Source: an uncultured bacterium (lineage in GTDB: Bacteria > Muiribacteriota > UBA6191). From it: a DNA stretch of 64,000 nucleotides. Where the stretch lies: NCBI GenBank assembly GCA_964539825.1, contig CAZIKF010000026.1, forward strand, positions 1,304 through 65,303, in the 5' to 3' direction. This document shows, one piece after another, positions 1-64,000 of the stretch (positions within the stretch are counted from its first letter, which is position 1; each line of letters opens with the position of its first letter). The position numbers were made by a program, and so were the translations under genes. The notes below the pieces were generated by a model that did not search any database, was not told the DNA's origin, and saw nothing but the letters and a program-made list of their open reading frames with translations.

Positions 1-36
1 CTTCAGGGACAGGGCTTTAGGTTCGAGAGGTCACCG

Positions 37-480
37 ATGGCATTGAGTTTGAATAGTCGGGTTGAAATCCTTCTGGTCGAGGACAACCCAGGTGATGTTC
101 GTCTGGCTAAGACAGCCCTAAAAGAAGCTGAGTTTGAAAACCATATCAGTGTGGCTAAAGATGGTGTAGAAGCGCTTTCCTTCTTGAGGCAGGAGGGGCA
201 GTTTGAACAGGCTCCGCGACCTGACATTATTTTGTTAGATTTGAATCTACCCCGTAAAAGCGGCCACGAAGTGCTCGAAGAGATCAAAGCCGATGAGAAT
301 CTAAAACGAATCCCGGTCGTGGTTCTAAGTACTTCATCCTCCGAAGAAGATGTTTCCCAGAGTTACTACCTGAGGGCGAACTGTTATGTCAGCAAGCCTG
401 TAGACCTCGATGAATACCTTGAAACACTCAAGACCATTGGTCTCTATTGGAGTTCCGTGGTCACTCTTCCCATCCCATAA
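37..480 (+). CDS. Single-domain CheY-like response regulator (Rcp1-like)
   Basis: ILLVEDN acidic pocket, PDIILLDLNLP phospho-Asp motif, LSTS, KP motif; 147 aa. Confidence 0.92.
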   Translation: MALSLNSRVEILLVEDNPGDVRLAKTALKEAEFENHISVAKDGVEALSFLRQEGQFEQAPRPDIILLDLNLPRKSGHEVLEEIKADENLKRIPVVVLSTSSSEEDVSQSYYLRANCYVSKPVDLDEYLETLKTIGLYWSSVVTLPIP

Positions 481-562
481 AGCACAAAAAGTTTGTTTGT
501 TTTTGTTGTTTTTTCGTTTTCCACTAGCCGATTTGTACTTTAGTCCCTATTCTTATAAAAGT

Positions 563-619
563 ACTATCTGACAGGATAGTCAGCGGTGGCAACTGAGTTC
601 GGCACTCAGGCAATGGAGG
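563..619 (+). promoter_or_regulatory. Two short hairpins and a Shine-Dalgarno upstream of the second response regulator
   Basis: actatc/gatagt (563-580) and ctgagt/actcag (593-609) inverted repeats, then GGAGG at 615-619, 7 nt before ATG 627. Confidence 0.4.
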
Positions 620-626
620 AACACGG

Positions 627-1082
627 ATGTTCGGGCGTACGACGCAATCTTTTCATATCCTCTTGGTCGAGGATAATCTCGGAGACATAAGACTGGCCGA
701 AGAGGCTTTAATTGAGTCCCCCATTGAGGGGAAATTACATGTAACTCGCAACGGTGATGAGACCCTTTCTTTTCTAAGAAGAGAAGGTCGATTTCAAGGG
801 ATCCCAATTCCCGACCTCATCTTGCTTGATTTGAATTTGCCGGGAATGAATGGGCATGAGATTCTTCAGAAGATTAAGGAAGATGAGAATATCTCTGCCA
901 TTCCCGTGGTTGTTTTCAGCACTTCCTGCTCTGAGGATGAGGTATTGAGAAGCTATAGTCTCAGAGCAAACTCTCATCGTTCTAAACCTATGGAATTTAC
1001 TCAGTATCAGGAAACCATGAATTCTATCCTGGAGTGTTTTAGCCCGGATTTGGGGAGGGAAGCCCTTCCATTTATTGCCTGA
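627..1082 (+). CDS. Single-domain CheY-like response regulator (Rcp1-like), paralog of 37..480
   Basis: ILLVEDN, PDLILLDLNLPG, FSTS, KP motifs; strong RBS; 151 aa. Confidence 0.92.
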   Translation: MFGRTTQSFHILLVEDNLGDIRLAEEALIESPIEGKLHVTRNGDETLSFLRREGRFQGIPIPDLILLDLNLPGMNGHEILQKIKEDENISAIPVVVFSTSCSEDEVLRSYSLRANSHRSKPMEFTQYQETMNSILECFSPDLGREALPFIA

Positions 1083-1119
1083 AATCTCTGTTAAGGTTTG
1101 CTCTAGAAAGCAAACCTAC

Positions 1120-3315
1120 TTAAAACTGATAACCCAGGGATAAGTGGGTCAAAAAATGATCGTCGCTATTGTAGGCGATGTGGGCCTGGGCTGGACCAAG
1201 CCTGGTTTTCTTCTTGATGCTCAGGACCGTGGATTTAAGCATATCCTTGAATTCAAACAAAAACTTGGAGTCTGTGGCAGCTAATCCAGCATATAGATTA
1301 AGACCAAATGAGAGCTTTTCACTTCTGAGGTGTTCTAAACCAAACCGAAAACCCTGTAAATAATTTCCTCCAAGAGCGTGCTTTCTAAATCCAGGCAAGC
1401 TTGCCTCTTCTCGAAAGTTACCGAATCCTCCCAGGGAGAACTTGCGATAGAAAGGGACTAAATCGCCTTTCAAATGTCCGTGCTTAGTACCGAGTATCAG
1501 TGAATTTTTCGCACCGAGAGATAAGTATCTCTCATAGATTAATGTCTTCCTAAGATAGTCAGCATCGGAGTTAAGCTCCTTGTCAGCAAGTTCTATTTGA
1601 GCCTGAAGAAAGGTACCCCGGGTTGGAAAATAGGAGTTGTTGAGACTATCCACCATCAGAACTGCAAAGACTTCAAAGAGCTTTTGTTGTTTTTGCTGAG
1701 CCAGAAAAAAGGGCTCTTCATCAATCCAATTTTTTTCAGCCCTCAATCCGATGCCTGAGCCATGGTTATTATCTAAAACTGAGCCTAGTAAAAGCTCAGT
1801 CCCAATCCGTTTCAGGGGTAGAGGACCCACCGGAACAGCACTTTTAACCGCGAATACATAAGGCTCATCTTCCTCATAGAAGGTACGGGTTCTCAGCCCG
1901 GTATAATGCGAGATCGCGGTCTGGTATAGGAAAAAGTTCTCAAGCTCTACTCGATTCTCATTACCCAGTACTACATCAAAAAGTGTACGAGAGTGAAACT
2001 TTCCGATATAGCTAAGGGTACTGTTGATCAGGACCTGTGTACGATAAGCGCTGTCGTAGCGGATTCCCAGGTTTATATGACCAGACTCCCTCTCCACGGC
2101 ATCCACGATCAGGGTTGTTCCATCCAGAGAATAGGAGACTGTACGAAAGAAGAGAGATCGATAGAGTCTCTCAACGGCTGTGGCCAGCGCTTCCTGAGTA
2201 AAGAAGCCTGGCAGCGAAAGATTTAGTTCTCTTAGTACCCAGGCCTGGGGAACTTTCTTCAGACCTTTAAGAAGAACTTTTTCAAGGTAGACAGGCTGAT
2301 TCTTGATAGCGTTGAGGGGTTTCTTTCCAAGGGGAATCCCCAGTTTGCTCAACCTTTCCTTGATTTCAGGTAGTATCTTTCTGGTTGCTGATTCTCCTCG
2401 TTCAATCCAATTCCTTACCTGGGAAAATTCTGATCTTGAGAGTCCATCCAAGTCAGGAAGTATGAGAATGTCACTCAGGCTTCTTTGTCGATCATTATCT
2501 TGAGAACTGCGAAAACTAATCGCCTGGTCTACGATTTCTAGCATGGACTGTAAATTGGAGCCCTCCAATAGCCCGGTACCTACGTCGACCCCAATGACAA
2601 GGTCTGCTCCTAGATTCTGAACATCCTCCACCGGAAAGTTGCGCACAAGCATTCCATCTACCAGTCTTCTCGAACCCATGTTTACCGGATAAAACACACT
2701 GGGAATGGACATGCTCGCTCGAATTGCGTCTGGCAGGATTCCACTGGTAATCGCGACCGGTTCTCCGCTTGCGAGATCGGTAGCCAGAATCACGATGGGT
2801 ATTGGAAGGTTTAAAAAATTCTTTTCTCCCAGGGCGGGCCAGGTAAGCTTTGAACAGAAAACGGAAAGCTTTTGTCCCTCCACCAGGCCCGATGGAAGTT
2901 TGATTTTCCTCTTTGAGAGGGGAAGGCTGAGCACGTAACGTTGGAACCGTTCTTTTCTATCAAGACTAACCTCTTCTCTTCGAGGTTGGTCGACAAACAA
3001 TTCAGAGAAATTTAAAGAGAGAAAATGATCAATCAGCTCTTTAGCAGACCATCCCACGGCATAAAACCCACCTACTACCGCTCCCATGCTAGTACCGGAG
3101 ATCATGTCAATGGGAATTCCCTCTTCCTCCAGCACCTTGAGTACACCAAGATGTGCCAGGCCTTTGGCTCCCCCACCTGAGAGTGCCAGTCCAATCTTTG
3201 GCACTTTAGAGCCCTTCTCCTCAGCGGAGTCGATCTGCAGGGAAAATAGCATCAAAAACAGGAGTAGAGGGATAAAGGCGGAGCCGCGCCTTGAGAAATA
3301 ATTGAAGAATTCCAT
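1120..3315 (-). CDS. Patatin-like phospholipase with POTRA and Omp85-type beta-barrel (PlpD-like)
   Basis: Signal peptide, LSGGGAKG oxyanion motif, GTSMG nucleophile, DG motif, C-terminal beta strands ending in F (LSLGYQF). Confidence 0.88.
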   Translation of the reverse strand: MEFFNYFSRRGSAFIPLLLFLMLFSLQIDSAEEKGSKVPKIGLALSGGGAKGLAHLGVLKVLEEEGIPIDMISGTSMGAVVGGFYAVGWSAKELIDHFLSLNFSELFVDQPRREEVSLDRKERFQRYVLSLPLSKRKIKLPSGLVEGQKLSVFCSKLTWPALGEKNFLNLPIPIVILATDLASGEPVAITSGILPDAIRASMSIPSVFYPVNMGSRRLVDGMLVRNFPVEDVQNLGADLVIGVDVGTGLLEGSNLQSMLEIVDQAISFRSSQDNDRQRSLSDILILPDLDGLSRSEFSQVRNWIERGESATRKILPEIKERLSKLGIPLGKKPLNAIKNQPVYLEKVLLKGLKKVPQAWVLRELNLSLPGFFTQEALATAVERLYRSLFFRTVSYSLDGTTLIVDAVERESGHINLGIRYDSAYRTQVLINSTLSYIGKFHSRTLFDVVLGNENRVELENFFLYQTAISHYTGLRTRTFYEEDEPYVFAVKSAVPVGPLPLKRIGTELLLGSVLDNNHGSGIGLRAEKNWIDEEPFFLAQQKQQKLFEVFAVLMVDSLNNSYFPTRGTFLQAQIELADKELNSDADYLRKTLIYERYLSLGAKNSLILGTKHGHLKGDLVPFYRKFSLGGFGNFREEASLPGFRKHALGGNYLQGFRFGLEHLRSEKLSFGLNLYAGLAATDSKFLFEFKDMLKSTVLSIKKKTRLGPAQAHIAYNSDDHFLTHLSLGYQF

Positions 3316-3372
3316 GCTTTGTACTACATAGATATCGGTGGACTGGGCGGGACCTGGATAGGAAAAGAGACT

Positions 3373-4590
3373 CTAAATTCGAAGCAAGGCCGATCGAATC
3401 TCTTTGAGTGACGGGCGGCGATTGTACATGAGTGTCCCAATTCGAAAAAGGCGAGCAGAAAGCCACACGAAAAAGACCATAAAAAGAGCCTGTGTGGCCA
3501 GTGATGCGATAATTTCCAGCCAGGATAAATCCGCCAGGCAGTAACGCGTTGTCATCACAAGAGGGGCCGTAAGAGGAAAGAAATTTAAAAAGGTCGCAAG
3601 GGGACCATGCAGCTCCTCAAGAATTATCTGCAAAACATAGATGGGAAGCAAAGAGGCAATGACAAAGAAAGCCGAAAGTTGTTGAGCATCCTTATAGTTC
3701 GCCGCCATTGACCCTATACCGATCATTAGAGCGGCGAAGATTAAGAATCCCATGGTAAAGGACAATGCCCCAAAAATCAGATGATCACTGGGGATTTTTC
3801 CAAACTCAAGGGGTATGTTCATGAGTTTACCGATAGTTGAAAAACTGGTAACGGCCATCACCGTCCAGGTCAAAACTTGAACCAGTGCGGCGGCTCCAAG
3901 CCCGAGAACCTTTCCGGCTATTAACTGGGTATCTCTGAGAGATGAGAGAAGGATCTCAATGGTTCTGTTTTCCTTTTCTTCAGAAACACTCTGTAACAAA
4001 AATGTCGAAGCGGTGCTCTGAAACAAAACAAATAAAATCATGAAAAGGACAGGAACAACCAGGCGGTGATAATCATATGGCGTGATTTCACCCGAGGGGT
4101 TGAGGGTGAATAACTCAAAACGCAGGGTGTTAAAAATTCTCTCCTTATGTTCAGTTTTTTCAATATTTCTGAGAAGTTCTCTACGCAGAAAGGACTCCAC
4201 AGGTTTTTGAAAGCTAGAGCGGGAACCTACACCACGGGTATGAGGAATAATCAAACGCACTCTTCCCGTCTTAAAGTAGTCATCGGGTATGACCAGGCCA
4301 CCCAGAAAATTTCCCTCCTTGAACTGCTTTAGAGACTCGTCCAAGGAGTCCACAAAAAGAAAGGAGCTGGAGGTGTCTTTAGAAAAGTACTTTGTATGGT
4401 CCTCCAATAGGATTTTTTCTCCCTTTGCCAATCTCTCTTCGAGCTTTGATTTTCCATAGGTTTGGGATGTATAGCTTAGAAAGACAAGAAACACACAAAA
4501 GAGCGGTAGAAAGAAGGTAATTGCTAAAAACTGCCATCGCTTTGTAGTCTGCGTAAATTCAAAGCGAGCGACTATGAGAGTTTTTTCCAT
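3373..4590 (-). CDS. ABC-2 type transporter permease (NatB/YhaP-like)
   Basis: N-terminal TM, soluble loop, SVSEEKENRTIEILLSS motif, GKVLG, multiple C-terminal TMs. Confidence 0.88.
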   Translation of the reverse strand: MEKTLIVARFEFTQTTKRWQFLAITFFLPLFCVFLVFLSYTSQTYGKSKLEERLAKGEKILLEDHTKYFSKDTSSSFLFVDSLDESLKQFKEGNFLGGLVIPDDYFKTGRVRLIIPHTRGVGSRSSFQKPVESFLRRELLRNIEKTEHKERIFNTLRFELFTLNPSGEITPYDYHRLVVPVLFMILFVLFQSTASTFLLQSVSEEKENRTIEILLSSLRDTQLIAGKVLGLGAAALVQVLTWTVMAVTSFSTIGKLMNIPLEFGKIPSDHLIFGALSFTMGFLIFAALMIGIGSMAANYKDAQQLSAFFVIASLLPIYVLQIILEELHGPLATFLNFFPLTAPLVMTTRYCLADLSWLEIIASLATQALFMVFFVWLSARLFRIGTLMYNRRPSLKEIRSALLRI

Positions 4591-4634
4591 CCGAGGTTCC
4601 CATCTAAAGGTGGTAGTTTTTCATCAGTGATTCT

Positions 4635-5453
4635 TTAAGATCCGCTCCCTGGGTGAGGGGAGGATTGCAGAAAATTATCTTTGTAGGCATTTTTTAAACT
4701 TTGATAAATCTTAGTGACACCGGGCAACATTATTGATTCCTTCATTTCCCAGCTTTCTTGATCCACGCTAAGAATAGGTACAACTTCCTTTCCTGACCCG
4801 ATAGCAAGAATTTCATCAAAGTTTGGGAGTTCCTGAAGATGTACATCTCTTTGGAATACTTCAAAGACCTTCCTTAATTCCGGTAACAGTACCTGAAGTG
4901 TGATGCCTGGGAGATTATTTTGCACCGGAATGATGATTTGATTTGCAGAGATAAAAAGAAGGTTTGAAGTGCTGCCCTCCAAAATCAAACCCTCTTTTGA
5001 GATCAACAGCAGTTCCTCTTGGTTTCGGTCTAGTTTACCAACAGCGCTATACAGACCAGGATTTTGAAATCCCTTGGCCCTTGGAATTTTTCGCTCAAAC
5101 TCGAACAGCAATCCCCTGAGTCCACCTATCTTCTCTTTGATTGGGAGACCCTCGATCAAGAGCCATTCAGAATTCAGGGTGATTTGTACTTTATGGCAGA
5201 ATTGTTGCTGATCTCTATTGAGGACACTAAGAAATAACTTTTCTACTTCAGAGATACCCAGGCGGGGTTTTAGTCCCAGGAGTTCGAGAGAACGGGTGAT
5301 TCTCTCCAGGTGTAGGGGAAAGAAATAAGGAATAGGGGGTGAGCAGCCTTCAACACGAACACTAGTATAGGCACCTCTTTTCCTATCTTTTCCTCGGATT
5401 GGAATTTCAGTTCCCGATTGATCGAAGCTGATCTGAAATGGGTTTAATGCCAA
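4635..5453 (-). CDS. Class IV aminotransferase / aminodeoxychorismate lyase-like protein
   Basis: LHLERITRS, EGSTSNLLF and LPGIT motifs of PLP fold-IV enzymes. Confidence 0.8.
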   Translation of the reverse strand: MALNPFQISFDQSGTEIPIRGKDRKRGAYTSVRVEGCSPPIPYFFPLHLERITRSLELLGLKPRLGISEVEKLFLSVLNRDQQQFCHKVQITLNSEWLLIEGLPIKEKIGGLRGLLFEFERKIPRAKGFQNPGLYSAVGKLDRNQEELLLISKEGLILEGSTSNLLFISANQIIIPVQNNLPGITLQVLLPELRKVFEVFQRDVHLQELPNFDEILAIGSGKEVVPILSVDQESWEMKESIMLPGVTKIYQSLKNAYKDNFLQSSPHPGSGS

Positions 5454-5498
5454 CTCATGATCCTTTCCATCAAGAGCGCTTGATCCAGGGGACTTGAT

Positions 5499-7868
5499 TC
5501 AGGGCTGAATCACGACTTCTATATTGTGTTTCTCCGGCCTCTTACATTCGCTATCGCTACAGGCTTGAGTATGAAGAAAAAAGTGAATTTTCCTGGTAGC
5601 AGATTCAGCCTGGTAGGGAATGCTCAATTCTACGGCTCCATCATATACAGATAAACCTTCATCACTAAAGTCGAGTTCAAGATCAATTCCATCTGGATAT
5701 TCAATAGATCCAAAGGTATATCCACGTGAGGGAATTGCTTCGACCTTTGTTGCGATCAGGTATTCTTGGTATGGTTCGGAGGAATTGATATGCCACCCGT
5801 CTTCCATTTGTATTTTTACAAGGATCTCAGATTTTTTCGGCACCAGATTTGCCAGGATTGTAAGCGGAAATTTCTCCAGTTGAAACCGGGACGGAGGTGC
5901 TTTGATTCTTTGTGCTGCAGAAATTGGTTTCAGCAGCGGCTTGGAGTCATCTTGGCTGACCACTGTATGGAGTGCCCCCATAAAACTCAAAGACTGCAAA
6001 GGTGATTTCAGTAAATCTGAACTATAGTAGAGAAGTGCCTCTCTGGCCTCTTGTAAATAGCGCGCGTCTTTTGTTGAAAGGTAAAGGCGGACCAGGGATT
6101 CGGTCATCATGCCTGCTGGCGATGGGGTAACATTATCTGATTCCGCTTTTTCCCGTGCCAGTAGAACATCATGTTCGGATGAGGTCAGGTAAAACCCACC
6201 GTTTTCTTGGTCCTTAAATTTTTGTAGCGCGTCATCAACGAGTGATTTAGCGCTTTTGAGCCAGTGCTCATTTTTATCGACTTTGTAAAGCTGCAAGAGT
6301 GCTACCGAAAGATTTGCGTAATCGCTGAGATAGCCAGGAACTCCATTCTCGCCCTCTCTGGAATTATGATAGAGCCTCCTCTTGACTCTCATTTTTTCAA
6401 GAATGTAGTTAGCGCTCCTTTGGGCAGCCTTGAGATAACGGGGTTCCTTTAGTGCGCTTGATGCAAATGCCAGAGCCCGAATCATCAGCCCATTCCAGGA
6501 AACGAGTACCTTATCATCTAGTAGAGGCCAAATTCTTTTAGAACGAATCGTCTGAAGGATTCCCAGTTCCTTCTTAACTGTTTCGGACTTCAAGACAAGA
6601 TTTTCGACATGAGGAAGATTGAGGTAAGGGACAGTTTCTCCCACCTCTGGCCGGTAATTGCCAGACGTCTCGAAGCGAAAAAATTGGGCCAGTTTCTTTC
6701 CCTCTTTTTTTCCAAGGTGTTTTTGAAACTCTTCAATCTTCCAAAGGTAGAAAATCCCCTCCTCTCCCTCGCTATCCGCATCTAGAGCCGAATAAAACGC
6801 TCCTTCTGGAGAGCGCATATCTCGTAATACAAATTCTATAGTTTCCCTCGAGACCTGTTCAAATAAAGGATCTGCTGTAATTTGAAACGCATGTGCGTAG
6901 ACCTGTGCGAGCTGAGCATTGTCGTAAAGCATTTTTTCAAAGTGTGGCAAAAACCATTTTTCGTCGGTGGAATATCGATGAAACCCTCCACCAATTTGAT
7001 CATAAATACCGCCAGAGGCCATTATCCTTAGAAGCTTAAGCCCCATTTGAAGTCGATCTTTCTTTCCTCTAATCTCAAAATCCTCAAACAGGAATAAGAG
7101 TTTTTGATGAGGCGGAAACTTAGGGCCGGGCGTAGCCGGAGATACAAGGTGCTCGAGAGAATACTCAACCTGGCGGATGGCTTCTTTCCTGGAGTTCAAA
7201 TCAAGTTTTGTGGCCTTTTGCCGATCGGTTCCCATGAGGTCCTGAATCGCAGAGACAATGATTTCAGCGGATTCATCAACTCTTTTGCGGCCTTCGCTGA
7301 AAATTCCGAATATCTGGTTAAGAACCGACTTGAATCCAGGTCGAGAATATCTATCTTCCTTTGGGAAATAGGTTCCAGCAAAAAAAGGTTTTCGATCAGG
7401 AGTTAGCCAGACCGAATTGGGCCACCCTCCCCGGCCTCTCTGGATGAGTTGCGTAGCCATCATATAGATGGAGTCAATATCGGGTCTTTCCTCCCGATCC
7501 ACCTTGATGGAAATATACTTTTCATTAAGGATCGCTGCCACTTCCGCGTCCGAAAAGGACTCGCGCTCCATGACATGGCACCAATGGCAAGAAGAGTATC
7601 CTACGGAGAGAAAAATTGGCTTATTTTCTTTGCGGGCACGTTCGAAAGCTTCATCACCCCAGGGGAACCAATTCACGGGATTGGTTGCGTGCTGAAGCAG
7701 GTAAGGACTCTTTTCAAAGATTAGTCGGTTGTATTTTTTGCCCCCATTTTTGGGGAGAGCATCAAGCTCAATTTTAGAAAGATGGGGTAAGGTTCCAGAG
7801 GACACGGGGTAGGAGACCAGGGTGAAAACCACACTCAGGATACACAATAATCCTCTAAGATGAATCAT
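5499..7868 (-). CDS. Exported YyaL/SPATA20-family thioredoxin-domain protein with C-terminal DsbD-N-like domain
   Basis: Signal peptide; [45 protein letters not shown]; C-terminal GWHINS...QACSDSEC typical of DsbD N-terminal domain. Confidence 0.9.
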
Positions 7869-7927
7869 GAATCTTTTCCTATTCTTACGTCAATCTGGAG
7901 GGATTGGAGGCGGAATTCCAGGGGCTG

Positions 7928-8191
7928 TCAGGTGCTGACTTTGGCTCCGCCAGTCAGCTGAATTCCTGAACCGGGATATTTTTTTTGGAGGTTGTTTAAC
8001 GCTTTTTCCTGAGAGGCTTTAATATCTTCGTTGGTCAAAACGCCGGGATTTCTGGAGACCACAATTTCCATCAGAAGCTCTAATACGGAAAGGCGGAATT
8101 CGTTCTCGATGATCTGCTCAGACATTCGGTTTTGCAGATCTTCCATGCTTGGTTTCTTTTCCGTTACGGTTTCTGTCTCAGCTTCGCTCAT
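7928..8191 (-). CDS. Small hypothetical helical protein (about 87 aa)
   Basis: Part of ORF 7928..8278; ATG at 8191 is preceded by AGGGAG SD, so the start was moved there. Confidence 0.6.
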   Translation of the reverse strand: MSEAETETVTEKKPSMEDLQNRMSEQIIENEFRLSVLELLMEIVVSRNPGVLTNEDIKASQEKALNNLQKKYPGSGIQLTGGAKVST

Positions 8192-8550
8192 AAGTATTCT
8201 CCCTTTGCCTGACCAGTTGATTTTTAAATTTGGCCGGAAATCCGGGCAAACTAAAAACGTCTGGGCATATAACCACAAGCCGCATTATATACAAAAAAGG
8301 AAGTCATTTGTCTGAATTCTCATCCAAACACAAATCTTGTGATTCCTTACCCATTTCATATGATCCTTACAGAGGTATCCAAACCACTTGTCTAAGGACA
8401 TCGCTTTCTATGAAAATCCCGTCTAAAAAGGTCTGAAGTGAACGAAAAGATGTTAGAAGGGAATTTGTGAAAAAAGAACAATCGGGGGAATAGGTCATTA
8501 TTGTGGGATGTCTGGATCTAAAAAAGGTGCTATTTTATTCCCATTCGTAT

Positions 8551-8633
8551 GGTGGAGTGTCCGAGCGGCTTAAGGAGCGCGATTCGAAATCGCGTGTGTG
8601 AAAGCACCGTGGGTTCAAATCCCACCTCCACCG
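8551..8633 (+). tRNA. tRNA-Ser (anticodon CGA)
   Basis: Acceptor GGTGGAG/CTCCACC, anticodon arm CGCGA-TTCGAAA-TCGCG, long variable arm, T arm GTGGG-TTCAAAT-CCCAC, discriminator G; CCA not encoded. Confidence 0.97.
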
Positions 8634-8640
8634 TATTTTG

Positions 8641-8792
8641 GTGATGCGAGAACCGGTGCTTAGGCACGGATTCGGGGGTCCAGGAGCAGCACCTGGAAGC
8701 GGTTCCCTCGTCGAAGGTAGCGATGCACCGTCACCTCTCATGCACTATTCCTGGACCCCCGAATCCGCACTACGCACCGGCTCTCGCATCAC
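8641..8792 (+). repeat. Palindromic GTGA...TCAC element, copy A (152 bp)
   Basis: Terminal IR gtgatgcgagaaccggtgc/gcaccggctctcgcatcac; inner 19-bp perfect IR cggattcgggggtccagga; core ccctcgtcgaag; 7 nt after the tRNA. Confidence 0.9.
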
Positions 8793-8857
8793 GTTCTATT
8801 CTTGAAGGACCATAATAGGCTAAAATTTAAGCTGTGATCTCTTACCTCTTGGATGAA

Positions 8858-10852
8858 ATGAGCTTTCGCTTTTCTTCCCGGGGCTTTGTTTTGCCTCTGA
8901 GTATAGTTATAGTTTTTTTAGCCCTCGGTCTTGGATGGGTTCTCTTTCGTGTGTCTCGTCAAAATCTCCACAACTCTTTGTTTTACGCCAATAAAGAGAG
9001 GGCTTATCACCTGGCTCGTGCCGCCGCTCAATTACTAGATATAAAGCTAGAAAAGGCAATTTCCTATTTAAATTCCTCAGATCCGAATACATTTCCCAAA
9101 AAAGTTAAATCTCCCGATGAGGTACGTGAGATTATTCAGTGGCTCCTTGATGAGCATGGATTTGTGCGTCAGGAGCCCTCAAAACTTCCTTTACCTGTAC
9201 CGGGGTGGGAGATCCTGACGGGAGAAAACTCTGGGTCGTCCGTGGACTCTTATCTTGAGCTAATAGCTCCTCAAGAATTGTTCCCCGCTAGCCTGGGGGC
9301 AATGCACATGGACCCCCGTGAAATCGAATTTTTCTTCATTTTGCGGGTTGAAGTGAAACTCAGGGGAGCCAGTGCTGCCATCCATCGCTTTTCTCGGGCT
9401 AAATATGTGCGAATTCTTCCGCATGTACTGGGGAAATTCGTCTTATTCGTCGATGAGCCGCCCCTTGAAGGTTATAACAAGATCCTTGAATCTCAGACCT
9501 TAGCCCAGCAGGTAAATTCACCCGTGGTCATATTTCCGGGGAAGTCTCTTCCTCCGCAGAGTTTTGGATTAGCCCCCGGGGAAGTGGTAAACCTGGTGGA
9601 TCAGGCAGGTTGGCTTTTTTTTCGCTCCCTTTCTGAAATGACCTTTGGAGTCGGCAAGGGTGGTGGCGTTGCTCGATATGAAGACAGTTTCTCTGAGTCT
9701 CAGATGAACCTGCGCAATATGGAGGAACTGGATGGAGTCCAAACCCTGCTCAGTGAGGATGGGTCTATGGATTACTTTGTCCGTAGAGTACCCCTATTCA
9801 AGGAACTTCAGCTTACTGAACAAAAAGAAGTCTTTGTTCATGAATCGACTTCAAAGATCCAGGGCGGTTCTATTTTTCGGCTTTTTGGTGCCCTGGATTC
9901 GCCTTCACCTTCCCTGGTTTTGGGTCCGGTGTCCAGAAGGATTGCTGTGATTCAGGGTCTTTTTCATAAACCCAACAACAAGTTCTCACCCCTTCCCTTC
10001 TTAAACTCTTCACAATATGAAGAACAAAGCTGGCCTGGAATCACCAATAAGGATGCGGTGGAGGTTTTGAAGATGCATTTTGAGGAAATCTCCACAACTC
10101 CGTATGAAGTCTATGCCAGGAGAATGTCTCAGCTAGTTGTTGAGGATTACAATTCAGCACTTCTTGATCTGTTAAGAGCCTCCCCTTCCCAGGTTAGCTC
10201 GGTTCCTCCCTCAAATTTACCCCTGTCTCAACGATTGAAAGCGGATGAACAGGGGGTTCGATTTGATCGTAGAATCCATTCTCAAAGACTGGATATACAA
10301 CGAGATGATGGCCTGAGTCTCTATGAGGGTGGCGATTTAACAGAATTTCGAGATATGAGTTTTTTCAAGAATCGAGTAGGCATTTCGGTACAGGATACTT
10401 CAGAATTTCTTCAGAAATTTGTGCAGGAAGGAGTACTGAATCTCGGGGGAGTGGTTCAGGTGCGTTCGAACCTTTTAATTAACGAACCGCTAGTACTCGC
10501 GCCGGGAGGTTCGGGGATGATTCTTTGTGAAGGGGACGTTGAGATTTCCGCAGCTATTGAATCATCAATGGAGCAGATTCTGGTCATTGTTTCCCTTAAT
10601 GGAATGATCAGTTTAAATGTTTCTGAACCATGCCGGTTTGCCTTGATAGCGATGAATGGACAGGTTCAGCTTCCGTCTAGATTTAGTTTGACAGGGATGG
10701 TAGCCGCGAAGGATGTAAAAGTGCTTCCCTCTGCCCCTGGGACTTTACGGGAAGTTCGCTACCACACCCTCCTGGACCCGACATCTTCCAATGGGTACCT
10801 AAGAGGCTTTCGTCTAACAACTGAGAATCTGTGGAGCCAATATGTACAATGA
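8858..10852 (+). CDS. PilX/GspK-like large minor-pilin protein
   Basis: Class III-like N-terminus SSRG|FVLPLSIVIVFLALGLGWVLF lacking Glu5; C-terminal beta-rich G-x-I-x-A repeats. ORF track starts at GTG 8834; ATG 8858 preferred. Confidence 0.65.
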   Translation: MSFRFSSRGFVLPLSIVIVFLALGLGWVLFRVSRQNLHNSLFYANKERAYHLARAAAQLLDIKLEKAISYLNSSDPNTFPKKVKSPDEVREIIQWLLDEHGFVRQEPSKLPLPVPGWEILTGENSGSSVDSYLELIAPQELFPASLGAMHMDPREIEFFFILRVEVKLRGASAAIHRFSRAKYVRILPHVLGKFVLFVDEPPLEGYNKILESQTLAQQVNSPVVIFPGKSLPPQSFGLAPGEVVNLVDQAGWLFFRSLSEMTFGVGKGGGVARYEDSFSESQMNLRNMEELDGVQTLLSEDGSMDYFVRRVPLFKELQLTEQKEVFVHESTSKIQGGSIFRLFGALDSPSPSLVLGPVSRRIAVIQGLFHKPNNKFSPLPFLNSSQYEEQSWPGITNKDAVEVLKMHFEEISTTPYEVYARRMSQLVVEDYNSALLDLLRASPSQVSSVPPSNLPLSQRLKADEQGVRFDRRIHSQRLDIQRDDGLSLYEGGDLTEFRDMSFFKNRVGISVQDTSEFLQKFVQEGVLNLGGVVQVRSNLLINEPLVLAPGGSGMILCEGDVEISAAIESSMEQILVIVSLNGMISLNVSEPCRFALIAMNGQVQLPSRFSLTGMVAAKDVKVLPSAPGTLREVRYHTLLDPTSSNGYLRGFRLTTENLWSQYVQ

Positions 10853-11435
10853 ATTTCGAAGACCTCTAATCCTTGGACTGCTCCTGGTTTCTAATCTTCT
10901 GCAAGCAGGGGAGCTGAGTGTGGTAGTGGGGAAGGAGGGCAACCTTATTGAGCAAAAACTTCAAGCGGAGAATTTAAATTCCTCGGCCCCTCTTCCAGGT
11001 GAGTGGCAGGATTCGGGTACTATTGCGTCTTCATGGACCGCTCCGCCACCAGCCTCATTTTCTCCTACCTCTGTCAATCCAACAATTACAGAGCAAATCG
11101 ACGCCCTGGGCGATCCCGGGACCCCGGTCTCAGCAGCGGTGAACGCAAGCCTTTTTTCAAACTTAGGAAGCTCTATAGCAACCAAGGAGCCCTACGGGAT
11201 CTACAGGCAATGCCAGCTACTTTGGAAGAAATATCACGGTACAACCCCATCAATGTGGGACATGAGAGGGTATACCTATTGGTCATTGGATAAAGGTCAT
11301 ACTATTGCTGAGGTGGAATTAGACATGCGCTGCAAGAAAGAAATTGGTGATGCAGCACCAAATCCGCCACCCTCAGTGGAATGCACTGGTTATGTTTCAC
11401 CCCCTGATTTAGGAGATGGTAAGACCAGAAATTAA
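10842..11435 (+). CDS. Secreted hypothetical protein, Pro/Ser-rich linker, possible DUF4214-like C-terminal module
   Basis: Signal peptide; overlaps upstream stop (operon); C-terminal LWKKYHGTTPSMWDMRGY. Confidence 0.6.
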   Translation: MYNEFRRPLILGLLLVSNLLQAGELSVVVGKEGNLIEQKLQAENLNSSAPLPGEWQDSGTIASSWTAPPPASFSPTSVNPTITEQIDALGDPGTPVSAAVNASLFSNLGSSIATKEPYGIYRQCQLLWKKYHGTTPSMWDMRGYTYWSLDKGHTIAEVELDMRCKKEIGDAAPNPPPSVECTGYVSPPDLGDGKTRN

Positions 11436-11436
11436 G

Positions 11437-11874
11437 ATGAAGAATCCAATTTTTCGTTCTTGCACCGGATTGACCCTTATAGAACTAATTTTTTCCCTGG
11501 CCCTGATTTCCTTTTGTGTTGCCCCAATCTATTTCTTGTTTTCTTCCAGCCACAAAATGAATATTTCCGCTCGTGAAAGACTGGAAGCGATGGCCTACGC
11601 CAATACCTATCTCAGCGCTATTCAGAGTCTGGATGTAGAGAGGCTTGTCTCTGTATCCAAACTTAGAGATGTAGAACTCTCTTCACCGTACTCACTCCAG
11701 GATCTACAAGTAAAACCCATACCAGAAAAAATGCATCGAAATTTAGAAATTAACACCTGGGATCCTGGAATTTCACAAGTGTTCTTTAAAGTAATTGTGG
11801 AGATTCAATGGAAGGCAGGCGCTACGGGAAGCGATCATAAATATCAGCTCAACGCACTAATTCCCAAACACTAG
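11437..11874 (+). CDS. Prepilin-type N-terminal cleavage/methylation protein (PilV-like minor pilin)
   Basis: G|LTLIELIFSLALISF with Glu at +5; ORF track start 11416, ATG 11437 preferred. Confidence 0.8.
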   Translation: MKNPIFRSCTGLTLIELIFSLALISFCVAPIYFLFSSSHKMNISARERLEAMAYANTYLSAIQSLDVERLVSVSKLRDVELSSPYSLQDLQVKPIPEKMHRNLEINTWDPGISQVFFKVIVEIQWKAGATGSDHKYQLNALIPKH

Positions 11875-11895
11875 GAGCCTGTAGGAGAATTGCCT

Positions 11896-12888
11896 TCACA
11901 GGGAGCCAAACTTGAGGTTACGCCATTTCCCAAGAAAATTTCGCTTTCCTCCGCAGCATGGATATCCCCCCGCCCAGACCCGGTTTGGTTTCCCGCTAAA
12001 CTTTTCTGTGCGGCCTATCTGGTTCCCATCGAGAAAAATTTTAACCTCGGAGCCTGTCCATTGAACCTTCCAGGTATGCCAGTCCGGTAAATTATCAGAG
12101 GCGATTTCCATTCTCATGGCTTTAGTACCGCCACCTTCCACTACATAGCGTATGGCTCTCCCGTTACCCCCCGCATGAAGAAGCAGGATTCTATGGAATC
12201 CTTCTCCTCGCAAAGTAAGAAAAATGTATTCCCAATCCCCATTTGGGGATGGGTCCGAGCGATGTCTAATGCCGCTGGTTTCCATACTCACCCAGCCTGC
12301 TGAGTGACCTGGAAGAGCGCTGTCCTTAGACTTTGACTGAGTCACGGAAGGATCTGAGCCATACTCTCCACTCGTAGAGCCTGCCTCCCCTCCCGAATTT
12401 CCTGTCCCCGGTGAAAAACCGCCAGAATTGGGAGTCCCAGGGCTAGTGCCTTGCTTAAATCCGGGGCTGGATTTCTTGAGATTCTCCAGCAACTCTTCAC
12501 GGCTGAGTAATCCCAGTCCGATTTTGGTGGAGTTGCGCAGACTCTCTCTTCTGCTAGGAGCTCTACCCATTGTGACCTGAAAAGCCCAGTTGACATATTC
12601 CTTTGGGTCTTGAGGTCCCTGCTGAGCTGATAAGTTCTCAACCGCTTCCTCACGGGACCCGAACCTGCTTTGATATTCCTCGGAATTAAGAACGTCTTGA
12701 ACCATCTGATCTCTTGTAAGCCAGCCGTCAGCAAGCGCCTTGCCGTAGGACTGCATACCAGAAGGATCTGGGTCTCTCTTTAGATAGGTTTGATAAACCT
12801 GCTTGATATATTCTTCATTGGAGTTCTCTTCAGCGGAATTTGAAGTGCCGCTTAATAAGATGAAGACAAGAATTGTAAGAATTCTCAT
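11896..12888 (-). CDS. Secreted protein with two DUF4214-like helical modules, Gly/Ser linker and ConA/LamG-like beta domain
   Basis: Signal peptide; VYQTYLKRDPDPSGMQSY and FQVTMGRAPS repeats; WHTWKVQWTGSEVKIFLDG lectin/glucanase-like motif. Confidence 0.6.
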   Translation of the reverse strand: MRILTILVFILLSGTSNSAEENSNEEYIKQVYQTYLKRDPDPSGMQSYGKALADGWLTRDQMVQDVLNSEEYQSRFGSREEAVENLSAQQGPQDPKEYVNWAFQVTMGRAPSRRESLRNSTKIGLGLLSREELLENLKKSSPGFKQGTSPGTPNSGGFSPGTGNSGGEAGSTSGEYGSDPSVTQSKSKDSALPGHSAGWVSMETSGIRHRSDPSPNGDWEYIFLTLRGEGFHRILLLHAGGNGRAIRYVVEGGGTKAMRMEIASDNLPDWHTWKVQWTGSEVKIFLDGNQIGRTEKFSGKPNRVWAGGYPCCGGKRNFLGKWRNLKFGSL

Positions 12889-13068
12889 AGGTTCCCTTTC
12901 CTTTTTAACCTATATCCAGAATATCCCCAAATGATAAGAATTAGAAGACTGATGTCCTGGCAAGTTCGACAGCAGTTAGGGAAATTCAGAGAAATGCAAC
13001 CAAATTGTCTTAAATTCCGTACAATGAATTAGGATAGGGAAAAAGACTTCCAATTAAGGATGTAAATC

Positions 13069-13752
13069 ATGAAAAATACTCTCAATATTCTTATGCTTCT
13101 GGTTCTCACCATCGTCAGCTTTGGAGGAGATAAGGCTCTCGCAATGCTGTCTTCTAATCAGGACGCGGACGGAAACTTTACACCTTTGACCAAGGATGAA
13201 GGGAAGTTCTTCTACAGGCCGGTCAATTCTAAGCTTACCAACCTCAAACATAAGATTCGCAAGATTAAAGGACGTAAATTCCAAATACTGATTACCGGGG
13301 AATTGGAAGCTGAAATCCGCAGTGGGACACCCTCTTCAGTGGCGATAGATTTCTACGACGCAAAAAACAATTATAGCCACACTGATAACGTAAAAGGCAC
13401 CCAGGTGACTTTACAGGTCAATATCAAGGAGCATGACACGGTCTCTGAAAATGATGTTGTTCTTACGGGATATCAGAAAGTAGCCCTGCCCTTTGTAAAA
13501 GGGGTCCAGCGAATGCTGAGCAAAAACACCATCTATAGAGGTAAATTCAAACTTCTCTATGAAGTCTCCTTTGCCAAGATTGAAGCACAGTTAGGAAAAT
13601 TTGACACCGCGAAACTCATGGTAGAAGTAGTGGTCCCTGAAAGAACCAGCGAGGAAAAGGAAAGCACGGAAGCGGAGCATGTCTTTACCGATTCAGATGG
13701 CTACAAAGATGGGAAAGAGAACAATAAGTTTTTCAAGGGTCTCGAGGAGTGA
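13069..13752 (+). CDS. Secreted hypothetical protein
   Basis: 227-aa ORF with signal peptide (ALA|M) and AAGGA RBS; stop codon lies inside repeat copy B. Confidence 0.7.
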   Translation: MKNTLNILMLLVLTIVSFGGDKALAMLSSNQDADGNFTPLTKDEGKFFYRPVNSKLTNLKHKIRKIKGRKFQILITGELEAEIRSGTPSSVAIDFYDAKNNYSHTDNVKGTQVTLQVNIKEHDTVSENDVVLTGYQKVALPFVKGVQRMLSKNTIYRGKFKLLYEVSFAKIEAQLGKFDTAKLMVEVVVPERTSEEKESTEAEHVFTDSDGYKDGKENNKFFKGLEE

Positions 13753-13913
13753 GCTGAAAACCGAGGCTTAGCTAGATGCTTGAATGCCCAGAGTCGGCAC
13801 CTGAGCGTAGATCACTCCTAGAACGATGCGATGCATCGCCCGTCGTCGCGGTCTACCCCCATGCACCCATTCTGGGCATTCAATCACCCATCACACCCCG
13901 GCTCTCAGCTCAC
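13749..13913 (+). repeat. Palindromic GTGA...TCAC element, copy B (165 bp)
   Basis: IR gtgagctgaaaaccgagg/ccccggctctcagctcac; inner IR ttgaatgcccaga/tctgggcattcaa; core gcgatgcatcgc shared with copy E. Confidence 0.9.
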
Positions 13914-14044
13914 GGAGTAATTTTTTTTTGGTTTTTCTTGTTCACCCCCTGGTAATGCCTGCTGGTAAGATGGGCTGGATAAGTGTGGTTTCCCTTCCTG
14001 GGTTCTTACTTTTCCGTGTGTGATTTTCTCCCGTTTTATTTTAG

Positions 14045-15040
14045 GTGGTGGTAGATATTTCTGAGAAGAAAACTCAGTCCCGAGGAATTTTTGGGATCAT
14101 TGTTAAGGTTGGGGTCGTTTGTACTTTTGGGATTGTCCTTTTTTTCTATTTTTATCCGGGGGGAGAGGACCTAAAGTCCGAGGTTCTTGAGCTGATAGAA
14201 AGTGAACTTCCTGCCCTGAGTCAACTTGGGATTCCCGATTTACTAAAAAGCGAAACGGAGGAATCTCAGGAGACCGTTCATGTTCAAGGCCCAGAGGACA
14301 TGGTTCCCTTAATGAATACGCTGGCCGAGAAATATATGGAACAGAACAAAGAGATCAAAATTGAAGTCTCAGAAGCTGGCTCAGATTCTGGAATTAGTTC
14401 TGTTTTAGAGGGAAGTGCTGACCTGAGTATGAGCAATAGATCACCTGATAAAGAAGAGTCTCAGCTAGCTGAAGAGAAAGGAATTACCCTGGATCGAACC
14501 GCGCTGAGCCTTGATGCCATAGCCTTCATCGTTCATCCAGCAAATCCCGTGGATTCTCTAACCTTGAAACAGGTGAGTGAGATCTACCAGGGGCGTTACT
14601 CCAGTTGGAAGCAATTGGGAGGGAAAAACTGGCCTATTTCCATTTTAGGCAGAAGGCTGAATACTGGAACCCACAAGATTTTTCAATCCTGGGTTTTGAA
14701 TAATCAAGAGATTTCACAGAAGATGAGCCAACTTCCCACCCTGGCTTCTGTTTTGCGGGCAGCGTCACAAACCCATGGAGCGATTGGTTACGGCAGCCTG
14801 GGCTCCATTAAGAACTCTGGCCTGGACATAAAAATTCTAAGAGTGAAAGCCCCTTCTGGTTCCCACATGGTTCTACCTGATGAAGACTCGATACTCGCGG
14901 GCGATTATCCAGCCAGTCAAAAGCTTTATTTTTACTACAGTGACAAGAAGAAGAACCAAATTTCAGAATTCCTTAAGTATTCCCAGAGCGCTGAAGGGAA
15001 AAAAGCTATCAAAGAGGCAGGATTTGTTCCTGTGAAGTGA
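14045..15040 (+). CDS. PstS-family periplasmic binding protein with N-terminal TM anchor
   Basis: DAIAFIVHPANPV, IYQGRYSSWKQLGG, GAIGY, YPASQKLYFY motifs of the PstS/PBP_like_2 family. Confidence 0.8.
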   Translation: MVVDISEKKTQSRGIFGIIVKVGVVCTFGIVLFFYFYPGGEDLKSEVLELIESELPALSQLGIPDLLKSETEESQETVHVQGPEDMVPLMNTLAEKYMEQNKEIKIEVSEAGSDSGISSVLEGSADLSMSNRSPDKEESQLAEEKGITLDRTALSLDAIAFIVHPANPVDSLTLKQVSEIYQGRYSSWKQLGGKNWPISILGRRLNTGTHKIFQSWVLNNQEISQKMSQLPTLASVLRAASQTHGAIGYGSLGSIKNSGLDIKILRVKAPSGSHMVLPDEDSILAGDYPASQKLYFYYSDKKKNQISEFLKYSQSAEGKKAIKEAGFVPVK

Positions 15041-15044
15041 CTTT

Positions 15045-15208
15045 GTGATGTGAGAACCGGTGCTTAGGTGTGGAGCAGGGCAGCAATAAGCGGCACCTGT
15101 CGGCGTTTCCCTCGTCGAAGTTAGCGATGCTAGCTCCTCCTCACGAACCACCAACATGCACCACTTCTTCCTACCCTGCCCCACACCACGCACCGGCTCT
15201 CACATCAC
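15045..15208 (+). repeat. Palindromic GTGA...TCAC element, copy C (164 bp)
   Basis: IR gtgatgtgagaaccggtgc/gcaccggctctcacatcac; inner IR gtgtggagcagggcag/ctaccctgccccacac; core gcgtttccctcgtcgaag. Confidence 0.9.
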
Positions 15209-15241
15209 TTTTTATTGGGAGATGTTTTAATTATCCTTCCA

Positions 15242-15524
15242 GCATTTCAAGTTAGTCTGATTCGGGTTTATGATGTATGGCGGAGTGTTCAGGGATGTTA
15301 GCTGATTGTGATTCGAGAGGAGAAGGTGGCATCGTCACCTCGGCTTCTCGCTGAAAAAGTCAGAAAAGAAAATGTTCATCCCCGCATTTCAAGTGAGTCT
15401 GATTCGGGTTTATGATGTATGGCGGAGTGTTCAGGGATGTTAGCTGAATGTGATTCGTGAGGAGAAGGTGGCATAGTCACCTGGTTTTTCGATTAGCAAG
15501 TCAGAGAAGTAAACTCTCATCCCC
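15242..15524 (-). repeat. Two tandem 142/141-bp units, each a half-copy of the GTGA element
   Basis: Units start gcatttcaagt at 15242, 15384 and 15525; all share ggcggagtgttcaggg...gtgattcg.gagga.aaggtggcat.gtcacct. Confidence 0.9.
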
Positions 15525-15533
15525 GCATTTCAA

Positions 15534-15696
15534 GTGAGTCTAATTCCTGTGTAGGGTCCCAGGCGGAGTGTTCAGGGTTGTTAGTTGGTAGTGATTCGAG
15601 AGGAAAAGGTGGCATAGTCACCTTTGACGAGGGAAACGCTGCCAAATGACAGTCCAGGGCGCTCTGACAGGGGCCCTACACAGGAATTAGGCTCAC
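15534..15696 (-). repeat. Palindromic GTGA...TCAC element, copy D (163 bp), inverted relative to A, B, C, E
   Basis: 27-bp IR gtgagtctaattcctgtgtagggtccc/ggggccctacacaggaattaggctcac; core ctttgacgagggaaacgc is the reverse complement of the A/C-type core; IR extends 8 bp further (catttcaa/ttgaaatg). Confidence 0.88.
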
Positions 15697-17126
15697 TTGA
15701 AATGTAGCTTCACTAGCTGATCTTTGAAACTGGCGTAGTCTTTTTCAACTTGTTCCATCATTTGCATAGCTAGTTTGCGTTCAACTTCAGTTTGTTGAGC
15801 GTCTTTGGTAAATTTTTCCAGAACTCGATTCAGCTTCTTATAGCCACGGCGATAGTTGATATCTCCGCTTGCCAGTACAGCAATATCTTTATCAAAAATT
15901 TCAAGGAGACCCACGATATAATGGTCTTCCGCAACCAATTCCTTTGCCAGTGATCTGCTCAGGAAAAGGGCCAGTTTTGGGTGTTGGTTACAGAGTTTTT
16001 CCAAATCCCGAATTGGGATCTTATAGAGCCGAACGGGTGAGATTGTTTTCAGTTCAAGGAGGTGATAACCCTTGAATTCTCCAGTGGGATTACACAGTGG
16101 TTCAAGGTGGTGCAGCATTTGCCCGGGAACCGAATACATCTTTGCCCATGTATCTTCATCAGGAACTACCACTTTTCCCTTACGCAAAATGAAGAAATTC
16201 TCCTGTTTTCTACCCGCTAGCGCCAGATAGGTGTTGATATTGACGGGGGTCTCCATCTCAGCGGGTAGGATCTGTTCCTTGAGTTCAAGAATATCATTCT
16301 TACGATCAAGATCGGGTTTACGAAACCTGAGATTGTCGGAGAGAGCGGGGATATTCTTAAACTCATTGATAATCTTGGTAAGCCAGACACTTTGCTGTGA
16401 TTCATTCTTAGCCATCAGGGAGGTACGCATCTTTTCAAAAGCCGCCTGATAGAGATTGACTTTTTTTAGAAAGCCCCCATGCAAAACTTCAATTCCCTCG
16501 GCGGTTTTTCTCGATTTTCTCAGCCTGTTCGCGAGCATGGAAATCAGGGCCAGAGCCAGCTTGGGACTATGCATCATGGAATGTTTGAAGGCCTGCTCGC
16601 TCGTTGCGATTTCAGTCACTTCAACCTCGGTACTGCACTTGATTGAAGCGGTCCGAATCCCATCAAGAAGGGCTCCCATTTCACCGATTTTCACGTTTGC
16701 TTTGCGAATTTGGGCTACAATCTTTCCATTTTCACTGACGTAACGCTTAGCCTTCTCGCGATCTTCTGACGGGGGATGATCAGCCGTGACGATGATCTGT
16801 ACAATTCCCCGCTTAAGAATGTAGATGCTGGTAGAGGGCTCTCCCTGTAAGAAAAGATAGTCGCCTGGCTTTAAGACTCTTTTGGGAATGGCGTCTGAGG
16901 AACCCGAATCATCAGTATTTACCTTGGAGTCGATGATTTCGATTTCAAGGTAGTCCAGGGAAAGGATGTTATTGATGATTTCGGTGGTGAGATAAATTCC
17001 GGCATTGTAGACGGTATTTTGTCGATCTACATCGAGAATTTCCTGGTCAAGAATTTTTCCTGGTTCAACATTTTCAATTGGAGTCAATTTCCCCATAATT
17101 CCAGCGCTCGGTAGTCTCTTTGCCAA
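15693..17126 (-). CDS. Cyclic-nucleotide-binding domain protein (two cNMP domains, no HTH)
   Basis: LFLQGEPSTSIYILKRGIV and IGEMGALLDGIRTAS phosphate-binding cassette; second degenerate copy FFILRKGKV; N-terminal domain resembles that preceding HD-GYP domains. Confidence 0.8.
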   Translation of the reverse strand: MAKRLPSAGIMGKLTPIENVEPGKILDQEILDVDRQNTVYNAGIYLTTEIINNILSLDYLEIEIIDSKVNTDDSGSSDAIPKRVLKPGDYLFLQGEPSTSIYILKRGIVQIIVTADHPPSEDREKAKRYVSENGKIVAQIRKANVKIGEMGALLDGIRTASIKCSTEVEVTEIATSEQAFKHSMMHSPKLALALISMLANRLRKSRKTAEGIEVLHGGFLKKVNLYQAAFEKMRTSLMAKNESQQSVWLTKIINEFKNIPALSDNLRFRKPDLDRKNDILELKEQILPAEMETPVNINTYLALAGRKQENFFILRKGKVVVPDEDTWAKMYSVPGQMLHHLEPLCNPTGEFKGYHLLELKTISPVRLYKIPIRDLEKLCNQHPKLALFLSRSLAKELVAEDHYIVGLLEIFDKDIAVLASGDINYRRGYKKLNRVLEKFTKDAQQTEVERKLAMQMMEQVEKDYASFKDQLVKLHFK

Positions 17127-17188
17127 GTTTTATCTTAACTGATTGGATTCAAGTTTTCCATGTACCTTCGTTTATCGGAAGTTTGAAT

Positions 17189-20100
17189 CTAGGCAAGTTT
17201 CTCTCGCTTCAACAGACTCTTTGCCATTCGCGTAAATCTAGACTTGGATTCTGGAGTATCGGCCAATTGCCGGAGATGTTTGAGCGCTGTATGCTTTCGG
17301 TTCAACTTAAGATTTAGGACTCCAAGTTCAAGAAGATACTCCTCCGATCTGGTTTTTCTAAAGAGTTCCTCATAGAGCCCGCAAGCCTCTTCCAGCATTC
17401 CTTCAGATCGAAATAATCTGGCCTGCATCAAGCGAGCCTCAACATTATCTGGATTTGCCTTGAGCAGTTGGTCCAGAATTTCCATAGCGCTACGATTTTC
17501 GCCCTTTTTGTAGTGAATTTTAGCGAGTAACTCCCGACCGGCAGTGTGATAGGGTTTGATGGAAAGTAATTCTTCTAGAATTTCTTTTGATTCCTGGAGA
17601 TTTCTATCTTCGAACAGGGCGTTAGCCAGTTCAAATTTAACCGTCGTGTTTGAATTGTCTTTACGCAGAATTTCACGGAAGGTAAAAACTGATTTCTTCA
17701 GAAATCCCTGTTTTTTATAGATCATGCCAAGCTGGAAATGAAGTCCTTGGTTCTCTGGATTCTTAGAGAGATATTTTTGAAAGCACTCTGCGGCTTTCTC
17801 TTCTCGGTTCAGGGCAAGGTACGCTCTACCTACATTTAAGAAATGATTTACGGGTAGCTCGATACCTAAATTCTCCAACATTTGATAAGCCTGAATTTCT
17901 TGCGCGTGCATTCCTGTTTGATTTGAAAGTGTCGCTAGCAACTGTACCTTTTCTACATCAGAAGGATTTTCCTTGAGATAGTTTTTCAGATGAAAGATCG
18001 AGTTTTGTAGATCGCCGCTATTTTGAAACCAGGAATAGAGACGTTTAGAGACAAGTGCATTATCAGACTTCAGAAAAAATAGTTTTTGGTCCACTTTTGC
18101 CTGATGATCCAGCTCTTTACGAAGTCCATGCACATAAGAGAGCTTCTCTAAAACTTCAGGATGATCGGGACGAATGGCGGTAGCAGACTGAAGATAGTTT
18201 AAGCACTCCTCCATTTCCTTGGACTCATAGGTGATGGTTGCCAGTCCCCGCAGAGTTTCAAAGTGAATTTCCAAATCACTCTCTTGAGCTTCCAAGAGAT
18301 GAAGTGCTTTGACGAAGTACTGGCGGGCTAACGCCACCCTTTTTGCAGCATGGTAGAAGCGCGCCAGGTGATAGGGGAATGCCGGTTCCTTAGGAATGAG
18401 TTCACAGACTCGTTTGAGCAATTCAAAACGGAAACCAGAGCTGAGACTGCGCTGAGATAGAAAATCTCTAAGAATCACTGGCTCTGTTTTCGCGGACCTT
18501 TGGGTACAGTGATTGAGTTTCTCAGAATCATGTCGATTATAGAAAGCTAAAAGAAAACCCTGGATGATGGCCCCTTTTTTCATCGAAGAAGGAGCTTCAA
18601 AAATCTCTTCATAACAGAGATCATAAATCTTCTCCATGTCCTCATATCTGCCCAGGCTGTAGAGAGATTTACAGAGTTGGTAACACTCTTCGAAGGGGAG
18701 CTTTTCAGCACAGGCGTCAAGGAAAAAGGGGAGAGCTTCATCGGGACGCATACATTTCATATGGGTATCAACTAACTGCAATAGACTTTCTCTTCTGCGT
18801 TGACGGTATTCAAGGGCAATCGTAAATTGCTGAATTGCAGAAGGAAACCTCTGCAGAGACTTAAGACAGAGTGCGTACTGAAAAGAAAAATCTTCCAAGG
18901 ACTCCTGTATTGGCTCCAATTCCTTGAAAACCTGAAGGGCATCTTTGAAGTTCTCCATTTTCATCGAGCATTGGGCTGAAAGGTAGAGAGCTTGTTGCCT
19001 ATAAGCCGAGTTTTCAGGGAGTCCCTCTAAAAGAGACTTTGCTCGTTCAAATTCCTCCATTTCCATATGTGCTTTACCAGCGAGAAAACGAATGGATGGG
19101 GAGTTCAATAGTCTTTCCGTGCCTCTCGTAATGAGGTGGAGAAATCTTTGAATTTGATTTTCACGACGATAGATTTGAAAAAGATATTCCAGTGCTTCGA
19201 CAGTCCTTTTTCCGGACTGAAATACTTTGATAAAACAGTGGCGAGCTCGTTCAAAATCATCCAGGTCAAAGGAGGTTTCTCCCAGAATTGAGTAGATTTG
19301 TACAGGTTTTGGATCTTCATGCAGGAGAGCATTTTCCAAATGGGTTCTGGCCTCTTCTTTGTGATCTTGATGGAGGCAGATCATGGCCAGGAAAAAGTCT
19401 GATCTGAGAAACGCGCCATGAGACTTCCTCAGGCGTTCAAACAGGGTTTTAGCAGGCGAAAGCTTTCCATCACGAAAGCTCCTTCCTGCCATCTTGTAAG
19501 TGAAGAGGGGAAAGTCTTCTAGTATGGTTGCGTGAGTTCTTAGTACCTCAGCCGGCACATGTTCGCAAATGTGATAGAAAGAGTCTTTATGAGCAACAAG
19601 GTTTTGGATTTTAGGCTTTAGAATCTCTTGATTTTCCGGTTCTTTATAAAGGCGCAGGTACAGATGAAACGCTTCGGCATAATTTAGACTGCGTTCCGCA
19701 CATAGAGAATATCTTTCTAAAAGCGGCTCCTGGAGATCCTTTTTTACCTTATGGAAGTGTGAAAAGGCCTTGGAGTACTTTTTGGCTTCATAATAGTAAT
19801 TTGCTAAAACAAGGTGGACCTCATCATCATCAGGACATAGCTCCGCTACCCGCTCAAAAATTGGGCAAGCAAGGGAATCTTTTCGTTCCTGGTAGAAGGA
19901 TCCTAATTTTTTTAGTCCATCCGGGTGATCATGCAGGACTTCTTGCGCGTCTTTGAGGTATTCCAGAAGCTCCTCAGGCACATTTCCATAGGCTAAAGTT
20001 TCCACATAAAGTATCCAGGCATCGAGATCGACCGGCCGAATCTGTAAAGAGAAAACAAGATGTTTAGCGGATAAATCTCTATATCCAAGGCGTTCATAAC

Positions 20101-22426
20101 AAAGACTCAGGTAATAATGGAGTCTTTGTGGTTGAGTCTGATGTTTTGAATAGTACTGGAAATATTTCAGAGCTTTTTTGAACTGGTTTCTTTGAAAATG
20201 GTTCAAGCCCAACTCAAAGGGAATGGATTCGTCAGATGAATTCTGTAAAAACAAAGTCTCGAAGAGTTCTGTGCTTTCTTCTATCTTTCCTACTTTTCTG
20301 AGTGTTCTAGCTTTGACCCTGAGGAAGGAATCCGATGGATCCAGGACCTCCATCCTTTCAAGGCATCTCTCTGGGAAGTTATGCGAATAGAACTCCAGAA
20401 GATTCGAAACCTGGGATGGATCGTCTGGAAAGGTGTTCAGAGAGCCTTCCAGGTAGGCTTCTTCATGGGAGAGTTCGCCGGTGGTTTGAAAGATTTCTTT
20501 GAGGCAGCTGATGTTTTGAACATTGGGATGAAAAGCTTTAACTATCTCTTGAAAAACCCTCTGTGCATCCTTGGGCCGATCGGAACGATAGAGCGCGATA
20601 CCATATGCTGTCTTCGCTTTGCTCGTGGGTTCCACGGGGGGATTGGAATTCAGACATAAGCGTTCATAGTTTGGATAATGCTTGATAATGGACTCAAAAC
20701 CAGAAGAATCCAGAGCGGCGCTAAAAAAGCTCTCACAAAGGGCAGGATTGGTGAATTGAGTTGGAATACTTTCGAAAATTTCCAATGCGTGATCAATTTC
20801 ATTTAGCTGGAGATAACAGGAAAAAAGCTGTTCGAGAAGTTGAGGATCCCCACTGCTATGATGGGCGGCTTTTTTTAAGAGAGGAGCGGCTTCTCGGGCC
20901 TCGCCGGATTCAAGATAAAGCGAGGCGAGGAGTTTTAGACCGGCAACATGATCGGGGTCGAATCGAAGGAGTGTCTTTAAGGAATCGCGGGCACCGCCTT
21001 TATTGGAGTCAGCCACCTGTGCCTTCGCATATAAAATCCATGCTTTGGTGTCTTCTGGTCTGTTCTTGAGAAAATCCTCAAGGGTCCATCTAACTTGTGG
21101 GAAATCTCCTGTTTCAAAGAGCTCCTGAGCTTCGCTAAACACTTTATCAAGATCTTTATGTTCTAATATCTTTACCAGTTCCCTGGCCCGGGATTGGATT
21201 GGTTTTCGGGGGGACTTGAGCAGGGGTCTTATCAAGTTCTCATAGGGTTCTGGATCTTCGAGAAGATGAAGAGCAAAGGCAGCCTTGTAACTGCACGGAT
21301 CTTCCAGGAAACAGGAGATCATTTCCTCTACTCGTGAGTCATCCAACCTGAGTTTAAATTCTGGAAGAAGGAAGGAACTAACTCTATCCAGATGGCTCGA
21401 AGCCAGTCGTAGGTAAAGTTCGGTCTTTTGTGGCTCTTCCATGCCATCAAAGCACTGGAATATCGCCTCCAATAGAGTTGGATTTGTCTCGATTTCAATC
21501 CTTTGGATGAGGAAGTCCACAATCTTGGATCGGACCACTTTTCCACTTAGATTTTTCAAAGCCAGTAACCGAACCTGCCTCTCTTCATGGGAGAGAAGTG
21601 GGAGCAAGTATTCCTGGCTTGTGGCCCCAAGTTCCGCGGGTAAAAGCTTGAGGATTTTGAGAAGCACTTCAACAGAGAAATCCTGGCAGGTTTGTAGCTG
21701 CTCATCAAAGTTCAGGACCAGGTCAAAGTCACCCGCATGATCGAGAAGAAGGCTCTGGACCGCAGGCTCAAGTTTTGTAAAGTAGGAAAATTGTCTCTGA
21801 AACCAACAACTTCCCTCAAATCTATGCAGGGCTTTGAGGGTTAGTTTTCGGATGAGTGGAAAAGGAGACTCAAGCTGAGATTCAAGCAGTTTCGAATTAT
21901 CAAAGTTTTCAAGGTTCAAAATAACCTGTAGAGCGAGGTGCTTTAGTTCTACTTCCTCCTGTGCCAGGTACTCAATTAGCACTGGATGTGCTCTTGACTG
22001 GGGAAATGACCTTAGCGCGGAGAGAACCCGCTTTTTCAGATGGAGTGTACAGTTCGTAGAGTAGTGATATAGAAAATCTACGCTCCGCGGGGATCGGATC
22101 ATTTCGAGTGTTACAAGAAGTAACTCCCTGTAGAGAAATCTCGGATGGGAAAGCAGAAAATGCAGATTGGAGATGCTGGCTTCACAATAATGATCTTTAC
22201 AATATTGCAGATATTTGGAGACAAAAGGCTCAGGCGCTTTAATTAAAAGATTGAGAACGGCCTGCTTTCGCTGTTGGGAAGCCTTATGAAAAGAGGCAAA
22301 AAATTCCTCGAGCGGTTCTTTTTCTAGATCGTAAGGCACGGATGTATTAAGGATTTCTGAAGACATAAAGTAGCCTGATTCAAAAATTTTTGTTCGACTT
22401 TGGGTAGGTTTTCGGAACTCAACCAC
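17189..22426 (-). CDS. Giant HEAT-repeat plus TPR-repeat protein (1745 aa)
   Basis: N-terminal HEAT-like units (VRLLALKNL, LKHLALQVI); numerous TPR motifs (AWILYAKA, LHFQLGMIYKKQG, PYHTAGRELLAKIH). Confidence 0.8.
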   Translation of the reverse strand: MVEFRKPTQSRTKIFESGYFMSSEILNTSVPYDLEKEPLEEFFASFHKASQQRKQAVLNLLIKAPEPFVSKYLQYCKDHYCEASISNLHFLLSHPRFLYRELLLVTLEMIRSPRSVDFLYHYSTNCTLHLKKRVLSALRSFPQSRAHPVLIEYLAQEEVELKHLALQVILNLENFDNSKLLESQLESPFPLIRKLTLKALHRFEGSCWFQRQFSYFTKLEPAVQSLLLDHAGDFDLVLNFDEQLQTCQDFSVEVLLKILKLLPAELGATSQEYLLPLLSHEERQVRLLALKNLSGKVVRSKIVDFLIQRIEIETNPTLLEAIFQCFDGMEEPQKTELYLRLASSHLDRVSSFLLPEFKLRLDDSRVEEMISCFLEDPCSYKAAFALHLLEDPEPYENLIRPLLKSPRKPIQSRARELVKILEHKDLDKVFSEAQELFETGDFPQVRWTLEDFLKNRPEDTKAWILYAKAQVADSNKGGARDSLKTLLRFDPDHVAGLKLLASLYLESGEAREAAPLLKKAAHHSSGDPQLLEQLFSCYLQLNEIDHALEIFESIPTQFTNPALCESFFSAALDSSGFESIIKHYPNYERLCLNSNPPVEPTSKAKTAYGIALYRSDRPKDAQRVFQEIVKAFHPNVQNISCLKEIFQTTGELSHEEAYLEGSLNTFPDDPSQVSNLLEFYSHNFPERCLERMEVLDPSDSFLRVKARTLRKVGKIEESTELFETLFLQNSSDESIPFELGLNHFQRNQFKKALKYFQYYSKHQTQPQRLHYYLSLCYERLGYRDLSAKHLVFSLQIRPVDLDAWILYVETLAYGNVPEELLEYLKDAQEVLHDHPDGLKKLGSFYQERKDSLACPIFERVAELCPDDDEVHLVLANYYYEAKKYSKAFSHFHKVKKDLQEPLLERYSLCAERSLNYAEAFHLYLRLYKEPENQEILKPKIQNLVAHKDSFYHICEHVPAEVLRTHATILEDFPLFTYKMAGRSFRDGKLSPAKTLFERLRKSHGAFLRSDFFLAMICLHQDHKEEARTHLENALLHEDPKPVQIYSILGETSFDLDDFERARHCFIKVFQSGKRTVEALEYLFQIYRRENQIQRFLHLITRGTERLLNSPSIRFLAGKAHMEMEEFERAKSLLEGLPENSAYRQQALYLSAQCSMKMENFKDALQVFKELEPIQESLEDFSFQYALCLKSLQRFPSAIQQFTIALEYRQRRRESLLQLVDTHMKCMRPDEALPFFLDACAEKLPFEECYQLCKSLYSLGRYEDMEKIYDLCYEEIFEAPSSMKKGAIIQGFLLAFYNRHDSEKLNHCTQRSAKTEPVILRDFLSQRSLSSGFRFELLKRVCELIPKEPAFPYHLARFYHAAKRVALARQYFVKALHLLEAQESDLEIHFETLRGLATITYESKEMEECLNYLQSATAIRPDHPEVLEKLSYVHGLRKELDHQAKVDQKLFFLKSDNALVSKRLYSWFQNSGDLQNSIFHLKNYLKENPSDVEKVQLLATLSNQTGMHAQEIQAYQMLENLGIELPVNHFLNVGRAYLALNREEKAAECFQKYLSKNPENQGLHFQLGMIYKKQGFLKKSVFTFREILRKDNSNTTVKFELANALFEDRNLQESKEILEELLSIKPYHTAGRELLAKIHYKKGENRSAMEILDQLLKANPDNVEARLMQARLFRSEGMLEEACGLYEELFRKTRSEEYLLELGVLNLKLNRKHTALKHLRQLADTPESKSRFTRMAKSLLKREKLA

Positions 22427-22591
22427 GGATTTCTTAGCTCCGCATCAGGAAAAGATTAGGGCGACAAAGGGAATTTGCTGAGCGATAGGACTTAATTCCC
22501 TCTATTGTGAATAAACTAAAAGAGATCGAGCTCTATACTTAGAGGTCATGAGCTGTCGAAGATTAAGCAAACTCAAAATTGAGAAATTGAA

Positions 22592-25516
22592 ATGACAGAC
22601 ATTGTTTCCCTGATTGAATTAGCCAGTTCAGACATGGACCTCCGGACCCGGGTTGACGCAATCCAGGAGATCGCCAAACAGGCTACGATGGAGACACCAG
22701 AAGCGATTGAGTTTCTGAACCGCGTAGCTAAATATGAGCTGGGTGCCGAGCTGGCGGCATACGGCCAGACATCACTCTATCACCTCAAAGAAAGGTATCC
22801 GGGACTAAAAAATCTTGAGGGTCCTCTTGGTGCCGAAAATTCTGCCTATGAACGCTTATCCGATGATAGTTTCGAACAGCGTCTTCGAGCGATTGAGTAT
22901 TTCGAGTGCGAAGGTATCACAAGCTCCGTCCCCGAACTCATAAAGCGATTAAAAATTGAGCATCATCCCCATGTGATTTCTAAACTCACCAAGACCCTGG
23001 GATTGCTTGGAGCTGAATTTGATAATGAGGAAGTCTTCAATGTTCTGGTTCCCTTTCTAAAACATAAGGATGAGAGGATCCGCGCTAATACTATTCAGGG
23101 GATGGGGGGGCTTCAATCCAATCGAAAAATTCCCATGCTGCTCGACGCATTGATGCTTGATAAGGAGGAACGGGTCCAGAACATGGCATCTGTGGTTTTG
23201 AGCCTGGAGAACGTCGAGACCACTTTGGTTCTTCTGAAAGAGAAGCTTGAGAGTGGAGACCCCGAAGTTTTTGAAATGGCTATGGCGGCTCTCAAAGAAA
23301 TTGAACGACCTGAAGCCTGGGCACTTTATGACTCCTATAAGGAAAATGTTCAGAAAATAAAAACGGAACAGGCCTTTCGTGAGGCAATCGATCTGGATTG
23401 GGACGAGGAGGAGGATGAAATACCAGATTTCTCCGCTGAGATGGATGATGCGGAGACTTTTGAGGAGTTGCCAGAAATTAAAGTAGATTCCAGCGAGGCA
23501 CCGAATTCCACACCAGAGTTGATTCCTGTGGAAAGCCTGGTTGAAGAACAGGAGCCCATTCAAACCTTTCCATCTCCCCCAGAATCCTCACCGCCACCCC
23601 CGATCTCCTCACCGCCACCCCCGATCTCCTCACCCCCGCCCCTGGTATCCGCACCGCCGCCCCCGGTCTCTTCACCCCCGCCTCCTCAATTAAGCCCTGT
23701 ACCCGCAGAAGCCGGTAGCCACGAGCACGAACAGGTGCAATATGCCTATAATCCGGCGATGTCGGAGACATATCAGCACCCCCCTGAAGAAGAACAATCC
23801 CTACCTTCAGAAGAGGATTCGGTACCCGAGTTTAAAATTTTTGACAAGCCAAAACCAGCGCGGGTGAAACCCAGTAAACCTAAGAAAAAATCAAGAAGAC
23901 AATCCGGTCGGAAAGAGCCGCTTTATGATGGCTTTTTCGGATTTGTGGGCTACTTCCTTCGTAAGCTTTTTTTTGCAGGGGTCCTTGGTGGATTAGCGGT
24001 TCTCTATCTTCGTTATGAAAAGGAAATTGTAAAATTTTCCTACGTTGAAATTGAGTCCTACAAGGCCGGACGGGGGATCCTTTTTGCGAAACTTCCTCCT
24101 CCTAAGAAAAAACAGTGGGTAAGTAGAAAAGATGATAAAAGTGAGCTGGAAACTGCGCAGACGGCTGAGGGCCAGACCCCACAAAAGACAGGACCACAGG
24201 ATCAACAGCCTGGTAAGTCAGAGCAGCCTCCAGAAAAAATACAGACAACGGATGGCAAAGCATCTGGCCCAGAGATTCCACACCTACAGATAGACAGCAT
24301 TGCCGCAAGGACCCATCAGCCACCCACCATCAAACTTTCCCGGAGAAAGGGTAAGAAGGATCTCTCTTCTTTAGATGGATTCACCCGTCATACCTATTCA
24401 AATGGAGACCGCTACATCGGCACGTTTCGCTCAGGAAAGCGAAATGGAGAAGGTAGTTTATTCTACATGAACGGTGAGGTGTATGTAGGGCAGTGGAAAA
24501 ACAATCAATTTGATGGTCAGGGGACCTATACATGGCCAGGAGGTGACCGATTCGTAGGCAGTTTTATGGATGGAAAGCGAAACGGAAAAGGGGTCTTCAA
24601 CTGGGTCAATGGAGAGAGCTTTGAAGGTGAATATACCCAGGGAATGCGCTCGGGAATAGGAAAAATGTCCTTTTCCAATGGTGAAGTTTATGAAGGGGAG
24701 TGGAAAGAAGATCTTTTCCATGGGGCCGGGGTTTACACTTTCAGCGATGGGAGCATCTACGAGGGCAACTATGAAGAAGGCCAGGTCCATGGAGAAGGCA
24801 GGTATGTATATAGCAATGGAAGAATCTACGAAGGGGAGTTTCAAGCAGGGAAGAGACAAGGGCAAGGTCGGATGGTTTTTCCCAATGGAGAGCTCTATGA
24901 AGGAGCCTGGCAAGAGGATGACTACTATGGGAAAGGTGCCTATCGATGGGCCTCAGGAGATTGGTATAGAGGTGATTGGCAGAACGGAAAAATGCATGGT
25001 TCGGGATTGTATCACTGGGTAAATGGCGATGAGTATGAAGGTGAGTACATCCAAGATAGGCCCAATGGCCGGGGGGAGCTGATGTACCACAATGAAGGGC
25101 GCTATGTAGGGAGGTTCAAAGATGGTCTTCGAGAGGGTGAAGGAACCTATTATGCACCGGTGGGATATTCTTATTCAGGTTCCTGGAAATCGGGGAAACG
25201 ACATGGACTTGGTATTACCAAATGGTCAGATGGAGAGGGATATAGGGGCCAGTGGAAACATGGACTGGAACATGGAATGGGTAGATATACATGGGCTGGT
25301 GGTGAAAAGTACATCGGACAATGGAGGGATGGCTACAAGAACGGCCTGGGTACTTTCATCAGTTCCGACGGGCAGATACGGGAAGGATTATGGAAGGACG
25401 ATCAATTTGTTGGCTCGATACCCGGCGATATTCAGGAATGGAAGAAGGAGCTGAAGTTTATGAACTTTTTCTTCGAACGAACCAAAGAAAATAGAGTTCA
25501 GCCAACAGGATCATAA
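22592..25516 (+). CDS. HEAT-repeat, Pro-rich linker, TM, MORN-repeat protein
   Basis: HEAT (DERIRANTIQGMG), acidic and polyproline linker, hydrophobic segment near aa 450-475, about 14-15 MORN repeats (YEGEWK...HGxG). Confidence 0.85.
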   Translation: MTDIVSLIELASSDMDLRTRVDAIQEIAKQATMETPEAIEFLNRVAKYELGAELAAYGQTSLYHLKERYPGLKNLEGPLGAENSAYERLSDDSFEQRLRAIEYFECEGITSSVPELIKRLKIEHHPHVISKLTKTLGLLGAEFDNEEVFNVLVPFLKHKDERIRANTIQGMGGLQSNRKIPMLLDALMLDKEERVQNMASVVLSLENVETTLVLLKEKLESGDPEVFEMAMAALKEIERPEAWALYDSYKENVQKIKTEQAFREAIDLDWDEEEDEIPDFSAEMDDAETFEELPEIKVDSSEAPNSTPELIPVESLVEEQEPIQTFPSPPESSPPPPISSPPPPISSPPPLVSAPPPPVSSPPPPQLSPVPAEAGSHEHEQVQYAYNPAMSETYQHPPEEEQSLPSEEDSVPEFKIFDKPKPARVKPSKPKKKSRRQSGRKEPLYDGFFGFVGYFLRKLFFAGVLGGLAVLYLRYEKEIVKFSYVEIESYKAGRGILFAKLPPPKKKQWVSRKDDKSELETAQTAEGQTPQKTGPQDQQPGKSEQPPEKIQTTDGKASGPEIPHLQIDSIAARTHQPPTIKLSRRKGKKDLSSLDGFTRHTYSNGDRYIGTFRSGKRNGEGSLFYMNGEVYVGQWKNNQFDGQGTYTWPGGDRFVGSFMDGKRNGKGVFNWVNGESFEGEYTQGMRSGIGKMSFSNGEVYEGEWKEDLFHGAGVYTFSDGSIYEGNYEEGQVHGEGRYVYSNGRIYEGEFQAGKRQGQGRMVFPNGELYEGAWQEDDYYGKGAYRWASGDWYRGDWQNGKMHGSGLYHWVNGDEYEGEYIQDRPNGRGELMYHNEGRYVGRFKDGLREGEGTYYAPVGYSYSGSWKSGKRHGLGITKWSDGEGYRGQWKHGLEHGMGRYTWAGGEKYIGQWRDGYKNGLGTFISSDGQIREGLWKDDQFVGSIPGDIQEWKKELKFMNFFFERTKENRVQPTGS
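23586..23690 (+). repeat. Intragenic 21-bp tandem repeat (5 units) encoding SPPPPIS-like polyproline
   Basis: cctcaccgccacccccgatct twice perfect, then three degenerate units. Confidence 0.9.
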
Positions 25517-26171
25517 CCACGGATCCGGCCGTGATTCCCCCGCCCAATACAATTAGTGCCGATCCTGTCGGAACCGCCATCGTCAGGAACCAGGAACTGA
25601 TATCGACTAAAACCCCCACGAATGGCAAAGACATGAGTATTCCTTTCACTCTTGCGGATAAAGGCGTAAACCAGAGACCCAGGGCCAGGGGCAGGATAAA
25701 AAGAGGAATCGCCAACATGTGAGGATGGGAAATCCGCAGGCGGCGGCGGATATAGGGCCAGTAAGAGAAAATGGCTTTAGCGCGTATTCCTTCATAGTTG
25801 GTATAGTCAGCAAAGGAAGCTTCTCCACCCTGCGAATGACAATCCACGCAAGAGAACTCCAAAATGGGCTGAAGGACCTTTTCGTATTGATCTTGAGGTG
25901 CCTTATCCTTCATAAATTGGTAAAAAGCTTCTCGGTCTTCCTCGGTTTCCACATATTTGGACATATTTGTATCTATAGCTCTGCGAAGAATGGGGACTTT
26001 CTTTACGTAAAAATGATCCTGGATATCCTGGTATGAAGGGAACAGTGAATTCGGGTCGCTCTTGACAGTCAAATTGAGGTATAGCTGAGCCTGCACTACG
26101 CCCATGGCGATGCACAGCAAAAAAAACGTCACACAAAGTCGGACCGGGGTAGGCAGGTCAATCAGGTTCAC
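25458..26171 (-). CDS. Membrane-bound monoheme cytochrome c-like protein
   Basis: CVDCH heme motif between an N-terminal TM and three C-terminal TMs; RISHPHM conserved His segment. Confidence 0.7.
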   Translation of the reverse strand: MNLIDLPTPVRLCVTFFLLCIAMGVVQAQLYLNLTVKSDPNSLFPSYQDIQDHFYVKKVPILRRAIDTNMSKYVETEEDREAFYQFMKDKAPQDQYEKVLQPILEFSCVDCHSQGGEASFADYTNYEGIRAKAIFSYWPYIRRRLRISHPHMLAIPLFILPLALGLWFTPLSARVKGILMSLPFVGVLVDISSWFLTMAVPTGSALIVLGGGITAGSVVMILLAELYFLWFVRRKSS

Positions 26172-27049
26172 AGAAGGATGAGTCCGATTAAAGCGATATC
26201 CCAGACCGGTGAATAATAATAAGGATCATAATAAGGATCGAAGTAATCAGGCCCCCAATCCTCTTCAATGACCCTGGTTTCAATAATTTCCTCTTCCTCA
26301 TCCTGATTTTCGGAAGCAAGTTGATCGGCCCTGTCATCCACTCGCTTCTGGTGTTCGTGAATTTTGCGCGCCAGGTCCATTCCCCCTTCGATCACATCCT
26401 TAATGACATCTTCTCCGCTGACAACACCTTCCTCATCTTCATACCCCAGTTCTTCATGGTGCAGGGACAGGTTGAGGATCTGGACGATCTCTTCAAAAAT
26501 TTCACCATAGACCGTTCGATGCTGCCAGGATTCACTTCCCGACACGACCGATCGGTCTTTAGGTTCTCGAAATCGCTTTTCCTTGAGAAAGGAAAGAAAG
26601 ACCATTTCAAAAGGATTGATTCCTTTGAATTCGCATACCGTCACACGTAAATCGACAAATCGATCATCTTCAAGATAGTTCACGAATACATCCTCTTCGT
26701 AATCGAAACTCTTCTCAAATCCGAAAATCCCCTCTTCAAGGTCTACTGCGCAAAACACGTCATAAATTTTTACAAACTCCGTATATTTTTTAAGAAAGGT
26801 CTTATAGAGATTCTTTCCCTTGTCGGTAGGAAAGTAACAGGAGTCATCCCCTACATCCATAACCCCGTTTTTCACTAAAAAGTCAAAGATGTATTCAAGG
26901 TGGGTATCATCACCTTCCAACATGACTGGAAAAGCTCGATTCTTTTTCAGCATTTTGTCTAAAATTATAATGGAAATATAGGTGTGGAGTTCTTCTTGTT
27001 TGGGTAAAGAAAAACGTGAGTCATACTTCTTGGTCATGCTGGACTCCAA
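26168..27049 (-). CDS. Acidic conserved hypothetical protein
   Basis: 293-aa ORF, winged-helix-like N-terminus, acidic Tyr-rich tail ending in a hydrophobic segment; 4-nt overlap with the cytochrome gene. Confidence 0.75.
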   Translation of the reverse strand: MESSMTKKYDSRFSLPKQEELHTYISIIILDKMLKKNRAFPVMLEGDDTHLEYIFDFLVKNGVMDVGDDSCYFPTDKGKNLYKTFLKKYTEFVKIYDVFCAVDLEEGIFGFEKSFDYEEDVFVNYLEDDRFVDLRVTVCEFKGINPFEMVFLSFLKEKRFREPKDRSVVSGSESWQHRTVYGEIFEEIVQILNLSLHHEELGYEDEEGVVSGEDVIKDVIEGGMDLARKIHEHQKRVDDRADQLASENQDEEEEIIETRVIEEDWGPDYFDPYYDPYYYSPVWDIALIGLILL

Positions 27050-27162
27050 TCGGCGGCTTGTACCTTTATGCCACCATTATACCGAAAACCTATTGGTTTG
27101 CCCGTCAGCCTTAAAAAATGCAAGTGTTTAGGTTGATTTCCGGCTCCTAACATGGGCTAAAC

Positions 27163-27774
27163 TTGGTGTATTATATGAAGGTTCAACCAAGGAAATCATC
27201 AAAGATGAGTTTACTCAATAAGGAAGAATACCTCTCGGATCAAGACAGCGTAAATATGATGTATGAGTTCTCCGAGTTGATGGAGGAACTCATCGAAGCA
27301 CGAAGTTATTTAGAGGGGCATCTGGAAGGATTGGAGAAAGAGGATTTTTTCTTCAAGTGTGAGGAGAGTTCCCTCGGGAGCATTGCGCAGTGTGTGGGTC
27401 ATCTTGCCTATGTTCAAAAGGAGCTGGGAAAGAAGGCCGAGGCCGACTTTTCCTTTCGCCTGGACATTTATGACGAGTTGTTCTCCAATATTGATATAGA
27501 GGTGAAGGGTTCAGAATTACCTTCACAAGCGGAACTTCTTCGGTTTTCAAAGGAGATTCACGAAATTTTTTTAGAAGAATCCAGGTATAAGAAGAAACCC
27601 GAATCTGTCTTTGTGCTGATCAACCAATATTACAATCATTGCCTGAGAATTGGAAAGATACTGGAAGCCATGGGTAAGGTTCCGCAAGCTCCCAGACCTG
27701 ATTCTATAAGGGTTCGGCTCAGACTTCAGGAGGGTAGTCTGCCTTTGTATCACTTGCCGGTTTACGCCAATTAG
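27163..27774 (+). CDS. Hypothetical protein, possibly a degenerate DinB-like helical bundle
   Basis: SIAQCVGHLAYV and YNHCLRIG resemble DinB His motifs; start uncertain. Confidence 0.5.
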   Translation: MVYYMKVQPRKSSKMSLLNKEEYLSDQDSVNMMYEFSELMEELIEARSYLEGHLEGLEKEDFFFKCEESSLGSIAQCVGHLAYVQKELGKKAEADFSFRLDIYDELFSNIDIEVKGSELPSQAELLRFSKEIHEIFLEESRYKKKPESVFVLINQYYNHCLRIGKILEAMGKVPQAPRPDSIRVRLRLQEGSLPLYHLPVYAN

Positions 27775-27776
27775 CG

Positions 27777-28448
27777 ATGCGTAAATTCCTTTTCTTATTG
27801 ATTCCCCTGACCGTGGTGATTCTCCTCTGGAATAGCGTTTTTCTATATCCACTCAAACTCTTAGTGGTTTTTTTTCACGAATCTTCCCATGCCCTGATGA
27901 CTATAATCACCGGGGGCAGGGTACATGAAATGGTGGTTAGCGCACTGCAAGGCGGTCATGTTAAATCCAGCGGCGGGATTCGATTTCTTACCCTGAGCGC
28001 CGGTTATCTTGGCTCCTTATGCTGGGGAGCATTGATTTATTTATTGGCAGCCTGCACAAGAAGAGATCGAGAAGTGATGTTTTCTCTGGGTCTGGTGGTG
28101 ACTGGATTGACTCTCTTCTATATGTCGCCCTTTAAGGGTGGTGTCGGGGCTAGCTGGGGGTATCTTTTTTGCCTTCTCACCGGCGTTTTCCTGGTATTTT
28201 CCGCCAGAAAGCTCAGCGATAGATTCAATGATATGCTCCTGCGGATCATTGGACTAACCTCTATGATATATGCACCATTAGACATCTACAGTGACGTATT
28301 GCTGCGGTCTTATCTTCGCTCAGACGCCCGTATGTTGGCAGAAGAAATCGGCGGAACAACAGTTTTTTGGGGCATCTCATGGGTGCTTATCAGCCTGGTG
28401 GTTGTAGCCCTTGTCGTTCGGGTAGGCTTGAAGAATGAGGCGGAATGA
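27777..28448 (+). CDS. M50B-family membrane metallopeptidase
   Basis: FHESSHA (HExxH), AGYLGS, YLRSDARML motifs, multiple TMs. Confidence 0.88.
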   Translation: MRKFLFLLIPLTVVILLWNSVFLYPLKLLVVFFHESSHALMTIITGGRVHEMVVSALQGGHVKSSGGIRFLTLSAGYLGSLCWGALIYLLAACTRRDREVMFSLGLVVTGLTLFYMSPFKGGVGASWGYLFCLLTGVFLVFSARKLSDRFNDMLLRIIGLTSMIYAPLDIYSDVLLRSYLRSDARMLAEEIGGTTVFWGISWVLISLVVVALVVRVGLKNEAE

Positions 28449-28575
28449 GCAAAGAATTAAGACAATAGTGCTCTGCCCTTATCTCATTTGATTCCTCTGA
28501 TTCTTGGAATCTATGATTCCACAATCAATTGGTTTAGGATGATTTTCCAAATTCTTTGAATAGGGAGGCGACTCA

Positions 28576-30180
28576 ATGAGCACTTCACAATTTGATGCCA
28601 TCATAATTGGTGCCGGGCATAATGGTCTGGTGACGGCTGGATATTTAGCCAAAGCAGGTCTGAAAGTCGCGGTGTTTGAGCGCAGAGAGGTTGTTGGGGG
28701 GTGTGCGGTAACGCAGGAGACCTGGCCGGGTTTTAAGGTGTCGAGCCTATCTTACGTGAATAGTCTGTTCAAACCAGAGATCGTTAAGGACCTGGAACTG
28801 AAAAAATTTGGATTTGAAATGCTGCCGAGAATACCTTCCAGTTTCTCTCCTTTTCCTGATGGACGTTATCTCATCCTGGGGCCGGACCAGAAGCAGAACC
28901 AGGAGCAAATCTCCAAGTTCAGCACCAAAGACGCAGCCCGCTATCCTGAGTATGAAGCCGGTCTGGATGAACTTTCCGGGATCCTGGAACCAATGATGGA
29001 TCTTATCCCCCCCAATCCTGGAAAGCTTAGCCTTTCCGATTTAAGCACCTACGGTCTCTTTGCATTGAAGCGTAGAAAAGAGTTGGCCCAGGGGTGGGAT
29101 CGCATCGTGAGAATTATGTCCGGGTCAGCCACGGATTTTCTGAATCAGTGGTTTGAGAGTGAAGAACTAAAGGTAACCCTGGCAACAGACGCCGTAATAG
29201 GAGCTAATGCCAGCCCGAGTATGCCCGGTACGGCTTATGTGCTTTTTCATCATGTGATGGGAGAGTGTAATGGTGTACGAGGTGTGTGGGGATACATGCG
29301 TGGCGGGATGGGGGGATTAAGTGAAAGCCTGGCAAGTTCTTGCCGCTCCAGAGGCGTGGAGATTTTTACCGGTAAAGGTGTAGGAAAAATCCTTACTCAA
29401 GGTGGACGAGCCACCGGGGTCTGTGATTCTGAGGGAAATGAGTTCAGGGCTAAAATGGTGATTTCCAACGCCGATCCAAATGTAACCTTTCGCAAATTAA
29501 TGCAAAGAGATGAATTGCCTGCGGAGTTTCTCAGCCAGGTGGAAGGGATCAACTACGACAGTGCCTCTGTAAAAATTAATCTTGCCCTTGGGGAGCTTCC
29601 CGATTTCAAGGCATGTCCAGGAAAGACCCCATCTGCATGGCACAAGGGAACAATCCATCTCTGCCCATCTCTTCAGTACCTCGAGGATGCTTATGCAGAT
29701 TCCGTGGCGGGTAGACCCTCTCAGGCTCCTATTCTTGAGTGCACGATCCCCAGCGTACTTGATAATACACTTGCGCCGGAGGGTAAGCACATCATGAATA
29801 TTTTCTCCCAATACGGCCCCTATTCTCTGAGAGAAGGACTGGATTGGAAAGAAGAGAAGGAGAAGTATGCCGATCGGGTTATGAAAATTCTCTACGAGTA
29901 CGCGCCCAATCTTCGCTCTGCGGTATTACACCGAGAAGTAATCACACCACTAGATCTGGAACAGGAATATTCCCTGACGGGAGGCAATCTTTTCCATGGG
30001 AGAATGACTCTCGACCAGATGTTTTTTATGAGACCTGTTCCCGGATACGCCGATCACCGTACTCCTGTGCGAGGTCTGTATATGTGTGGGAGTGGGACTC
30101 ATCCTGGAGGAGGCGTGATGGGAACTCCTGGAAAGAATGCGAGCAGGGTGATTTTACAGGACTTTCGCAAGGGGATATAA
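28576..30180 (+). CDS. Phytoene dehydrogenase-family FAD oxidoreductase (PYROXD2-like)
   Basis: IIIGAGHNGL Rossmann motif, GGMGGLS, YMCGSGTHPGGGVMG. Confidence 0.9.
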   Translation: MSTSQFDAIIIGAGHNGLVTAGYLAKAGLKVAVFERREVVGGCAVTQETWPGFKVSSLSYVNSLFKPEIVKDLELKKFGFEMLPRIPSSFSPFPDGRYLILGPDQKQNQEQISKFSTKDAARYPEYEAGLDELSGILEPMMDLIPPNPGKLSLSDLSTYGLFALKRRKELAQGWDRIVRIMSGSATDFLNQWFESEELKVTLATDAVIGANASPSMPGTAYVLFHHVMGECNGVRGVWGYMRGGMGGLSESLASSCRSRGVEIFTGKGVGKILTQGGRATGVCDSEGNEFRAKMVISNADPNVTFRKLMQRDELPAEFLSQVEGINYDSASVKINLALGELPDFKACPGKTPSAWHKGTIHLCPSLQYLEDAYADSVAGRPSQAPILECTIPSVLDNTLAPEGKHIMNIFSQYGPYSLREGLDWKEEKEKYADRVMKILYEYAPNLRSAVLHREVITPLDLEQEYSLTGGNLFHGRMTLDQMFFMRPVPGYADHRTPVRGLYMCGSGTHPGGGVMGTPGKNASRVILQDFRKGI

Positions 30181-30192
30181 GGTCCTGAATCC

Positions 30193-33100
30193 ATGAAAAT
30201 TCATCTTTTCAATGGGCTTAAGCGTGTCCATGAGTTAAGGGAAAGATGCCTTCGCAACGGAGGTCAATATAAGGGCATTGATCTTGAGACTCTTCATCAA
30301 TTAGAGAAAATACTCCTGGATCAGCTTCCCCGGATTTCAGCGTCAGGTTCTACCGACAAAGAGAGGGAGGAAATAGGCCAGCTCCTGCAGGAGAATTTAT
30401 CTGCCTATGGGCACCAGCCACCAGTTTTTTCCCATATTCTGGAAGTATTGTACCCCGAGCCAGGGAGCCGTATTCCACCTGCTCAAACTCCACCTGCTGA
30501 GGCAATACTTCCCCACTCTGGCGTACCCATTCCTCCGGTGAGCTCGCCCAGGTTAAAAGAAGAAGCTCAAAAGGAGCCTGATAAATCCTCAGGAGTCTTA
30601 GAGAAGGTCTGGGAGACATTTCGAGATGAATTAAGCGTGAATTGGTTCTTGTTTTTGGGAGCGTTTCTACTCTTTGGAGCTGGAATCTTCTACACCTTGT
30701 TCTGGTGGCAGCAATTTCAATCCCTCGAACAGTTTATGTTAACCCTTTGCGGGCTCTTGCTTGTTGCGTCTATGGAATGGGGGCTTCGCAAGGGTATGAA
30801 TCTTATCCAGTCACCACGCATCTTCGCTGGAATTTTATGCTTTTCCTTTCCTATGGTGCTCTCGGTTCATCTGGCCCTGGATCCCCTATACTTTTTCATC
30901 ACCCTGGGCGGCTCTCTCTTTCTTTTGGAGCCGTTACGAAGGCATTATGCCCCGGACTTCAAACGGCTCCTGCCAGCCTACTTGTTATTGTGCCTCCTGT
31001 TCCCTTTGACCAGCCTGGTTACCTATAAGTTTCAATCCCTCTTACTCATAGGTTCCGGCTCCTTGTTTATATGGCTGATTTTCTTACTCCAAAAGGGAGT
31101 ACAAAGGCTGCCATGGACCCTGTTTCTCTCTTTGTCGTGGACCCTGTTTTGTGCTTACTTACCTGTTCTGGACCCTGTCAGCAGCGGGGGAATTCTCTAT
31201 CTTTTCATCTTGGCCAGAGTTCTGTTTCCTCGTTTGGAAAATAGTGCCCATCTCTCTTTTATCTACGGAGCTTATGGTTTGAATCTGGCAGTTTGTCTGG
31301 TAGCGGGCTCTCATGCTTTGCTCTATGCAAGTTCCTTATTTCTTGTCTATGCCATTCATCGAGCAAATCGTTTTGATACCCACCCGCTCAGATCTTTGCT
31401 TGGTCTGGGCCTTGGTTCGATACTATGGTTTTTGCTGCCATCTTTTTTAGAACTTTTAAGTATCCAACCTTCGATTCAGCAAAGACTATTCGTACTACCC
31501 TTTCTCATTTGGTTCCAGATTTTTTGGTGTAGGCGCTGGGGTGTTGAAGGGATCTCACAAATCTTGGTTTTTACCTGGTTTCTTTTACTTGGAGTTTTCG
31601 ACTACCAGGAAGGCTTACGAGTTCATTGCGCCATTTTTGCCGCTGGACTTTTCCTTGTCCGCCAAAAGGATCGCCGTCCCCTGATCGATTTGGAAATCGG
31701 ACTTATTCTGGCCAGGGGTTGTTTCAGGGAGTTAAGTCCTGGATTCGCGTTTGAGACTCTCACAGGGATTTTTCTCTGTTTGGCCTGCCTTCCCTTTGCA
31801 AGGAATCGTAGTTGGAATCCAATGTCACGGCTAGCGTTGGTTCTCTGCTTCTTAGGCTCAATGAAAGCCTTCTGGCACTTTATCTCTATAGGCCCATCCA
31901 TTGACTGGCTCTTTTGGTTTTCCGCTTTCCCGGGAAGGCAAATTGTCTTACCTGAACACCTCGTCCTAAAGCTGGTAATTTTCACTATCACCAGCTTTTT
32001 ACTGATCGTTTTGGAGAGGCGCTATCTGGCGCAATTCTTACACTTTTTCGTCTTGGAAACCACGGCACTAATCATTCTACAGTGGCTGAGGCCCGAATTC
32101 GGTTTTGAGTTTGGTTTTCTCTTTGCGCAGGTTTTTATTCTGATCTGGATGCATCCCTGTTGGATTCGTAAATTTTCTGGGATACGCCCCGGGGAATCAA
32201 CCCTGGTGGACTCAATACAAAGTTATTTAGTGCTCCTTGTATTTGTAGGCTCCTTACCAGGACTTTTGCTTAGTTCAGTCTATGCCTTGCCTTCTCTATT
32301 GTTGGCAAAAGCCTACCATCGGGCTCAAATTTTCTATGCCAGTCTCGGATTGTTTTTGCTCTCCTTATTGGGTTTACGCGAAGATCTGGTTCTTAGCTCG
32401 TCCCTCTCCAAAATCTCTACGCTGCCGGCCATGTTTAATCATCCCGAATCGATTTTGGCTTCCTTTCGGTCGGGAGGAATTCCCCTGTGGATTTGCTGCG
32501 TGATCTCTGCCTTGTTTCTGCTAGGAGCGTCTAAAAATACCTGGACCCGGTTTTTGGTCAAAACGCCTTTCTGGCTCCCGGGTGATCTTAGAATTCCAGC
32601 GATTGGCTTCGCCTGTTTGGCACTTCCATTCTGGCTCTTCCATCTTTCTTCACCGGGACTCAATGTTGCGATCCTATCCCTCATGATGCTATTGGGGCTC
32701 ATAGGCGCCTTCATGCTGATCTTGGATTTGGAATTGGCGGGTCTTCTGCTCATACCGGTTTGGCTCGGCTTCCTGTGGCATGGTCCCCTGGATGGTGATG
32801 GCAGGTTGGTTGAAGTCGTGATCTCGCTGCTTCTCTTTCTCATCCTCAGTTCCCGTTTTTTTGCCACCGATTCATCCTGGAAGCTTCTTAGCCTGGCTGG
32901 ATTTTTATCCCTTTTTGTGGTCACCACTGAAGCCATTGTGAACTTTGTCCAGCAGAATCTTCAAATCCAGTGGATTCTGGCTCTACTCGTCCTTGGAGCT
33001 TACCTCTACTCCCTACGCATAAGAGCGGTATGGGGAACCGGTTTGATCATGCTGTGCGGGATTTTAATCAATACCATCCAGTTTAGTTATTGGGGTCCTT

Positions 33101-34107
33101 TTCTTTTGATTGCGGGAACGGTCCTACTGCTTACCTCTCTTGGGGATAGACGATGGCTATGGGAAGGGCTGGGATCTTTGATTCTAATCTCCATACCGTT
33201 GTATCTCATCTCAGGAGATACTGGAGACGCCCTGCTTAGCCTGGGATGTCTTTCAGGCTTCTTTTTCATGCATGCTCGAGTAAAAGGGTGGGGAAACCTG
33301 GTTTATCTCTCGGCCGCTCTGTTCGCAATGGACTATTTCTTTCTAAAACACCTGGGATTCATTCAACCCTCCGGTTATTCCTCGCTTGTTCTCCTGGGGT
33401 TGGCCCTGGGACTTGAGTATCTTTCAAGAAGGCTTCCAGAGTCCTTTGATGTTTACCGGCATCCTTTTGAAATTCTGGCCAGAATTCTCCCTCTTATCAG
33501 TGTTTTTAAGGAATTCAGCGAGTCTTCAAACCCGTGGATATTTCTTGCAGCGGGCCTTGTTTATGAGTTTCTTCAGGATACCAGCACTCTTTCTTATTCC
33601 CGCCTTCTAGGCCTGGCCTGCTATAACCTGGCTCTATATACCCTGGCTGGAAACCATGATCTCTTTTTGGAGTTGATAACCGCCTCCATGGGCTTTTCAA
33701 TTCTATGGTATGCCCGTTGTATTGAAAGCAAAGTTGATAAATCCCGGCTTCAGGGCTTGAAGGTAGTCGGGAACTTTCTATTCTACTCAGGAGCTCTTTA
33801 TGAGCTTGTCTTTCGTACACAATCCGAACATCTCTTCTTCTTGTGGGGTCTTTGTATCCTGGGAGGCTGGCTGGCTATCTATCTTCAAGCAAGGTTGCAG
33901 CTTTTTTCCACCCTTCTGGTGTTTTTCTTTTCGGTAATCTTTTTCGTGATTCGACAGGTTCTGCTACAGGTCTCAACGGGAATCCTTGGAATCGCGATTC
34001 TGGGTGCCATACTCCTTGTCATAGGCGTGATTCTTGAAAAAAATAAACAGGTTCTACTGTCTTGGATTCAAAAATGGAAGGCACGCTTCCGAACTTGGAA
34101 AGATTGA
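30193..34107 (+). CDS. Very large polytopic membrane protein (DUF2157-like)
   Basis: Soluble Pro-rich N-terminus, then NWFLFLGAFLLFGAGI and roughly 1150 aa of TM helices. Confidence 0.75.
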   Translation: MKIHLFNGLKRVHELRERCLRNGGQYKGIDLETLHQLEKILLDQLPRISASGSTDKEREEIGQLLQENLSAYGHQPPVFSHILEVLYPEPGSRIPPAQTPPAEAILPHSGVPIPPVSSPRLKEEAQKEPDKSSGVLEKVWETFRDELSVNWFLFLGAFLLFGAGIFYTLFWWQQFQSLEQFMLTLCGLLLVASMEWGLRKGMNLIQSPRIFAGILCFSFPMVLSVHLALDPLYFFITLGGSLFLLEPLRRHYAPDFKRLLPAYLLLCLLFPLTSLVTYKFQSLLLIGSGSLFIWLIFLLQKGVQRLPWTLFLSLSWTLFCAYLPVLDPVSSGGILYLFILARVLFPRLENSAHLSFIYGAYGLNLAVCLVAGSHALLYASSLFLVYAIHRANRFDTHPLRSLLGLGLGSILWFLLPSFLELLSIQPSIQQRLFVLPFLIWFQIFWCRRWGVEGISQILVFTWFLLLGVFDYQEGLRVHCAIFAAGLFLVRQKDRRPLIDLEIGLILARGCFRELSPGFAFETLTGIFLCLACLPFARNRSWNPMSRLALVLCFLGSMKAFWHFISIGPSIDWLFWFSAFPGRQIVLPEHLVLKLVIFTITSFLLIVLERRYLAQFLHFFVLETTALIILQWLRPEFGFEFGFLFAQVFILIWMHPCWIRKFSGIRPGESTLVDSIQSYLVLLVFVGSLPGLLLSSVYALPSLLLAKAYHRAQIFYASLGLFLLSLLGLREDLVLSSSLSKISTLPAMFNHPESILASFRSGGIPLWICCVISALFLLGASKNTWTRFLVKTPFWLPGDLRIPAIGFACLALPFWLFHLSSPGLNVAILSLMMLLGLIGAFMLILDLELAGLLLIPVWLGFLWHGPLDGDGRLVEVVISLLLFLILSSRFFATDSSWKLLSLAGFLSLFVVTTEAIVNFVQQNLQIQWILALLVLGAYLYSLRIRAVWGTGLIMLCGILINTIQFSYWGPFLLIAGTVLLLTSLGDRRWLWEGLGSLILISIPLYLISGDTGDALLSLGCLSGFFFMHARVKGWGNLVYLSAALFAMDYFFLKHLGFIQPSGYSSLVLLGLALGLEYLSRRLPESFDVYRHPFEILARILPLISVFKEFSESSNPWIFLAAGLVYEFLQDTSTLSYSRLLGLACYNLALYTLAGNHDLFLELITASMGFSILWYARCIESKVDKSRLQGLKVVGNFLFYSGALYELVFRTQSEHLFFLWGLCILGGWLAIYLQARLQLFSTLLVFFFSVIFFVIRQVLLQVSTGILGIAILGAILLVIGVILEKNKQVLLSWIQKWKARFRTWKD

Positions 34108-34114
34108 TACTCAA

Positions 34115-34687
34115 ATGTCCATTGAGGCTCCTTTTCTTTCTGGCTTAATTGACCGTAAAGTTTGGCGTGATGTGGGCCCGGCGGTGCTGGGTTTAGCGTT
34201 GCCAACTTCTGTTTTCTTCACCCTTAGCTATATCTTTTACCAGTTATCTTACTGGCTCAGCTTCGGGATGGATCAGTTCATGAGGATCCTACCCCCTCTC
34301 CTTCAACTTTTCTTTTTGGGGATAGGGTCCCTGACGGTGCTGCTGTCTTGTACTTTGGCACTTGTTTGTATTTTCTATACATACAGGCAGGAAAAAGCTC
34401 CCTTCGAGGCTTGGTTTTCGTCGTGTCTGGAGCACAAATTTACGTTAGCTTTTTGTTTGTCCAGTGTTCTAGTTCTAATCAGCTTACTTGGAATCATCCA
34501 TGCGGAACACATATTGAATGATGACAAATTTAAGAGATGTGTGATTAAAGTCTATGGAAGGGTCTATCGTACTAAGATGCAGTTTTTGGGATCCTGCGGC
34601 GGAATCTTCTATTTCTATGATGGAAAAGAGCCCATCTCTCTTCTGGGAGTACCCCGGAATCAGATTCAATACGTAAGATTCCTGTGA
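34115..34687 (+). CDS. Hypothetical membrane protein
   Basis: Within ORF 34034..34687; ATG 34115 follows the upstream stop; three TM segments. Confidence 0.6.
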   Translation: MSIEAPFLSGLIDRKVWRDVGPAVLGLALPTSVFFTLSYIFYQLSYWLSFGMDQFMRILPPLLQLFFLGIGSLTVLLSCTLALVCIFYTYRQEKAPFEAWFSSCLEHKFTLAFCLSSVLVLISLLGIIHAEHILNDDKFKRCVIKVYGRVYRTKMQFLGSCGGIFYFYDGKEPISLLGVPRNQIQYVRFL

Positions 34688-34693
34688 TTATGG

Positions 34694-35803
34694 CTAGTTA
34701 ATCTTGTAATTTATGATTACAGGGTAATGGTCAGAGGGAAATCGATCGGAGTTGAAAATCTCTACCTCTCCATTAGAGCCAATCACGACTCTTTCGTCCT
34801 CGGGACGAAATTCTTCTGACGGAACATCACCTGAGTGTGTCTGATCGATATATACGTCCTTGCTTCTGTCCTTTACCCAGGGGGAAGCGAAGATATAGTC
34901 AATGCGTGAATAGAAGGTACCCAGGTAGCGGAATTTGTTTCCCGCCTTTAAGAATTTCTGGTGTTTGTAGGTGAAATTATCCTTACGCGAATAATCCACT
35001 AGCAAGTCATAGAAAAGGACCTGCGACTTTGCGTCATAATCATATTCATAGCGGCTTTCGCCCGTAACCATTTTAATTACCGCTGAGGGATTAATATCGT
35101 TGAAATCACCCAGGAGAAAGATTTTCTTCTTTCCCGCCTGGAGAATCTCATCCATGCGCTGGCGCAGTGTGTTTGCCTGCGCGATGCGCTTCATATCAGA
35201 AGTGAAGCCACCGAGTTGTGATTTGAGATGAACTACAAGAAAGGTTAGAACTTCATTGGTTGCCTTCACCTTCAGGGAGACTTCCAGAATTCCTTTGGTC
35301 AAGGTCTGATCTTTGACAAGCACTTTGCCCTTGCGATCTAAAAGGTTTGCGGAATACCTAAGATTGGATCGTAGCTTAGATGCCTGGGCCAGTACAGTAC
35401 GATCATAAAGAAGGGCTACATCCTGACCGGTGAACGAGTCTCTACTCTCGTAATGGAGAATATTATAGTTCCGGTTCAAATAGGTATTTAGATCTTTGAG
35501 CACCCTGAGGTTTTCAACTTCCTGAAGACCTACGACATCGGGTGAGTTTCGATTGATTGCATCGGCAATTCCTTTGAGTTTAGCCGTGTAATCAGAGGGT
35601 TTAAACTCCTGGTCTTTTTCTACGTTGGGGTCGTCTTCCATGTCATAGAGAAAGTAGGTATTGAAATTCATGATTCGAAGACCTTTGGAGGTAGGGGTAT
35701 CCGGATAAAGATTTTCAAAGACTCCAACTGGAGACTTGGCCATGGAGGTGGCACTCACACAAAGCGTTAATAAGAACGGGAGCAATTTCATGGAAAATTC
35801 CAA
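34694..35803 (-). CDS. Secreted endonuclease/exonuclease/phosphatase-family protein
   Basis: Signal peptide; MNFN, GLQEVE, VVHLKS, LGDFND, RIDYIF, SDHYPV motifs. Confidence 0.92.
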   Translation of the reverse strand: MEFSMKLLPFLLTLCVSATSMAKSPVGVFENLYPDTPTSKGLRIMNFNTYFLYDMEDDPNVEKDQEFKPSDYTAKLKGIADAINRNSPDVVGLQEVENLRVLKDLNTYLNRNYNILHYESRDSFTGQDVALLYDRTVLAQASKLRSNLRYSANLLDRKGKVLVKDQTLTKGILEVSLKVKATNEVLTFLVVHLKSQLGGFTSDMKRIAQANTLRQRMDEILQAGKKKIFLLGDFNDINPSAVIKMVTGESRYEYDYDAKSQVLFYDLLVDYSRKDNFTYKHQKFLKAGNKFRYLGTFYSRIDYIFASPWVKDRSKDVYIDQTHSGDVPSEEFRPEDERVVIGSNGEVEIFNSDRFPSDHYPVIINYKIN

Positions 35804-35834
35804 TCTTTCCTACGTAAGGATAGGATAAGGCTCA

Positions 35835-35862
35835 ATTCTAAAAGAGTACGAGCATGTGTCAA
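35835..35862 (-). promoter_or_regulatory. Sigma70-type promoter for the EEP nuclease gene
   Basis: Minus strand TTGACA-16 nt-TAGAAT. Confidence 0.7.
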
Positions 35863-35952
35863 CCCTCTTGAGGGGGTGATTCATGGTCTTTAGCGAGTCT
35901 AAGACGAACTCCAGCCAGGCAGCTCTTTGATTGTAGCGAGGTTCAATTTGTT

Positions 35953-36837
35953 CTAATGAACTGCTGCTGGGACCTTTGCCGCACAGCGAAACCCAAGGGT
36001 GTCGGCACGGTGAAGACTCGCCCCGGCTCTACGAAAGCTCCCCCGTTGGTATCCCGGAAACCGTACCCTGAAATGAGCGCCCTTTATGATTCGAAAGTCC
36101 GAATCACTGGGAGAAATATAGTTTCTGCTTTTGCGTTTAGACTCTTCTGTTTTATTAAGAACTCGGGGTAAAAGATTTCCGTCATCATCAACTTTCGCGC
36201 TATCCAGTATCCATTCAGAGACATTGCCACTCATTGAATAGACACCCTGTGAACTGATTGAGACGTTGGCCGTAAGGCTGGTTAAAGCAGGTGAGGATCG
36301 GTCAACAGGATAGGAGATTTGAAAAGCGGTGAGTGTTCTGGAGGGTGATGAGAGCAAGGAATTGCCCCAGGGATATGTCATGGAGAGAGGGCCTCGCAGA
36401 GCATATTCCCACTGAGCCTCGGTGGGTAGGTCCATCCCTAGCCATTGGCAATAGGTGCGAGCTTCCATCCAGTTAACTGAAGTCATAGGTAAACCTGCCT
36501 GCGGGAGGTAGGCCAGGTTTTGGGTAATAGCTAAAGGACAGGCACCTGCTTTCTGACAGGTAGCGTACTGGCTTCGACTGACCTCAAAACGATCTATCCA
36601 GAAGGTACTCATTTGCACGAGCAAGGAGGGCTTTTCCTCGCGATTATGCAAAGAATCATGGGAGCCAAAGAAAAACTCCCCAGGGGGTACACTGGTCATC
36701 ACCATTGAGTCCCCTGAACGCAGTAATAAGGATTCCTCAGGGCTAGAAGACAGAATTTTGACTGCTGAAGATTCGCAGCCAATTCTGGCAATTCTCAAAA
36801 AGGGGAGGAGTAGAAGGAGCACTATCGCTGGTTTCAC
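35953..36837 (-). CDS. Formylglycine-generating enzyme (SUMF1/EgtB/PvdO) domain protein
   Basis: FWIDRFEVS, RLPTEAEWE-like DLPTEAQWEYA, YPWG, MSGNVSEW, GFRC. Confidence 0.88.
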   Translation of the reverse strand: MKPAIVLLLLLPFLRIARIGCESSAVKILSSSPEESLLLRSGDSMVMTSVPPGEFFFGSHDSLHNREEKPSLLVQMSTFWIDRFEVSRSQYATCQKAGACPLAITQNLAYLPQAGLPMTSVNWMEARTYCQWLGMDLPTEAQWEYALRGPLSMTYPWGNSLLSSPSRTLTAFQISYPVDRSSPALTSLTANVSISSQGVYSMSGNVSEWILDSAKVDDDGNLLPRVLNKTEESKRKSRNYISPSDSDFRIIKGAHFRVRFPGYQRGSFRRAGASLHRADTLGFRCAAKVPAAVH

Positions 36838-36968
36838 GGGTGCATTTTAACAAAACCCACGATATATTGAATGTTTTAGTAGTTAGTTGTCAGGACCAAG
36901 TTTTTCTGACTCGATAGCTCTCAGGACCTTGGCTGGTTCTTTTGTTCGGAATTTCACAGGGAGTGAAA

Positions 36969-37430
36969 ATGTTTATTCGATGGTTTGTTTTTTTATGGCT
37001 GGTTGGTTTCAATTTCGGATTTGATGGCCCTAAAGAAGCCTTCCTGCACTTTGAAATGGGTAATTATTTCTTGAAGGGGCAGGATTGGAAAAACGCTCTA
37101 AAGTTTTATGAAAAAGCAGAAGGAAATCTAGGGTTCGCGGATTTGGATATCGTCTTATGCCGCAATTTGGCAACGGTTCATCTTATGCTGGAAAATAAGG
37201 GGAAATCCCTGGTCACCCTCGGACGTTGCATTCAAAAAATACCTTACCCAAAAATTGAAAATTCCCAGCCTCTTAGAGAGGTTTACCAAATGTATGCCCA
37301 ATTAAAGGCGGATGAAATCAATCCTAAAATCTTAAATCTGCGCAGAAACATGGTCCGCGAGCGGGCAGAAGCTTATAGGAAGCAAGAAAAAACCACTACC
37401 GGTCCAAAATTTGGATTTCAAAAGAAATGA
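36969..37430 (+). CDS. Exported TPR-repeat protein
   Basis: Signal-like N-terminus, HFEMGNYFLKGQDWKNALKFYEKA TPR; ORF track start 36942. Confidence 0.65.
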   Translation: MFIRWFVFLWLVGFNFGFDGPKEAFLHFEMGNYFLKGQDWKNALKFYEKAEGNLGFADLDIVLCRNLATVHLMLENKGKSLVTLGRCIQKIPYPKIENSQPLREVYQMYAQLKADEINPKILNLRRNMVRERAEAYRKQEKTTTGPKFGFQKK

Positions 37431-37437
37431 GAAAATC

Positions 37438-38034
37438 ATGTTAGAAAATTCTTCATCTCAATCCGCGCTCAACGGGCTTGCCGAAGCCGGAAAAATATTG
37501 CAGGAATTTCTTAGCCAGGAAGACCTCGGTACAAAGTTTGAATTGGCGGTTGAAATTCTCGTGAACGCTTTTGAAAAGGAGCTTCCAGTATTGTCTTGCG
37601 GTAATGGGGGCTCCACTTGTGACGCGATGCACTTTGCGGAGGAGTTTACCGGCCGTTACCGTAAGAACAGGCGCCCATTACCCGCTCTTTCAATCTCCGA
37701 TCCTTCACATTTGACCTGTGTTGCCAACGACTTTGGCTATGAAGATGTGTTTTCAAGGCAGGTAGATGCCTTTGGGAAAGAGGGAGGAGCTCTGTTAGCA
37801 ATCTCAACGAGCGGAAATTCAAAGAATATCCTTAAAGCCATTCAAGCGGCACAGGTAAAGAAGGTAAAGGTGATCGGATTAAGCGGCCCCACCGGCGGAG
37901 AGATGTTGAATGGTTGTGATGTTTGCTTTCAGGTACCCACAAAGAAAACAGAGCGGATTCAGGAAGTACACATCAAAATCATACATAACCTGATTGAGGC
38001 AGTGGAGCGACATCTTTTTCCGGAATTATATTAA
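37438..38034 (+). CDS. gmhA: D-sedoheptulose-7-phosphate isomerase
   Basis: CGNGGSTCDAMHFAEEFTGRY, ISTSGNSKNI, RIQEVH; ORF track start 37411. Confidence 0.93.
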   Translation: MLENSSSQSALNGLAEAGKILQEFLSQEDLGTKFELAVEILVNAFEKELPVLSCGNGGSTCDAMHFAEEFTGRYRKNRRPLPALSISDPSHLTCVANDFGYEDVFSRQVDAFGKEGGALLAISTSGNSKNILKAIQAAQVKKVKVIGLSGPTGGEMLNGCDVCFQVPTKKTERIQEVHIKIIHNLIEAVERHLFPELY

Positions 38035-38335
38035 TCAAGGCGCAAAAACCCACTCGGGGAGTCCGTCTCAACTTGATTCTACAAAAAAGAAAGAATTCTA
38101 ATCAAAACTGTCTACTTTCTTACTGGTTCCTATAAGATAAAGTTATGGACGAAAAAGATGAGGATAAAAGAAGCTTTGTCAGCATAGGGGAATCGGGGAA
38201 TCTACTACGCCCTTTGACCCAAATTGAATTTCAGGGCATTCAACTCAGTTCGAATCACTCGAGTCTCTACCAGCGTTGGGAAATTTGCGATTCCAGACAT
38301 AAGGAAGAAAAGAGTGACCCCGGCAAAGGATAGCC

Positions 38336-39019
38336 ATGCGTTTAGATTTGTCCCATTATTTAGATCTTGAAGGATTTCCCTGTCTCTCTCTATTTGAGGG
38401 AGTTGAGAGCTGTTATGAAGTCTTAGGTCAGCCTCTTAAAGATTTCTGCGCAGCTCTTAAAGGCCAGGAAATCCATGGGAAAGTCATGCCTGGGGCCGTG
38501 TGTGAAGGGGATGGAATTTTCATAGGAGAGGGCTCCTGTGTAGAGCCCGGTGCTTATATTAAAGGCCCATGCTGGATAGGGTCCAACACGCAGATTCGCC
38601 ATACGGCCTATTTGAGAGGAAATGTGGTTGTGGGAGATGAATGTGTGGTAGGGCATGCCACAGAGGTCAAGAATTCCATTTTTTTGAACAAGGCTAAGGC
38701 GGGTCATTTCGCCTATGTTGGAGATTCTGTTTTAGGGGTTAATGTGAACCTGGGTGCCGGAACAAAGCTCGCCAACCTGAAAGTCATTCCCTCTGATATC
38801 ATTCTTAGTTTAGACGGTGAAAAAATCCCTACGGGTCTTAGAAAGTTAGGTGCCATTTTAGGTAATGGTACTGAACTCGGGTGTAATTCAGTTACTTCGC
38901 CCGGTACAATCCTGGCCCCCTTTAGCATTGTATACCCGGCGATTTCCATCAAAGGCGCTTTTTCAAAAAAGAAAATTTTTAAGCTTTCCAATATGGTAAT
39001 GACAAAAAGAAGTGATTAA
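38336..39019 (+). CDS. Hexapeptide-repeat (LbH) acetyltransferase, GlmU C-terminal-like
   Basis: IGEGSCVEPGAYIKGP, HFAYVGDSVLG, VNLGAGTKLAN, KLGAILG. Confidence 0.88.
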   Translation: MRLDLSHYLDLEGFPCLSLFEGVESCYEVLGQPLKDFCAALKGQEIHGKVMPGAVCEGDGIFIGEGSCVEPGAYIKGPCWIGSNTQIRHTAYLRGNVVVGDECVVGHATEVKNSIFLNKAKAGHFAYVGDSVLGVNVNLGAGTKLANLKVIPSDIILSLDGEKIPTGLRKLGAILGNGTELGCNSVTSPGTILAPFSIVYPAISIKGAFSKKKIFKLSNMVMTKRSD

Positions 39020-39040
39020 AGAAAAAATCCGTTCTAGGTG

Positions 39041-39069
39041 TTTACAAAAAATCCTTATTTCCCTATAGT
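39041..39069 (+). promoter_or_regulatory. Sigma70-type promoter
   Basis: TTTACA-17 nt-TATAGT. Confidence 0.7.
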
Positions 39070-39207
39070 TTTGTATGTTAGTAGGCCGAAACTTTCAATG
39101 AGCTCTTGTCATTTCTCAAAAAATTCTTACAAAAGTATACCTTCATTGATTTGTTGTTAATGAAGAAAGTATTTTAACTAAGAATTAAGAAAATTCAGGA
39201 AGACACG

Positions 39208-39513
39208 ATGGCAAGAATATACAGGGGCGAAAGATTAGCATCTGGCGCTGTTCAGTTCTACAGGGGGGAAGAAATGGAAAACCTGAGTGTCCTCGACCGT
39301 GATCTAAGTGAGCTCTTTCTTCCAGTTGATGAAACGGAGTCCTCGGACCTCGATTCGCAGGGTCATTTGAACCTGATGAATTTCATCACGGAGGAGATTC
39401 TCAATACGGCTGGAGTTGACCTTAGCGCCGAGGATTTGCACAAAATATTTGGCGGCGCCAAGATCTCTCAAGCTAAAGTGGCTAATTTGCCTCAAAGAGC
39501 GGCGCAGGGATAA
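39208..39513 (+). CDS. Small acidic hypothetical protein
   Basis: 101-aa ORF with AGGAAG RBS downstream of a near-consensus promoter. Confidence 0.65.
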   Translation: MARIYRGERLASGAVQFYRGEEMENLSVLDRDLSELFLPVDETESSDLDSQGHLNLMNFITEEILNTAGVDLSAEDLHKIFGGAKISQAKVANLPQRAAQG

Positions 39514-39632
39514 ATTTTACCTAAGTTGAAAGGTCAAGCCTTAGATTTCTCACGAAGACCATCCTTCTTGAATCATACTCATGAGATATTCGTTTTACCG
39601 AATAGTCCATGAATAGAGTGATGGAGTGAATT

Positions 39633-40319
39633 ATGAGAATCTGCACGTACCTATGGATTAGCCTGGCTTTTTACACGAGCCTCGCCGCCCAAATAGTATC
39701 TTCCGGCGGCTACACCTTCGATGTCGACATCAAAAACCGCTACCATCGCTGGATCCATTCTGCCCGGGTTGACGCCAGGGTATCTGGTAATCGGGCTGAG
39801 ATCCGAGTCAAAGCCAGAGGATATAAAGACGGACGCGTTTCGGTCAGGGTAGACTCCAAGGATAAGACTTACCGCGTAAGAATGGTTTTAGATGACCCCT
39901 GGGTTCGGTTCAGGGTTGAGGACCAGAATTCCGGCTCCATATCCCATTGGGTGAGAGAAGACGGATTTGGCGCTTTTGCGGATGAATACCAGTTTGAGGT
40001 TCGTCTCCGGGAAGATGGATTTGAGAATCTCCAGGGATCGGATGTAGAAGTTCGAATCAATGGTATTCCAGCCTGGGGAGCCCGTGTAGATGTTCGTGGG
40101 ACTGGGAGCTCGCGGAGAATGAAAGTAAGATTCTACCGCCGAAACTTCTTAGGTTTCGGGATCAATATTATAGAGGTTGAAATTCCTCGAGATTCAGAAC
40201 TGGCACAAGCTCGTAAGAAACAAGTACAGAAAATTCAGTTTCTGCTACAGAATCAACCGGAAGCAAAAAATGAGATTTTAGAACAACGTCTTAAGCTTGT
40301 TCATGAATCCCTTCAATAG
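39633..40319 (+). CDS. Secreted beta-rich hypothetical protein
   Basis: Signal peptide, GGAG RBS, Arg/Val alternating beta strands, PEGA-like VKARGYKD segment. Confidence 0.7.
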   Translation: MRICTYLWISLAFYTSLAAQIVSSGGYTFDVDIKNRYHRWIHSARVDARVSGNRAEIRVKARGYKDGRVSVRVDSKDKTYRVRMVLDDPWVRFRVEDQNSGSISHWVREDGFGAFADEYQFEVRLREDGFENLQGSDVEVRINGIPAWGARVDVRGTGSSRRMKVRFYRRNFLGFGINIIEVEIPRDSELAQARKKQVQKIQFLLQNQPEAKNEILEQRLKLVHESLQ

Positions 40320-40336
40320 TACCTTCGGACTGGTTC

Positions 40337-40345
40337 TGTTATAAT
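40337..40345 (+). promoter_or_regulatory. Extended -10 promoter upstream of gap
   Basis: TGnTATAAT about 60 nt before the gap ATG. Confidence 0.6.
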
Positions 40346-40404
40346 CCGCCCGCTAAGTTTATCTAAGGGAAATGTGTAAAATTTTTGAGGCAAAGAGGTG
40401 AGCC

Positions 40405-41406
40405 ATGACTTTAAGAATAGGAATCAATGGATTCGGTAGAATTGGAAGGTGCTTTCTTCGGCAGGCATTGGGTTTCGAGGGCTTGGAAATTGTAGCCCTG
40501 AATGACTTAACCGATAACGCCACCCTTGCGCATTTATTGAAATACGATAGCGTTCATGGACGTTTTGACCAGGATGTGAAGGCCACGGACAAGGGACTTC
40601 TTGTGGGTGGTAAGGAAGTGGATATTTTTGCTCAAAAGGATCCTTCTGCACTGCCCTGGAACGATCTTGGAGTGGATGTAGTAATTGAATGCACAGGACT
40701 CTTCACAACTCACGAAGCGGCCAGTAAACATATTCAGGCAGGAACTAAAAAAGTAGTCATTTCGGCTCCGTCTAAGGACGCGGATCTAACGGTAGTAATG
40801 GGCGTGAATCATAAGGATTATGACTCCGAAACCCATCATATTATTTCCAATGCTAGCTGTACGACTAACTGCCTTGCCCCGGTGGCTAAAGTCATTGATG
40901 ATCAATTCGGGATTGAATCCGGTTTAATGACCACAATTCACTCCTATACCAATGATCAAAAAATTCTGGATCTACCCCATAAGGACTTGCGTCGAGCCCG
41001 GGCCGCCGCCGTTAATATGATTCCCACCTCTACAGGGGCCGCCAAAGCGGTCGGTCTGGTTCTGCCCCATCTCAACGGAAAGTTGACTGGTATGGCGATT
41101 CGAGTTCCAACTCCAAATGTTTCCCTGGTTGATGTTTGTTTTGTGGTAAAGAAGGAGACTGACGCACAGACGGTTGGAAATGCGCTAAAGATGGCTTCAC
41201 AGGGCGAGTTAAAGGGATTCCTTGAATATTGTGAAGATCCCCTGGTGTCTGGTGACTTTAACGGGTCCCAATTCTCTTCTGTTGTGGATGCTTCCAGCAC
41301 CCTTGTTCAAAACGGGAATCTGGTAAAGGTACTATCCTGGTATGACAATGAAACAGGGTATTCTACCCGTCTTGTAGACTTGGTACGTACTATGTTCCAG
41401 CTCTAG
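40405..41406 (+). CDS. gap: Type I glyceraldehyde-3-phosphate dehydrogenase
   Basis: GINGFGRIGR, SNASCTTNCLAP, WYDNETGYS. Confidence 0.98.
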   Translation: MTLRIGINGFGRIGRCFLRQALGFEGLEIVALNDLTDNATLAHLLKYDSVHGRFDQDVKATDKGLLVGGKEVDIFAQKDPSALPWNDLGVDVVIECTGLFTTHEAASKHIQAGTKKVVISAPSKDADLTVVMGVNHKDYDSETHHIISNASCTTNCLAPVAKVIDDQFGIESGLMTTIHSYTNDQKILDLPHKDLRRARAAAVNMIPTSTGAAKAVGLVLPHLNGKLTGMAIRVPTPNVSLVDVCFVVKKETDAQTVGNALKMASQGELKGFLEYCEDPLVSGDFNGSQFSSVVDASSTLVQNGNLVKVLSWYDNETGYSTRLVDLVRTMFQL

Positions 41407-41525
41407 GAAGTCAAAACTGATGGAGGGAGCGGGAGTGTTTTTTAAGCTTGGTATGGTACTTGGGGCCTTTGTAATGATGGTCTTGATGATTATGATATTT
41501 GGAATTCTTGAAACGAACCGGGAAT

Positions 41526-42122
41526 TCAAGGACGGTGAATAGTCGTAGACCGGTAACCAGTGTCTTTCAAAAAGAGCTTGTATTCAGGGAGGACATAATG
41601 GTGGTACTTTCGAAACCACCCCAGGCGTAGTTGATCTCGCAGCCGCCTTGAGGCCACTCGCCAGTATTTCCCTGGATTGACCTGCTCGAGTACAAAGTTT
41701 TCACTGTAGAGGTCCTCCAGGTCTGAGGGTCGCAGCAAATACTTGCGCTCCCACCAGTCCAAGAAGAGTAGGATTTCCTGATCACTCATTCTCATCAGAA
41801 TTCTCAGATCACTTTCACTTTGCTCAACCAGGTGATTGCGTATTCTCTTGAAGGCAAAATAAAAGGGGTCGAATCCTTCCTTGGAACTTTGTTTGCGTAG
41901 TTCCAGCTGCTGTAGAAATAGTGGTAGATTTTCATTAGAATGGGTCCTGGTTTGCACATCAATGCTGACCTTGAGAAGAAGCAGCAGGATCAAGTACGCC
42001 CATCGCGGGAAGAGCACGGTAGTAGGCAAAGTTAAGAAGGGACTCACGTCCCTTGTATCGAATGAAAGCATCTTCGGATTTAGAGCACTGGGTAGTTTTC
42101 TTTCAGTCAGTGGCTCCACCAC
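41526..42122 (-). CDS. Hypothetical protein with one TM or signal segment
   Basis: 198-aa ORF filling the gap between gap and thiN; start uncertain. Confidence 0.55.
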   Translation of the reverse strand: MVEPLTERKLPSALNPKMLSFDTRDVSPFLTLPTTVLFPRWAYLILLLLLKVSIDVQTRTHSNENLPLFLQQLELRKQSSKEGFDPFYFAFKRIRNHLVEQSESDLRILMRMSDQEILLFLDWWERKYLLRPSDLEDLYSENFVLEQVNPGKYWRVASRRLRDQLRLGWFRKYHHYVLPEYKLFLKDTGYRSTTIHRP

Positions 42123-42151
42123 TTACAAAGTATAGACCATCAAGCCCTCAT

Positions 42152-42703
42152 ATGAGGGTGTTGGCGGTGGATGGTGGTCTGAGGTGGGCAAGAGAATGGG
42201 GTTATGAAGTAGACATGTACCTTGGTGATGGGGACAGCTATAATGGCGATCTGCCGGTGGACCATCAGGTGTTCCCCAGGGAAAAGGACTATCTCGATGG
42301 TGAGGCAGCTCTCCAGTTTCTACTGGAACATGAGGTTTCAAGAATTGATCTTATCAATTTCTTCCAGGGGCGTTGGGATATGAGTTTCACACATTTCCAA
42401 GCCTTATCTCGATTCAGGAATCTTGCGAATAGAGTTCATATTTATACGGATCATAGCGAAATTCTGTTTCGAGATTCAAAAATTGAAATTTATGGAAAGC
42501 CTGGACAGAAATTTTCCCTGGTTCCCCTGGAACCCATGAACGGCGTAACTCTTAAGGGAGCCCGCTATGAGCTTGATTGTCAGGATGTTCGACCCGGTCG
42601 GGGTCTGACTATCTCCAATGAATATGCAACGGAATCAATTTCTCTAAAGTTCAAAGATAATCCCCTGTACTTACTTGAAATCTATGGATTGGAATTCCTA
42701 TGA
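42152..42703 (+). CDS. thiN: Thiamine diphosphokinase
   Basis: AVDGG, GDGDS, EKDYLDGEAAL, GRxD, LKGARY, ISNE; ATG 42152 preferred over 42053. Confidence 0.85.
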   Translation: MRVLAVDGGLRWAREWGYEVDMYLGDGDSYNGDLPVDHQVFPREKDYLDGEAALQFLLEHEVSRIDLINFFQGRWDMSFTHFQALSRFRNLANRVHIYTDHSEILFRDSKIEIYGKPGQKFSLVPLEPMNGVTLKGARYELDCQDVRPGRGLTISNEYATESISLKFKDNPLYLLEIYGLEFL

Positions 42704-45700
42704 AACCCTTCAGAAGTATCACCAACAAGATTAAGTCCTATCCGAAATTATTGGTTTTATGCTGGATACTAATTCCCCTTCTAACCGTGGATATCTTTTA
42801 TACCGGGAAGTGGGTTCCCATTCGAATACGCAAGACCTTTGTGGGTTTGGAAAAGCAGTGGCATGATTTCCTGATTCGACAACAATCCAATGAATTGATC
42901 GATAGGAAAAGAAAGCTGGATCAGGACATTAAGAAGAATGTCTACCAGAAGAATTCCCAAACCTTTCAAAAAGCCTTTGATAGTCTGGTTGTAAGGACCA
43001 GGACGCATAAGGACATCGCTATTGTTGCGGTGGATGAAAAGACTCTGACAAAACTGGGTGAATGGCCAGTGCGAAGACACCATTATGCTCACCTGCTAGA
43101 TAGAATCCTCATCGATGGAAAAGCTCGGGGAGTAGTCTTTGATATCATGTTTTCCGAGCAGGGAGATAGGCTTCCGATTCAGAAGCTAACCCAGCTCAAA
43201 GATCGGGTTGTACCTAGTCTCAAGCCGGTCATAGATCAGGCAATTCAAGAAATTGATTATGATCGATTTCTTGAGGCAACCATGAACAAGCACCGCTATA
43301 GGATCGTTGCCGGATACACCACCCTTCAGGAAGAGGAATCCAAAGTAAAGGACTATTCCAAGGTCTATTTTCCTGAGGTTCTGAGGAAATATCCCACGGA
43401 ACATCTCAACACAACAATCCTGAAAACTATTCCGGAAGTTAAGGGCGGAGTTTATAACTACCCAGGAATTCTGGACAACATCCTCTACCGAGGTTTCTTT
43501 TCTGTTCCCACTGATGAGCTGGATGGCCTGGTGCGTGATGTTGATCTTCTAACCCAGTATCCTATGAAGTTCCGGCACTCAGGAGGTGAACTTAGTGAGG
43601 AGACGAAAGAGCTGTTCGGATCCCTTGATTTGGAGACTTACGCAATGCTTACAGGAACTTTTAATCCTCCAGAGGAAGCAGGTCCCTATTTGGTATTGAA
43701 GGGACACGCTCGCAAGTTACTCAACAAGCCCACCAGAGAAAAAATCAAATCCATGGTTAGGGAGGCGATTTCAAGAGTATCGGATTTAAGCACCTTTCAA
43801 AGAGATCTCTTAGAGCGAATCATTGAAAAGTCCGACCTGATGAAAGAGGACGTTTATCGTGGTCTTACCCTGTTCTCGATTCAATATACCCTCGGCCTGC
43901 TTAACTGGAGTGAAAATCCCGATGAAGGCTTTTTACTGAACCTGGTAGTGAAAGAACCTGAATTGAAAGAAGAAATTCTGGCGGATCTATCGGATGATAC
44001 GCGTAGAAAGATACTCAGGGTAAGGAAAGGAGAGGAGTTTAAGGCATATCTGGAGCCCCTGAAGTCGGCCCATCGAAATCTAGAGTCCAATTTAATTCGT
44101 CTTCTCCTTAAGCAGATTCTGGCTCCTCTTGAGCAGGAAATGGTACTGCTTCATTCCTTTCCTGAAGAGGAGTGTCAGAGAGTCCTGCGCTTGATAAGAG
44201 ATAATCTTGGCCTGGGAAAGCAATTTCTAACGGATGTCTTCAAAGTCGAAAATCTTGATGAAGTCTATCCAGAAATTAAGATGTCCAGAAAGGGGAGGGT
44301 GGGCATCAACTATTACGGGTTAGCCAATTCTTATCCCGTTTATAGCTTCACCGATGTCATCTCAGAGCCCAGGTTAAGTCCCAAATACCTGGGTTATGAA
44401 CTTCCTGCTATTTCCCTCAGGGAAGCCCTGGAAAATAGAGTTGTCTACATTGGGCCTACCGCTGTGGGAATCAGTGACTGGAGAAATACACCGATCTATA
44501 AGCAGCTAGATGGAGTGGAATTACACGCCCATGCCCTGGGAAACCTGAGAACAGCGAAGCAAATTCTAAGGGGACCTGACAATCGTGTTCTAGAGGGTTT
44601 GTTCATCGTGGCTCTGGGAATTATTCTCCCTTTGATTCTCATTTCCCTCAATGCGGTTCTTGGAGCGGTTGTAGTCCTTGCTATCGTGGTTGGTTATTTC
44701 TTCTTCTGTTCCAGTACCTTCATGAATTCACAAAATTATTTCTATTTCATCCCGCCCTTTCTACAGAGCCTGGGTACCTATATCCTGCAGACAAGTTATT
44801 CCTATATCAAGGAGCAAAAGGAAAGGCGTAAGACCCGCAACGCCTTTCAGCACTACGTAAACGCGAGTGTTGTGGATGCCGTGCTCAGGGACCCGGATAT
44901 GCTCAAACTGGGAGGACAACGGCGGGAACTTTCGGTTCTATTTTCCGATGTTCGCGGATTTACGACGATTTCTGAAGGTCTTGCTCCCGAAACACTCGTA
45001 GCCCTGATGAATGAGTATCTAACTGAAATGACAGATTTGGTCCTGAAATATAATGGAACCTTAGATAAGTTTATCGGTGATGCCGTAATGGCGTTTTGGG
45101 GGGCTCCCATTGGCCAGGAAGATCATGTCTATCGGGCGGTGATGACCGCTATTGAGATGAATCAGAGAGTCGCTCAAATGCACGCTGATTTTATGCAGAA
45201 TTACGGTGTGGAAGTAAAAATCGGAATAGGAGTCAATACCGGTCCAGCAGTAGTGGGAAACATGGGCTCAAAGAGTCGCTTTGACTACACAATTCTGGGA
45301 GACACGGTCAATCTCGGGGCTCGCCTTGAGGGGCAAACCAAGAACTATGGCGTGGAGCTCATCGTTTCGGAATCAACTCATTCCCATATAAAAGATTGGG
45401 CCGCTACACGGTTTTTGGATTTAATTGCTGTGAAAGGTAAGACTGAGCCCGTAAGAATTTATGAATGTCCTGGGGTCAAGAAGGAGATGGACTCTAAAAT
45501 TCTGGAGGGCATGGCCAAGTTTGAAGAAGCTGTGGATATTCATTATTTTGGCAGAAATTTCGCCGAAGGAATTCCAGTATTTGAAAAACTCAAGGAATAC
45601 TGGGGAGGCGAAAATTTGGCATGTGATCTTTATATAGAGAGGCTTAGCGATTTCGTGGAGAATCCACCTGAGGAAGCCTGGAACGGAGTATTTGTAGCTA

Positions 45701-45711
45701 CTTCAAAGTGA
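42700..45711 (+). CDS. CHASE2-domain class III adenylate cyclase
   Basis: IAIVAVDEKTL..LGEWP, DGLVR, GVELHAHAL; three TMs; LFSDVRGFT, DKFIGDAVMAFWGAP, GDTVNLGARLE. Confidence 0.92.
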   Translation: MKPFRSITNKIKSYPKLLVLCWILIPLLTVDIFYTGKWVPIRIRKTFVGLEKQWHDFLIRQQSNELIDRKRKLDQDIKKNVYQKNSQTFQKAFDSLVVRTRTHKDIAIVAVDEKTLTKLGEWPVRRHHYAHLLDRILIDGKARGVVFDIMFSEQGDRLPIQKLTQLKDRVVPSLKPVIDQAIQEIDYDRFLEATMNKHRYRIVAGYTTLQEEESKVKDYSKVYFPEVLRKYPTEHLNTTILKTIPEVKGGVYNYPGILDNILYRGFFSVPTDELDGLVRDVDLLTQYPMKFRHSGGELSEETKELFGSLDLETYAMLTGTFNPPEEAGPYLVLKGHARKLLNKPTREKIKSMVREAISRVSDLSTFQRDLLERIIEKSDLMKEDVYRGLTLFSIQYTLGLLNWSENPDEGFLLNLVVKEPELKEEILADLSDDTRRKILRVRKGEEFKAYLEPLKSAHRNLESNLIRLLLKQILAPLEQEMVLLHSFPEEECQRVLRLIRDNLGLGKQFLTDVFKVENLDEVYPEIKMSRKGRVGINYYGLANSYPVYSFTDVISEPRLSPKYLGYELPAISLREALENRVVYIGPTAVGISDWRNTPIYKQLDGVELHAHALGNLRTAKQILRGPDNRVLEGLFIVALGIILPLILISLNAVLGAVVVLAIVVGYFFFCSSTFMNSQNYFYFIPPFLQSLGTYILQTSYSYIKEQKERRKTRNAFQHYVNASVVDAVLRDPDMLKLGGQRRELSVLFSDVRGFTTISEGLAPETLVALMNEYLTEMTDLVLKYNGTLDKFIGDAVMAFWGAPIGQEDHVYRAVMTAIEMNQRVAQMHADFMQNYGVEVKIGIGVNTGPAVVGNMGSKSRFDYTILGDTVNLGARLEGQTKNYGVELIVSESTHSHIKDWAATRFLDLIAVKGKTEPVRIYECPGVKKEMDSKILEGMAKFEEAVDIHYFGRNFAEGIPVFEKLKEYWGGENLACDLYIERLSDFVENPPEEAWNGVFVATSK

Positions 45712-45872
45712 TGCGAGAACCGGAACTTAGGTAGAAGCCTGGACTCCCAGAACCGGCACCTGAGAGCAGATCACTTCTAGAACGATGCGATGCATCGCCC
45801 GTCGTCGCGTTCTACTCCCATGCACCCATTCTGAGAGCCCAATCATCCACCACGTCCCGGCCCTCGCATCAC
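45708..45872 (+). repeat. Palindromic GTGA...TCAC element, copy E (165 bp)
   Basis: IR gtgatgcgagaaccggaac/gtcccggccctcgcatcac; core nearly identical to copy B; overlaps the cyclase TGA. Confidence 0.9.
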
Positions 45873-45967
45873 AGTATTTTAAGAATTATTGGAGGATTCT
45901 GTATTGGGAGTTCAACATTGCATTTGCCATCCCCTTTGGCTAATAGCGGTAGCGTCATCTTGCGGCC

Positions 45968-47161
45968 TTATGTCTCCAGTTCACTCCAGTCGGGGTGATA
46001 GAGGATTGTGCTCATGTAGATGAAGAAGGTTAGCGATGGAACTGAGTAGAGGGACTCATCTGTGAAACAGAGAAGTAAAAACATAGTAGGTAATAAGACT
46101 AAGAAGGATCGATAGGGATGTGTTGGCCAGCGCACATAGATGCGTAGAAGTATGGGAAATAGAGCTAATAGAATGATGAGTCCGGGTAGACCAAACTGTA
46201 CCATTGCCACCAGATACTGGTTGTGGGGATGATCTGAATTTATGGTTCCTGGGGGGTAGAATTCCTTTAGCAGGGTTTGATGCTTTTCTCGATAAGAACC
46301 TGTGCCGTGTCCGTAATATGGACTTTGTGAAAACAGGCGAATTCCAGCATCTATATGGTGAAGTCTTTCTCCTAAAGAGCTGTGCGTGATTTGAGATTGA
46401 AAGAGAACTAAGTCCCGTTTGAGCTCCAAAATCCGAGACGAAAAGGTTTCAACTGTCAAAAACAAGATTGTTATTGAGATTCCAAGACCCACACACGCAC
46501 CCACGACAATCTTCCAGCTTCGAGTCTCCAGGAGAATCCATAAGGGAATCAGAACCAGGAGTAGAATCTGACCGGTTCTTCCGCCCGTAGCAATCAGGCT
46601 CGCCGCAAATGAGATTTGGATAACCCAGCTTAAGACACGTGCAGCCGGACTCCAATTCCTTTGTAACCAGAAGAGTAAGAGCATAGCAAAGACCAACATT
46701 GGACTGTACTGCACTCGATTGATAAATGGGGTTCCGCCTGCCTGCATGGGTTCAATACTCCACCATCCCAGTAGTATTCCGTGGGTTAAAAGGTGGTAAA
46801 TGAAAATCCCGCTCACGAACGAATTAAGAGCAGCACGCAGATAGGGAATACTGATACAGGACATCAATATTGGGAGAGTGGATAGATATAGAGACTTTTT
46901 CCAGGGTGTTAAGGCTCCTGAATAATCTTCGGTCCAGCCGACACCAAGGGTATGCAAGAGCAGCCAACATAGGCACCAGTAAATTAGATAGTTGCCCCTT
47001 ATCCCTTGTTTGAAGCCGCGCAAATCACCTTTGAAGATACCGCCCAAAACCAGCAGGCCCAGAAGCAGATAGCAAAAGGCCACCGAAAAAGGAAGGCAAA
47101 ACCCAAAGAGTAAGAAGAGGCCAGTGGTTACTCGATTGACAGGGAAAGAAGGGGTAGTCAT
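45968..47161 (-). CDS. O-antigen ligase family protein
   Basis: Multiple TMs, ATGGRTG, periplasmic GERL and HPHNQYL motifs. Confidence 0.88.
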   Translation of the reverse strand: MTTPSFPVNRVTTGLFLLFGFCLPFSVAFCYLLLGLLVLGGIFKGDLRGFKQGIRGNYLIYWCLCWLLLHTLGVGWTEDYSGALTPWKKSLYLSTLPILMSCISIPYLRAALNSFVSGIFIYHLLTHGILLGWWSIEPMQAGGTPFINRVQYSPMLVFAMLLLFWLQRNWSPAARVLSWVIQISFAASLIATGGRTGQILLLVLIPLWILLETRSWKIVVGACVGLGISITILFLTVETFSSRILELKRDLVLFQSQITHSSLGERLHHIDAGIRLFSQSPYYGHGTGSYREKHQTLLKEFYPPGTINSDHPHNQYLVAMVQFGLPGLIILLALFPILLRIYVRWPTHPYRSFLVLLPTMFLLLCFTDESLYSVPSLTFFIYMSTILYHPDWSELET

Positions 47162-47250
47162 GGATTGAGTTCAGGTGAATTGGAAAATGAAAGAGGTTAT
47201 TGAGGAGACTTCGTCACAACAATATGAATAGTGTTGCTGATCTTTGGAAT

Positions 47251-48009
47251 TTACCGTTTTAAGACTTCCCCATGGAAAAAAGAATCGAACTTTTCGCGAG
47301 GACAAAACCATACGTTTCGATGATCAATTTCCCTGTCAGGGTACGGTCGTTGCCGAATTTTTTCCAGAGCATGAAGACCTTCATGATCCGCGAAGAAGCC
47401 AAGGTAATCATCTTGCTCAAGAATTTTGACGATTTGTTGGTCTGTTTCGCGGGAAACTGAGCATTCAATCAAAAATGTGGGACGATAAAGTTTCACTAAT
47501 CTGTCAGCCCCACGCATCACCTCGAATTCAAAGCCCTCAACATCCATTTTTACAAAGGTAATAGGGAGTAGATTTGGTTCGTGGTTTGAAGCCAGAAACT
47601 TGTTTAGAGAGGAAGTTTCAATTTCAATCGCCTGAGACTTTTCTCTAAGAATTAAGGATGCTGCTCCATCGCCAATATAGTCTCGAAAAAGTTGGGCTCT
47701 TCCGGGTTCGCTTGAGAGACCAGCCATATAAAATTGCACATTATTCAAAGAGAATACTCTCGATAGCCGTTTGAGATGCGAGAACAGTTCAGGTTGAGGT
47801 TCAAAACAGTGTACCTGACCGTTGATGCCTACACAGCGAGACATCCACCATGCAAAAATTCCCTTATTCGTACCGATGTCTAGAACAGCAGAACCGGAAA
47901 TGGGAAGCTGAAGCAAGTGTTTAAGGTCAAAGCGCTCCGTTCGAAACCGGTATCGATAGAATCGATGCAGCATATGGAGCTTGAAAGTAAAATCGAATTT
48001 TTCCTTCAT
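47251..48009 (-). CDS. FkbM-family methyltransferase
   Basis: VLDIGTNKG, VHCFEPQP, FVKMDVEGFE. Confidence 0.9.
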   Translation of the reverse strand: MKEKFDFTFKLHMLHRFYRYRFRTERFDLKHLLQLPISGSAVLDIGTNKGIFAWWMSRCVGINGQVHCFEPQPELFSHLKRLSRVFSLNNVQFYMAGLSSEPGRAQLFRDYIGDGAASLILREKSQAIEIETSSLNKFLASNHEPNLLPITFVKMDVEGFEFEVMRGADRLVKLYRPTFLIECSVSRETDQQIVKILEQDDYLGFFADHEGLHALEKIRQRPYPDREIDHRNVWFCPREKFDSFFHGEVLKR

Positions 48010-48170
48010 TCTATTAGGCCAGCTTTAAAATTCGGTTCATTATATACTCAAAATGAAGTAATTTGTCCGGATTCCCAGACAAAGCATGAATCCAAAGATT
48101 CCTGAGCTCATCTGCGGTTGAGCCCTCCAGTAGCGAATCCAAATCCAGAGTTTAGAGATGAGGTTATACC

Positions 48171-48198
48171 TTGACAAGTTTAGATCCATGTTTATCAT
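48171..48198 (+). promoter_or_regulatory. Sigma70-type promoter upstream of the WecA-like gene
   Basis: TTGACA-16 nt-TATCAT. Confidence 0.6.
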
Positions 48199-48296
48199 TC
48201 GTGACCACGTTTTAAGTGACGCTTTGTCAAAACCATCGGAAGTGTTCTATCCTCACGCCGATCTTTCGATAAAGGCCTCAAGAAACAATCGCAGTT

Positions 48297-49385
48297 ATGC
48301 TCGCAGCAATTTGGATTTTTATAGTCGTATTTTCGCTTAGCCTTGGGCTAAGCGGGGTCATTATATGGGCTTCGCAAAGGTGGAATCTGCTTTCCACGCC
48401 GCAGGCCAATCGCTGGAATGATCGTCGCATTTCCATCCATGGAGGAGTGGGAATTTGGTTGGCTTTCAGCGTAGGACTATTCCTTTTTAAAGGGATTGAT
48501 CTAGAGGTTCAAGAGTGGGTCTTGTGGTCCACCTCCAGTCTCATGTTTCTGGTAGGTCTCTACGATGACTTTTTTACACTCTCACCAAAGTGGAAATTGT
48601 TGTTTCAGTTTCTTGTTACAGGCACTGCGGTGGGTTGCGGAATCATGTTCACTTTTCTTGACTCCTACTGGTTGAATGTTCTGATTACTGCCCTTTGGAT
48701 TGTGGGGCTGAACAACGCGATTAACCTTCTTGATAATATGGATGGAGCCAGCTCTGGTATCGTGTTTATCACCCTTACCTCCCTTGCTTTCCTACCGCAC
48801 CATATGGATGCTGGATTGGCTTATAGCTGCCTCATTCTGGCGGCTAGTGTGCTTGGCTTCCTGGTATTTAACTTCCATCCGGCACGAATTTTCATGGGTG
48901 ATAGCGGGAGTCTCTTCTTAGGTAATATGACCGCCATGTTGCTTTTGCTTTTCAGCCAGACAATTTCTCCCACTGTGTCGCATACATTCTTTAATTTACC
49001 CAGTGCGATCTTGATACCCGCACTGATGCTTTTCACGCCCATCCTTGATACGACTTATGTATTTCTAAACCGAATTCTGAATGGTTATCCCATTTCCCAG
49101 GGAGATAAAGGTCATATCTCTCACCGCTTGTCCCATATTCTGGGCGGTGATCGCCTGGCAGTACTTTGCCTCTACGCATTCCAGCTCAACATCGCATGGA
49201 TCGTAGCTTCTTATTATTGGACATATTTCTATCCAGTAATGTTGCTGACCGTGCTTGGCCTGGTTCTGCTGACCCGGGCAACCAACCATTTAGTTTGGCC
49301 GGAGAAGTATGTCAAGCCACCGAGTCTTGGCTTCAGGATTGCTCCCCTTCGGCGAGCTGTGAATATAGCTGGTCAAGATCTTTGA
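48297..49385 (+). CDS. Undecaprenyl-phosphate GlcNAc-1-P transferase (WecA/MraY family)
   Basis: VGLYDD, NAINLLDNMDG, IFMGDSGS, DKGHISHRL. Confidence 0.9.
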   Translation: MLAAIWIFIVVFSLSLGLSGVIIWASQRWNLLSTPQANRWNDRRISIHGGVGIWLAFSVGLFLFKGIDLEVQEWVLWSTSSLMFLVGLYDDFFTLSPKWKLLFQFLVTGTAVGCGIMFTFLDSYWLNVLITALWIVGLNNAINLLDNMDGASSGIVFITLTSLAFLPHHMDAGLAYSCLILAASVLGFLVFNFHPARIFMGDSGSLFLGNMTAMLLLLFSQTISPTVSHTFFNLPSAILIPALMLFTPILDTTYVFLNRILNGYPISQGDKGHISHRLSHILGGDRLAVLCLYAFQLNIAWIVASYYWTYFYPVMLLTVLGLVLLTRATNHLVWPEKYVKPPSLGFRIAPLRRAVNIAGQDL

Positions 49386-50529
49386 TTAAACGGTTCACTG
49401 AGTAGCGTTCCTGAACAAACTGCCTGGCAAGAGCTACCTTCTGAGTAGGGATTTCATCGGTGATGGATTGAAATTGACTCGCGAACTCCGAAGGCTTAGG
49501 GTCTGAAATGAGGATGCCACGTTCACCTTGAACTCCTAACAGGTCAACAATTCCCCCCACAGCCGATGCGATTACGGGAATTCCACAGGCAAAAGCTTCT
49601 AAAATGGAGAGAGGTGTCCCTTCATTTATAGACGTCAGTACCAGGCAATCCAGGGCTCCATAAATCTGTCGTGGATCCTCTACATTTCCAGTGAAGTGTA
49701 CATTTTTTAGTTCCATACTGCCGACAAGATCTCTCAATAGCGTTTCAAACTCTCTTGAGCCTCCCCCGACGATCAGGAAATGAACATCAGTGGAATCACC
49801 GCTCCCCTGAAATACCTGAATGGCTTCAAAGAATAATTTGTGATTTTTAATCGAAGACAACCTGCCAACAATCCCGAAGACAGTGCTTTGTGAGCTGATC
49901 CCAAAAGAATCCCGCAGAGAATTGAAATCCAATTCCAATGCAAAGTCGGTCTCAACTCCCAGGGGAATGATTTTGTGTTGCTTTAGGTTACCAACCTGGT
50001 AAGTGTCTAAGATTTCTTTCTGCTGTTGAGATGAAATCGTAATGATGACGTCGCTGCCAAGCAGTGCCAGGAGTCTTTCAATCCATAAAAAAAGTCGATG
50101 TTTCCAGGGTGAAAAATATCCATGAAAGGTGTGACCGTGGAAAGTATGAACCACCATAGGGGCTTTAGAGAAAGGATGTAAAATTCGCCAGAGCAGAACA
50201 GAGAGCCTTCCTAAAAAGCCGGCTTTAGAGGTATGAGTGTGGCAAATAAGAGGGCGAAATCGATCTAAAATAGAATATAGACTAAGAATACAGCGCAGGT
50301 CTTTGAACAAAGAGATGGAGGAAGATAGGGTGGGTAGCTTTAAGAGCCGGATTCCACACTTCCTGGCGAAATGAGAAAGGTCATCCTCATTGCTTTCGAC
50401 ATCCCCGTAAACCAAAAGATTACACCAACCAATCCGATTTAAACCCTGGGAAGCCCAGCTGACGTGTTTAGCCGGACCCCCTACATTTAGGCGAGCGATG
50501 ATGCGTAGAACTCTACGTCGGTGGTTCAT
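49333..50529 (-). CDS. GT4-family glycosyltransferase
   Basis: IIARLNVGGPA, HTHTSKAG, VHTFHGH, TSINEGTPLSILEA. Confidence 0.92.
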   Translation of the reverse strand: MNHRRRVLRIIARLNVGGPAKHVSWASQGLNRIGWCNLLVYGDVESNEDDLSHFARKCGIRLLKLPTLSSSISLFKDLRCILSLYSILDRFRPLICHTHTSKAGFLGRLSVLLWRILHPFSKAPMVVHTFHGHTFHGYFSPWKHRLFLWIERLLALLGSDVIITISSQQQKEILDTYQVGNLKQHKIIPLGVETDFALELDFNSLRDSFGISSQSTVFGIVGRLSSIKNHKLFFEAIQVFQGSGDSTDVHFLIVGGGSREFETLLRDLVGSMELKNVHFTGNVEDPRQIYGALDCLVLTSINEGTPLSILEAFACGIPVIASAVGGIVDLLGVQGERGILISDPKPSEFASQFQSITDEIPTQKVALARQFVQERYSVNRLIKDLDQLYSQLAEGEQS

Positions 50530-50717
50530 TCCATCTCCATCAGGTTACCTGGTCTACAATTAGCGACTAAACGGGCCCCTTTCACAAAGACCCCTTCGTC
50601 GTGAAGCCAATTTAATTATGGTAATATTGGCCGAATTTGCGATTCTGCTCGGAGAGCATTTAAGAAAGGCTTCGAACACATTCGTCCACGTGGATTATAT
50701 GCAAAAAAAGAATTCAA

Positions 50718-51941
50718 ATGAATTGTAGACTTTGTGACTCTTCGAATTTTGAAACTCTCATTGACCTTGGGATGAGCCCCTTTGCAAACAGTTACCTTAC
50801 TGAAGAGCAATTAGAGGAGGGGGAAACCTTCTATCCACTACATGCAAAGGTGTGTATAAATTGCTTCCTGGTCCAACTACCAGCGTATGTGAAGCCAGCA
50901 TCAATCTTTGATGAGTATGCCTATTTTTCCTCATATTCCACCTCTTGGCTTCAACATTGCAAAGCATATTGTGAAAAGGTCAAAGCTAAATTTGAACTGC
51001 ACAAAAATTCATTTGTTGTGGAAGTAGCTTCCAATGATGGCTACCTATTAAAAAACTTTTTGGAGTCTGAAATTCCTTGTATGGGAATTGAGCCAGCCGA
51101 AAATGTAGCCAACAATGCCATTATGAAAGGAATTCCTACCGAGATTGGTTTTTTTGGTGCCTCTCTGGCGGATAAGATTCGATCCACGCATGGTGCTGCA
51201 GATTTACTGGTATCTAAGAATGTACTGGCTCATGTCCCCGATATACATGACTTTGTGGAAGGCTACAAAATCCTGCTTAAGGATAAAGGCGTGGTTACGG
51301 TTGAATTCCCACATCTTTTGGAATTGATTTCAAATAATCAGTTTGACACCATATACCACGAACATTTCTCTTACTTGAGCCTGGGAGTCGTAAAGCAGTT
51401 GTTTGATGCCCATAACCTGAAAATATTCGAGGTGGAAACCCTCAATACCCATGGGGGTTCCTTAAGAGTTTATGCTTCCCATCAAGAATTCACAGGTTTT
51501 CGCAAAACGGACTCCGTAAAGCAGGTGTTACAGAAGGAAGAGGAGCAAAATCTCTATAATCAGCGTGCGTACAGGGAATTTCAGCTCAGAATACTGGCGA
51601 TGCGGCAGAAATTGATGTCGTTGTTAACAAGTATCAAGAGCGAAGGGAAGTCTATAATTGGGTACGGAGCGGCAGCAAAAGGGAACACGCTTTTAAACTA
51701 TTTTGGTATCCGCTCGGACCTGGTCTCTTTTGTTGCAGATAAGTCTGAAGCAAAGCAGGGTAAATTCCTTCCAGGATCTCGCATTCCCATTATTTCTCCC
51801 GAGCAGTTGTTGGAGAATCCACCTGATTTTGTATTTGTGCTAGCGTGGAATTTAAAGGAAGAGATTTTAGAAGAGCTAACTGAAATCAGAAATGAGGGAA
51901 CTAAGATTATTCTAGCAGTTCCTGAAGTGAGGGTGATTTAA
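50718..51941 (+). CDS. NDP-sugar C-methyltransferase family protein
   Basis: Zn-site CRLC...CINC, VEVASNDG, FDTIYHEHFSY, GYGAAAKGNT. Confidence 0.9.
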   Translation: MNCRLCDSSNFETLIDLGMSPFANSYLTEEQLEEGETFYPLHAKVCINCFLVQLPAYVKPASIFDEYAYFSSYSTSWLQHCKAYCEKVKAKFELHKNSFVVEVASNDGYLLKNFLESEIPCMGIEPAENVANNAIMKGIPTEIGFFGASLADKIRSTHGAADLLVSKNVLAHVPDIHDFVEGYKILLKDKGVVTVEFPHLLELISNNQFDTIYHEHFSYLSLGVVKQLFDAHNLKIFEVETLNTHGGSLRVYASHQEFTGFRKTDSVKQVLQKEEEQNLYNQRAYREFQLRILAMRQKLMSLLTSIKSEGKSIIGYGAAAKGNTLLNYFGIRSDLVSFVADKSEAKQGKFLPGSRIPIISPEQLLENPPDFVFVLAWNLKEEILEELTEIRNEGTKIILAVPEVRVI

Positions 51942-52487
51942 ATGATTTTTGAACCTCTGCGGCTTAAGGGAGCCTATTTAATTCGAATGGAGCCAATTCA
52001 GGATAATCGGGGTTGGTTTGCAAGGACCTTTTGTCAACGAGAGTTTGAGGAGCAAGGTCTTGAATCAGGCATTGTGCAAACCAGTGTTTCCAACAATACA
52101 AAGAAAGGAACGCTCCGTGGAATGCACTGGCAAGCATCTCCCTATGAAGAAGTGAAAATGATTCGCTGCACCCGGGGCCGAATTTTTGATGTACTGGTTG
52201 ATATTCGTAAAGATTCAGACACTTTTGGGCAATGGGAAGGATTTGAGCTTTATCCCGATGACCCATGTCTCTTGTATGTTCCGAAGGGTTTTGCCCATGG
52301 CTTCCAAACAATGGAAGACAATACAGACACAAGATATTGGATGGCAGAGTTTTATCACCCAGAGGTTAGTATGGGTTTCCGATGGAATGACCCTGAAGTA
52401 GGTATCCAATGGCCGCAAGTTTCTGAGAGGATAATTTCTGAAAAAGACAAAGAGCTTCCCTGTCTAAGAGAGTTACAACTGAGCTGA
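51942..52487 (+). CDS. rfbC: dTDP-4-dehydrorhamnose 3,5-epimerase
   Basis: DNRGWFAR, LRGMHWQ, GFAHGFQT, WNDPEVGIQWP. Confidence 0.92.
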   Translation: MIFEPLRLKGAYLIRMEPIQDNRGWFARTFCQREFEEQGLESGIVQTSVSNNTKKGTLRGMHWQASPYEEVKMIRCTRGRIFDVLVDIRKDSDTFGQWEGFELYPDDPCLLYVPKGFAHGFQTMEDNTDTRYWMAEFYHPEVSMGFRWNDPEVGIQWPQVSERIISEKDKELPCLRELQLS

Positions 52488-52488
52488 A

Positions 52489-53400
52489 ATGAAGCCTAAG
52501 GTTTTGATCACCGGTGTAAGTGGCTTTATTGGTAGACATTGTCCACGTCTTCTTGAAGAGTCCTATGAAGTTCATGGAGTAGGTACTCGTGCCCAGGATG
52601 GACATTCATTCCAATACCATCAGATTGACCTCCTAGACGATAGAGAAATCACTCAGTTTATTCGAGCATTACGACCCGAGTTTTGCCTACATTTGGCCTG
52701 GGTCACAGATCATGGTAAGTATTGGACTTCAGATCTAAATTATAGGTGGGTTCAGTCCAGTCTTTCACTCTATCGAGAGTTGATCGAGTGTGGCGTGCAA
52801 AGGGTGGTGACTGCCGGTACTTGCGCGGAATATGATTGGACCCATGAAGGGGTGTTCGGTGAGTCACAAAGTCTTTCACCAAAGACCGTTTATGGAGTAT
52901 GCAAGGCAGCCCTCTATTCCATGTCGGCCTCCCTGTTTGACCAATCGAACGTATCCTGGGCCTGGGGTAGGGTATTTCATTGTTTTGGGCCCTTTGAAAA
53001 ACGTGCCAGGCTTATACCTAGTATAATTATTTCCCTGCTTGAAAATCGGCAGGCACAGTGTAGTTCAGGCAATCAGATCCGAGACTTTTTATATGTAGAG
53101 GATCTGGCGTTGGCTTTTTGCCAGTTGCTCGGTTCCAAATGCGAGGGAGCGTTCAATTTATCCTCCGGTGAAAAAGTAGAGCTTGGCAAGGTAATTCAAC
53201 TTGTAGGACATTTATTGCATAAAGAGGACCTGGTGGCTCTGGGAGCAAGGCCGGATCGAGAAGGGGAGCCTCGGTGTCTTGTGGCGGATGTAAAAAGGGC
53301 CCGGGAAGAACTTAAATTTGTACCCAAGTTTGATCTGAAACAAGGACTACAACGAACGATTGATTGGTGGAAAAAGGATGGATTATTGCCCTCTTTGTGA
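52489..53400 (+). CDS. NAD-dependent epimerase/dehydratase (NDP-sugar reductase)
   Basis: ITGVSGFIG, AGTCAEY, YGVCK (YxxxK), RDFLYVED. Confidence 0.9.
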   Translation: MKPKVLITGVSGFIGRHCPRLLEESYEVHGVGTRAQDGHSFQYHQIDLLDDREITQFIRALRPEFCLHLAWVTDHGKYWTSDLNYRWVQSSLSLYRELIECGVQRVVTAGTCAEYDWTHEGVFGESQSLSPKTVYGVCKAALYSMSASLFDQSNVSWAWGRVFHCFGPFEKRARLIPSIIISLLENRQAQCSSGNQIRDFLYVEDLALAFCQLLGSKCEGAFNLSSGEKVELGKVIQLVGHLLHKEDLVALGARPDREGEPRCLVADVKRAREELKFVPKFDLKQGLQRTIDWWKKDGLLPSL

Positions 53401-54538
53401 AGGCAAAGAGCTCTTCAATATTCTCACAAGAGAAAGGGTGCTCATACATCAAAACCTACTTTACTCCAGTGAAGTAGAGGCCTTAAATGCGGATGTTGGC
53501 GAACTGCGGATGGAGTTATGTTCTACCTGCGGTTTTATTTTCAACTCGAAGTTCAAGCCAGAACTTATTTCATATGGTGCTGATTATGATAATCGGCAAA
53601 CTTGTTCACAAGAGTTTCGCAGTTACTTTGAAGCTTTAGCTAAGAAAGTGCTTAGCCATGTTTCCTCTGAAAATACTCAGCTCGTGGAGATCGGATGTGG
53701 AAACGGTGAGTTTCTTGAGTTATTGATTGAGGGTATAAAAGGAGAGTGCCGGGGATACGGATTTGACCCAAGTTATAAAGGCAATGAAGAACTCCTTGTG
53801 GGTAAGATTCAAATTTTAAAACAGTACTACGATGAGTCAGCATCAAAAATCTCCGCAGATCTCGTATGCTGCCGCCATGTGATTGAACATGTCCCGGACC
53901 CAATCGGACTTCTTCAATCGACCCATCAAGCGCTTCAAGATTCTCCTCAAGCCAGAGTTTTTTTTGAGACCCCCTGTGTTGAATGGATTCTAAGAAATAA
54001 AGTAATTTGGGATTTTTTTTATGAACACTGCTCTCTCTTTACCAAAAGCAGTCTGGCGTTTGCATTCGAAAAGACAGGATTTTGTGTGGACAGTGTGGAT
54101 CATGTATTTGGAGAACAGTATTTATGGCTGGAAGCCCGAAAGCAGCCTTGCGTATTGAGTTCCTTCGAGGTTGCTGATCTTGAAGAAATAGCCCATGAAT
54201 ATAGAGAAGCAGAGCGCAGAGAATGGGATCTGTGGCGGGAGACTCTAGGAAGCCATTCAAAAAAGGGAAGGGTAGCGGTGTGGGGGGCAGGAGCCAAGGG
54301 CGCAACTTTTGCAAGCCTTTTAGACCCGCATAGAGAGCAAATCAGTTGCATCATAGATATTAATCCCAATAAGCAAGGGGGTTGGCTTGGTGGCAGCGCA
54401 CACCCGGTAATTAGTCCCGCAACTGCTCCATCTTATGGCATAGAGTATGTTCTTGTTATGAATCCGCTGTATATAAGTGAAATTGAACAGATCATGTCTA
54501 ATGAAGGCATGAAGGCAGATATTGTAGAGAGTTTATGA
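53378..54538 (+). CDS. Second C-methyltransferase-like class I SAM methyltransferase
   Basis: CPLC...CSTC, VEIGCGNG, HVIEHV, FFYEHC, WGAGAKG; ATG 53378 preferred. Confidence 0.88.
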   Translation: MDYCPLCEGKELFNILTRERVLIHQNLLYSSEVEALNADVGELRMELCSTCGFIFNSKFKPELISYGADYDNRQTCSQEFRSYFEALAKKVLSHVSSENTQLVEIGCGNGEFLELLIEGIKGECRGYGFDPSYKGNEELLVGKIQILKQYYDESASKISADLVCCRHVIEHVPDPIGLLQSTHQALQDSPQARVFFETPCVEWILRNKVIWDFFYEHCSLFTKSSLAFAFEKTGFCVDSVDHVFGEQYLWLEARKQPCVLSSFEVADLEEIAHEYREAERREWDLWRETLGSHSKKGRVAVWGAGAKGATFASLLDPHREQISCIIDINPNKQGGWLGGSAHPVISPATAPSYGIEYVLVMNPLYISEIEQIMSNEGMKADIVESL

Positions 54539-55299
54539 AACTAATTATTGATACAGAGACGCGTGAGATTACCAGAATTGATGGCGAGGAGTCAGACACC
54601 TACGACCTATATTCGAAGAAAGCCTTTGAATTGATTTCCAGCCAGTGGGTGAATGTAGGCTGGGATCAAAAGTATTCCTACACCTTCAGCTGGTTTGGCA
54701 GACCGATCATACAGTTACCTGAAGACATGGTCCGTACCCAAGAGGTGATCTGGAGTTTAAAGCCGGATCTAATTATTGAAACCGGGATAGCCCATGGAGG
54801 ATCCCTCATATACTACGCCAGTTTGTTTGAGGCCTTAGGTCATGGCAGAGTTTTAGGTGTCGACATTGAGATACGGGAAGAAAATCTGAAGGAACTCAAA
54901 ACCCATCAACTCTCGTCTAGAATAGATTTGATCATAGGAGATTCGATTTCTGATGAGACTTTGAGCAAGGTAGAAGCCATGGTTAGAGAAGATGAGAAGG
55001 TACTCGTGATTCTAGATTCCAATCACTCCTATGACCACGTGCTGGCGGAGTTAGAAGCCTATCATCATTTTGTGAAGCCCGGGGGCTACATCGTCGCTAC
55101 CGACGGAGTAATGAAAGATTTAAGTATTGTTCCCAGGGGGGCCGAGTCCTGGACTCGGGATAACCCATATCATGCAGCACAGGACTTTGTGGCGAAAAGG
55201 GATGATTTTGTGATTGAACAGCCAGCGTGGTACTTCAACGAAAGTTCATTAAATCAAAACATCACCCATTGGCCCGGAGCTTGGTTGAGAAAACTCTAA
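54535..55299 (+). CDS. CmcI / cephalosporin hydroxylase-family methyltransferase
   Basis: WFGRPIIQLPED, IIETGIAHGGS, VILDSNHS, THWPGAWL. Confidence 0.9.
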   Translation: MKLIIDTETREITRIDGEESDTYDLYSKKAFELISSQWVNVGWDQKYSYTFSWFGRPIIQLPEDMVRTQEVIWSLKPDLIIETGIAHGGSLIYYASLFEALGHGRVLGVDIEIREENLKELKTHQLSSRIDLIIGDSISDETLSKVEAMVREDEKVLVILDSNHSYDHVLAELEAYHHFVKPGGYIVATDGVMKDLSIVPRGAESWTRDNPYHAAQDFVAKRDDFVIEQPAWYFNESSLNQNITHWPGAWLRKL

Positions 55300-55499
55300 A
55301 AGTCGGGGCTAAGAGGCGGTTCAGAAATAGAATATTTAGCCCCAAGATTCGATTTGGATTTTCTTTGAAGTCAACCTAGATTGTGTTGGTAGTCTCAGAA
55401 TTTATACTTGGCGTCATTTCAATTAAACTCAAACAACTTTATCGATTTGAAATTGGAGCCAAAATAGCGAGTACTTAACGTAACTTGTCTTAATAGAAT

Positions 55500-57047
55500 A
55501 TGGTCACTATGAAATTCAAGTGGTTATCAAACATAGGGATTGTCAAAGCCAACATGTTGGCGAATTTGGTAGGTCGTGCATGGAATGCCATTTTGCTGTT
55601 CTTATGCATTCCATTCTATATACAGATACTGGGTATGGAAGGCTATGGCTTGATCGGCTTCTTCTTCTCGCTACAGGGTGTCATCAAACTCTTGGACCTT
55701 GGTCTTAGTACAGTTGTGAATAAGGAAATAGCATCCTTTTCCCTTAAAGAAGAGCATTTCCAAGATTTAAGAGATCTAGTAAGAACCCTTGAAATCATAT
55801 ATTGGGGTATTGGCTTAATTCTAACCCTGGCTATCTTGTTTAGTTCGTCATGGATAGGGGGTTCTTGGATTCAATCAGAGTATCTCTCTCCACATGAGGT
55901 GACGAATGCAGTCTTCCTTATGGCTCTTGCCATAGTATTTCAATGGCCCGTCGTTTTTTACTCCGGGTGTTTTTCAGGAATGCAAAAACAGGTCACCCTT
56001 AATTTTTGGAATAGTGCTATAGCAATATTTAGGTTTGGCTTGGTGATACCGGTTTTATATATCGTAGACCCAACTATAGAGAACTTCTTTTTATGGCAAA
56101 TATTGGTGGGCTTAGTTTCCACCGTACCTATGGCTATGCATGCCTGGAAATCATTGCCAGGAGGCTACCGAATAGCAACCTTTCAAAGCAAAATCTTGCG
56201 AAAAATATGGAGATTTACTGTGGGTTTAAGCATTGCTTCCATTTTGGCTGTTATCCTTATGCAGTCAGATAAGATTTTGCTAAGTAAGCTGCTAATGCTG
56301 GAACAATTTGGTTACTACACACTGGCAACCACAGTAGCTGGACTCATTTATTATCTAGTGTATCCAATCGGAATGGCCGTATTTCCAAAGCTTTCCCAGT
56401 TAGTCTCAGAAGGCGAGCTAGAAGAAGTAAGGAGAATGTATCACCTGGCAAATCAGGTTATGTCGGCTGCTATTATACCGCTGAGCCTTGCTATGAGTAT
56501 TGGGGCTAAAGAGATGATATTTATATGGACAGGAAATGAGTCCATTGCCTCGAATGTGGGACCAGTACTTTCGATCTACTGCCTGGGTACTCTTATCCAT
56601 GGATTATTGCATATACCCTTTTTTCTTCAATTTGCTTCCTCATGGACCAAATTAGCCCTATATGCTAATTTAATTGCCGTTGTATTATTCATCCCCTTGC
56701 TGTTTTGGCTTACCAACTATCTAGGTATGCAGGGCGGAGCGTATGCTTGGTTGATTACCAACCTGATCTATAGCATCTTTGTAATGTTTGCGATGCACAA
56801 GCGACTACTTAAGAAAGATCTTTTAAGATGGTTGTTTAGTGATTTAGGAGTAAGTTTTGTGATAAGCATTGTCGTATTTAGCGCTTGGTATGTGGTGATA
56901 CCAAGCCCCTCAGGCAGGGTGTCCTCATTTCTATGGTATTCTTTGCTGATACTAAGCTCACAGACCCTGTGTATTATGGCAACAAGCGAGGGCCGATCAT
57001 GGCTGCAAAAGAACTTTTTCCATCGGGGTGAAATGAATGCCATGTGA
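55500..57047 (+). CDS. wzx: Wzx-type oligosaccharide flippase
   Basis: ILGMEGYGLIG, DLGLS, DKILLSKLL, about 12-14 TMs. Confidence 0.85.
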   Translation: MVTMKFKWLSNIGIVKANMLANLVGRAWNAILLFLCIPFYIQILGMEGYGLIGFFFSLQGVIKLLDLGLSTVVNKEIASFSLKEEHFQDLRDLVRTLEIIYWGIGLILTLAILFSSSWIGGSWIQSEYLSPHEVTNAVFLMALAIVFQWPVVFYSGCFSGMQKQVTLNFWNSAIAIFRFGLVIPVLYIVDPTIENFFLWQILVGLVSTVPMAMHAWKSLPGGYRIATFQSKILRKIWRFTVGLSIASILAVILMQSDKILLSKLLMLEQFGYYTLATTVAGLIYYLVYPIGMAVFPKLSQLVSEGELEEVRRMYHLANQVMSAAIIPLSLAMSIGAKEMIFIWTGNESIASNVGPVLSIYCLGTLIHGLLHIPFFLQFASSWTKLALYANLIAVVLFIPLLFWLTNYLGMQGGAYAWLITNLIYSIFVMFAMHKRLLKKDLLRWLFSDLGVSFVISIVVFSAWYVVIPSPSGRVSSFLWYSLLILSSQTLCIMATSEGRSWLQKNFFHRGEMNAM

Positions 57048-58593
57048 TAGCAAGACTTTAGTTAGTGTAGGCATTCCTACCTATAATCGTGCGCAGGGTT
57101 TGAAACGAACTTTAGAGTTAATAACTAATCAATCCTATAAAGATCTTGAAATTATAGTTTCTGATAATGCCTCTACCGATGAAACTTCTAAAGTCGTTGA
57201 GGACTTCATGGAGAAAGATCATAGAATTCAATATATAAAGCATGAAAAGAACCAGGGTATACAATTCAACTTTAAGTATGTTTTACAAGTTTCTAGAGGT
57301 CAGTATTTCATGTGGGCTGCGGATGATGATGAATGGGCTCTTGAGTTCATCGATACCTGCGTCAAAAATACGAGTGGCAGCGGAACCTGTATGACTTGGT
57401 TCAGTACTCTGTACAGGAGTTCAGGTAAGATAAGCTATCCTCCTCAGCCCAACATACTACCCGAAATGTCAGTATTTTCTAGAGCGTCCTCTTATCTAGG
57501 ATGCATGCAGTCTTCCTATTTTTATGGACTTCATAAGCGTGCTGATATCCAAGAGGTTCTGCAGGAGGGCTTTTTTGACTTTTATGATTGTTATTTCATA
57601 TTACGTCAATTGATTAAATATGATTTGAAGATAATTCCAAAGTATCTGTTTATTTCGGGAGTTGACTCTGAAAATTATGAACTAAAAACATTTGAGAATA
57701 GAAAATGTCTTAGGCTAAACTATTTTAGTTTTATTAGTTCTTCTCTCCGACTAATTTCTCGAGATTGCCAGTTTAATTTGTTCCAAAGGGTGTATCTAAT
57801 ATTTAAGTTACTATTTAGCATGTTCAAGCTCATGATTTTTAACGAGGTAATAGAACCAGCAAGGACTTTTTATTCCAAGGCTTCCCGTTTTTTGAAACGA
57901 AGGTGGTTAACTTTAAAGCATTCTATGTATCGAGGTACTAGAATAAGCTATGCACAGGCCGGAGAAGATTTGATTATACGAATAATATTCGATGCCATTG
58001 GAGTTGAAAAACCTTCCTATATAGATATTGGAGCTCACCATCCATACTACTTTAGCAATACGGCTCTCTTTTATCTTAGCGATTCACAAGGTGTTAACAT
58101 CGAGGCGGATCCAGAACTCTTTAAGAGGTTTGTGAATTTAAGAACGAGGGACATTAACCTGAATTCTGGAGTCTTAGCGAAAAGGGATTCTGACACACTA
58201 CTATTTCATGTACTTTCGAACCCAACATTGAACACGTTTTCAAAAACTGAAGCGGAGAATTCTATACGGGAGGCTGGAATCCGAATTCTTAAAGAAATCC
58301 CTGTTCCGGTAATGACACTGAATGAGATTATTCAGCAGTATTGTGATGGGGATTTTCCAGACTTTTTGAGTTTGGATATTGAAGGAATGGATCTCGAAGT
58401 GCTTAAAAGTATAGATTTTTCAAACTCTGTTCCTACAGTTATTTGTGTTGAGTCCGTCTCGTTCTCAGAGTCGGGAAGAGGCGTAAAAAATAAAAGAATT
58501 GGAGAATTTCTCAGTCAAAAGGGCTACTTCTTGTACGCAGACACCCACATAAATTCAATTTTTGTGCTCAAATCTCGCTGGCTTCGAAACTGA
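57037..58593 (+). CDS. GT2 glycosyltransferase fused to an FkbM-like methyltransferase
   Basis: N-terminal VSVGIPTYNR, DNASTD, FMWAADDD; C-terminal SYAQAGED, YIDIGAHHP, LSLDIEGMD. Confidence 0.88.
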   Translation: MPCDSKTLVSVGIPTYNRAQGLKRTLELITNQSYKDLEIIVSDNASTDETSKVVEDFMEKDHRIQYIKHEKNQGIQFNFKYVLQVSRGQYFMWAADDDEWALEFIDTCVKNTSGSGTCMTWFSTLYRSSGKISYPPQPNILPEMSVFSRASSYLGCMQSSYFYGLHKRADIQEVLQEGFFDFYDCYFILRQLIKYDLKIIPKYLFISGVDSENYELKTFENRKCLRLNYFSFISSSLRLISRDCQFNLFQRVYLIFKLLFSMFKLMIFNEVIEPARTFYSKASRFLKRRWLTLKHSMYRGTRISYAQAGEDLIIRIIFDAIGVEKPSYIDIGAHHPYYFSNTALFYLSDSQGVNIEADPELFKRFVNLRTRDINLNSGVLAKRDSDTLLFHVLSNPTLNTFSKTEAENSIREAGIRILKEIPVPVMTLNEIIQQYCDGDFPDFLSLDIEGMDLEVLKSIDFSNSVPTVICVESVSFSESGRGVKNKRIGEFLSQKGYFLYADTHINSIFVLKSRWLRN

Positions 58594-58656
58594 AAACTAC
58601 TACTTTACTTTGGATTGCAAAAAGGAGCTGTCGATCATCATTTTTGTGGCAAATGC

Positions 58657-59550
58657 TCAGTGGGCGTGACGTGTTAGCCCTGGTTCTTTAGTTGCCTTGA
58701 TATAACATACTGTACCATTGTGACATTCTTGCCAATGCACTTTAGCGATCTTAAATCCGCAGGTAGAAATGAGACTTTTTAGCTCCTCATACGTTGGATG
58801 CCAAACATGGTGGTCTGCATACTTGTGTATCCCAAAGATTGGTAGTATTAAGCGCACAGCTTCCTTGAGGTGATCTCTTAAGGGTACTTTTCCATTCTTT
58901 CCACCGTGTACATACAGTCCGACGATTAGGTTGCCAACTTCCTTTAGGACACGATAGGCTTCATTAAGGGCCAGCTCGGGATTTAGAAAGTGGTCGATGA
59001 CAGAGCGCATATGTACGGTCTGAAAGGAACATGAGGCAAAGGGCAAAAATTCTGCCTGACAAGATACGAAATTTACGGGCTCAACCAAGAATGGGTACGT
59101 CCTGATTAGGTTAGGAGATTTGGATATCCATTGAAAAACATTGAGGAATGGGTCGCAAGATATGTATTCTTGGCCGGGGCATAAGAAAGCTCTAAGCCTA
59201 CCTTGATGACCCCCGACATCAAGACAACGACCCTCAATAGGGATTGCTTCGTAGACGTCTCGAACACCATTCAGTTCATCATTGTAATTTGGACTGTCAG
59301 TGACCGTGTATGAGTCATCCCATTCTTCATAATGAAGCTGACCTTGGCTCCAGATTTTTTGGTCAGAGGTTGTTTGATTGTTTAATAGCCTAAGATCATA
59401 TACTCCGCCCACAACGGGGTATTTTCTTCCGTATGTAGACACTAATGATAGGCCATCACCAGAGACAGACAATGGATTCTTGCTTAATGGGTCTACTAGG
59501 ATCTCATTGACCCAGCTATCAATCTTAGCTAATCTGTTTTTCTCTGTCAT
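58657..59550 (-). CDS. Class I SAM methyltransferase with N-terminal Trm112-like domain
   Basis: LVDPLSKNPL...YPVVGGVYDL; CLDVGGHQG; LPFASCSFQTV. Confidence 0.8.
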   Translation of the reverse strand: MTEKNRLAKIDSWVNEILVDPLSKNPLSVSGDGLSLVSTYGRKYPVVGGVYDLRLLNNQTTSDQKIWSQGQLHYEEWDDSYTVTDSPNYNDELNGVRDVYEAIPIEGRCLDVGGHQGRLRAFLCPGQEYISCDPFLNVFQWISKSPNLIRTYPFLVEPVNFVSCQAEFLPFASCSFQTVHMRSVIDHFLNPELALNEAYRVLKEVGNLIVGLYVHGGKNGKVPLRDHLKEAVRLILPIFGIHKYADHHVWHPTYEELKSLISTCGFKIAKVHWQECHNGTVCYIKATKEPGLTRHAH

Positions 59551-59706
59551 TCCACACCCTTTGCTGGACGTATTCGACTACGGGAGCACTTGACTCTAGA
59601 CCAAACAGCTAGAAGGAAGAGAATTCCTCTAAGCTATTAGCAATTGAAATCAAGTCTCAAAATCCTTTCTCTTCCGATGTGGAAGGCCAAAAATAGTTCT
59701 AGATAA

Positions 59707-60534
59707 TCATTGCTTGAAGCCAACTACGCACCAGTAAGGACTGTCGTCCGAAAATTGGATATCCTGCAAACCTTCTGTCTTAAACATCTCATGAATTTCC
59801 TTCCTTGTGAAGCGTTTCTCTAGCCTGGTGCCAAATCTATCAAGGGCGTCTGTTTTCATTGTGTAATAGGGAAAGGTCCTATATTGGGAGAGGGGTATGT
59901 TTTCAACGTGAAAACCCAGTCGTTCTAAAATCAGTGAACTCCGAGCAGCTGGCAGATAAACAGCCAGAGCAATCAGCTTGGTAATCAGTAGTTTCAATCG
60001 AAAAGGTAAAACAGAAATCAAACGTCGAAAAATATCCGAGATCCGCCATATTGTTTTGAACCAAAGTGGTTTGTTATCAAAGGCATAGTAAAAATAAGCC
60101 AGGAAAGGAGCTCCTGGTTTGAGTTTAGCTATACAGGCCCTCAAGCCTGCCACAGTATCGGGTATATGATGCAGAACTCCTAGAGAATAGCCAAAGTCCA
60201 TGGATGCATCCTCTAACGGTATGTTGTTGAAAGATGCTTGATGGAAGATACAGTTTCTAAGGGTGGACAAATTTCTCTCAGCAATTTTGAGGGCCTCGGA
60301 GCTCCCATCAATACAATGGAGGACCCCAACCTTTGGAGCTACAAACTTTGCCCATCTCCCACTTCCGCAACCCATGTCAAATGCATGGCTATTATCTTGA
60401 AGTTCATCCAGATCTACGATGTGAAAATATTTGTCGAATTGGTTCTTGAGTTCTCGTTCGGGAATGGTGTCGTGGGAATATTCAGCCCATTCCTTACCAA
60501 AATCTTCCACGGTTTTATTGTCAATATTTTTCAT
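59707..60534 (-). CDS. Class I SAM methyltransferase
   Basis: AFDMGCGSGRWA, GYSLGVLHH, LKPGAPF, DRFGTRLEKRF. Confidence 0.9.
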   Translation of the reverse strand: MKNIDNKTVEDFGKEWAEYSHDTIPERELKNQFDKYFHIVDLDELQDNSHAFDMGCGSGRWAKFVAPKVGVLHCIDGSSEALKIAERNLSTLRNCIFHQASFNNIPLEDASMDFGYSLGVLHHIPDTVAGLRACIAKLKPGAPFLAYFYYAFDNKPLWFKTIWRISDIFRRLISVLPFRLKLLITKLIALAVYLPAARSSLILERLGFHVENIPLSQYRTFPYYTMKTDALDRFGTRLEKRFTRKEIHEMFKTEGLQDIQFSDDSPYWCVVGFKQ

Positions 60535-60809
60535 GGCTACTAATTAGGATTCTTTGTGGGGATAGAAGATTGCTATCGATGCCACAATAAACTTCTATAC
60601 TGGAGCTACAATCGAGGTTTGATGTGAATTTTAGAGAATTCATTTTCAGACTACAAGGAATGTATTACAGGGTAGAATGGAGGTAAGAGCAATTCCTTTC
60701 AGTTTTGAACCGAATACTGACATAACCGCACCGACTGGTCTACGCTACACCGTGCGAAGAACGGCAGGAAATTTAACGGAAATGATTCTATAAACCCCAT
60801 TTCGTTCCA

Positions 60810-61571
60810 GTGGGATCATTTGAAATGAACATAGATTTAACAGTACTCATGTGTGTTTGTAATGGAGGACAGTTTCTAGAAGAGGCTATCCACAGTATCT
60901 TGGAGCAGTCCTTCAAAAACTTTGAGTTTATCATTGTGGAAAATGGGTCCCAGGACAATTCCTGGGAAATCATTCAGAGTTTTGATGATAGCCGAATCAG
61001 GGCCTTTCAAACGGAGATCAGGCAATTGGCTTTTAATCTAAACTTTGGTTTACAGAAGTCGAACGCCAAGTGGGTAGCGAGAATGGACGCAGACGATATT
61101 TCCACACCGGATCGGTTTGCGATCCAAATGGAATACCTTAGATCTTACCCCGAGACAACAGTCTTGGGAACCCAGAGCATTCTATTTGAATCAGGCCAAA
61201 TCAAAGGCGAAGAAAATGTTCCCTTGCTACACAAGGATATTGTCAGAAACTTACCCTTTAAGACGGTTCTTTTGCATCCCACTGTCATTTTTAATCGCAA
61301 GGCTGTACTTGATGTTGGTGGCTACATGGGATATAAGAGCGAGGATTTTGATCTGTGGCTGCGGCTTATTCGGTCTAATAAGGTTATACTTGCGAATCTA
61401 TCCCAACCCCTATTGAAGTACAGATTACACCCCAAGCAGGTACGAGGAAATCGGTTATCATATGCTGAAGGAGCGGGTTATCTGTTCAGGGATTTTCTTT
61501 TGACCAAGAGGATCAGTTATTTTTTGGGATTTCTTTGGTTAACCATGAAGTGCCTATTCATAGGCCGATAA
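60810..61571 (+). CDS. GT2-family glycosyltransferase
   Basis: VLMCVCNG, IIVENGSQD, ARMDADD, HPTV, EDFDLWLR. Confidence 0.9.
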   Translation: MGSFEMNIDLTVLMCVCNGGQFLEEAIHSILEQSFKNFEFIIVENGSQDNSWEIIQSFDDSRIRAFQTEIRQLAFNLNFGLQKSNAKWVARMDADDISTPDRFAIQMEYLRSYPETTVLGTQSILFESGQIKGEENVPLLHKDIVRNLPFKTVLLHPTVIFNRKAVLDVGGYMGYKSEDFDLWLRLIRSNKVILANLSQPLLKYRLHPKQVRGNRLSYAEGAGYLFRDFLLTKRISYFLGFLWLTMKCLFIGR

Positions 61572-61574
61572 ATC

Positions 61575-62333
61575 ATGATCAAACAGATTTTTTCCAAGCT
61601 TCATAAAAGCCAGCTTCTGAACTTTAATGAATTTCAGCGTGAAAAGTGGGTAAAGGCTCAGGCCAGTCAAATACCTGATGGTTCCAGGGTGTTGGATCTC
61701 GGTGCTGGAAGTTGTCCGTATCGTATGTATTTTGGTCACTGTTTATATCACACTCAGGATTTCAGTGAGTTGTCGGAGGATCAGATTCGGTTTCGTGAGG
61801 GTTATGGTGAAATTGACTATGTCTCTGATGTCACTGAAATCCCTGTTGAAGATGACTATTTTGATGTAGTGATTAATACGGAAGTGCTTGAACACGTTCC
61901 CAACCCTGTAGCGGTGTTAAATGAAATTTTCCGTGTGCTTGTTCCCGGTGGCCTACTTCTTCTTACCGCCCCTTTGGGATCCGGGATACACCAAGAGCCG
62001 TACCATTTTTATGGTGGCTATACACCGTGGTTTTATGAGAAATATCTTGCTGAAACCGGATTTGATGAAATCCTTGTTCTGGCAAATGGCGGTTTTTACA
62101 AACACTACTCCCAGGAAACCCTGAGGTTTATAAAAAGCACGCAACCTTGGAGAACGGAAGTAGGATTTGTTTTTAAAGTTGTTTGGTTTCCTTTTTGGCT
62201 TCTTCTATTACCTGTGATGTTGTTGGTAGCCGTGGTTTCTTTTTTCCTAGACCCAATTGATCAGGAAAAAAGATTCACCGTCGGATATTTTGTTCGTGCA
62301 GAAAAAAAGCAAACCGGTACATTGCGAGAATAA
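61575..62333 (+). CDS. Class I SAM methyltransferase (type 11)
   Basis: VLDLGAGSCPY, EVLEHVPNP, HQEPYHFY. Confidence 0.9.
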   Translation: MIKQIFSKLHKSQLLNFNEFQREKWVKAQASQIPDGSRVLDLGAGSCPYRMYFGHCLYHTQDFSELSEDQIRFREGYGEIDYVSDVTEIPVEDDYFDVVINTEVLEHVPNPVAVLNEIFRVLVPGGLLLLTAPLGSGIHQEPYHFYGGYTPWFYEKYLAETGFDEILVLANGGFYKHYSQETLRFIKSTQPWRTEVGFVFKVVWFPFWLLLLPVMLLVAVVSFFLDPIDQEKRFTVGYFVRAEKKQTGTLRE

Positions 62334-62342
62334 CAATTTTCT

Positions 62343-64000
62343 ATGTGTGGATTATTGGGCATTCTTGGCATTGAAGGTATCTCCCGCAGCACTTTCGAGA
62401 ATAGTCTTCGTTTGTTGGATCATCGCGGACCAGATGATACGGGGCTGTATGAGATCCGCTCAAACACTGCTGGCTGGTTCGGTCATACCCGTTTATCGAT
62501 CCAGGACCTGAGCCCTGCAGGGCATCAGCCCATGGTGCTTGAAAACCGTTGGGTGATTGTCTTCAATGGAGAAATATACAACTTTAGGGAGCTTGGGGCT
62601 GAGCTAGCTGAGCTTGGAGTTAGATTTAAATCTAGCTCTGACACGGAAGTAATTCTACATGCCTATAAGACCTGGGGTCCTGGCGCTCTGGAGAGATTCA
62701 ATGGCATGTTTTCCCTGGCGATCTTTGATTTGCACGAAGAGCAACTTTTTCTGGCGCGAGATAGAATTGGGATCAAACCACTTTATTATTGGCATGAAAA
62801 TTCTTTTTTTGTCTTTTCTTCCGAACTTAAAGCAATTTGCGCTTTACCTGCTTTCCCAAAAAGAATTAGCAGCGAAGGCTTTGTGCAGTATCTTCAATGG
62901 CAGTTTGTCCCAGCACCGGGAACAATCTTTGAAAACACCTTCAAGTTACCCCAGGGCCACTATGCGATCTTAAAGGCTAATCAGCTCGAAGTGCAGCAAT
63001 GGTGGTCACCTTACCAGGCTTATACACAACCAAAACAAAATTCTTCCTATGAAGAACTTCTCCACGAAGGAGAGGCACTTCTCAAGTCATCCATTCAATA
63101 TAGAATGATTGCGGATGTACCTGTGGGCTGCTTTCTAAGTGGAGGAATAGATTCGACATTAGTAGCGGCAACCATGTCAGAAATAGCATCACGTCCAATC
63201 AAGACCTTCTCCATTGGTATGCAGGACAAGGAACTCAATGAGGCGGAATATGCCAAGGATATCGCCAGTTATCTTGGAACTGACCATCATGAACACTATA
63301 TAGAAACACAGGAACTTACTGGCCTGATTCCCCAACTCTCGCAATTCTGGGATGAGCCATTTTCAGACTCCTCGGCTATTCCAACCATGCTTGTTTCAAA
63401 ACTGGCGCGAAGCGAAGTGACGGTGGCATTGAGTGGAGATGGTGGTGATGAACTTTTTTGTGGATATTATCGCTACCGGTGGATGGAACAGCTCAATGTG
63501 ATAGGAAGACTTCCCATTCTCAGGGGGGTGTTTTCAAAGATCTTTAGTTCTCAGGTATTTGAAGTCTTGGGAATCGGACCCCACCGTCGCTTAAAGAAGG
63601 TGGGGGCTGCCCTTTCATGGGAGAGAATTGAGGATCAGTATCGCTCTCTTTCTAACATCTGGTACAAGGGGCAATTGGAGTCATTGTTAAGCTCATTCAA
63701 GCCGGTATCCAATCCTTGTAGGGAAGTGTTTCAGCAATCGGGCTCACTGGTGGAAAAATTGATGCTGGCCGATTTGGTTTATTACCTCGTTGAAGACATA
63801 TTGGTGAAAGTTGATCGAGCGAGCATGAGTACCTCCCTGGAAGCCAGAGTGCCGTTGCTAGATCACAGGTTTGTTGAGTTTGCCCTAAAAGTGCCAATGA
63901 AGTTTAAAAGATCAGGATCGGGAACCAAAGTGTTGTTAAGAGAGATACTTTCAAAAAAAGTGCCTCAGAATTTATGGGATCGTCCCAAGGCGGGATTTGA
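62343..64000 (+). CDS. asnB: Asparagine synthase (glutamine-hydrolysing)-family amidotransferase, truncated at the window end; absent from the ORF track
   Basis: ATG TGT GGA (MCG) at 62343; HRGPD, GHTRLSIQD, FNGEIYN, LSGGIDS, LSGDGGDELF; frame checked through to DRPKAGF at 64000. Confidence 0.93.
   Translation, partial: MCGLLGILGIEGISRSTFENSLRLLDHRGPDDTGLYEIRSNTAGWFGHTRLSIQDLSPAGHQPMVLENRWVIVFNGEIYNFRELGAELAELGVRFKSSSDTEVILHAYKTWGPGALERFNGMFSLAIFDLHEEQLFLARDRIGIKPLYYWHENSFFVFSSELKAICALPAFPKRISSEGFVQYLQWQFVPAPGTIFENTFKLPQGHYAILKANQLEVQQWWSPYQAYTQPKQNSSYEELLHEGEALLKSSIQYRMIADVPVGCFLSGGIDSTLVAATMSEIASRPIKTFSIGMQDKELNEAEYAKDIASYLGTDHHEHYIETQELTGLIPQLSQFWDEPFSDSSAIPTMLVSKLARSEVTVALSGDGGDELFCGYYRYRWMEQLNVIGRLPILRGVFSKIFSSQVFEVLGIGPHRRLKKVGAALSWERIEDQYRSLSNIWYKGQLESLLSSFKPVSNPCREVFQQSGSLVEKLMLADLVYYLVEDILVKVDRASMSTSLEARVPLLDHRFVEFALKVPMKFKRSGSGTKVLLREILSKKVPQNLWDRPKAGF

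Follow-up and report, generated by a model that had tools for sequence, protein, structure and literature searches.

Why do unrelated genes in the genome of an uncultivated bacterial lineage end at copies of the same long palindrome? The repeat occurs five times in the 64,000 nt of DNA analysed here (the window), and a first-pass annotation had read it as a possibly undescribed family of mobile or recombination hairpins, placed in the orientation of the gene that precedes each copy. We examined its structure, its strand, its position relative to stop codons and its presence at orthologous sites, and weighed mobile elements, integron sites, terminators and small-RNA genes as explanations.

Copies of the repeat and their place in databases

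The element is a 152-166-bp interspersed palindromic repeat that is non-coding, non-autonomous and uncatalogued. The features of the window are listed below; for the copies the strand is the best-folding one, and bit scores are those of a covariance model (CM).

8550..8634, plus strand: tRNA-Ser(CGA), with copy A beyond its 3' end
8635..15692, no strand: 7.06-kb island with the inverted copies A and D at its edges and copies B and C and a tandem array within
8641..8792, minus strand: copy A, 152 nt (116.5 bits minus vs 68.8 plus); its GTGA end faces tRNA-Ser, 6 nt past the tRNA 3' end; left island boundary
13749..13913, minus strand: copy B, 165 nt (150 bits minus vs 55.8 plus); TGA 13750-13752 in the terminal GTGA is the stop codon of a 227-aa ORF (13069-13752); a run of T follows the other end
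15045..15208, minus strand: copy C, 164 nt (162.2 bits minus vs 70 plus), starting 4 nt past the stop of a PstS-like ORF (14045-15040) and followed by TTTTTATT
15200..15623, no strand: tandem array of three 141-142-nt units, each made of about 50 nt of flank and the distal half of a D-type element; half copies at 15251-15340 and 15393-15482 on the minus strand
15534..15696, plus strand: copy D, 163 nt, inverted relative to A, B, C and E (123 bits plus vs 53.7 minus); TGA 15695-15693 (minus strand) is the stop codon of a cNMP-binding gene, 15693-17126(-); the palindrome runs 8 nt into each flank (15526-15704); right island boundary
45708..45872, minus strand: copy E, 165 nt, RNA fold -112 kcal/mol (z -13.3) minus vs -61.7 kcal/mol (z -5.4) plus; TGA 45709-45711 is the stop codon of a CHASE2 adenylate cyclase (42700-45711), and a convergent Wzy_C gene ends 95 nt beyond the copy

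The five copies align over their full length with a mean column identity of 70%, and a CM search of the whole window with filters off returned exactly these five and no other full copy, so that the number and coordinates given by the first-pass annotation stand. The CTTAG motif, the second stem and the GCACCTG, CGATGC and CATGCAC blocks that it described are found in A, B, C and E, while copy D is a divergent subtype. It had missed the two half copies in the 141-nt array (the flank plus half-element architecture is also present at locus L016, 7-272), the stop codon inside the element, and the better folding of the opposite strand. At least 14 more copies lie elsewhere in the same species and one copy was found in a related species. 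Although identity between copies is only 47-84%, they share a conserved non-palindromic core of about 45 nt within the 152-166-nt unit, which indicates homology among more than 20 unlinked loci, and the motif GTGANNNGARAACCGRNNCTTAG occurs 6 times vs 0.11 expected. The element ends read GTGAKSCGAGAACCG... and ...CGGCTCTCGSMTCAC. Among 19 aligned copies the terminal tag reads GTGA in 17, TTGA in one and GGGA in one; GTAG or CGTC is found in none, in agreement with the earlier statement that the ends are neither of REP type nor attC-like.

No Rfam family reached its gathering score for the element, only tRNA being above threshold; at a permissive E-value the sub-threshold matches were plant miRNA-precursor models, which are generic long hairpins (55 bits, where the gathering score is 168). 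The element was not found in plasmids or phages by BLASTN, and a scan of viral contigs gave 0 matches to its pattern. The same pattern produced 6 single matches, all in unrelated MAGs, among 185,579 reference genomes; this is below chance expectation, and the family is therefore considered absent from these genomes. HIP1 (GCGATCGC) has 0 occurrences, so that the host is not a typical cyanobacterium. The database results bear out the proposal of an uncatalogued hairpin family. A small-ORF or SECIS reading was also considered and rejected, because the indels between copies are not multiples of 3 and covariation tracks base pairs rather than codons.

Pairing, strand and position relative to genes

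Each copy forms one long imperfect hairpin of about 65 pairs, with three helices and, at its apex, a small hairpin that is conserved; the arms pair over their full length, and the terminal stem, i.e. the terminal inverted repeats, measures 17-19 bp in all copies. By reading of the sequence, an arm-internal hairpin GTGC-TTAG-GCAC is present in copy A only and is not conserved. On the strand used by the first-pass annotation the hairpin z-scores are -9.4 (A), -8.3 (C) and -3.1 (E). When 19 full copies were aligned, compensatory double changes were found at 35 of 43 pairs on the gene-sense strand, the observed values being matched by 0 of 500 shuffles, and at 48 of 65 pairs on the other strand. 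Pairing has thus been kept by compensatory substitutions despite the divergence of the copies, and the structure is maintained in the copy from the related species.

Selection acts on the strand complementary to the one that encodes the adjacent gene. In the antisense alignment the 65 pairs comprise 952 Watson-Crick, 195 G·U and 12 A·C cells, with pairing at 92.9% compared to 78.1% for the same pairs on the gene-sense strand, and G·U makes up about 16% of the pair cells on the well-folding strand. Structure prediction on the gene-sense strand gives more A·C than G·T (53 vs 10). The alifold consensus energy is -106 kcal/mol antisense vs -41 kcal/mol gene-sense, and the antisense CM score exceeds the sense score in every copy by about 50-105 bits, mostly about 90. 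Parameters for ssDNA give the same strand preference (-44.5 vs -27.3 kcal/mol). Orientation tracks the gene, not replication, as four loci carry oppositely oriented copies within a few kb. The earlier statement that the copies lie in the orientation of the gene has to be reversed: their functional orientation is antisense to the neighbouring gene.

Placement relative to genes was analysed in 21 copies, 17 of which overlap a stop codon or lie at most 4 nt away, in keeping with the extragenic 3'-end placement, between co-directional or convergent genes, by which REP elements are characterized. In 10-11 copies the gene stops at the TGA within the terminal GTGA, only about 5% of other genes having a GTGA stop; one ORF stops at the internal CTTAG, and in 5 cases the stop is 0-4 nt upstream. 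One further copy follows a tRNA and three are reversed and located just upstream of a gene start, where they sit in 5' UTRs in the folding orientation. The association with gene 3' ends reported for the window holds in the same way, four of the five copies being on or at most 4 nt from a stop codon and copy A being 6 nt past a tRNA. Orthologous cyclases end in ...VATSK* and cNMP proteins in ...LHFK* regardless of whether the element is there; it leaves the native C-terminus as it was. The sequence after the distal end is T-rich (about 48% T in 12 nt, with clear runs in about 11 of 19 copies) and the basal stem is G+C-rich; at about 75 bp the stem is well above the typical length of an intrinsic terminator. 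Scans for sigma-70 promoters and simple terminators found nothing associated with the elements, and next to them there is no conserved promoter and no motif at a fixed distance. Co-directional gene pairs have no evident regular source of antisense transcripts, which speaks against the reading favoured below.

Orthologous sites and mobility

The element is gained or lost between species. At the E site it is present in the 86% relative and absent from the 80% relative, and the spacer in the 74% relative is 11 nt long; in the 80% relative the element is also missing from the A and D sites. The entire island (8635..15692) is absent from a related species, where 48 nt separate the tRNA-Ser 3' end from the stop of the cNMP gene. 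The same site can carry different subtypes in two species. The PstS-like gene could not be used for this comparison because no relatives of its protein fall between 33% and 95% identity. Within the species, loci L007-L011 and L037-L043 are more than 99.4% identical and include no empty sites, and across more than 10 metagenomes every copy is fixed, at >99.4% identity; an apparent 155-bp insertion at L008 proved to be an N-run scaffold gap.

No near-identical copies were found (maximum 84%), and all copies are old. Mobility is therefore inferred from differences between species only, given this maximum identity and the fixation within the species: the earlier designation as mobile elements is supported by presence and absence at orthologous sites, but recent or ongoing movement is not. 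The flanks of 19 copies show no consistent target-site duplication, only sporadic 2-3-nt matches in a T-rich context. About 285 kb of sequence from this and related genomes, only a small part of the genome, was searched with a crude regex; it yielded no credible HUH, tyrosine-recombinase or IS110 motif, so that the enzyme supposed by the first-pass annotation to be encoded elsewhere did not turn up there; the ORFs between inverted copies code for secreted proteins or a YHYH protein. IS200/IS605-type insertion follows a lagging-strand rule. The orientation observed here, which is tied to genes and not to GC skew, does not fit such a rule, and a G·U share of 16% would be more usual in an RNA hairpin than in one of ssDNA; both points count against the reading favoured below.

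Known repeats, explanations and significance

In REP/REPIN-BIME systems, associated with RAYT (Y1 HUH) transposases, extragenic palindromic repeats carry a 5' tetranucleotide tag as they do here (PMC3733652). GTAG REPs are located <20 bp away from the 3' ends of ORFs, and their tag "often provides the stop codon", so that GTAG supplies TAG where GTGA supplies TGA in this family (PMC3733652). Inverted pairs forming long hairpins, tandem mosaic arrays, lack of target duplication and lineage-specific occurrence are further shared properties (PMC3733652). The differences are in the tag, which is GTAG (GYAG, GTRG, GTGG) or CGTC in REPs, and in the architecture: a REP is a 20-40-bp self-complementary unit and a REPIN consists of two inverted REPs, whereas the arms here are not REP palindromes and the unit is 152-166 nt with its conserved non-palindromic core; there are no identical master copies, and no RAYT was found in the approximately 285 kb searched by crude regex. 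The pneumococcal BOX and SPRITE, as described in parts of PMC3049150, are likewise folded, transcribed small interspersed repeats; BOX supplies 36 genes with their stop codon and truncates none of them, and SPRITE, which resembles a terminator, is enriched where convergent genes have their 3' ends. They differ by lack of sequence similarity, by host lineage and by the modular structure of BOX (boxA/B/C), and those parts of the source report no preference for folding of the antisense strand. With the REP and BOX precedents for repeats on stop codons, the behaviour seen here is not unprecedented.

The MITEs Correia (NEMIS), ERIC and bcr1 resemble the family in size (100-170 bp), terminal inverted repeats, long RNA hairpins and insertion beside genes, and they have orientation-dependent effects on mRNA. 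Correia duplicates TA and bcr1 TTTAT at the target; in contrast, such duplications are missing here, and the cognate autonomous IS is absent from the sequence examined. A supposed sharing of GTGA...TCAC termini with ERIC was dropped, the sequence in question being the central repeat of ERIC. Integron attC sites are also located directly 3' of an ORF, with a folded and functional bottom strand and a structure conserved beyond the sequence. They differ from the present elements in their R'' (RYYYAAC) and R' (GTTRRRY) core sites, which are absent here, and in their IntI and cassette-array context, which is lacking in the sequence examined, and the element here is independent of the gene. We concluded that this is a new family of a known kind, since it shares the behaviour of REP, BOX and MITE repeats known from other bacteria, and that its strand asymmetry is unusual. 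There was no match to Rfam, plasmids or phages, placement is strongly non-random, and orthologous sites differ in the presence of the element; none of the findings that the first-pass annotation had listed as contrary to its proposal was thus made.

Three other explanations have to be weighed. If the elements were attC-like sites, a gene and its downstream hairpin would form a cassette whose folded bottom strand is recombined by an integron-type tyrosine recombinase encoded elsewhere. The hairpin directly 3' of an ORF, the better folding of the bottom strand, the conserved structure with variable sequence, and two consecutive gene plus element units (the 227-aa ORF with B, the PstS-like ORF with C) in an island missing from a relative are in line with this. 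The cyclase and cNMP genes, however, are syntenic in relatives that lack the element, which therefore moves independently of the gene, and the existence of the same core genes with and without it contradicts the cassette reading and with it the recombination variant of the earlier proposal. Together with the absent RYYYAAC/GTTRRRY boundaries, the copy after a tRNA and the three before gene starts, the 131 nt from B to the next ORF (not cassette-like) and the lack of a tyrosine-recombinase motif in the ~285 kb searched by crude regex, this makes such sites extremely improbable; the reading is largely refuted by the orthologous-site comparison. Ordinary vertically inherited terminators, alike by common descent or gene conversion and never mobile, would account for the gene 3' ends, the T-rich tract past the hairpin in about half of the copies, the fixation of all copies within the species and the lack of recent ones. 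We regard them as very unlikely, as the hairpin of ~75 bp far exceeds terminator size, the core is homologous at unlinked loci, the same sites are empty in relatives or hold different subtypes in two species, the selected strand is not the mRNA strand, and some copies are upstream of genes.

Small-RNA genes are the third explanation: rod-shaped structured RNAs of ~165 nt, antisense (convergent) to the neighbouring gene and only secondarily dispersed, would have a cellular role of their own, for example as cis-antisense regulators or protein-binding RNAs. The covariation is RNA-like, with 16% G·U and with G·U, A·U and G·C exchanging at the same columns; the antisense fold of copy E has -112 kcal/mol (z -13), sequence is conserved in the apical hairpin and the internal loops, the structure is retained in the related species, and three copies sit in 5' UTRs in folding orientation. 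We nevertheless consider such genes unlikely: conservation ends exactly at the hairpin base, no promoter-like motif occurs at a fixed distance or in the sigma-70 scan, no U tract follows the antisense hairpin, ssDNA parameters show the same strand preference, and no Rfam family matches. A related alternative, that the antisense strand is the real product, either as a new class of RNA or as an RNA- or ssDNA-borne mobile element, seems rather more doubtful still. As RNAs, these products of ~165 nt would lie tail-to-tail with protein genes, their 3' end abutting the stop codon; as mobile elements, they would insert by an as yet undescribed mechanism that is coupled to the 3' ends of genes, be it a stop codon or the end of a tRNA, and might also bracket and carry several kb, as in the island between A and D.

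The elements are a new REPIN/MITE-like family that probably serves as 3'-end modules, and it may well be that they spread in the past as single strands and that the surviving copies persist as such modules. Under this REPIN/MITE-like reading, spread would have proceeded via a single-stranded intermediate of the well-folding strand, possibly ssDNA handled by a HUH/Y1 enzyme of the RAYT/TIRYT type or, less likely, RNA; the mobilizing enzyme would be encoded elsewhere or lost. Near genes, copies would have survived almost only in the orientation that gives the mRNA a weaker, A·C-interrupted hairpin at the stop codon, where hairpin and T tract may serve as a terminator or 3'-end stabilizer. In the opposite transcript the near-perfect hairpin may stop antisense or convergent transcription or expose the transcript to RNase III.

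The work adds a well-defined family and its covariance model, from an uncultivated host lineage, to the few bacterial interspersed repeats with strong covariation support. In practice, such elements confuse the calling of gene 3' ends and break metagenome assemblies. That the element takes the exact position of the native stop codon and leaves the protein unchanged bears on how REP-like elements reach stop codons, and the strand asymmetry, which marks the selected strand, bears on whether REP-like repeats act as DNA or as RNA.

Copies of the element in the window and elsewhere

The five full copies (A to E) of the hairpin element of about 160 nt described in the first-pass annotation were confirmed in the window by alignment and by a covariance model, together with two half copies in a tandem array that it had overlooked.

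Element copies and related features (window coordinates)
8641-8792: copy A, after tRNA-Ser; subtype with C and, more distantly, D
13749-13913: copy B, 227-aa ORF; subtype with E
15045-15208: copy C, PstS-like ORF; subtype with A
15534-15696, inverted: copy D, cNMP-binding gene; more distant member of the A/C subtype
45708-45872: copy E, adenylate cyclase; subtype with B
15200-15623: tandem array of three 141-142-nt units, each unit being flank plus distal half of the element
15251-15340 and 15393-15482: two D-subtype half copies within the array
8635-15692: 7.06-kb island starting with A and ending with inverted D, containing B, C, the array and six ORFs

The full-length alignment of copies A to E has a mean column identity of 70%, and a covariance model with which every window position was scored finds exactly these five as full copies. 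The 5' motif of the element occurs six times in the window versus 0.11 expected; an inverted-repeat scan of the window gave no further hairpin comparable to A-E, and 11 kb more DNA flanking the window is without an additional copy. Tandem duplication of flank plus half element was seen at three independent loci, window 15200-15623, L016:7-272 and L026:6650-6690 (L handles denote other metagenomic stretches; suffixes a to c, separate copies on one stretch), always at the distal (T-rich) side of the element. These recurrent half-copy duplications are reminiscent of BIME arrays.

The window is contained in a 131-kb metagenomic contig (ENA ERZ4231642 NODE_29), and near-identical DNA (over 99.4%) is present in at least 10 other assemblies, with every element present in every one. 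A seeming 155-bp length difference in the C-D intergenic region of one assembly (L008:2005-2104) was rejected as an insertion, being a run of N (scaffold gap) with duplicated edges. In a set of one genome per GTDB species the 5' motif gave nothing beyond chance matches, in viral contigs it gave none, and BLASTN of the element against plasmids and phages gave no match. In JGI metagenomes the same motif retrieved 25 stretches, the majority from samples Ga0257122/3, which also hold the window's own species (L042). Beyond the window, nhmmer and the covariance model confirmed 14 distinct full copies, along with several partial copies and a divergent one (L026:6746-6906). Pairwise identity among 21 copies has a mean of 61% and a maximum of 84%; since the copies are at most 84% alike and are fixed across strains, there has been no recent amplification. 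No Rfam family is matched by the elements at gathering score, which is reached solely by tRNA-Ser (8550-8634). At a permissive threshold they match plant miRNA-precursor models only, far below threshold, and such matches signify a long hairpin and nothing more.

A Pfam or NCBIfam scan covered 10 of 19 open frames, and the closest named homologues (GAPDH, at most 70% identity; DUF255 protein, at most 45%) come from MAGs of several phyla. A 1304-aa ORF at 30193-34107, conserved in relatives at 1302-1332 aa with orthologues that have no recorded Pfam match, sits in a stretch of unusually negative AT skew (-0.24 to -0.32).

Hairpin structure and strand asymmetry

In an alignment of 19 full copies (A2, 170 columns), RNAalifold gave 43 pairs on the strand used in the first-pass annotation, 35 of them with compensatory double changes. 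Counted on the named structure in A2, paired cells amount to 89.7% versus 71.6% in shuffles and double-change cells to 150 versus 48.5; paired cells collapse to 30-40% when partners are slid by 1-3 columns. The basal stem (GTGAKSCGAGAACCGRNN / NNYCGGCTCTCGSMTCAC) is followed by a small internal loop with CTTAG, a hypervariable middle stem and a third stem, and the conserved apex of about 45 nt has its own small hairpin. The inner stems differ entirely in sequence between copies and keep their pairing in each. Since pairing is kept despite diverged stems, the element is a single long hairpin with its pairing under selection.

On the gene-sense strand (the coding strand of the adjacent gene), the non-Watson-Crick cells comprise 53 A·C/C·A and 10 G·T/T·G. 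An A·C cell reads as G·U on the complementary strand. The folded reverse complements have 65 pairs, of which 48 show double changes, and the consensus energy is -106 kcal/mol for antisense versus -41 for gene-sense. The antisense structure is 92.9% paired (952 Watson-Crick, 195 G·U, 12 A·C and 76 other cells); reading its pairs on the gene-sense strand lowers this to 78.1%. Of the 65 pair columns, 42 contain G·U and 12 contain A·C, each copy has 7-14 G·U and 0-3 A·C, and covariance model R1 scores the antisense strand higher by roughly 50-105 bits in every copy. Copy E, which had seemed half decayed on first reading, is a near-perfect rod on the antisense strand (as RNA, -112 kcal/mol, z -13.3, versus -61.7, z -5.4, for gene-sense; as DNA, -44.5 versus -27.3). 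The known mutational asymmetries consist of C-to-T changes on two strands, the non-transcribed one and the leading one (in the window the plus strand, as judged by GC skew). Both biases would give a pattern opposite to that seen, which together with the antisense covariation means that the strand under selection is the complement of the adjacent coding strand. RNA is favoured by the high G·U content, with single-stranded DNA as a less favoured possibility.

Placement at gene ends and orthologous sites

Placement was tallied for 21 copies, one of them from a related species.

Placement of element copies relative to genes
Stop of upstream long ORF is TGA (once TAA) inside the terminal tetranucleotide (mostly GTGA): B, D, E, L026a, L014, L016, L029b, L031, L033b, L044, probably L012 (n = 10-11)
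ORF enters the element by 23 nt, stop is TAG of the conserved CTTAG: L034 (n = 1)
Stop 0-4 nt upstream of the element: C, L033a, L018, L030, L026b (n = 5)
Element 6 nt after a tRNA: A (n = 1)
Reverse orientation, just upstream of a gene start: L020, L029a, L026c (n = 3)

The proposed location at gene 3' ends in the gene's orientation thus holds for most copies; it needs amending in that the well-folding, selected strand is the antisense one and three copies lie reversed at gene starts. TGA is the stop in 50% of 86 long ORFs of the window's species, and GTGA stops are found in only about 5% of genes without the element. As the L034 frame ends at the TAG of CTTAG, the element offers stops in two frames, TGA (positions 2-4) and TAG (positions 21-23). 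The open frame entering that copy (L034:3831-3994; window's species, JGI Ga0257122_1000025) has 776 codons. The reversed copies (L020:1693-1857, L029:693-856, L026:6746-6906) would place the strongly folding strand in the 5' UTR. The L020 copy reads TCAC-AGGAGATAGTC-ATG, directly ahead of a Shine-Dalgarno sequence and start codon; L026c lies 22 nt before the lipoyl synthase start. At four loci, copies within a few kb of one another have opposite orientations, each in accord with its own gene, so orientation follows the gene and not replication direction. Read on the gene's strand, T accounts for about 48% of the 12 nt past the distal end, and about 11 of 19 copies show clear T runs there; no consistent target-site duplication was found at the flanks of copies.

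Local gene order is kept in relatives with 86, 80 and 74% GAPDH identity, and comparison of orthologous loci, as the annotation had proposed, revealed sites without the element (80% relative at E, A and D; 74% relative at E). At the E site, the cyclase C-terminus is ...VATSK* in all three readable DNAs (window AAG TGA, 86% relative AAA TAA, 80% relative AAG TAG). The 86% relative has an element of a different subtype there (nearest copy L026a at 64%; antisense -67.7 versus -41 kcal/mol), whose TAA stop pairs with TTA at the far end. No element is present in the 80% relative, and for the 74% relative the gene table gives 11 nt between the cyclase and the convergent Wzy gene, which leaves no room for one. 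The cNMP protein likewise ends in ...LHFK* (AAA TAA in the 80% relative, AAG TGA in the window). The element occupies the exact native stop position, and since the same genes occur with and without it at the E, A and D sites, its gain or loss is independent of the gene. The cNMP gene of the 80% relative stops 48 nt from the convergent tRNA-Ser 3' end, with no element in between; in the window the two ends are 7,058 bp apart (8635-15692). Four of the five window copies belong to this lineage-specific island, of which the six ORFs have no mobility functions and include a pilin-like N_methyl protein, a DUF4214 protein and a PstS-like protein. Copies A and D bracket the island with GTGA ends outward, like a composite element. 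A large polysaccharide/O-antigen-type cluster (Wzy, flippase, many glycosyl- and methyltransferases, dTDP-sugar enzymes) at window 46-63 kb and on L051 varies in gene content among related species; for example, the 80% relative is without Wzy.

Classification and possible mode of action

The closest published behaviour is that of REPs and pneumococcal BOX/SPRITE. REPs are mostly found within less than 20 bp of an ORF 3' end, where neighbouring genes are co-directional or convergent, and their GTAG tag frequently supplies the stop codon; they also carry degenerate tags such as GTRG or GTGG, form dimers with tags outside and arrays, and are associated with RAYT or long-TIR 'TIRYT' transposases (Di Nocera et al., PMC3733652). 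According to Croucher et al. (PMC3049150), 36 genes take their stop codon from BOX with no evidence of truncation, and SPRITE is a terminator-like repeat enriched at 3' ends. The element shares these behaviours but differs from REPs in two of their defining features, its tag and arms that are not self-palindromic, and from classical MITEs in the absence of target duplication. It is thus a new family within the known kind of interspersed palindromic repeats, and the interpretation given in the first-pass annotation is supported in part. An attC-type cassette reading was rejected, because the element lacks the core sites and is present in some and absent in other instances of the same genes. A crude regex search over 285 kb gave no HUH/Y1, tyrosine-recombinase or IS110-type motifs, and the suggested enzyme would be encoded elsewhere or lost. 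The ORFs flanked by inverted copies code for secreted proteins, a YHYH protein and a porin-like protein.

The observations directly establish a structure-constrained, strand-asymmetric hairpin that sits on stop codons, has T-rich DNA next to its distal end, has been gained and lost among species, and tends to be tandemly duplicated as flank plus half element. Such a family may have spread in the past via a single-stranded intermediate of the well-folding strand, the enzyme being encoded elsewhere or lost. Beside genes, the sole surviving orientation would be that giving a weaker, A·C-interrupted hairpin in the mRNA at the stop codon, where hairpin plus T tract could terminate transcription or stabilise the 3' end; antisense transcription may be blocked by the near-perfect hairpin on that strand or become subject to RNase III. 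We consider this scenario, taken as one whole, evenly balanced between right and wrong. Its main rival, that the antisense RNA itself is a functional small RNA, would account for the RNA-like G·U pattern, but a conserved promoter or terminator is absent: the distal flank has no conserved promoter-like motif and the antisense strand no U tract after the hairpin, and we regard a small RNA as unlikely. The family has two unusual and testable properties: its antisense strand is the one under selection, and it sits precisely on the stop codon.
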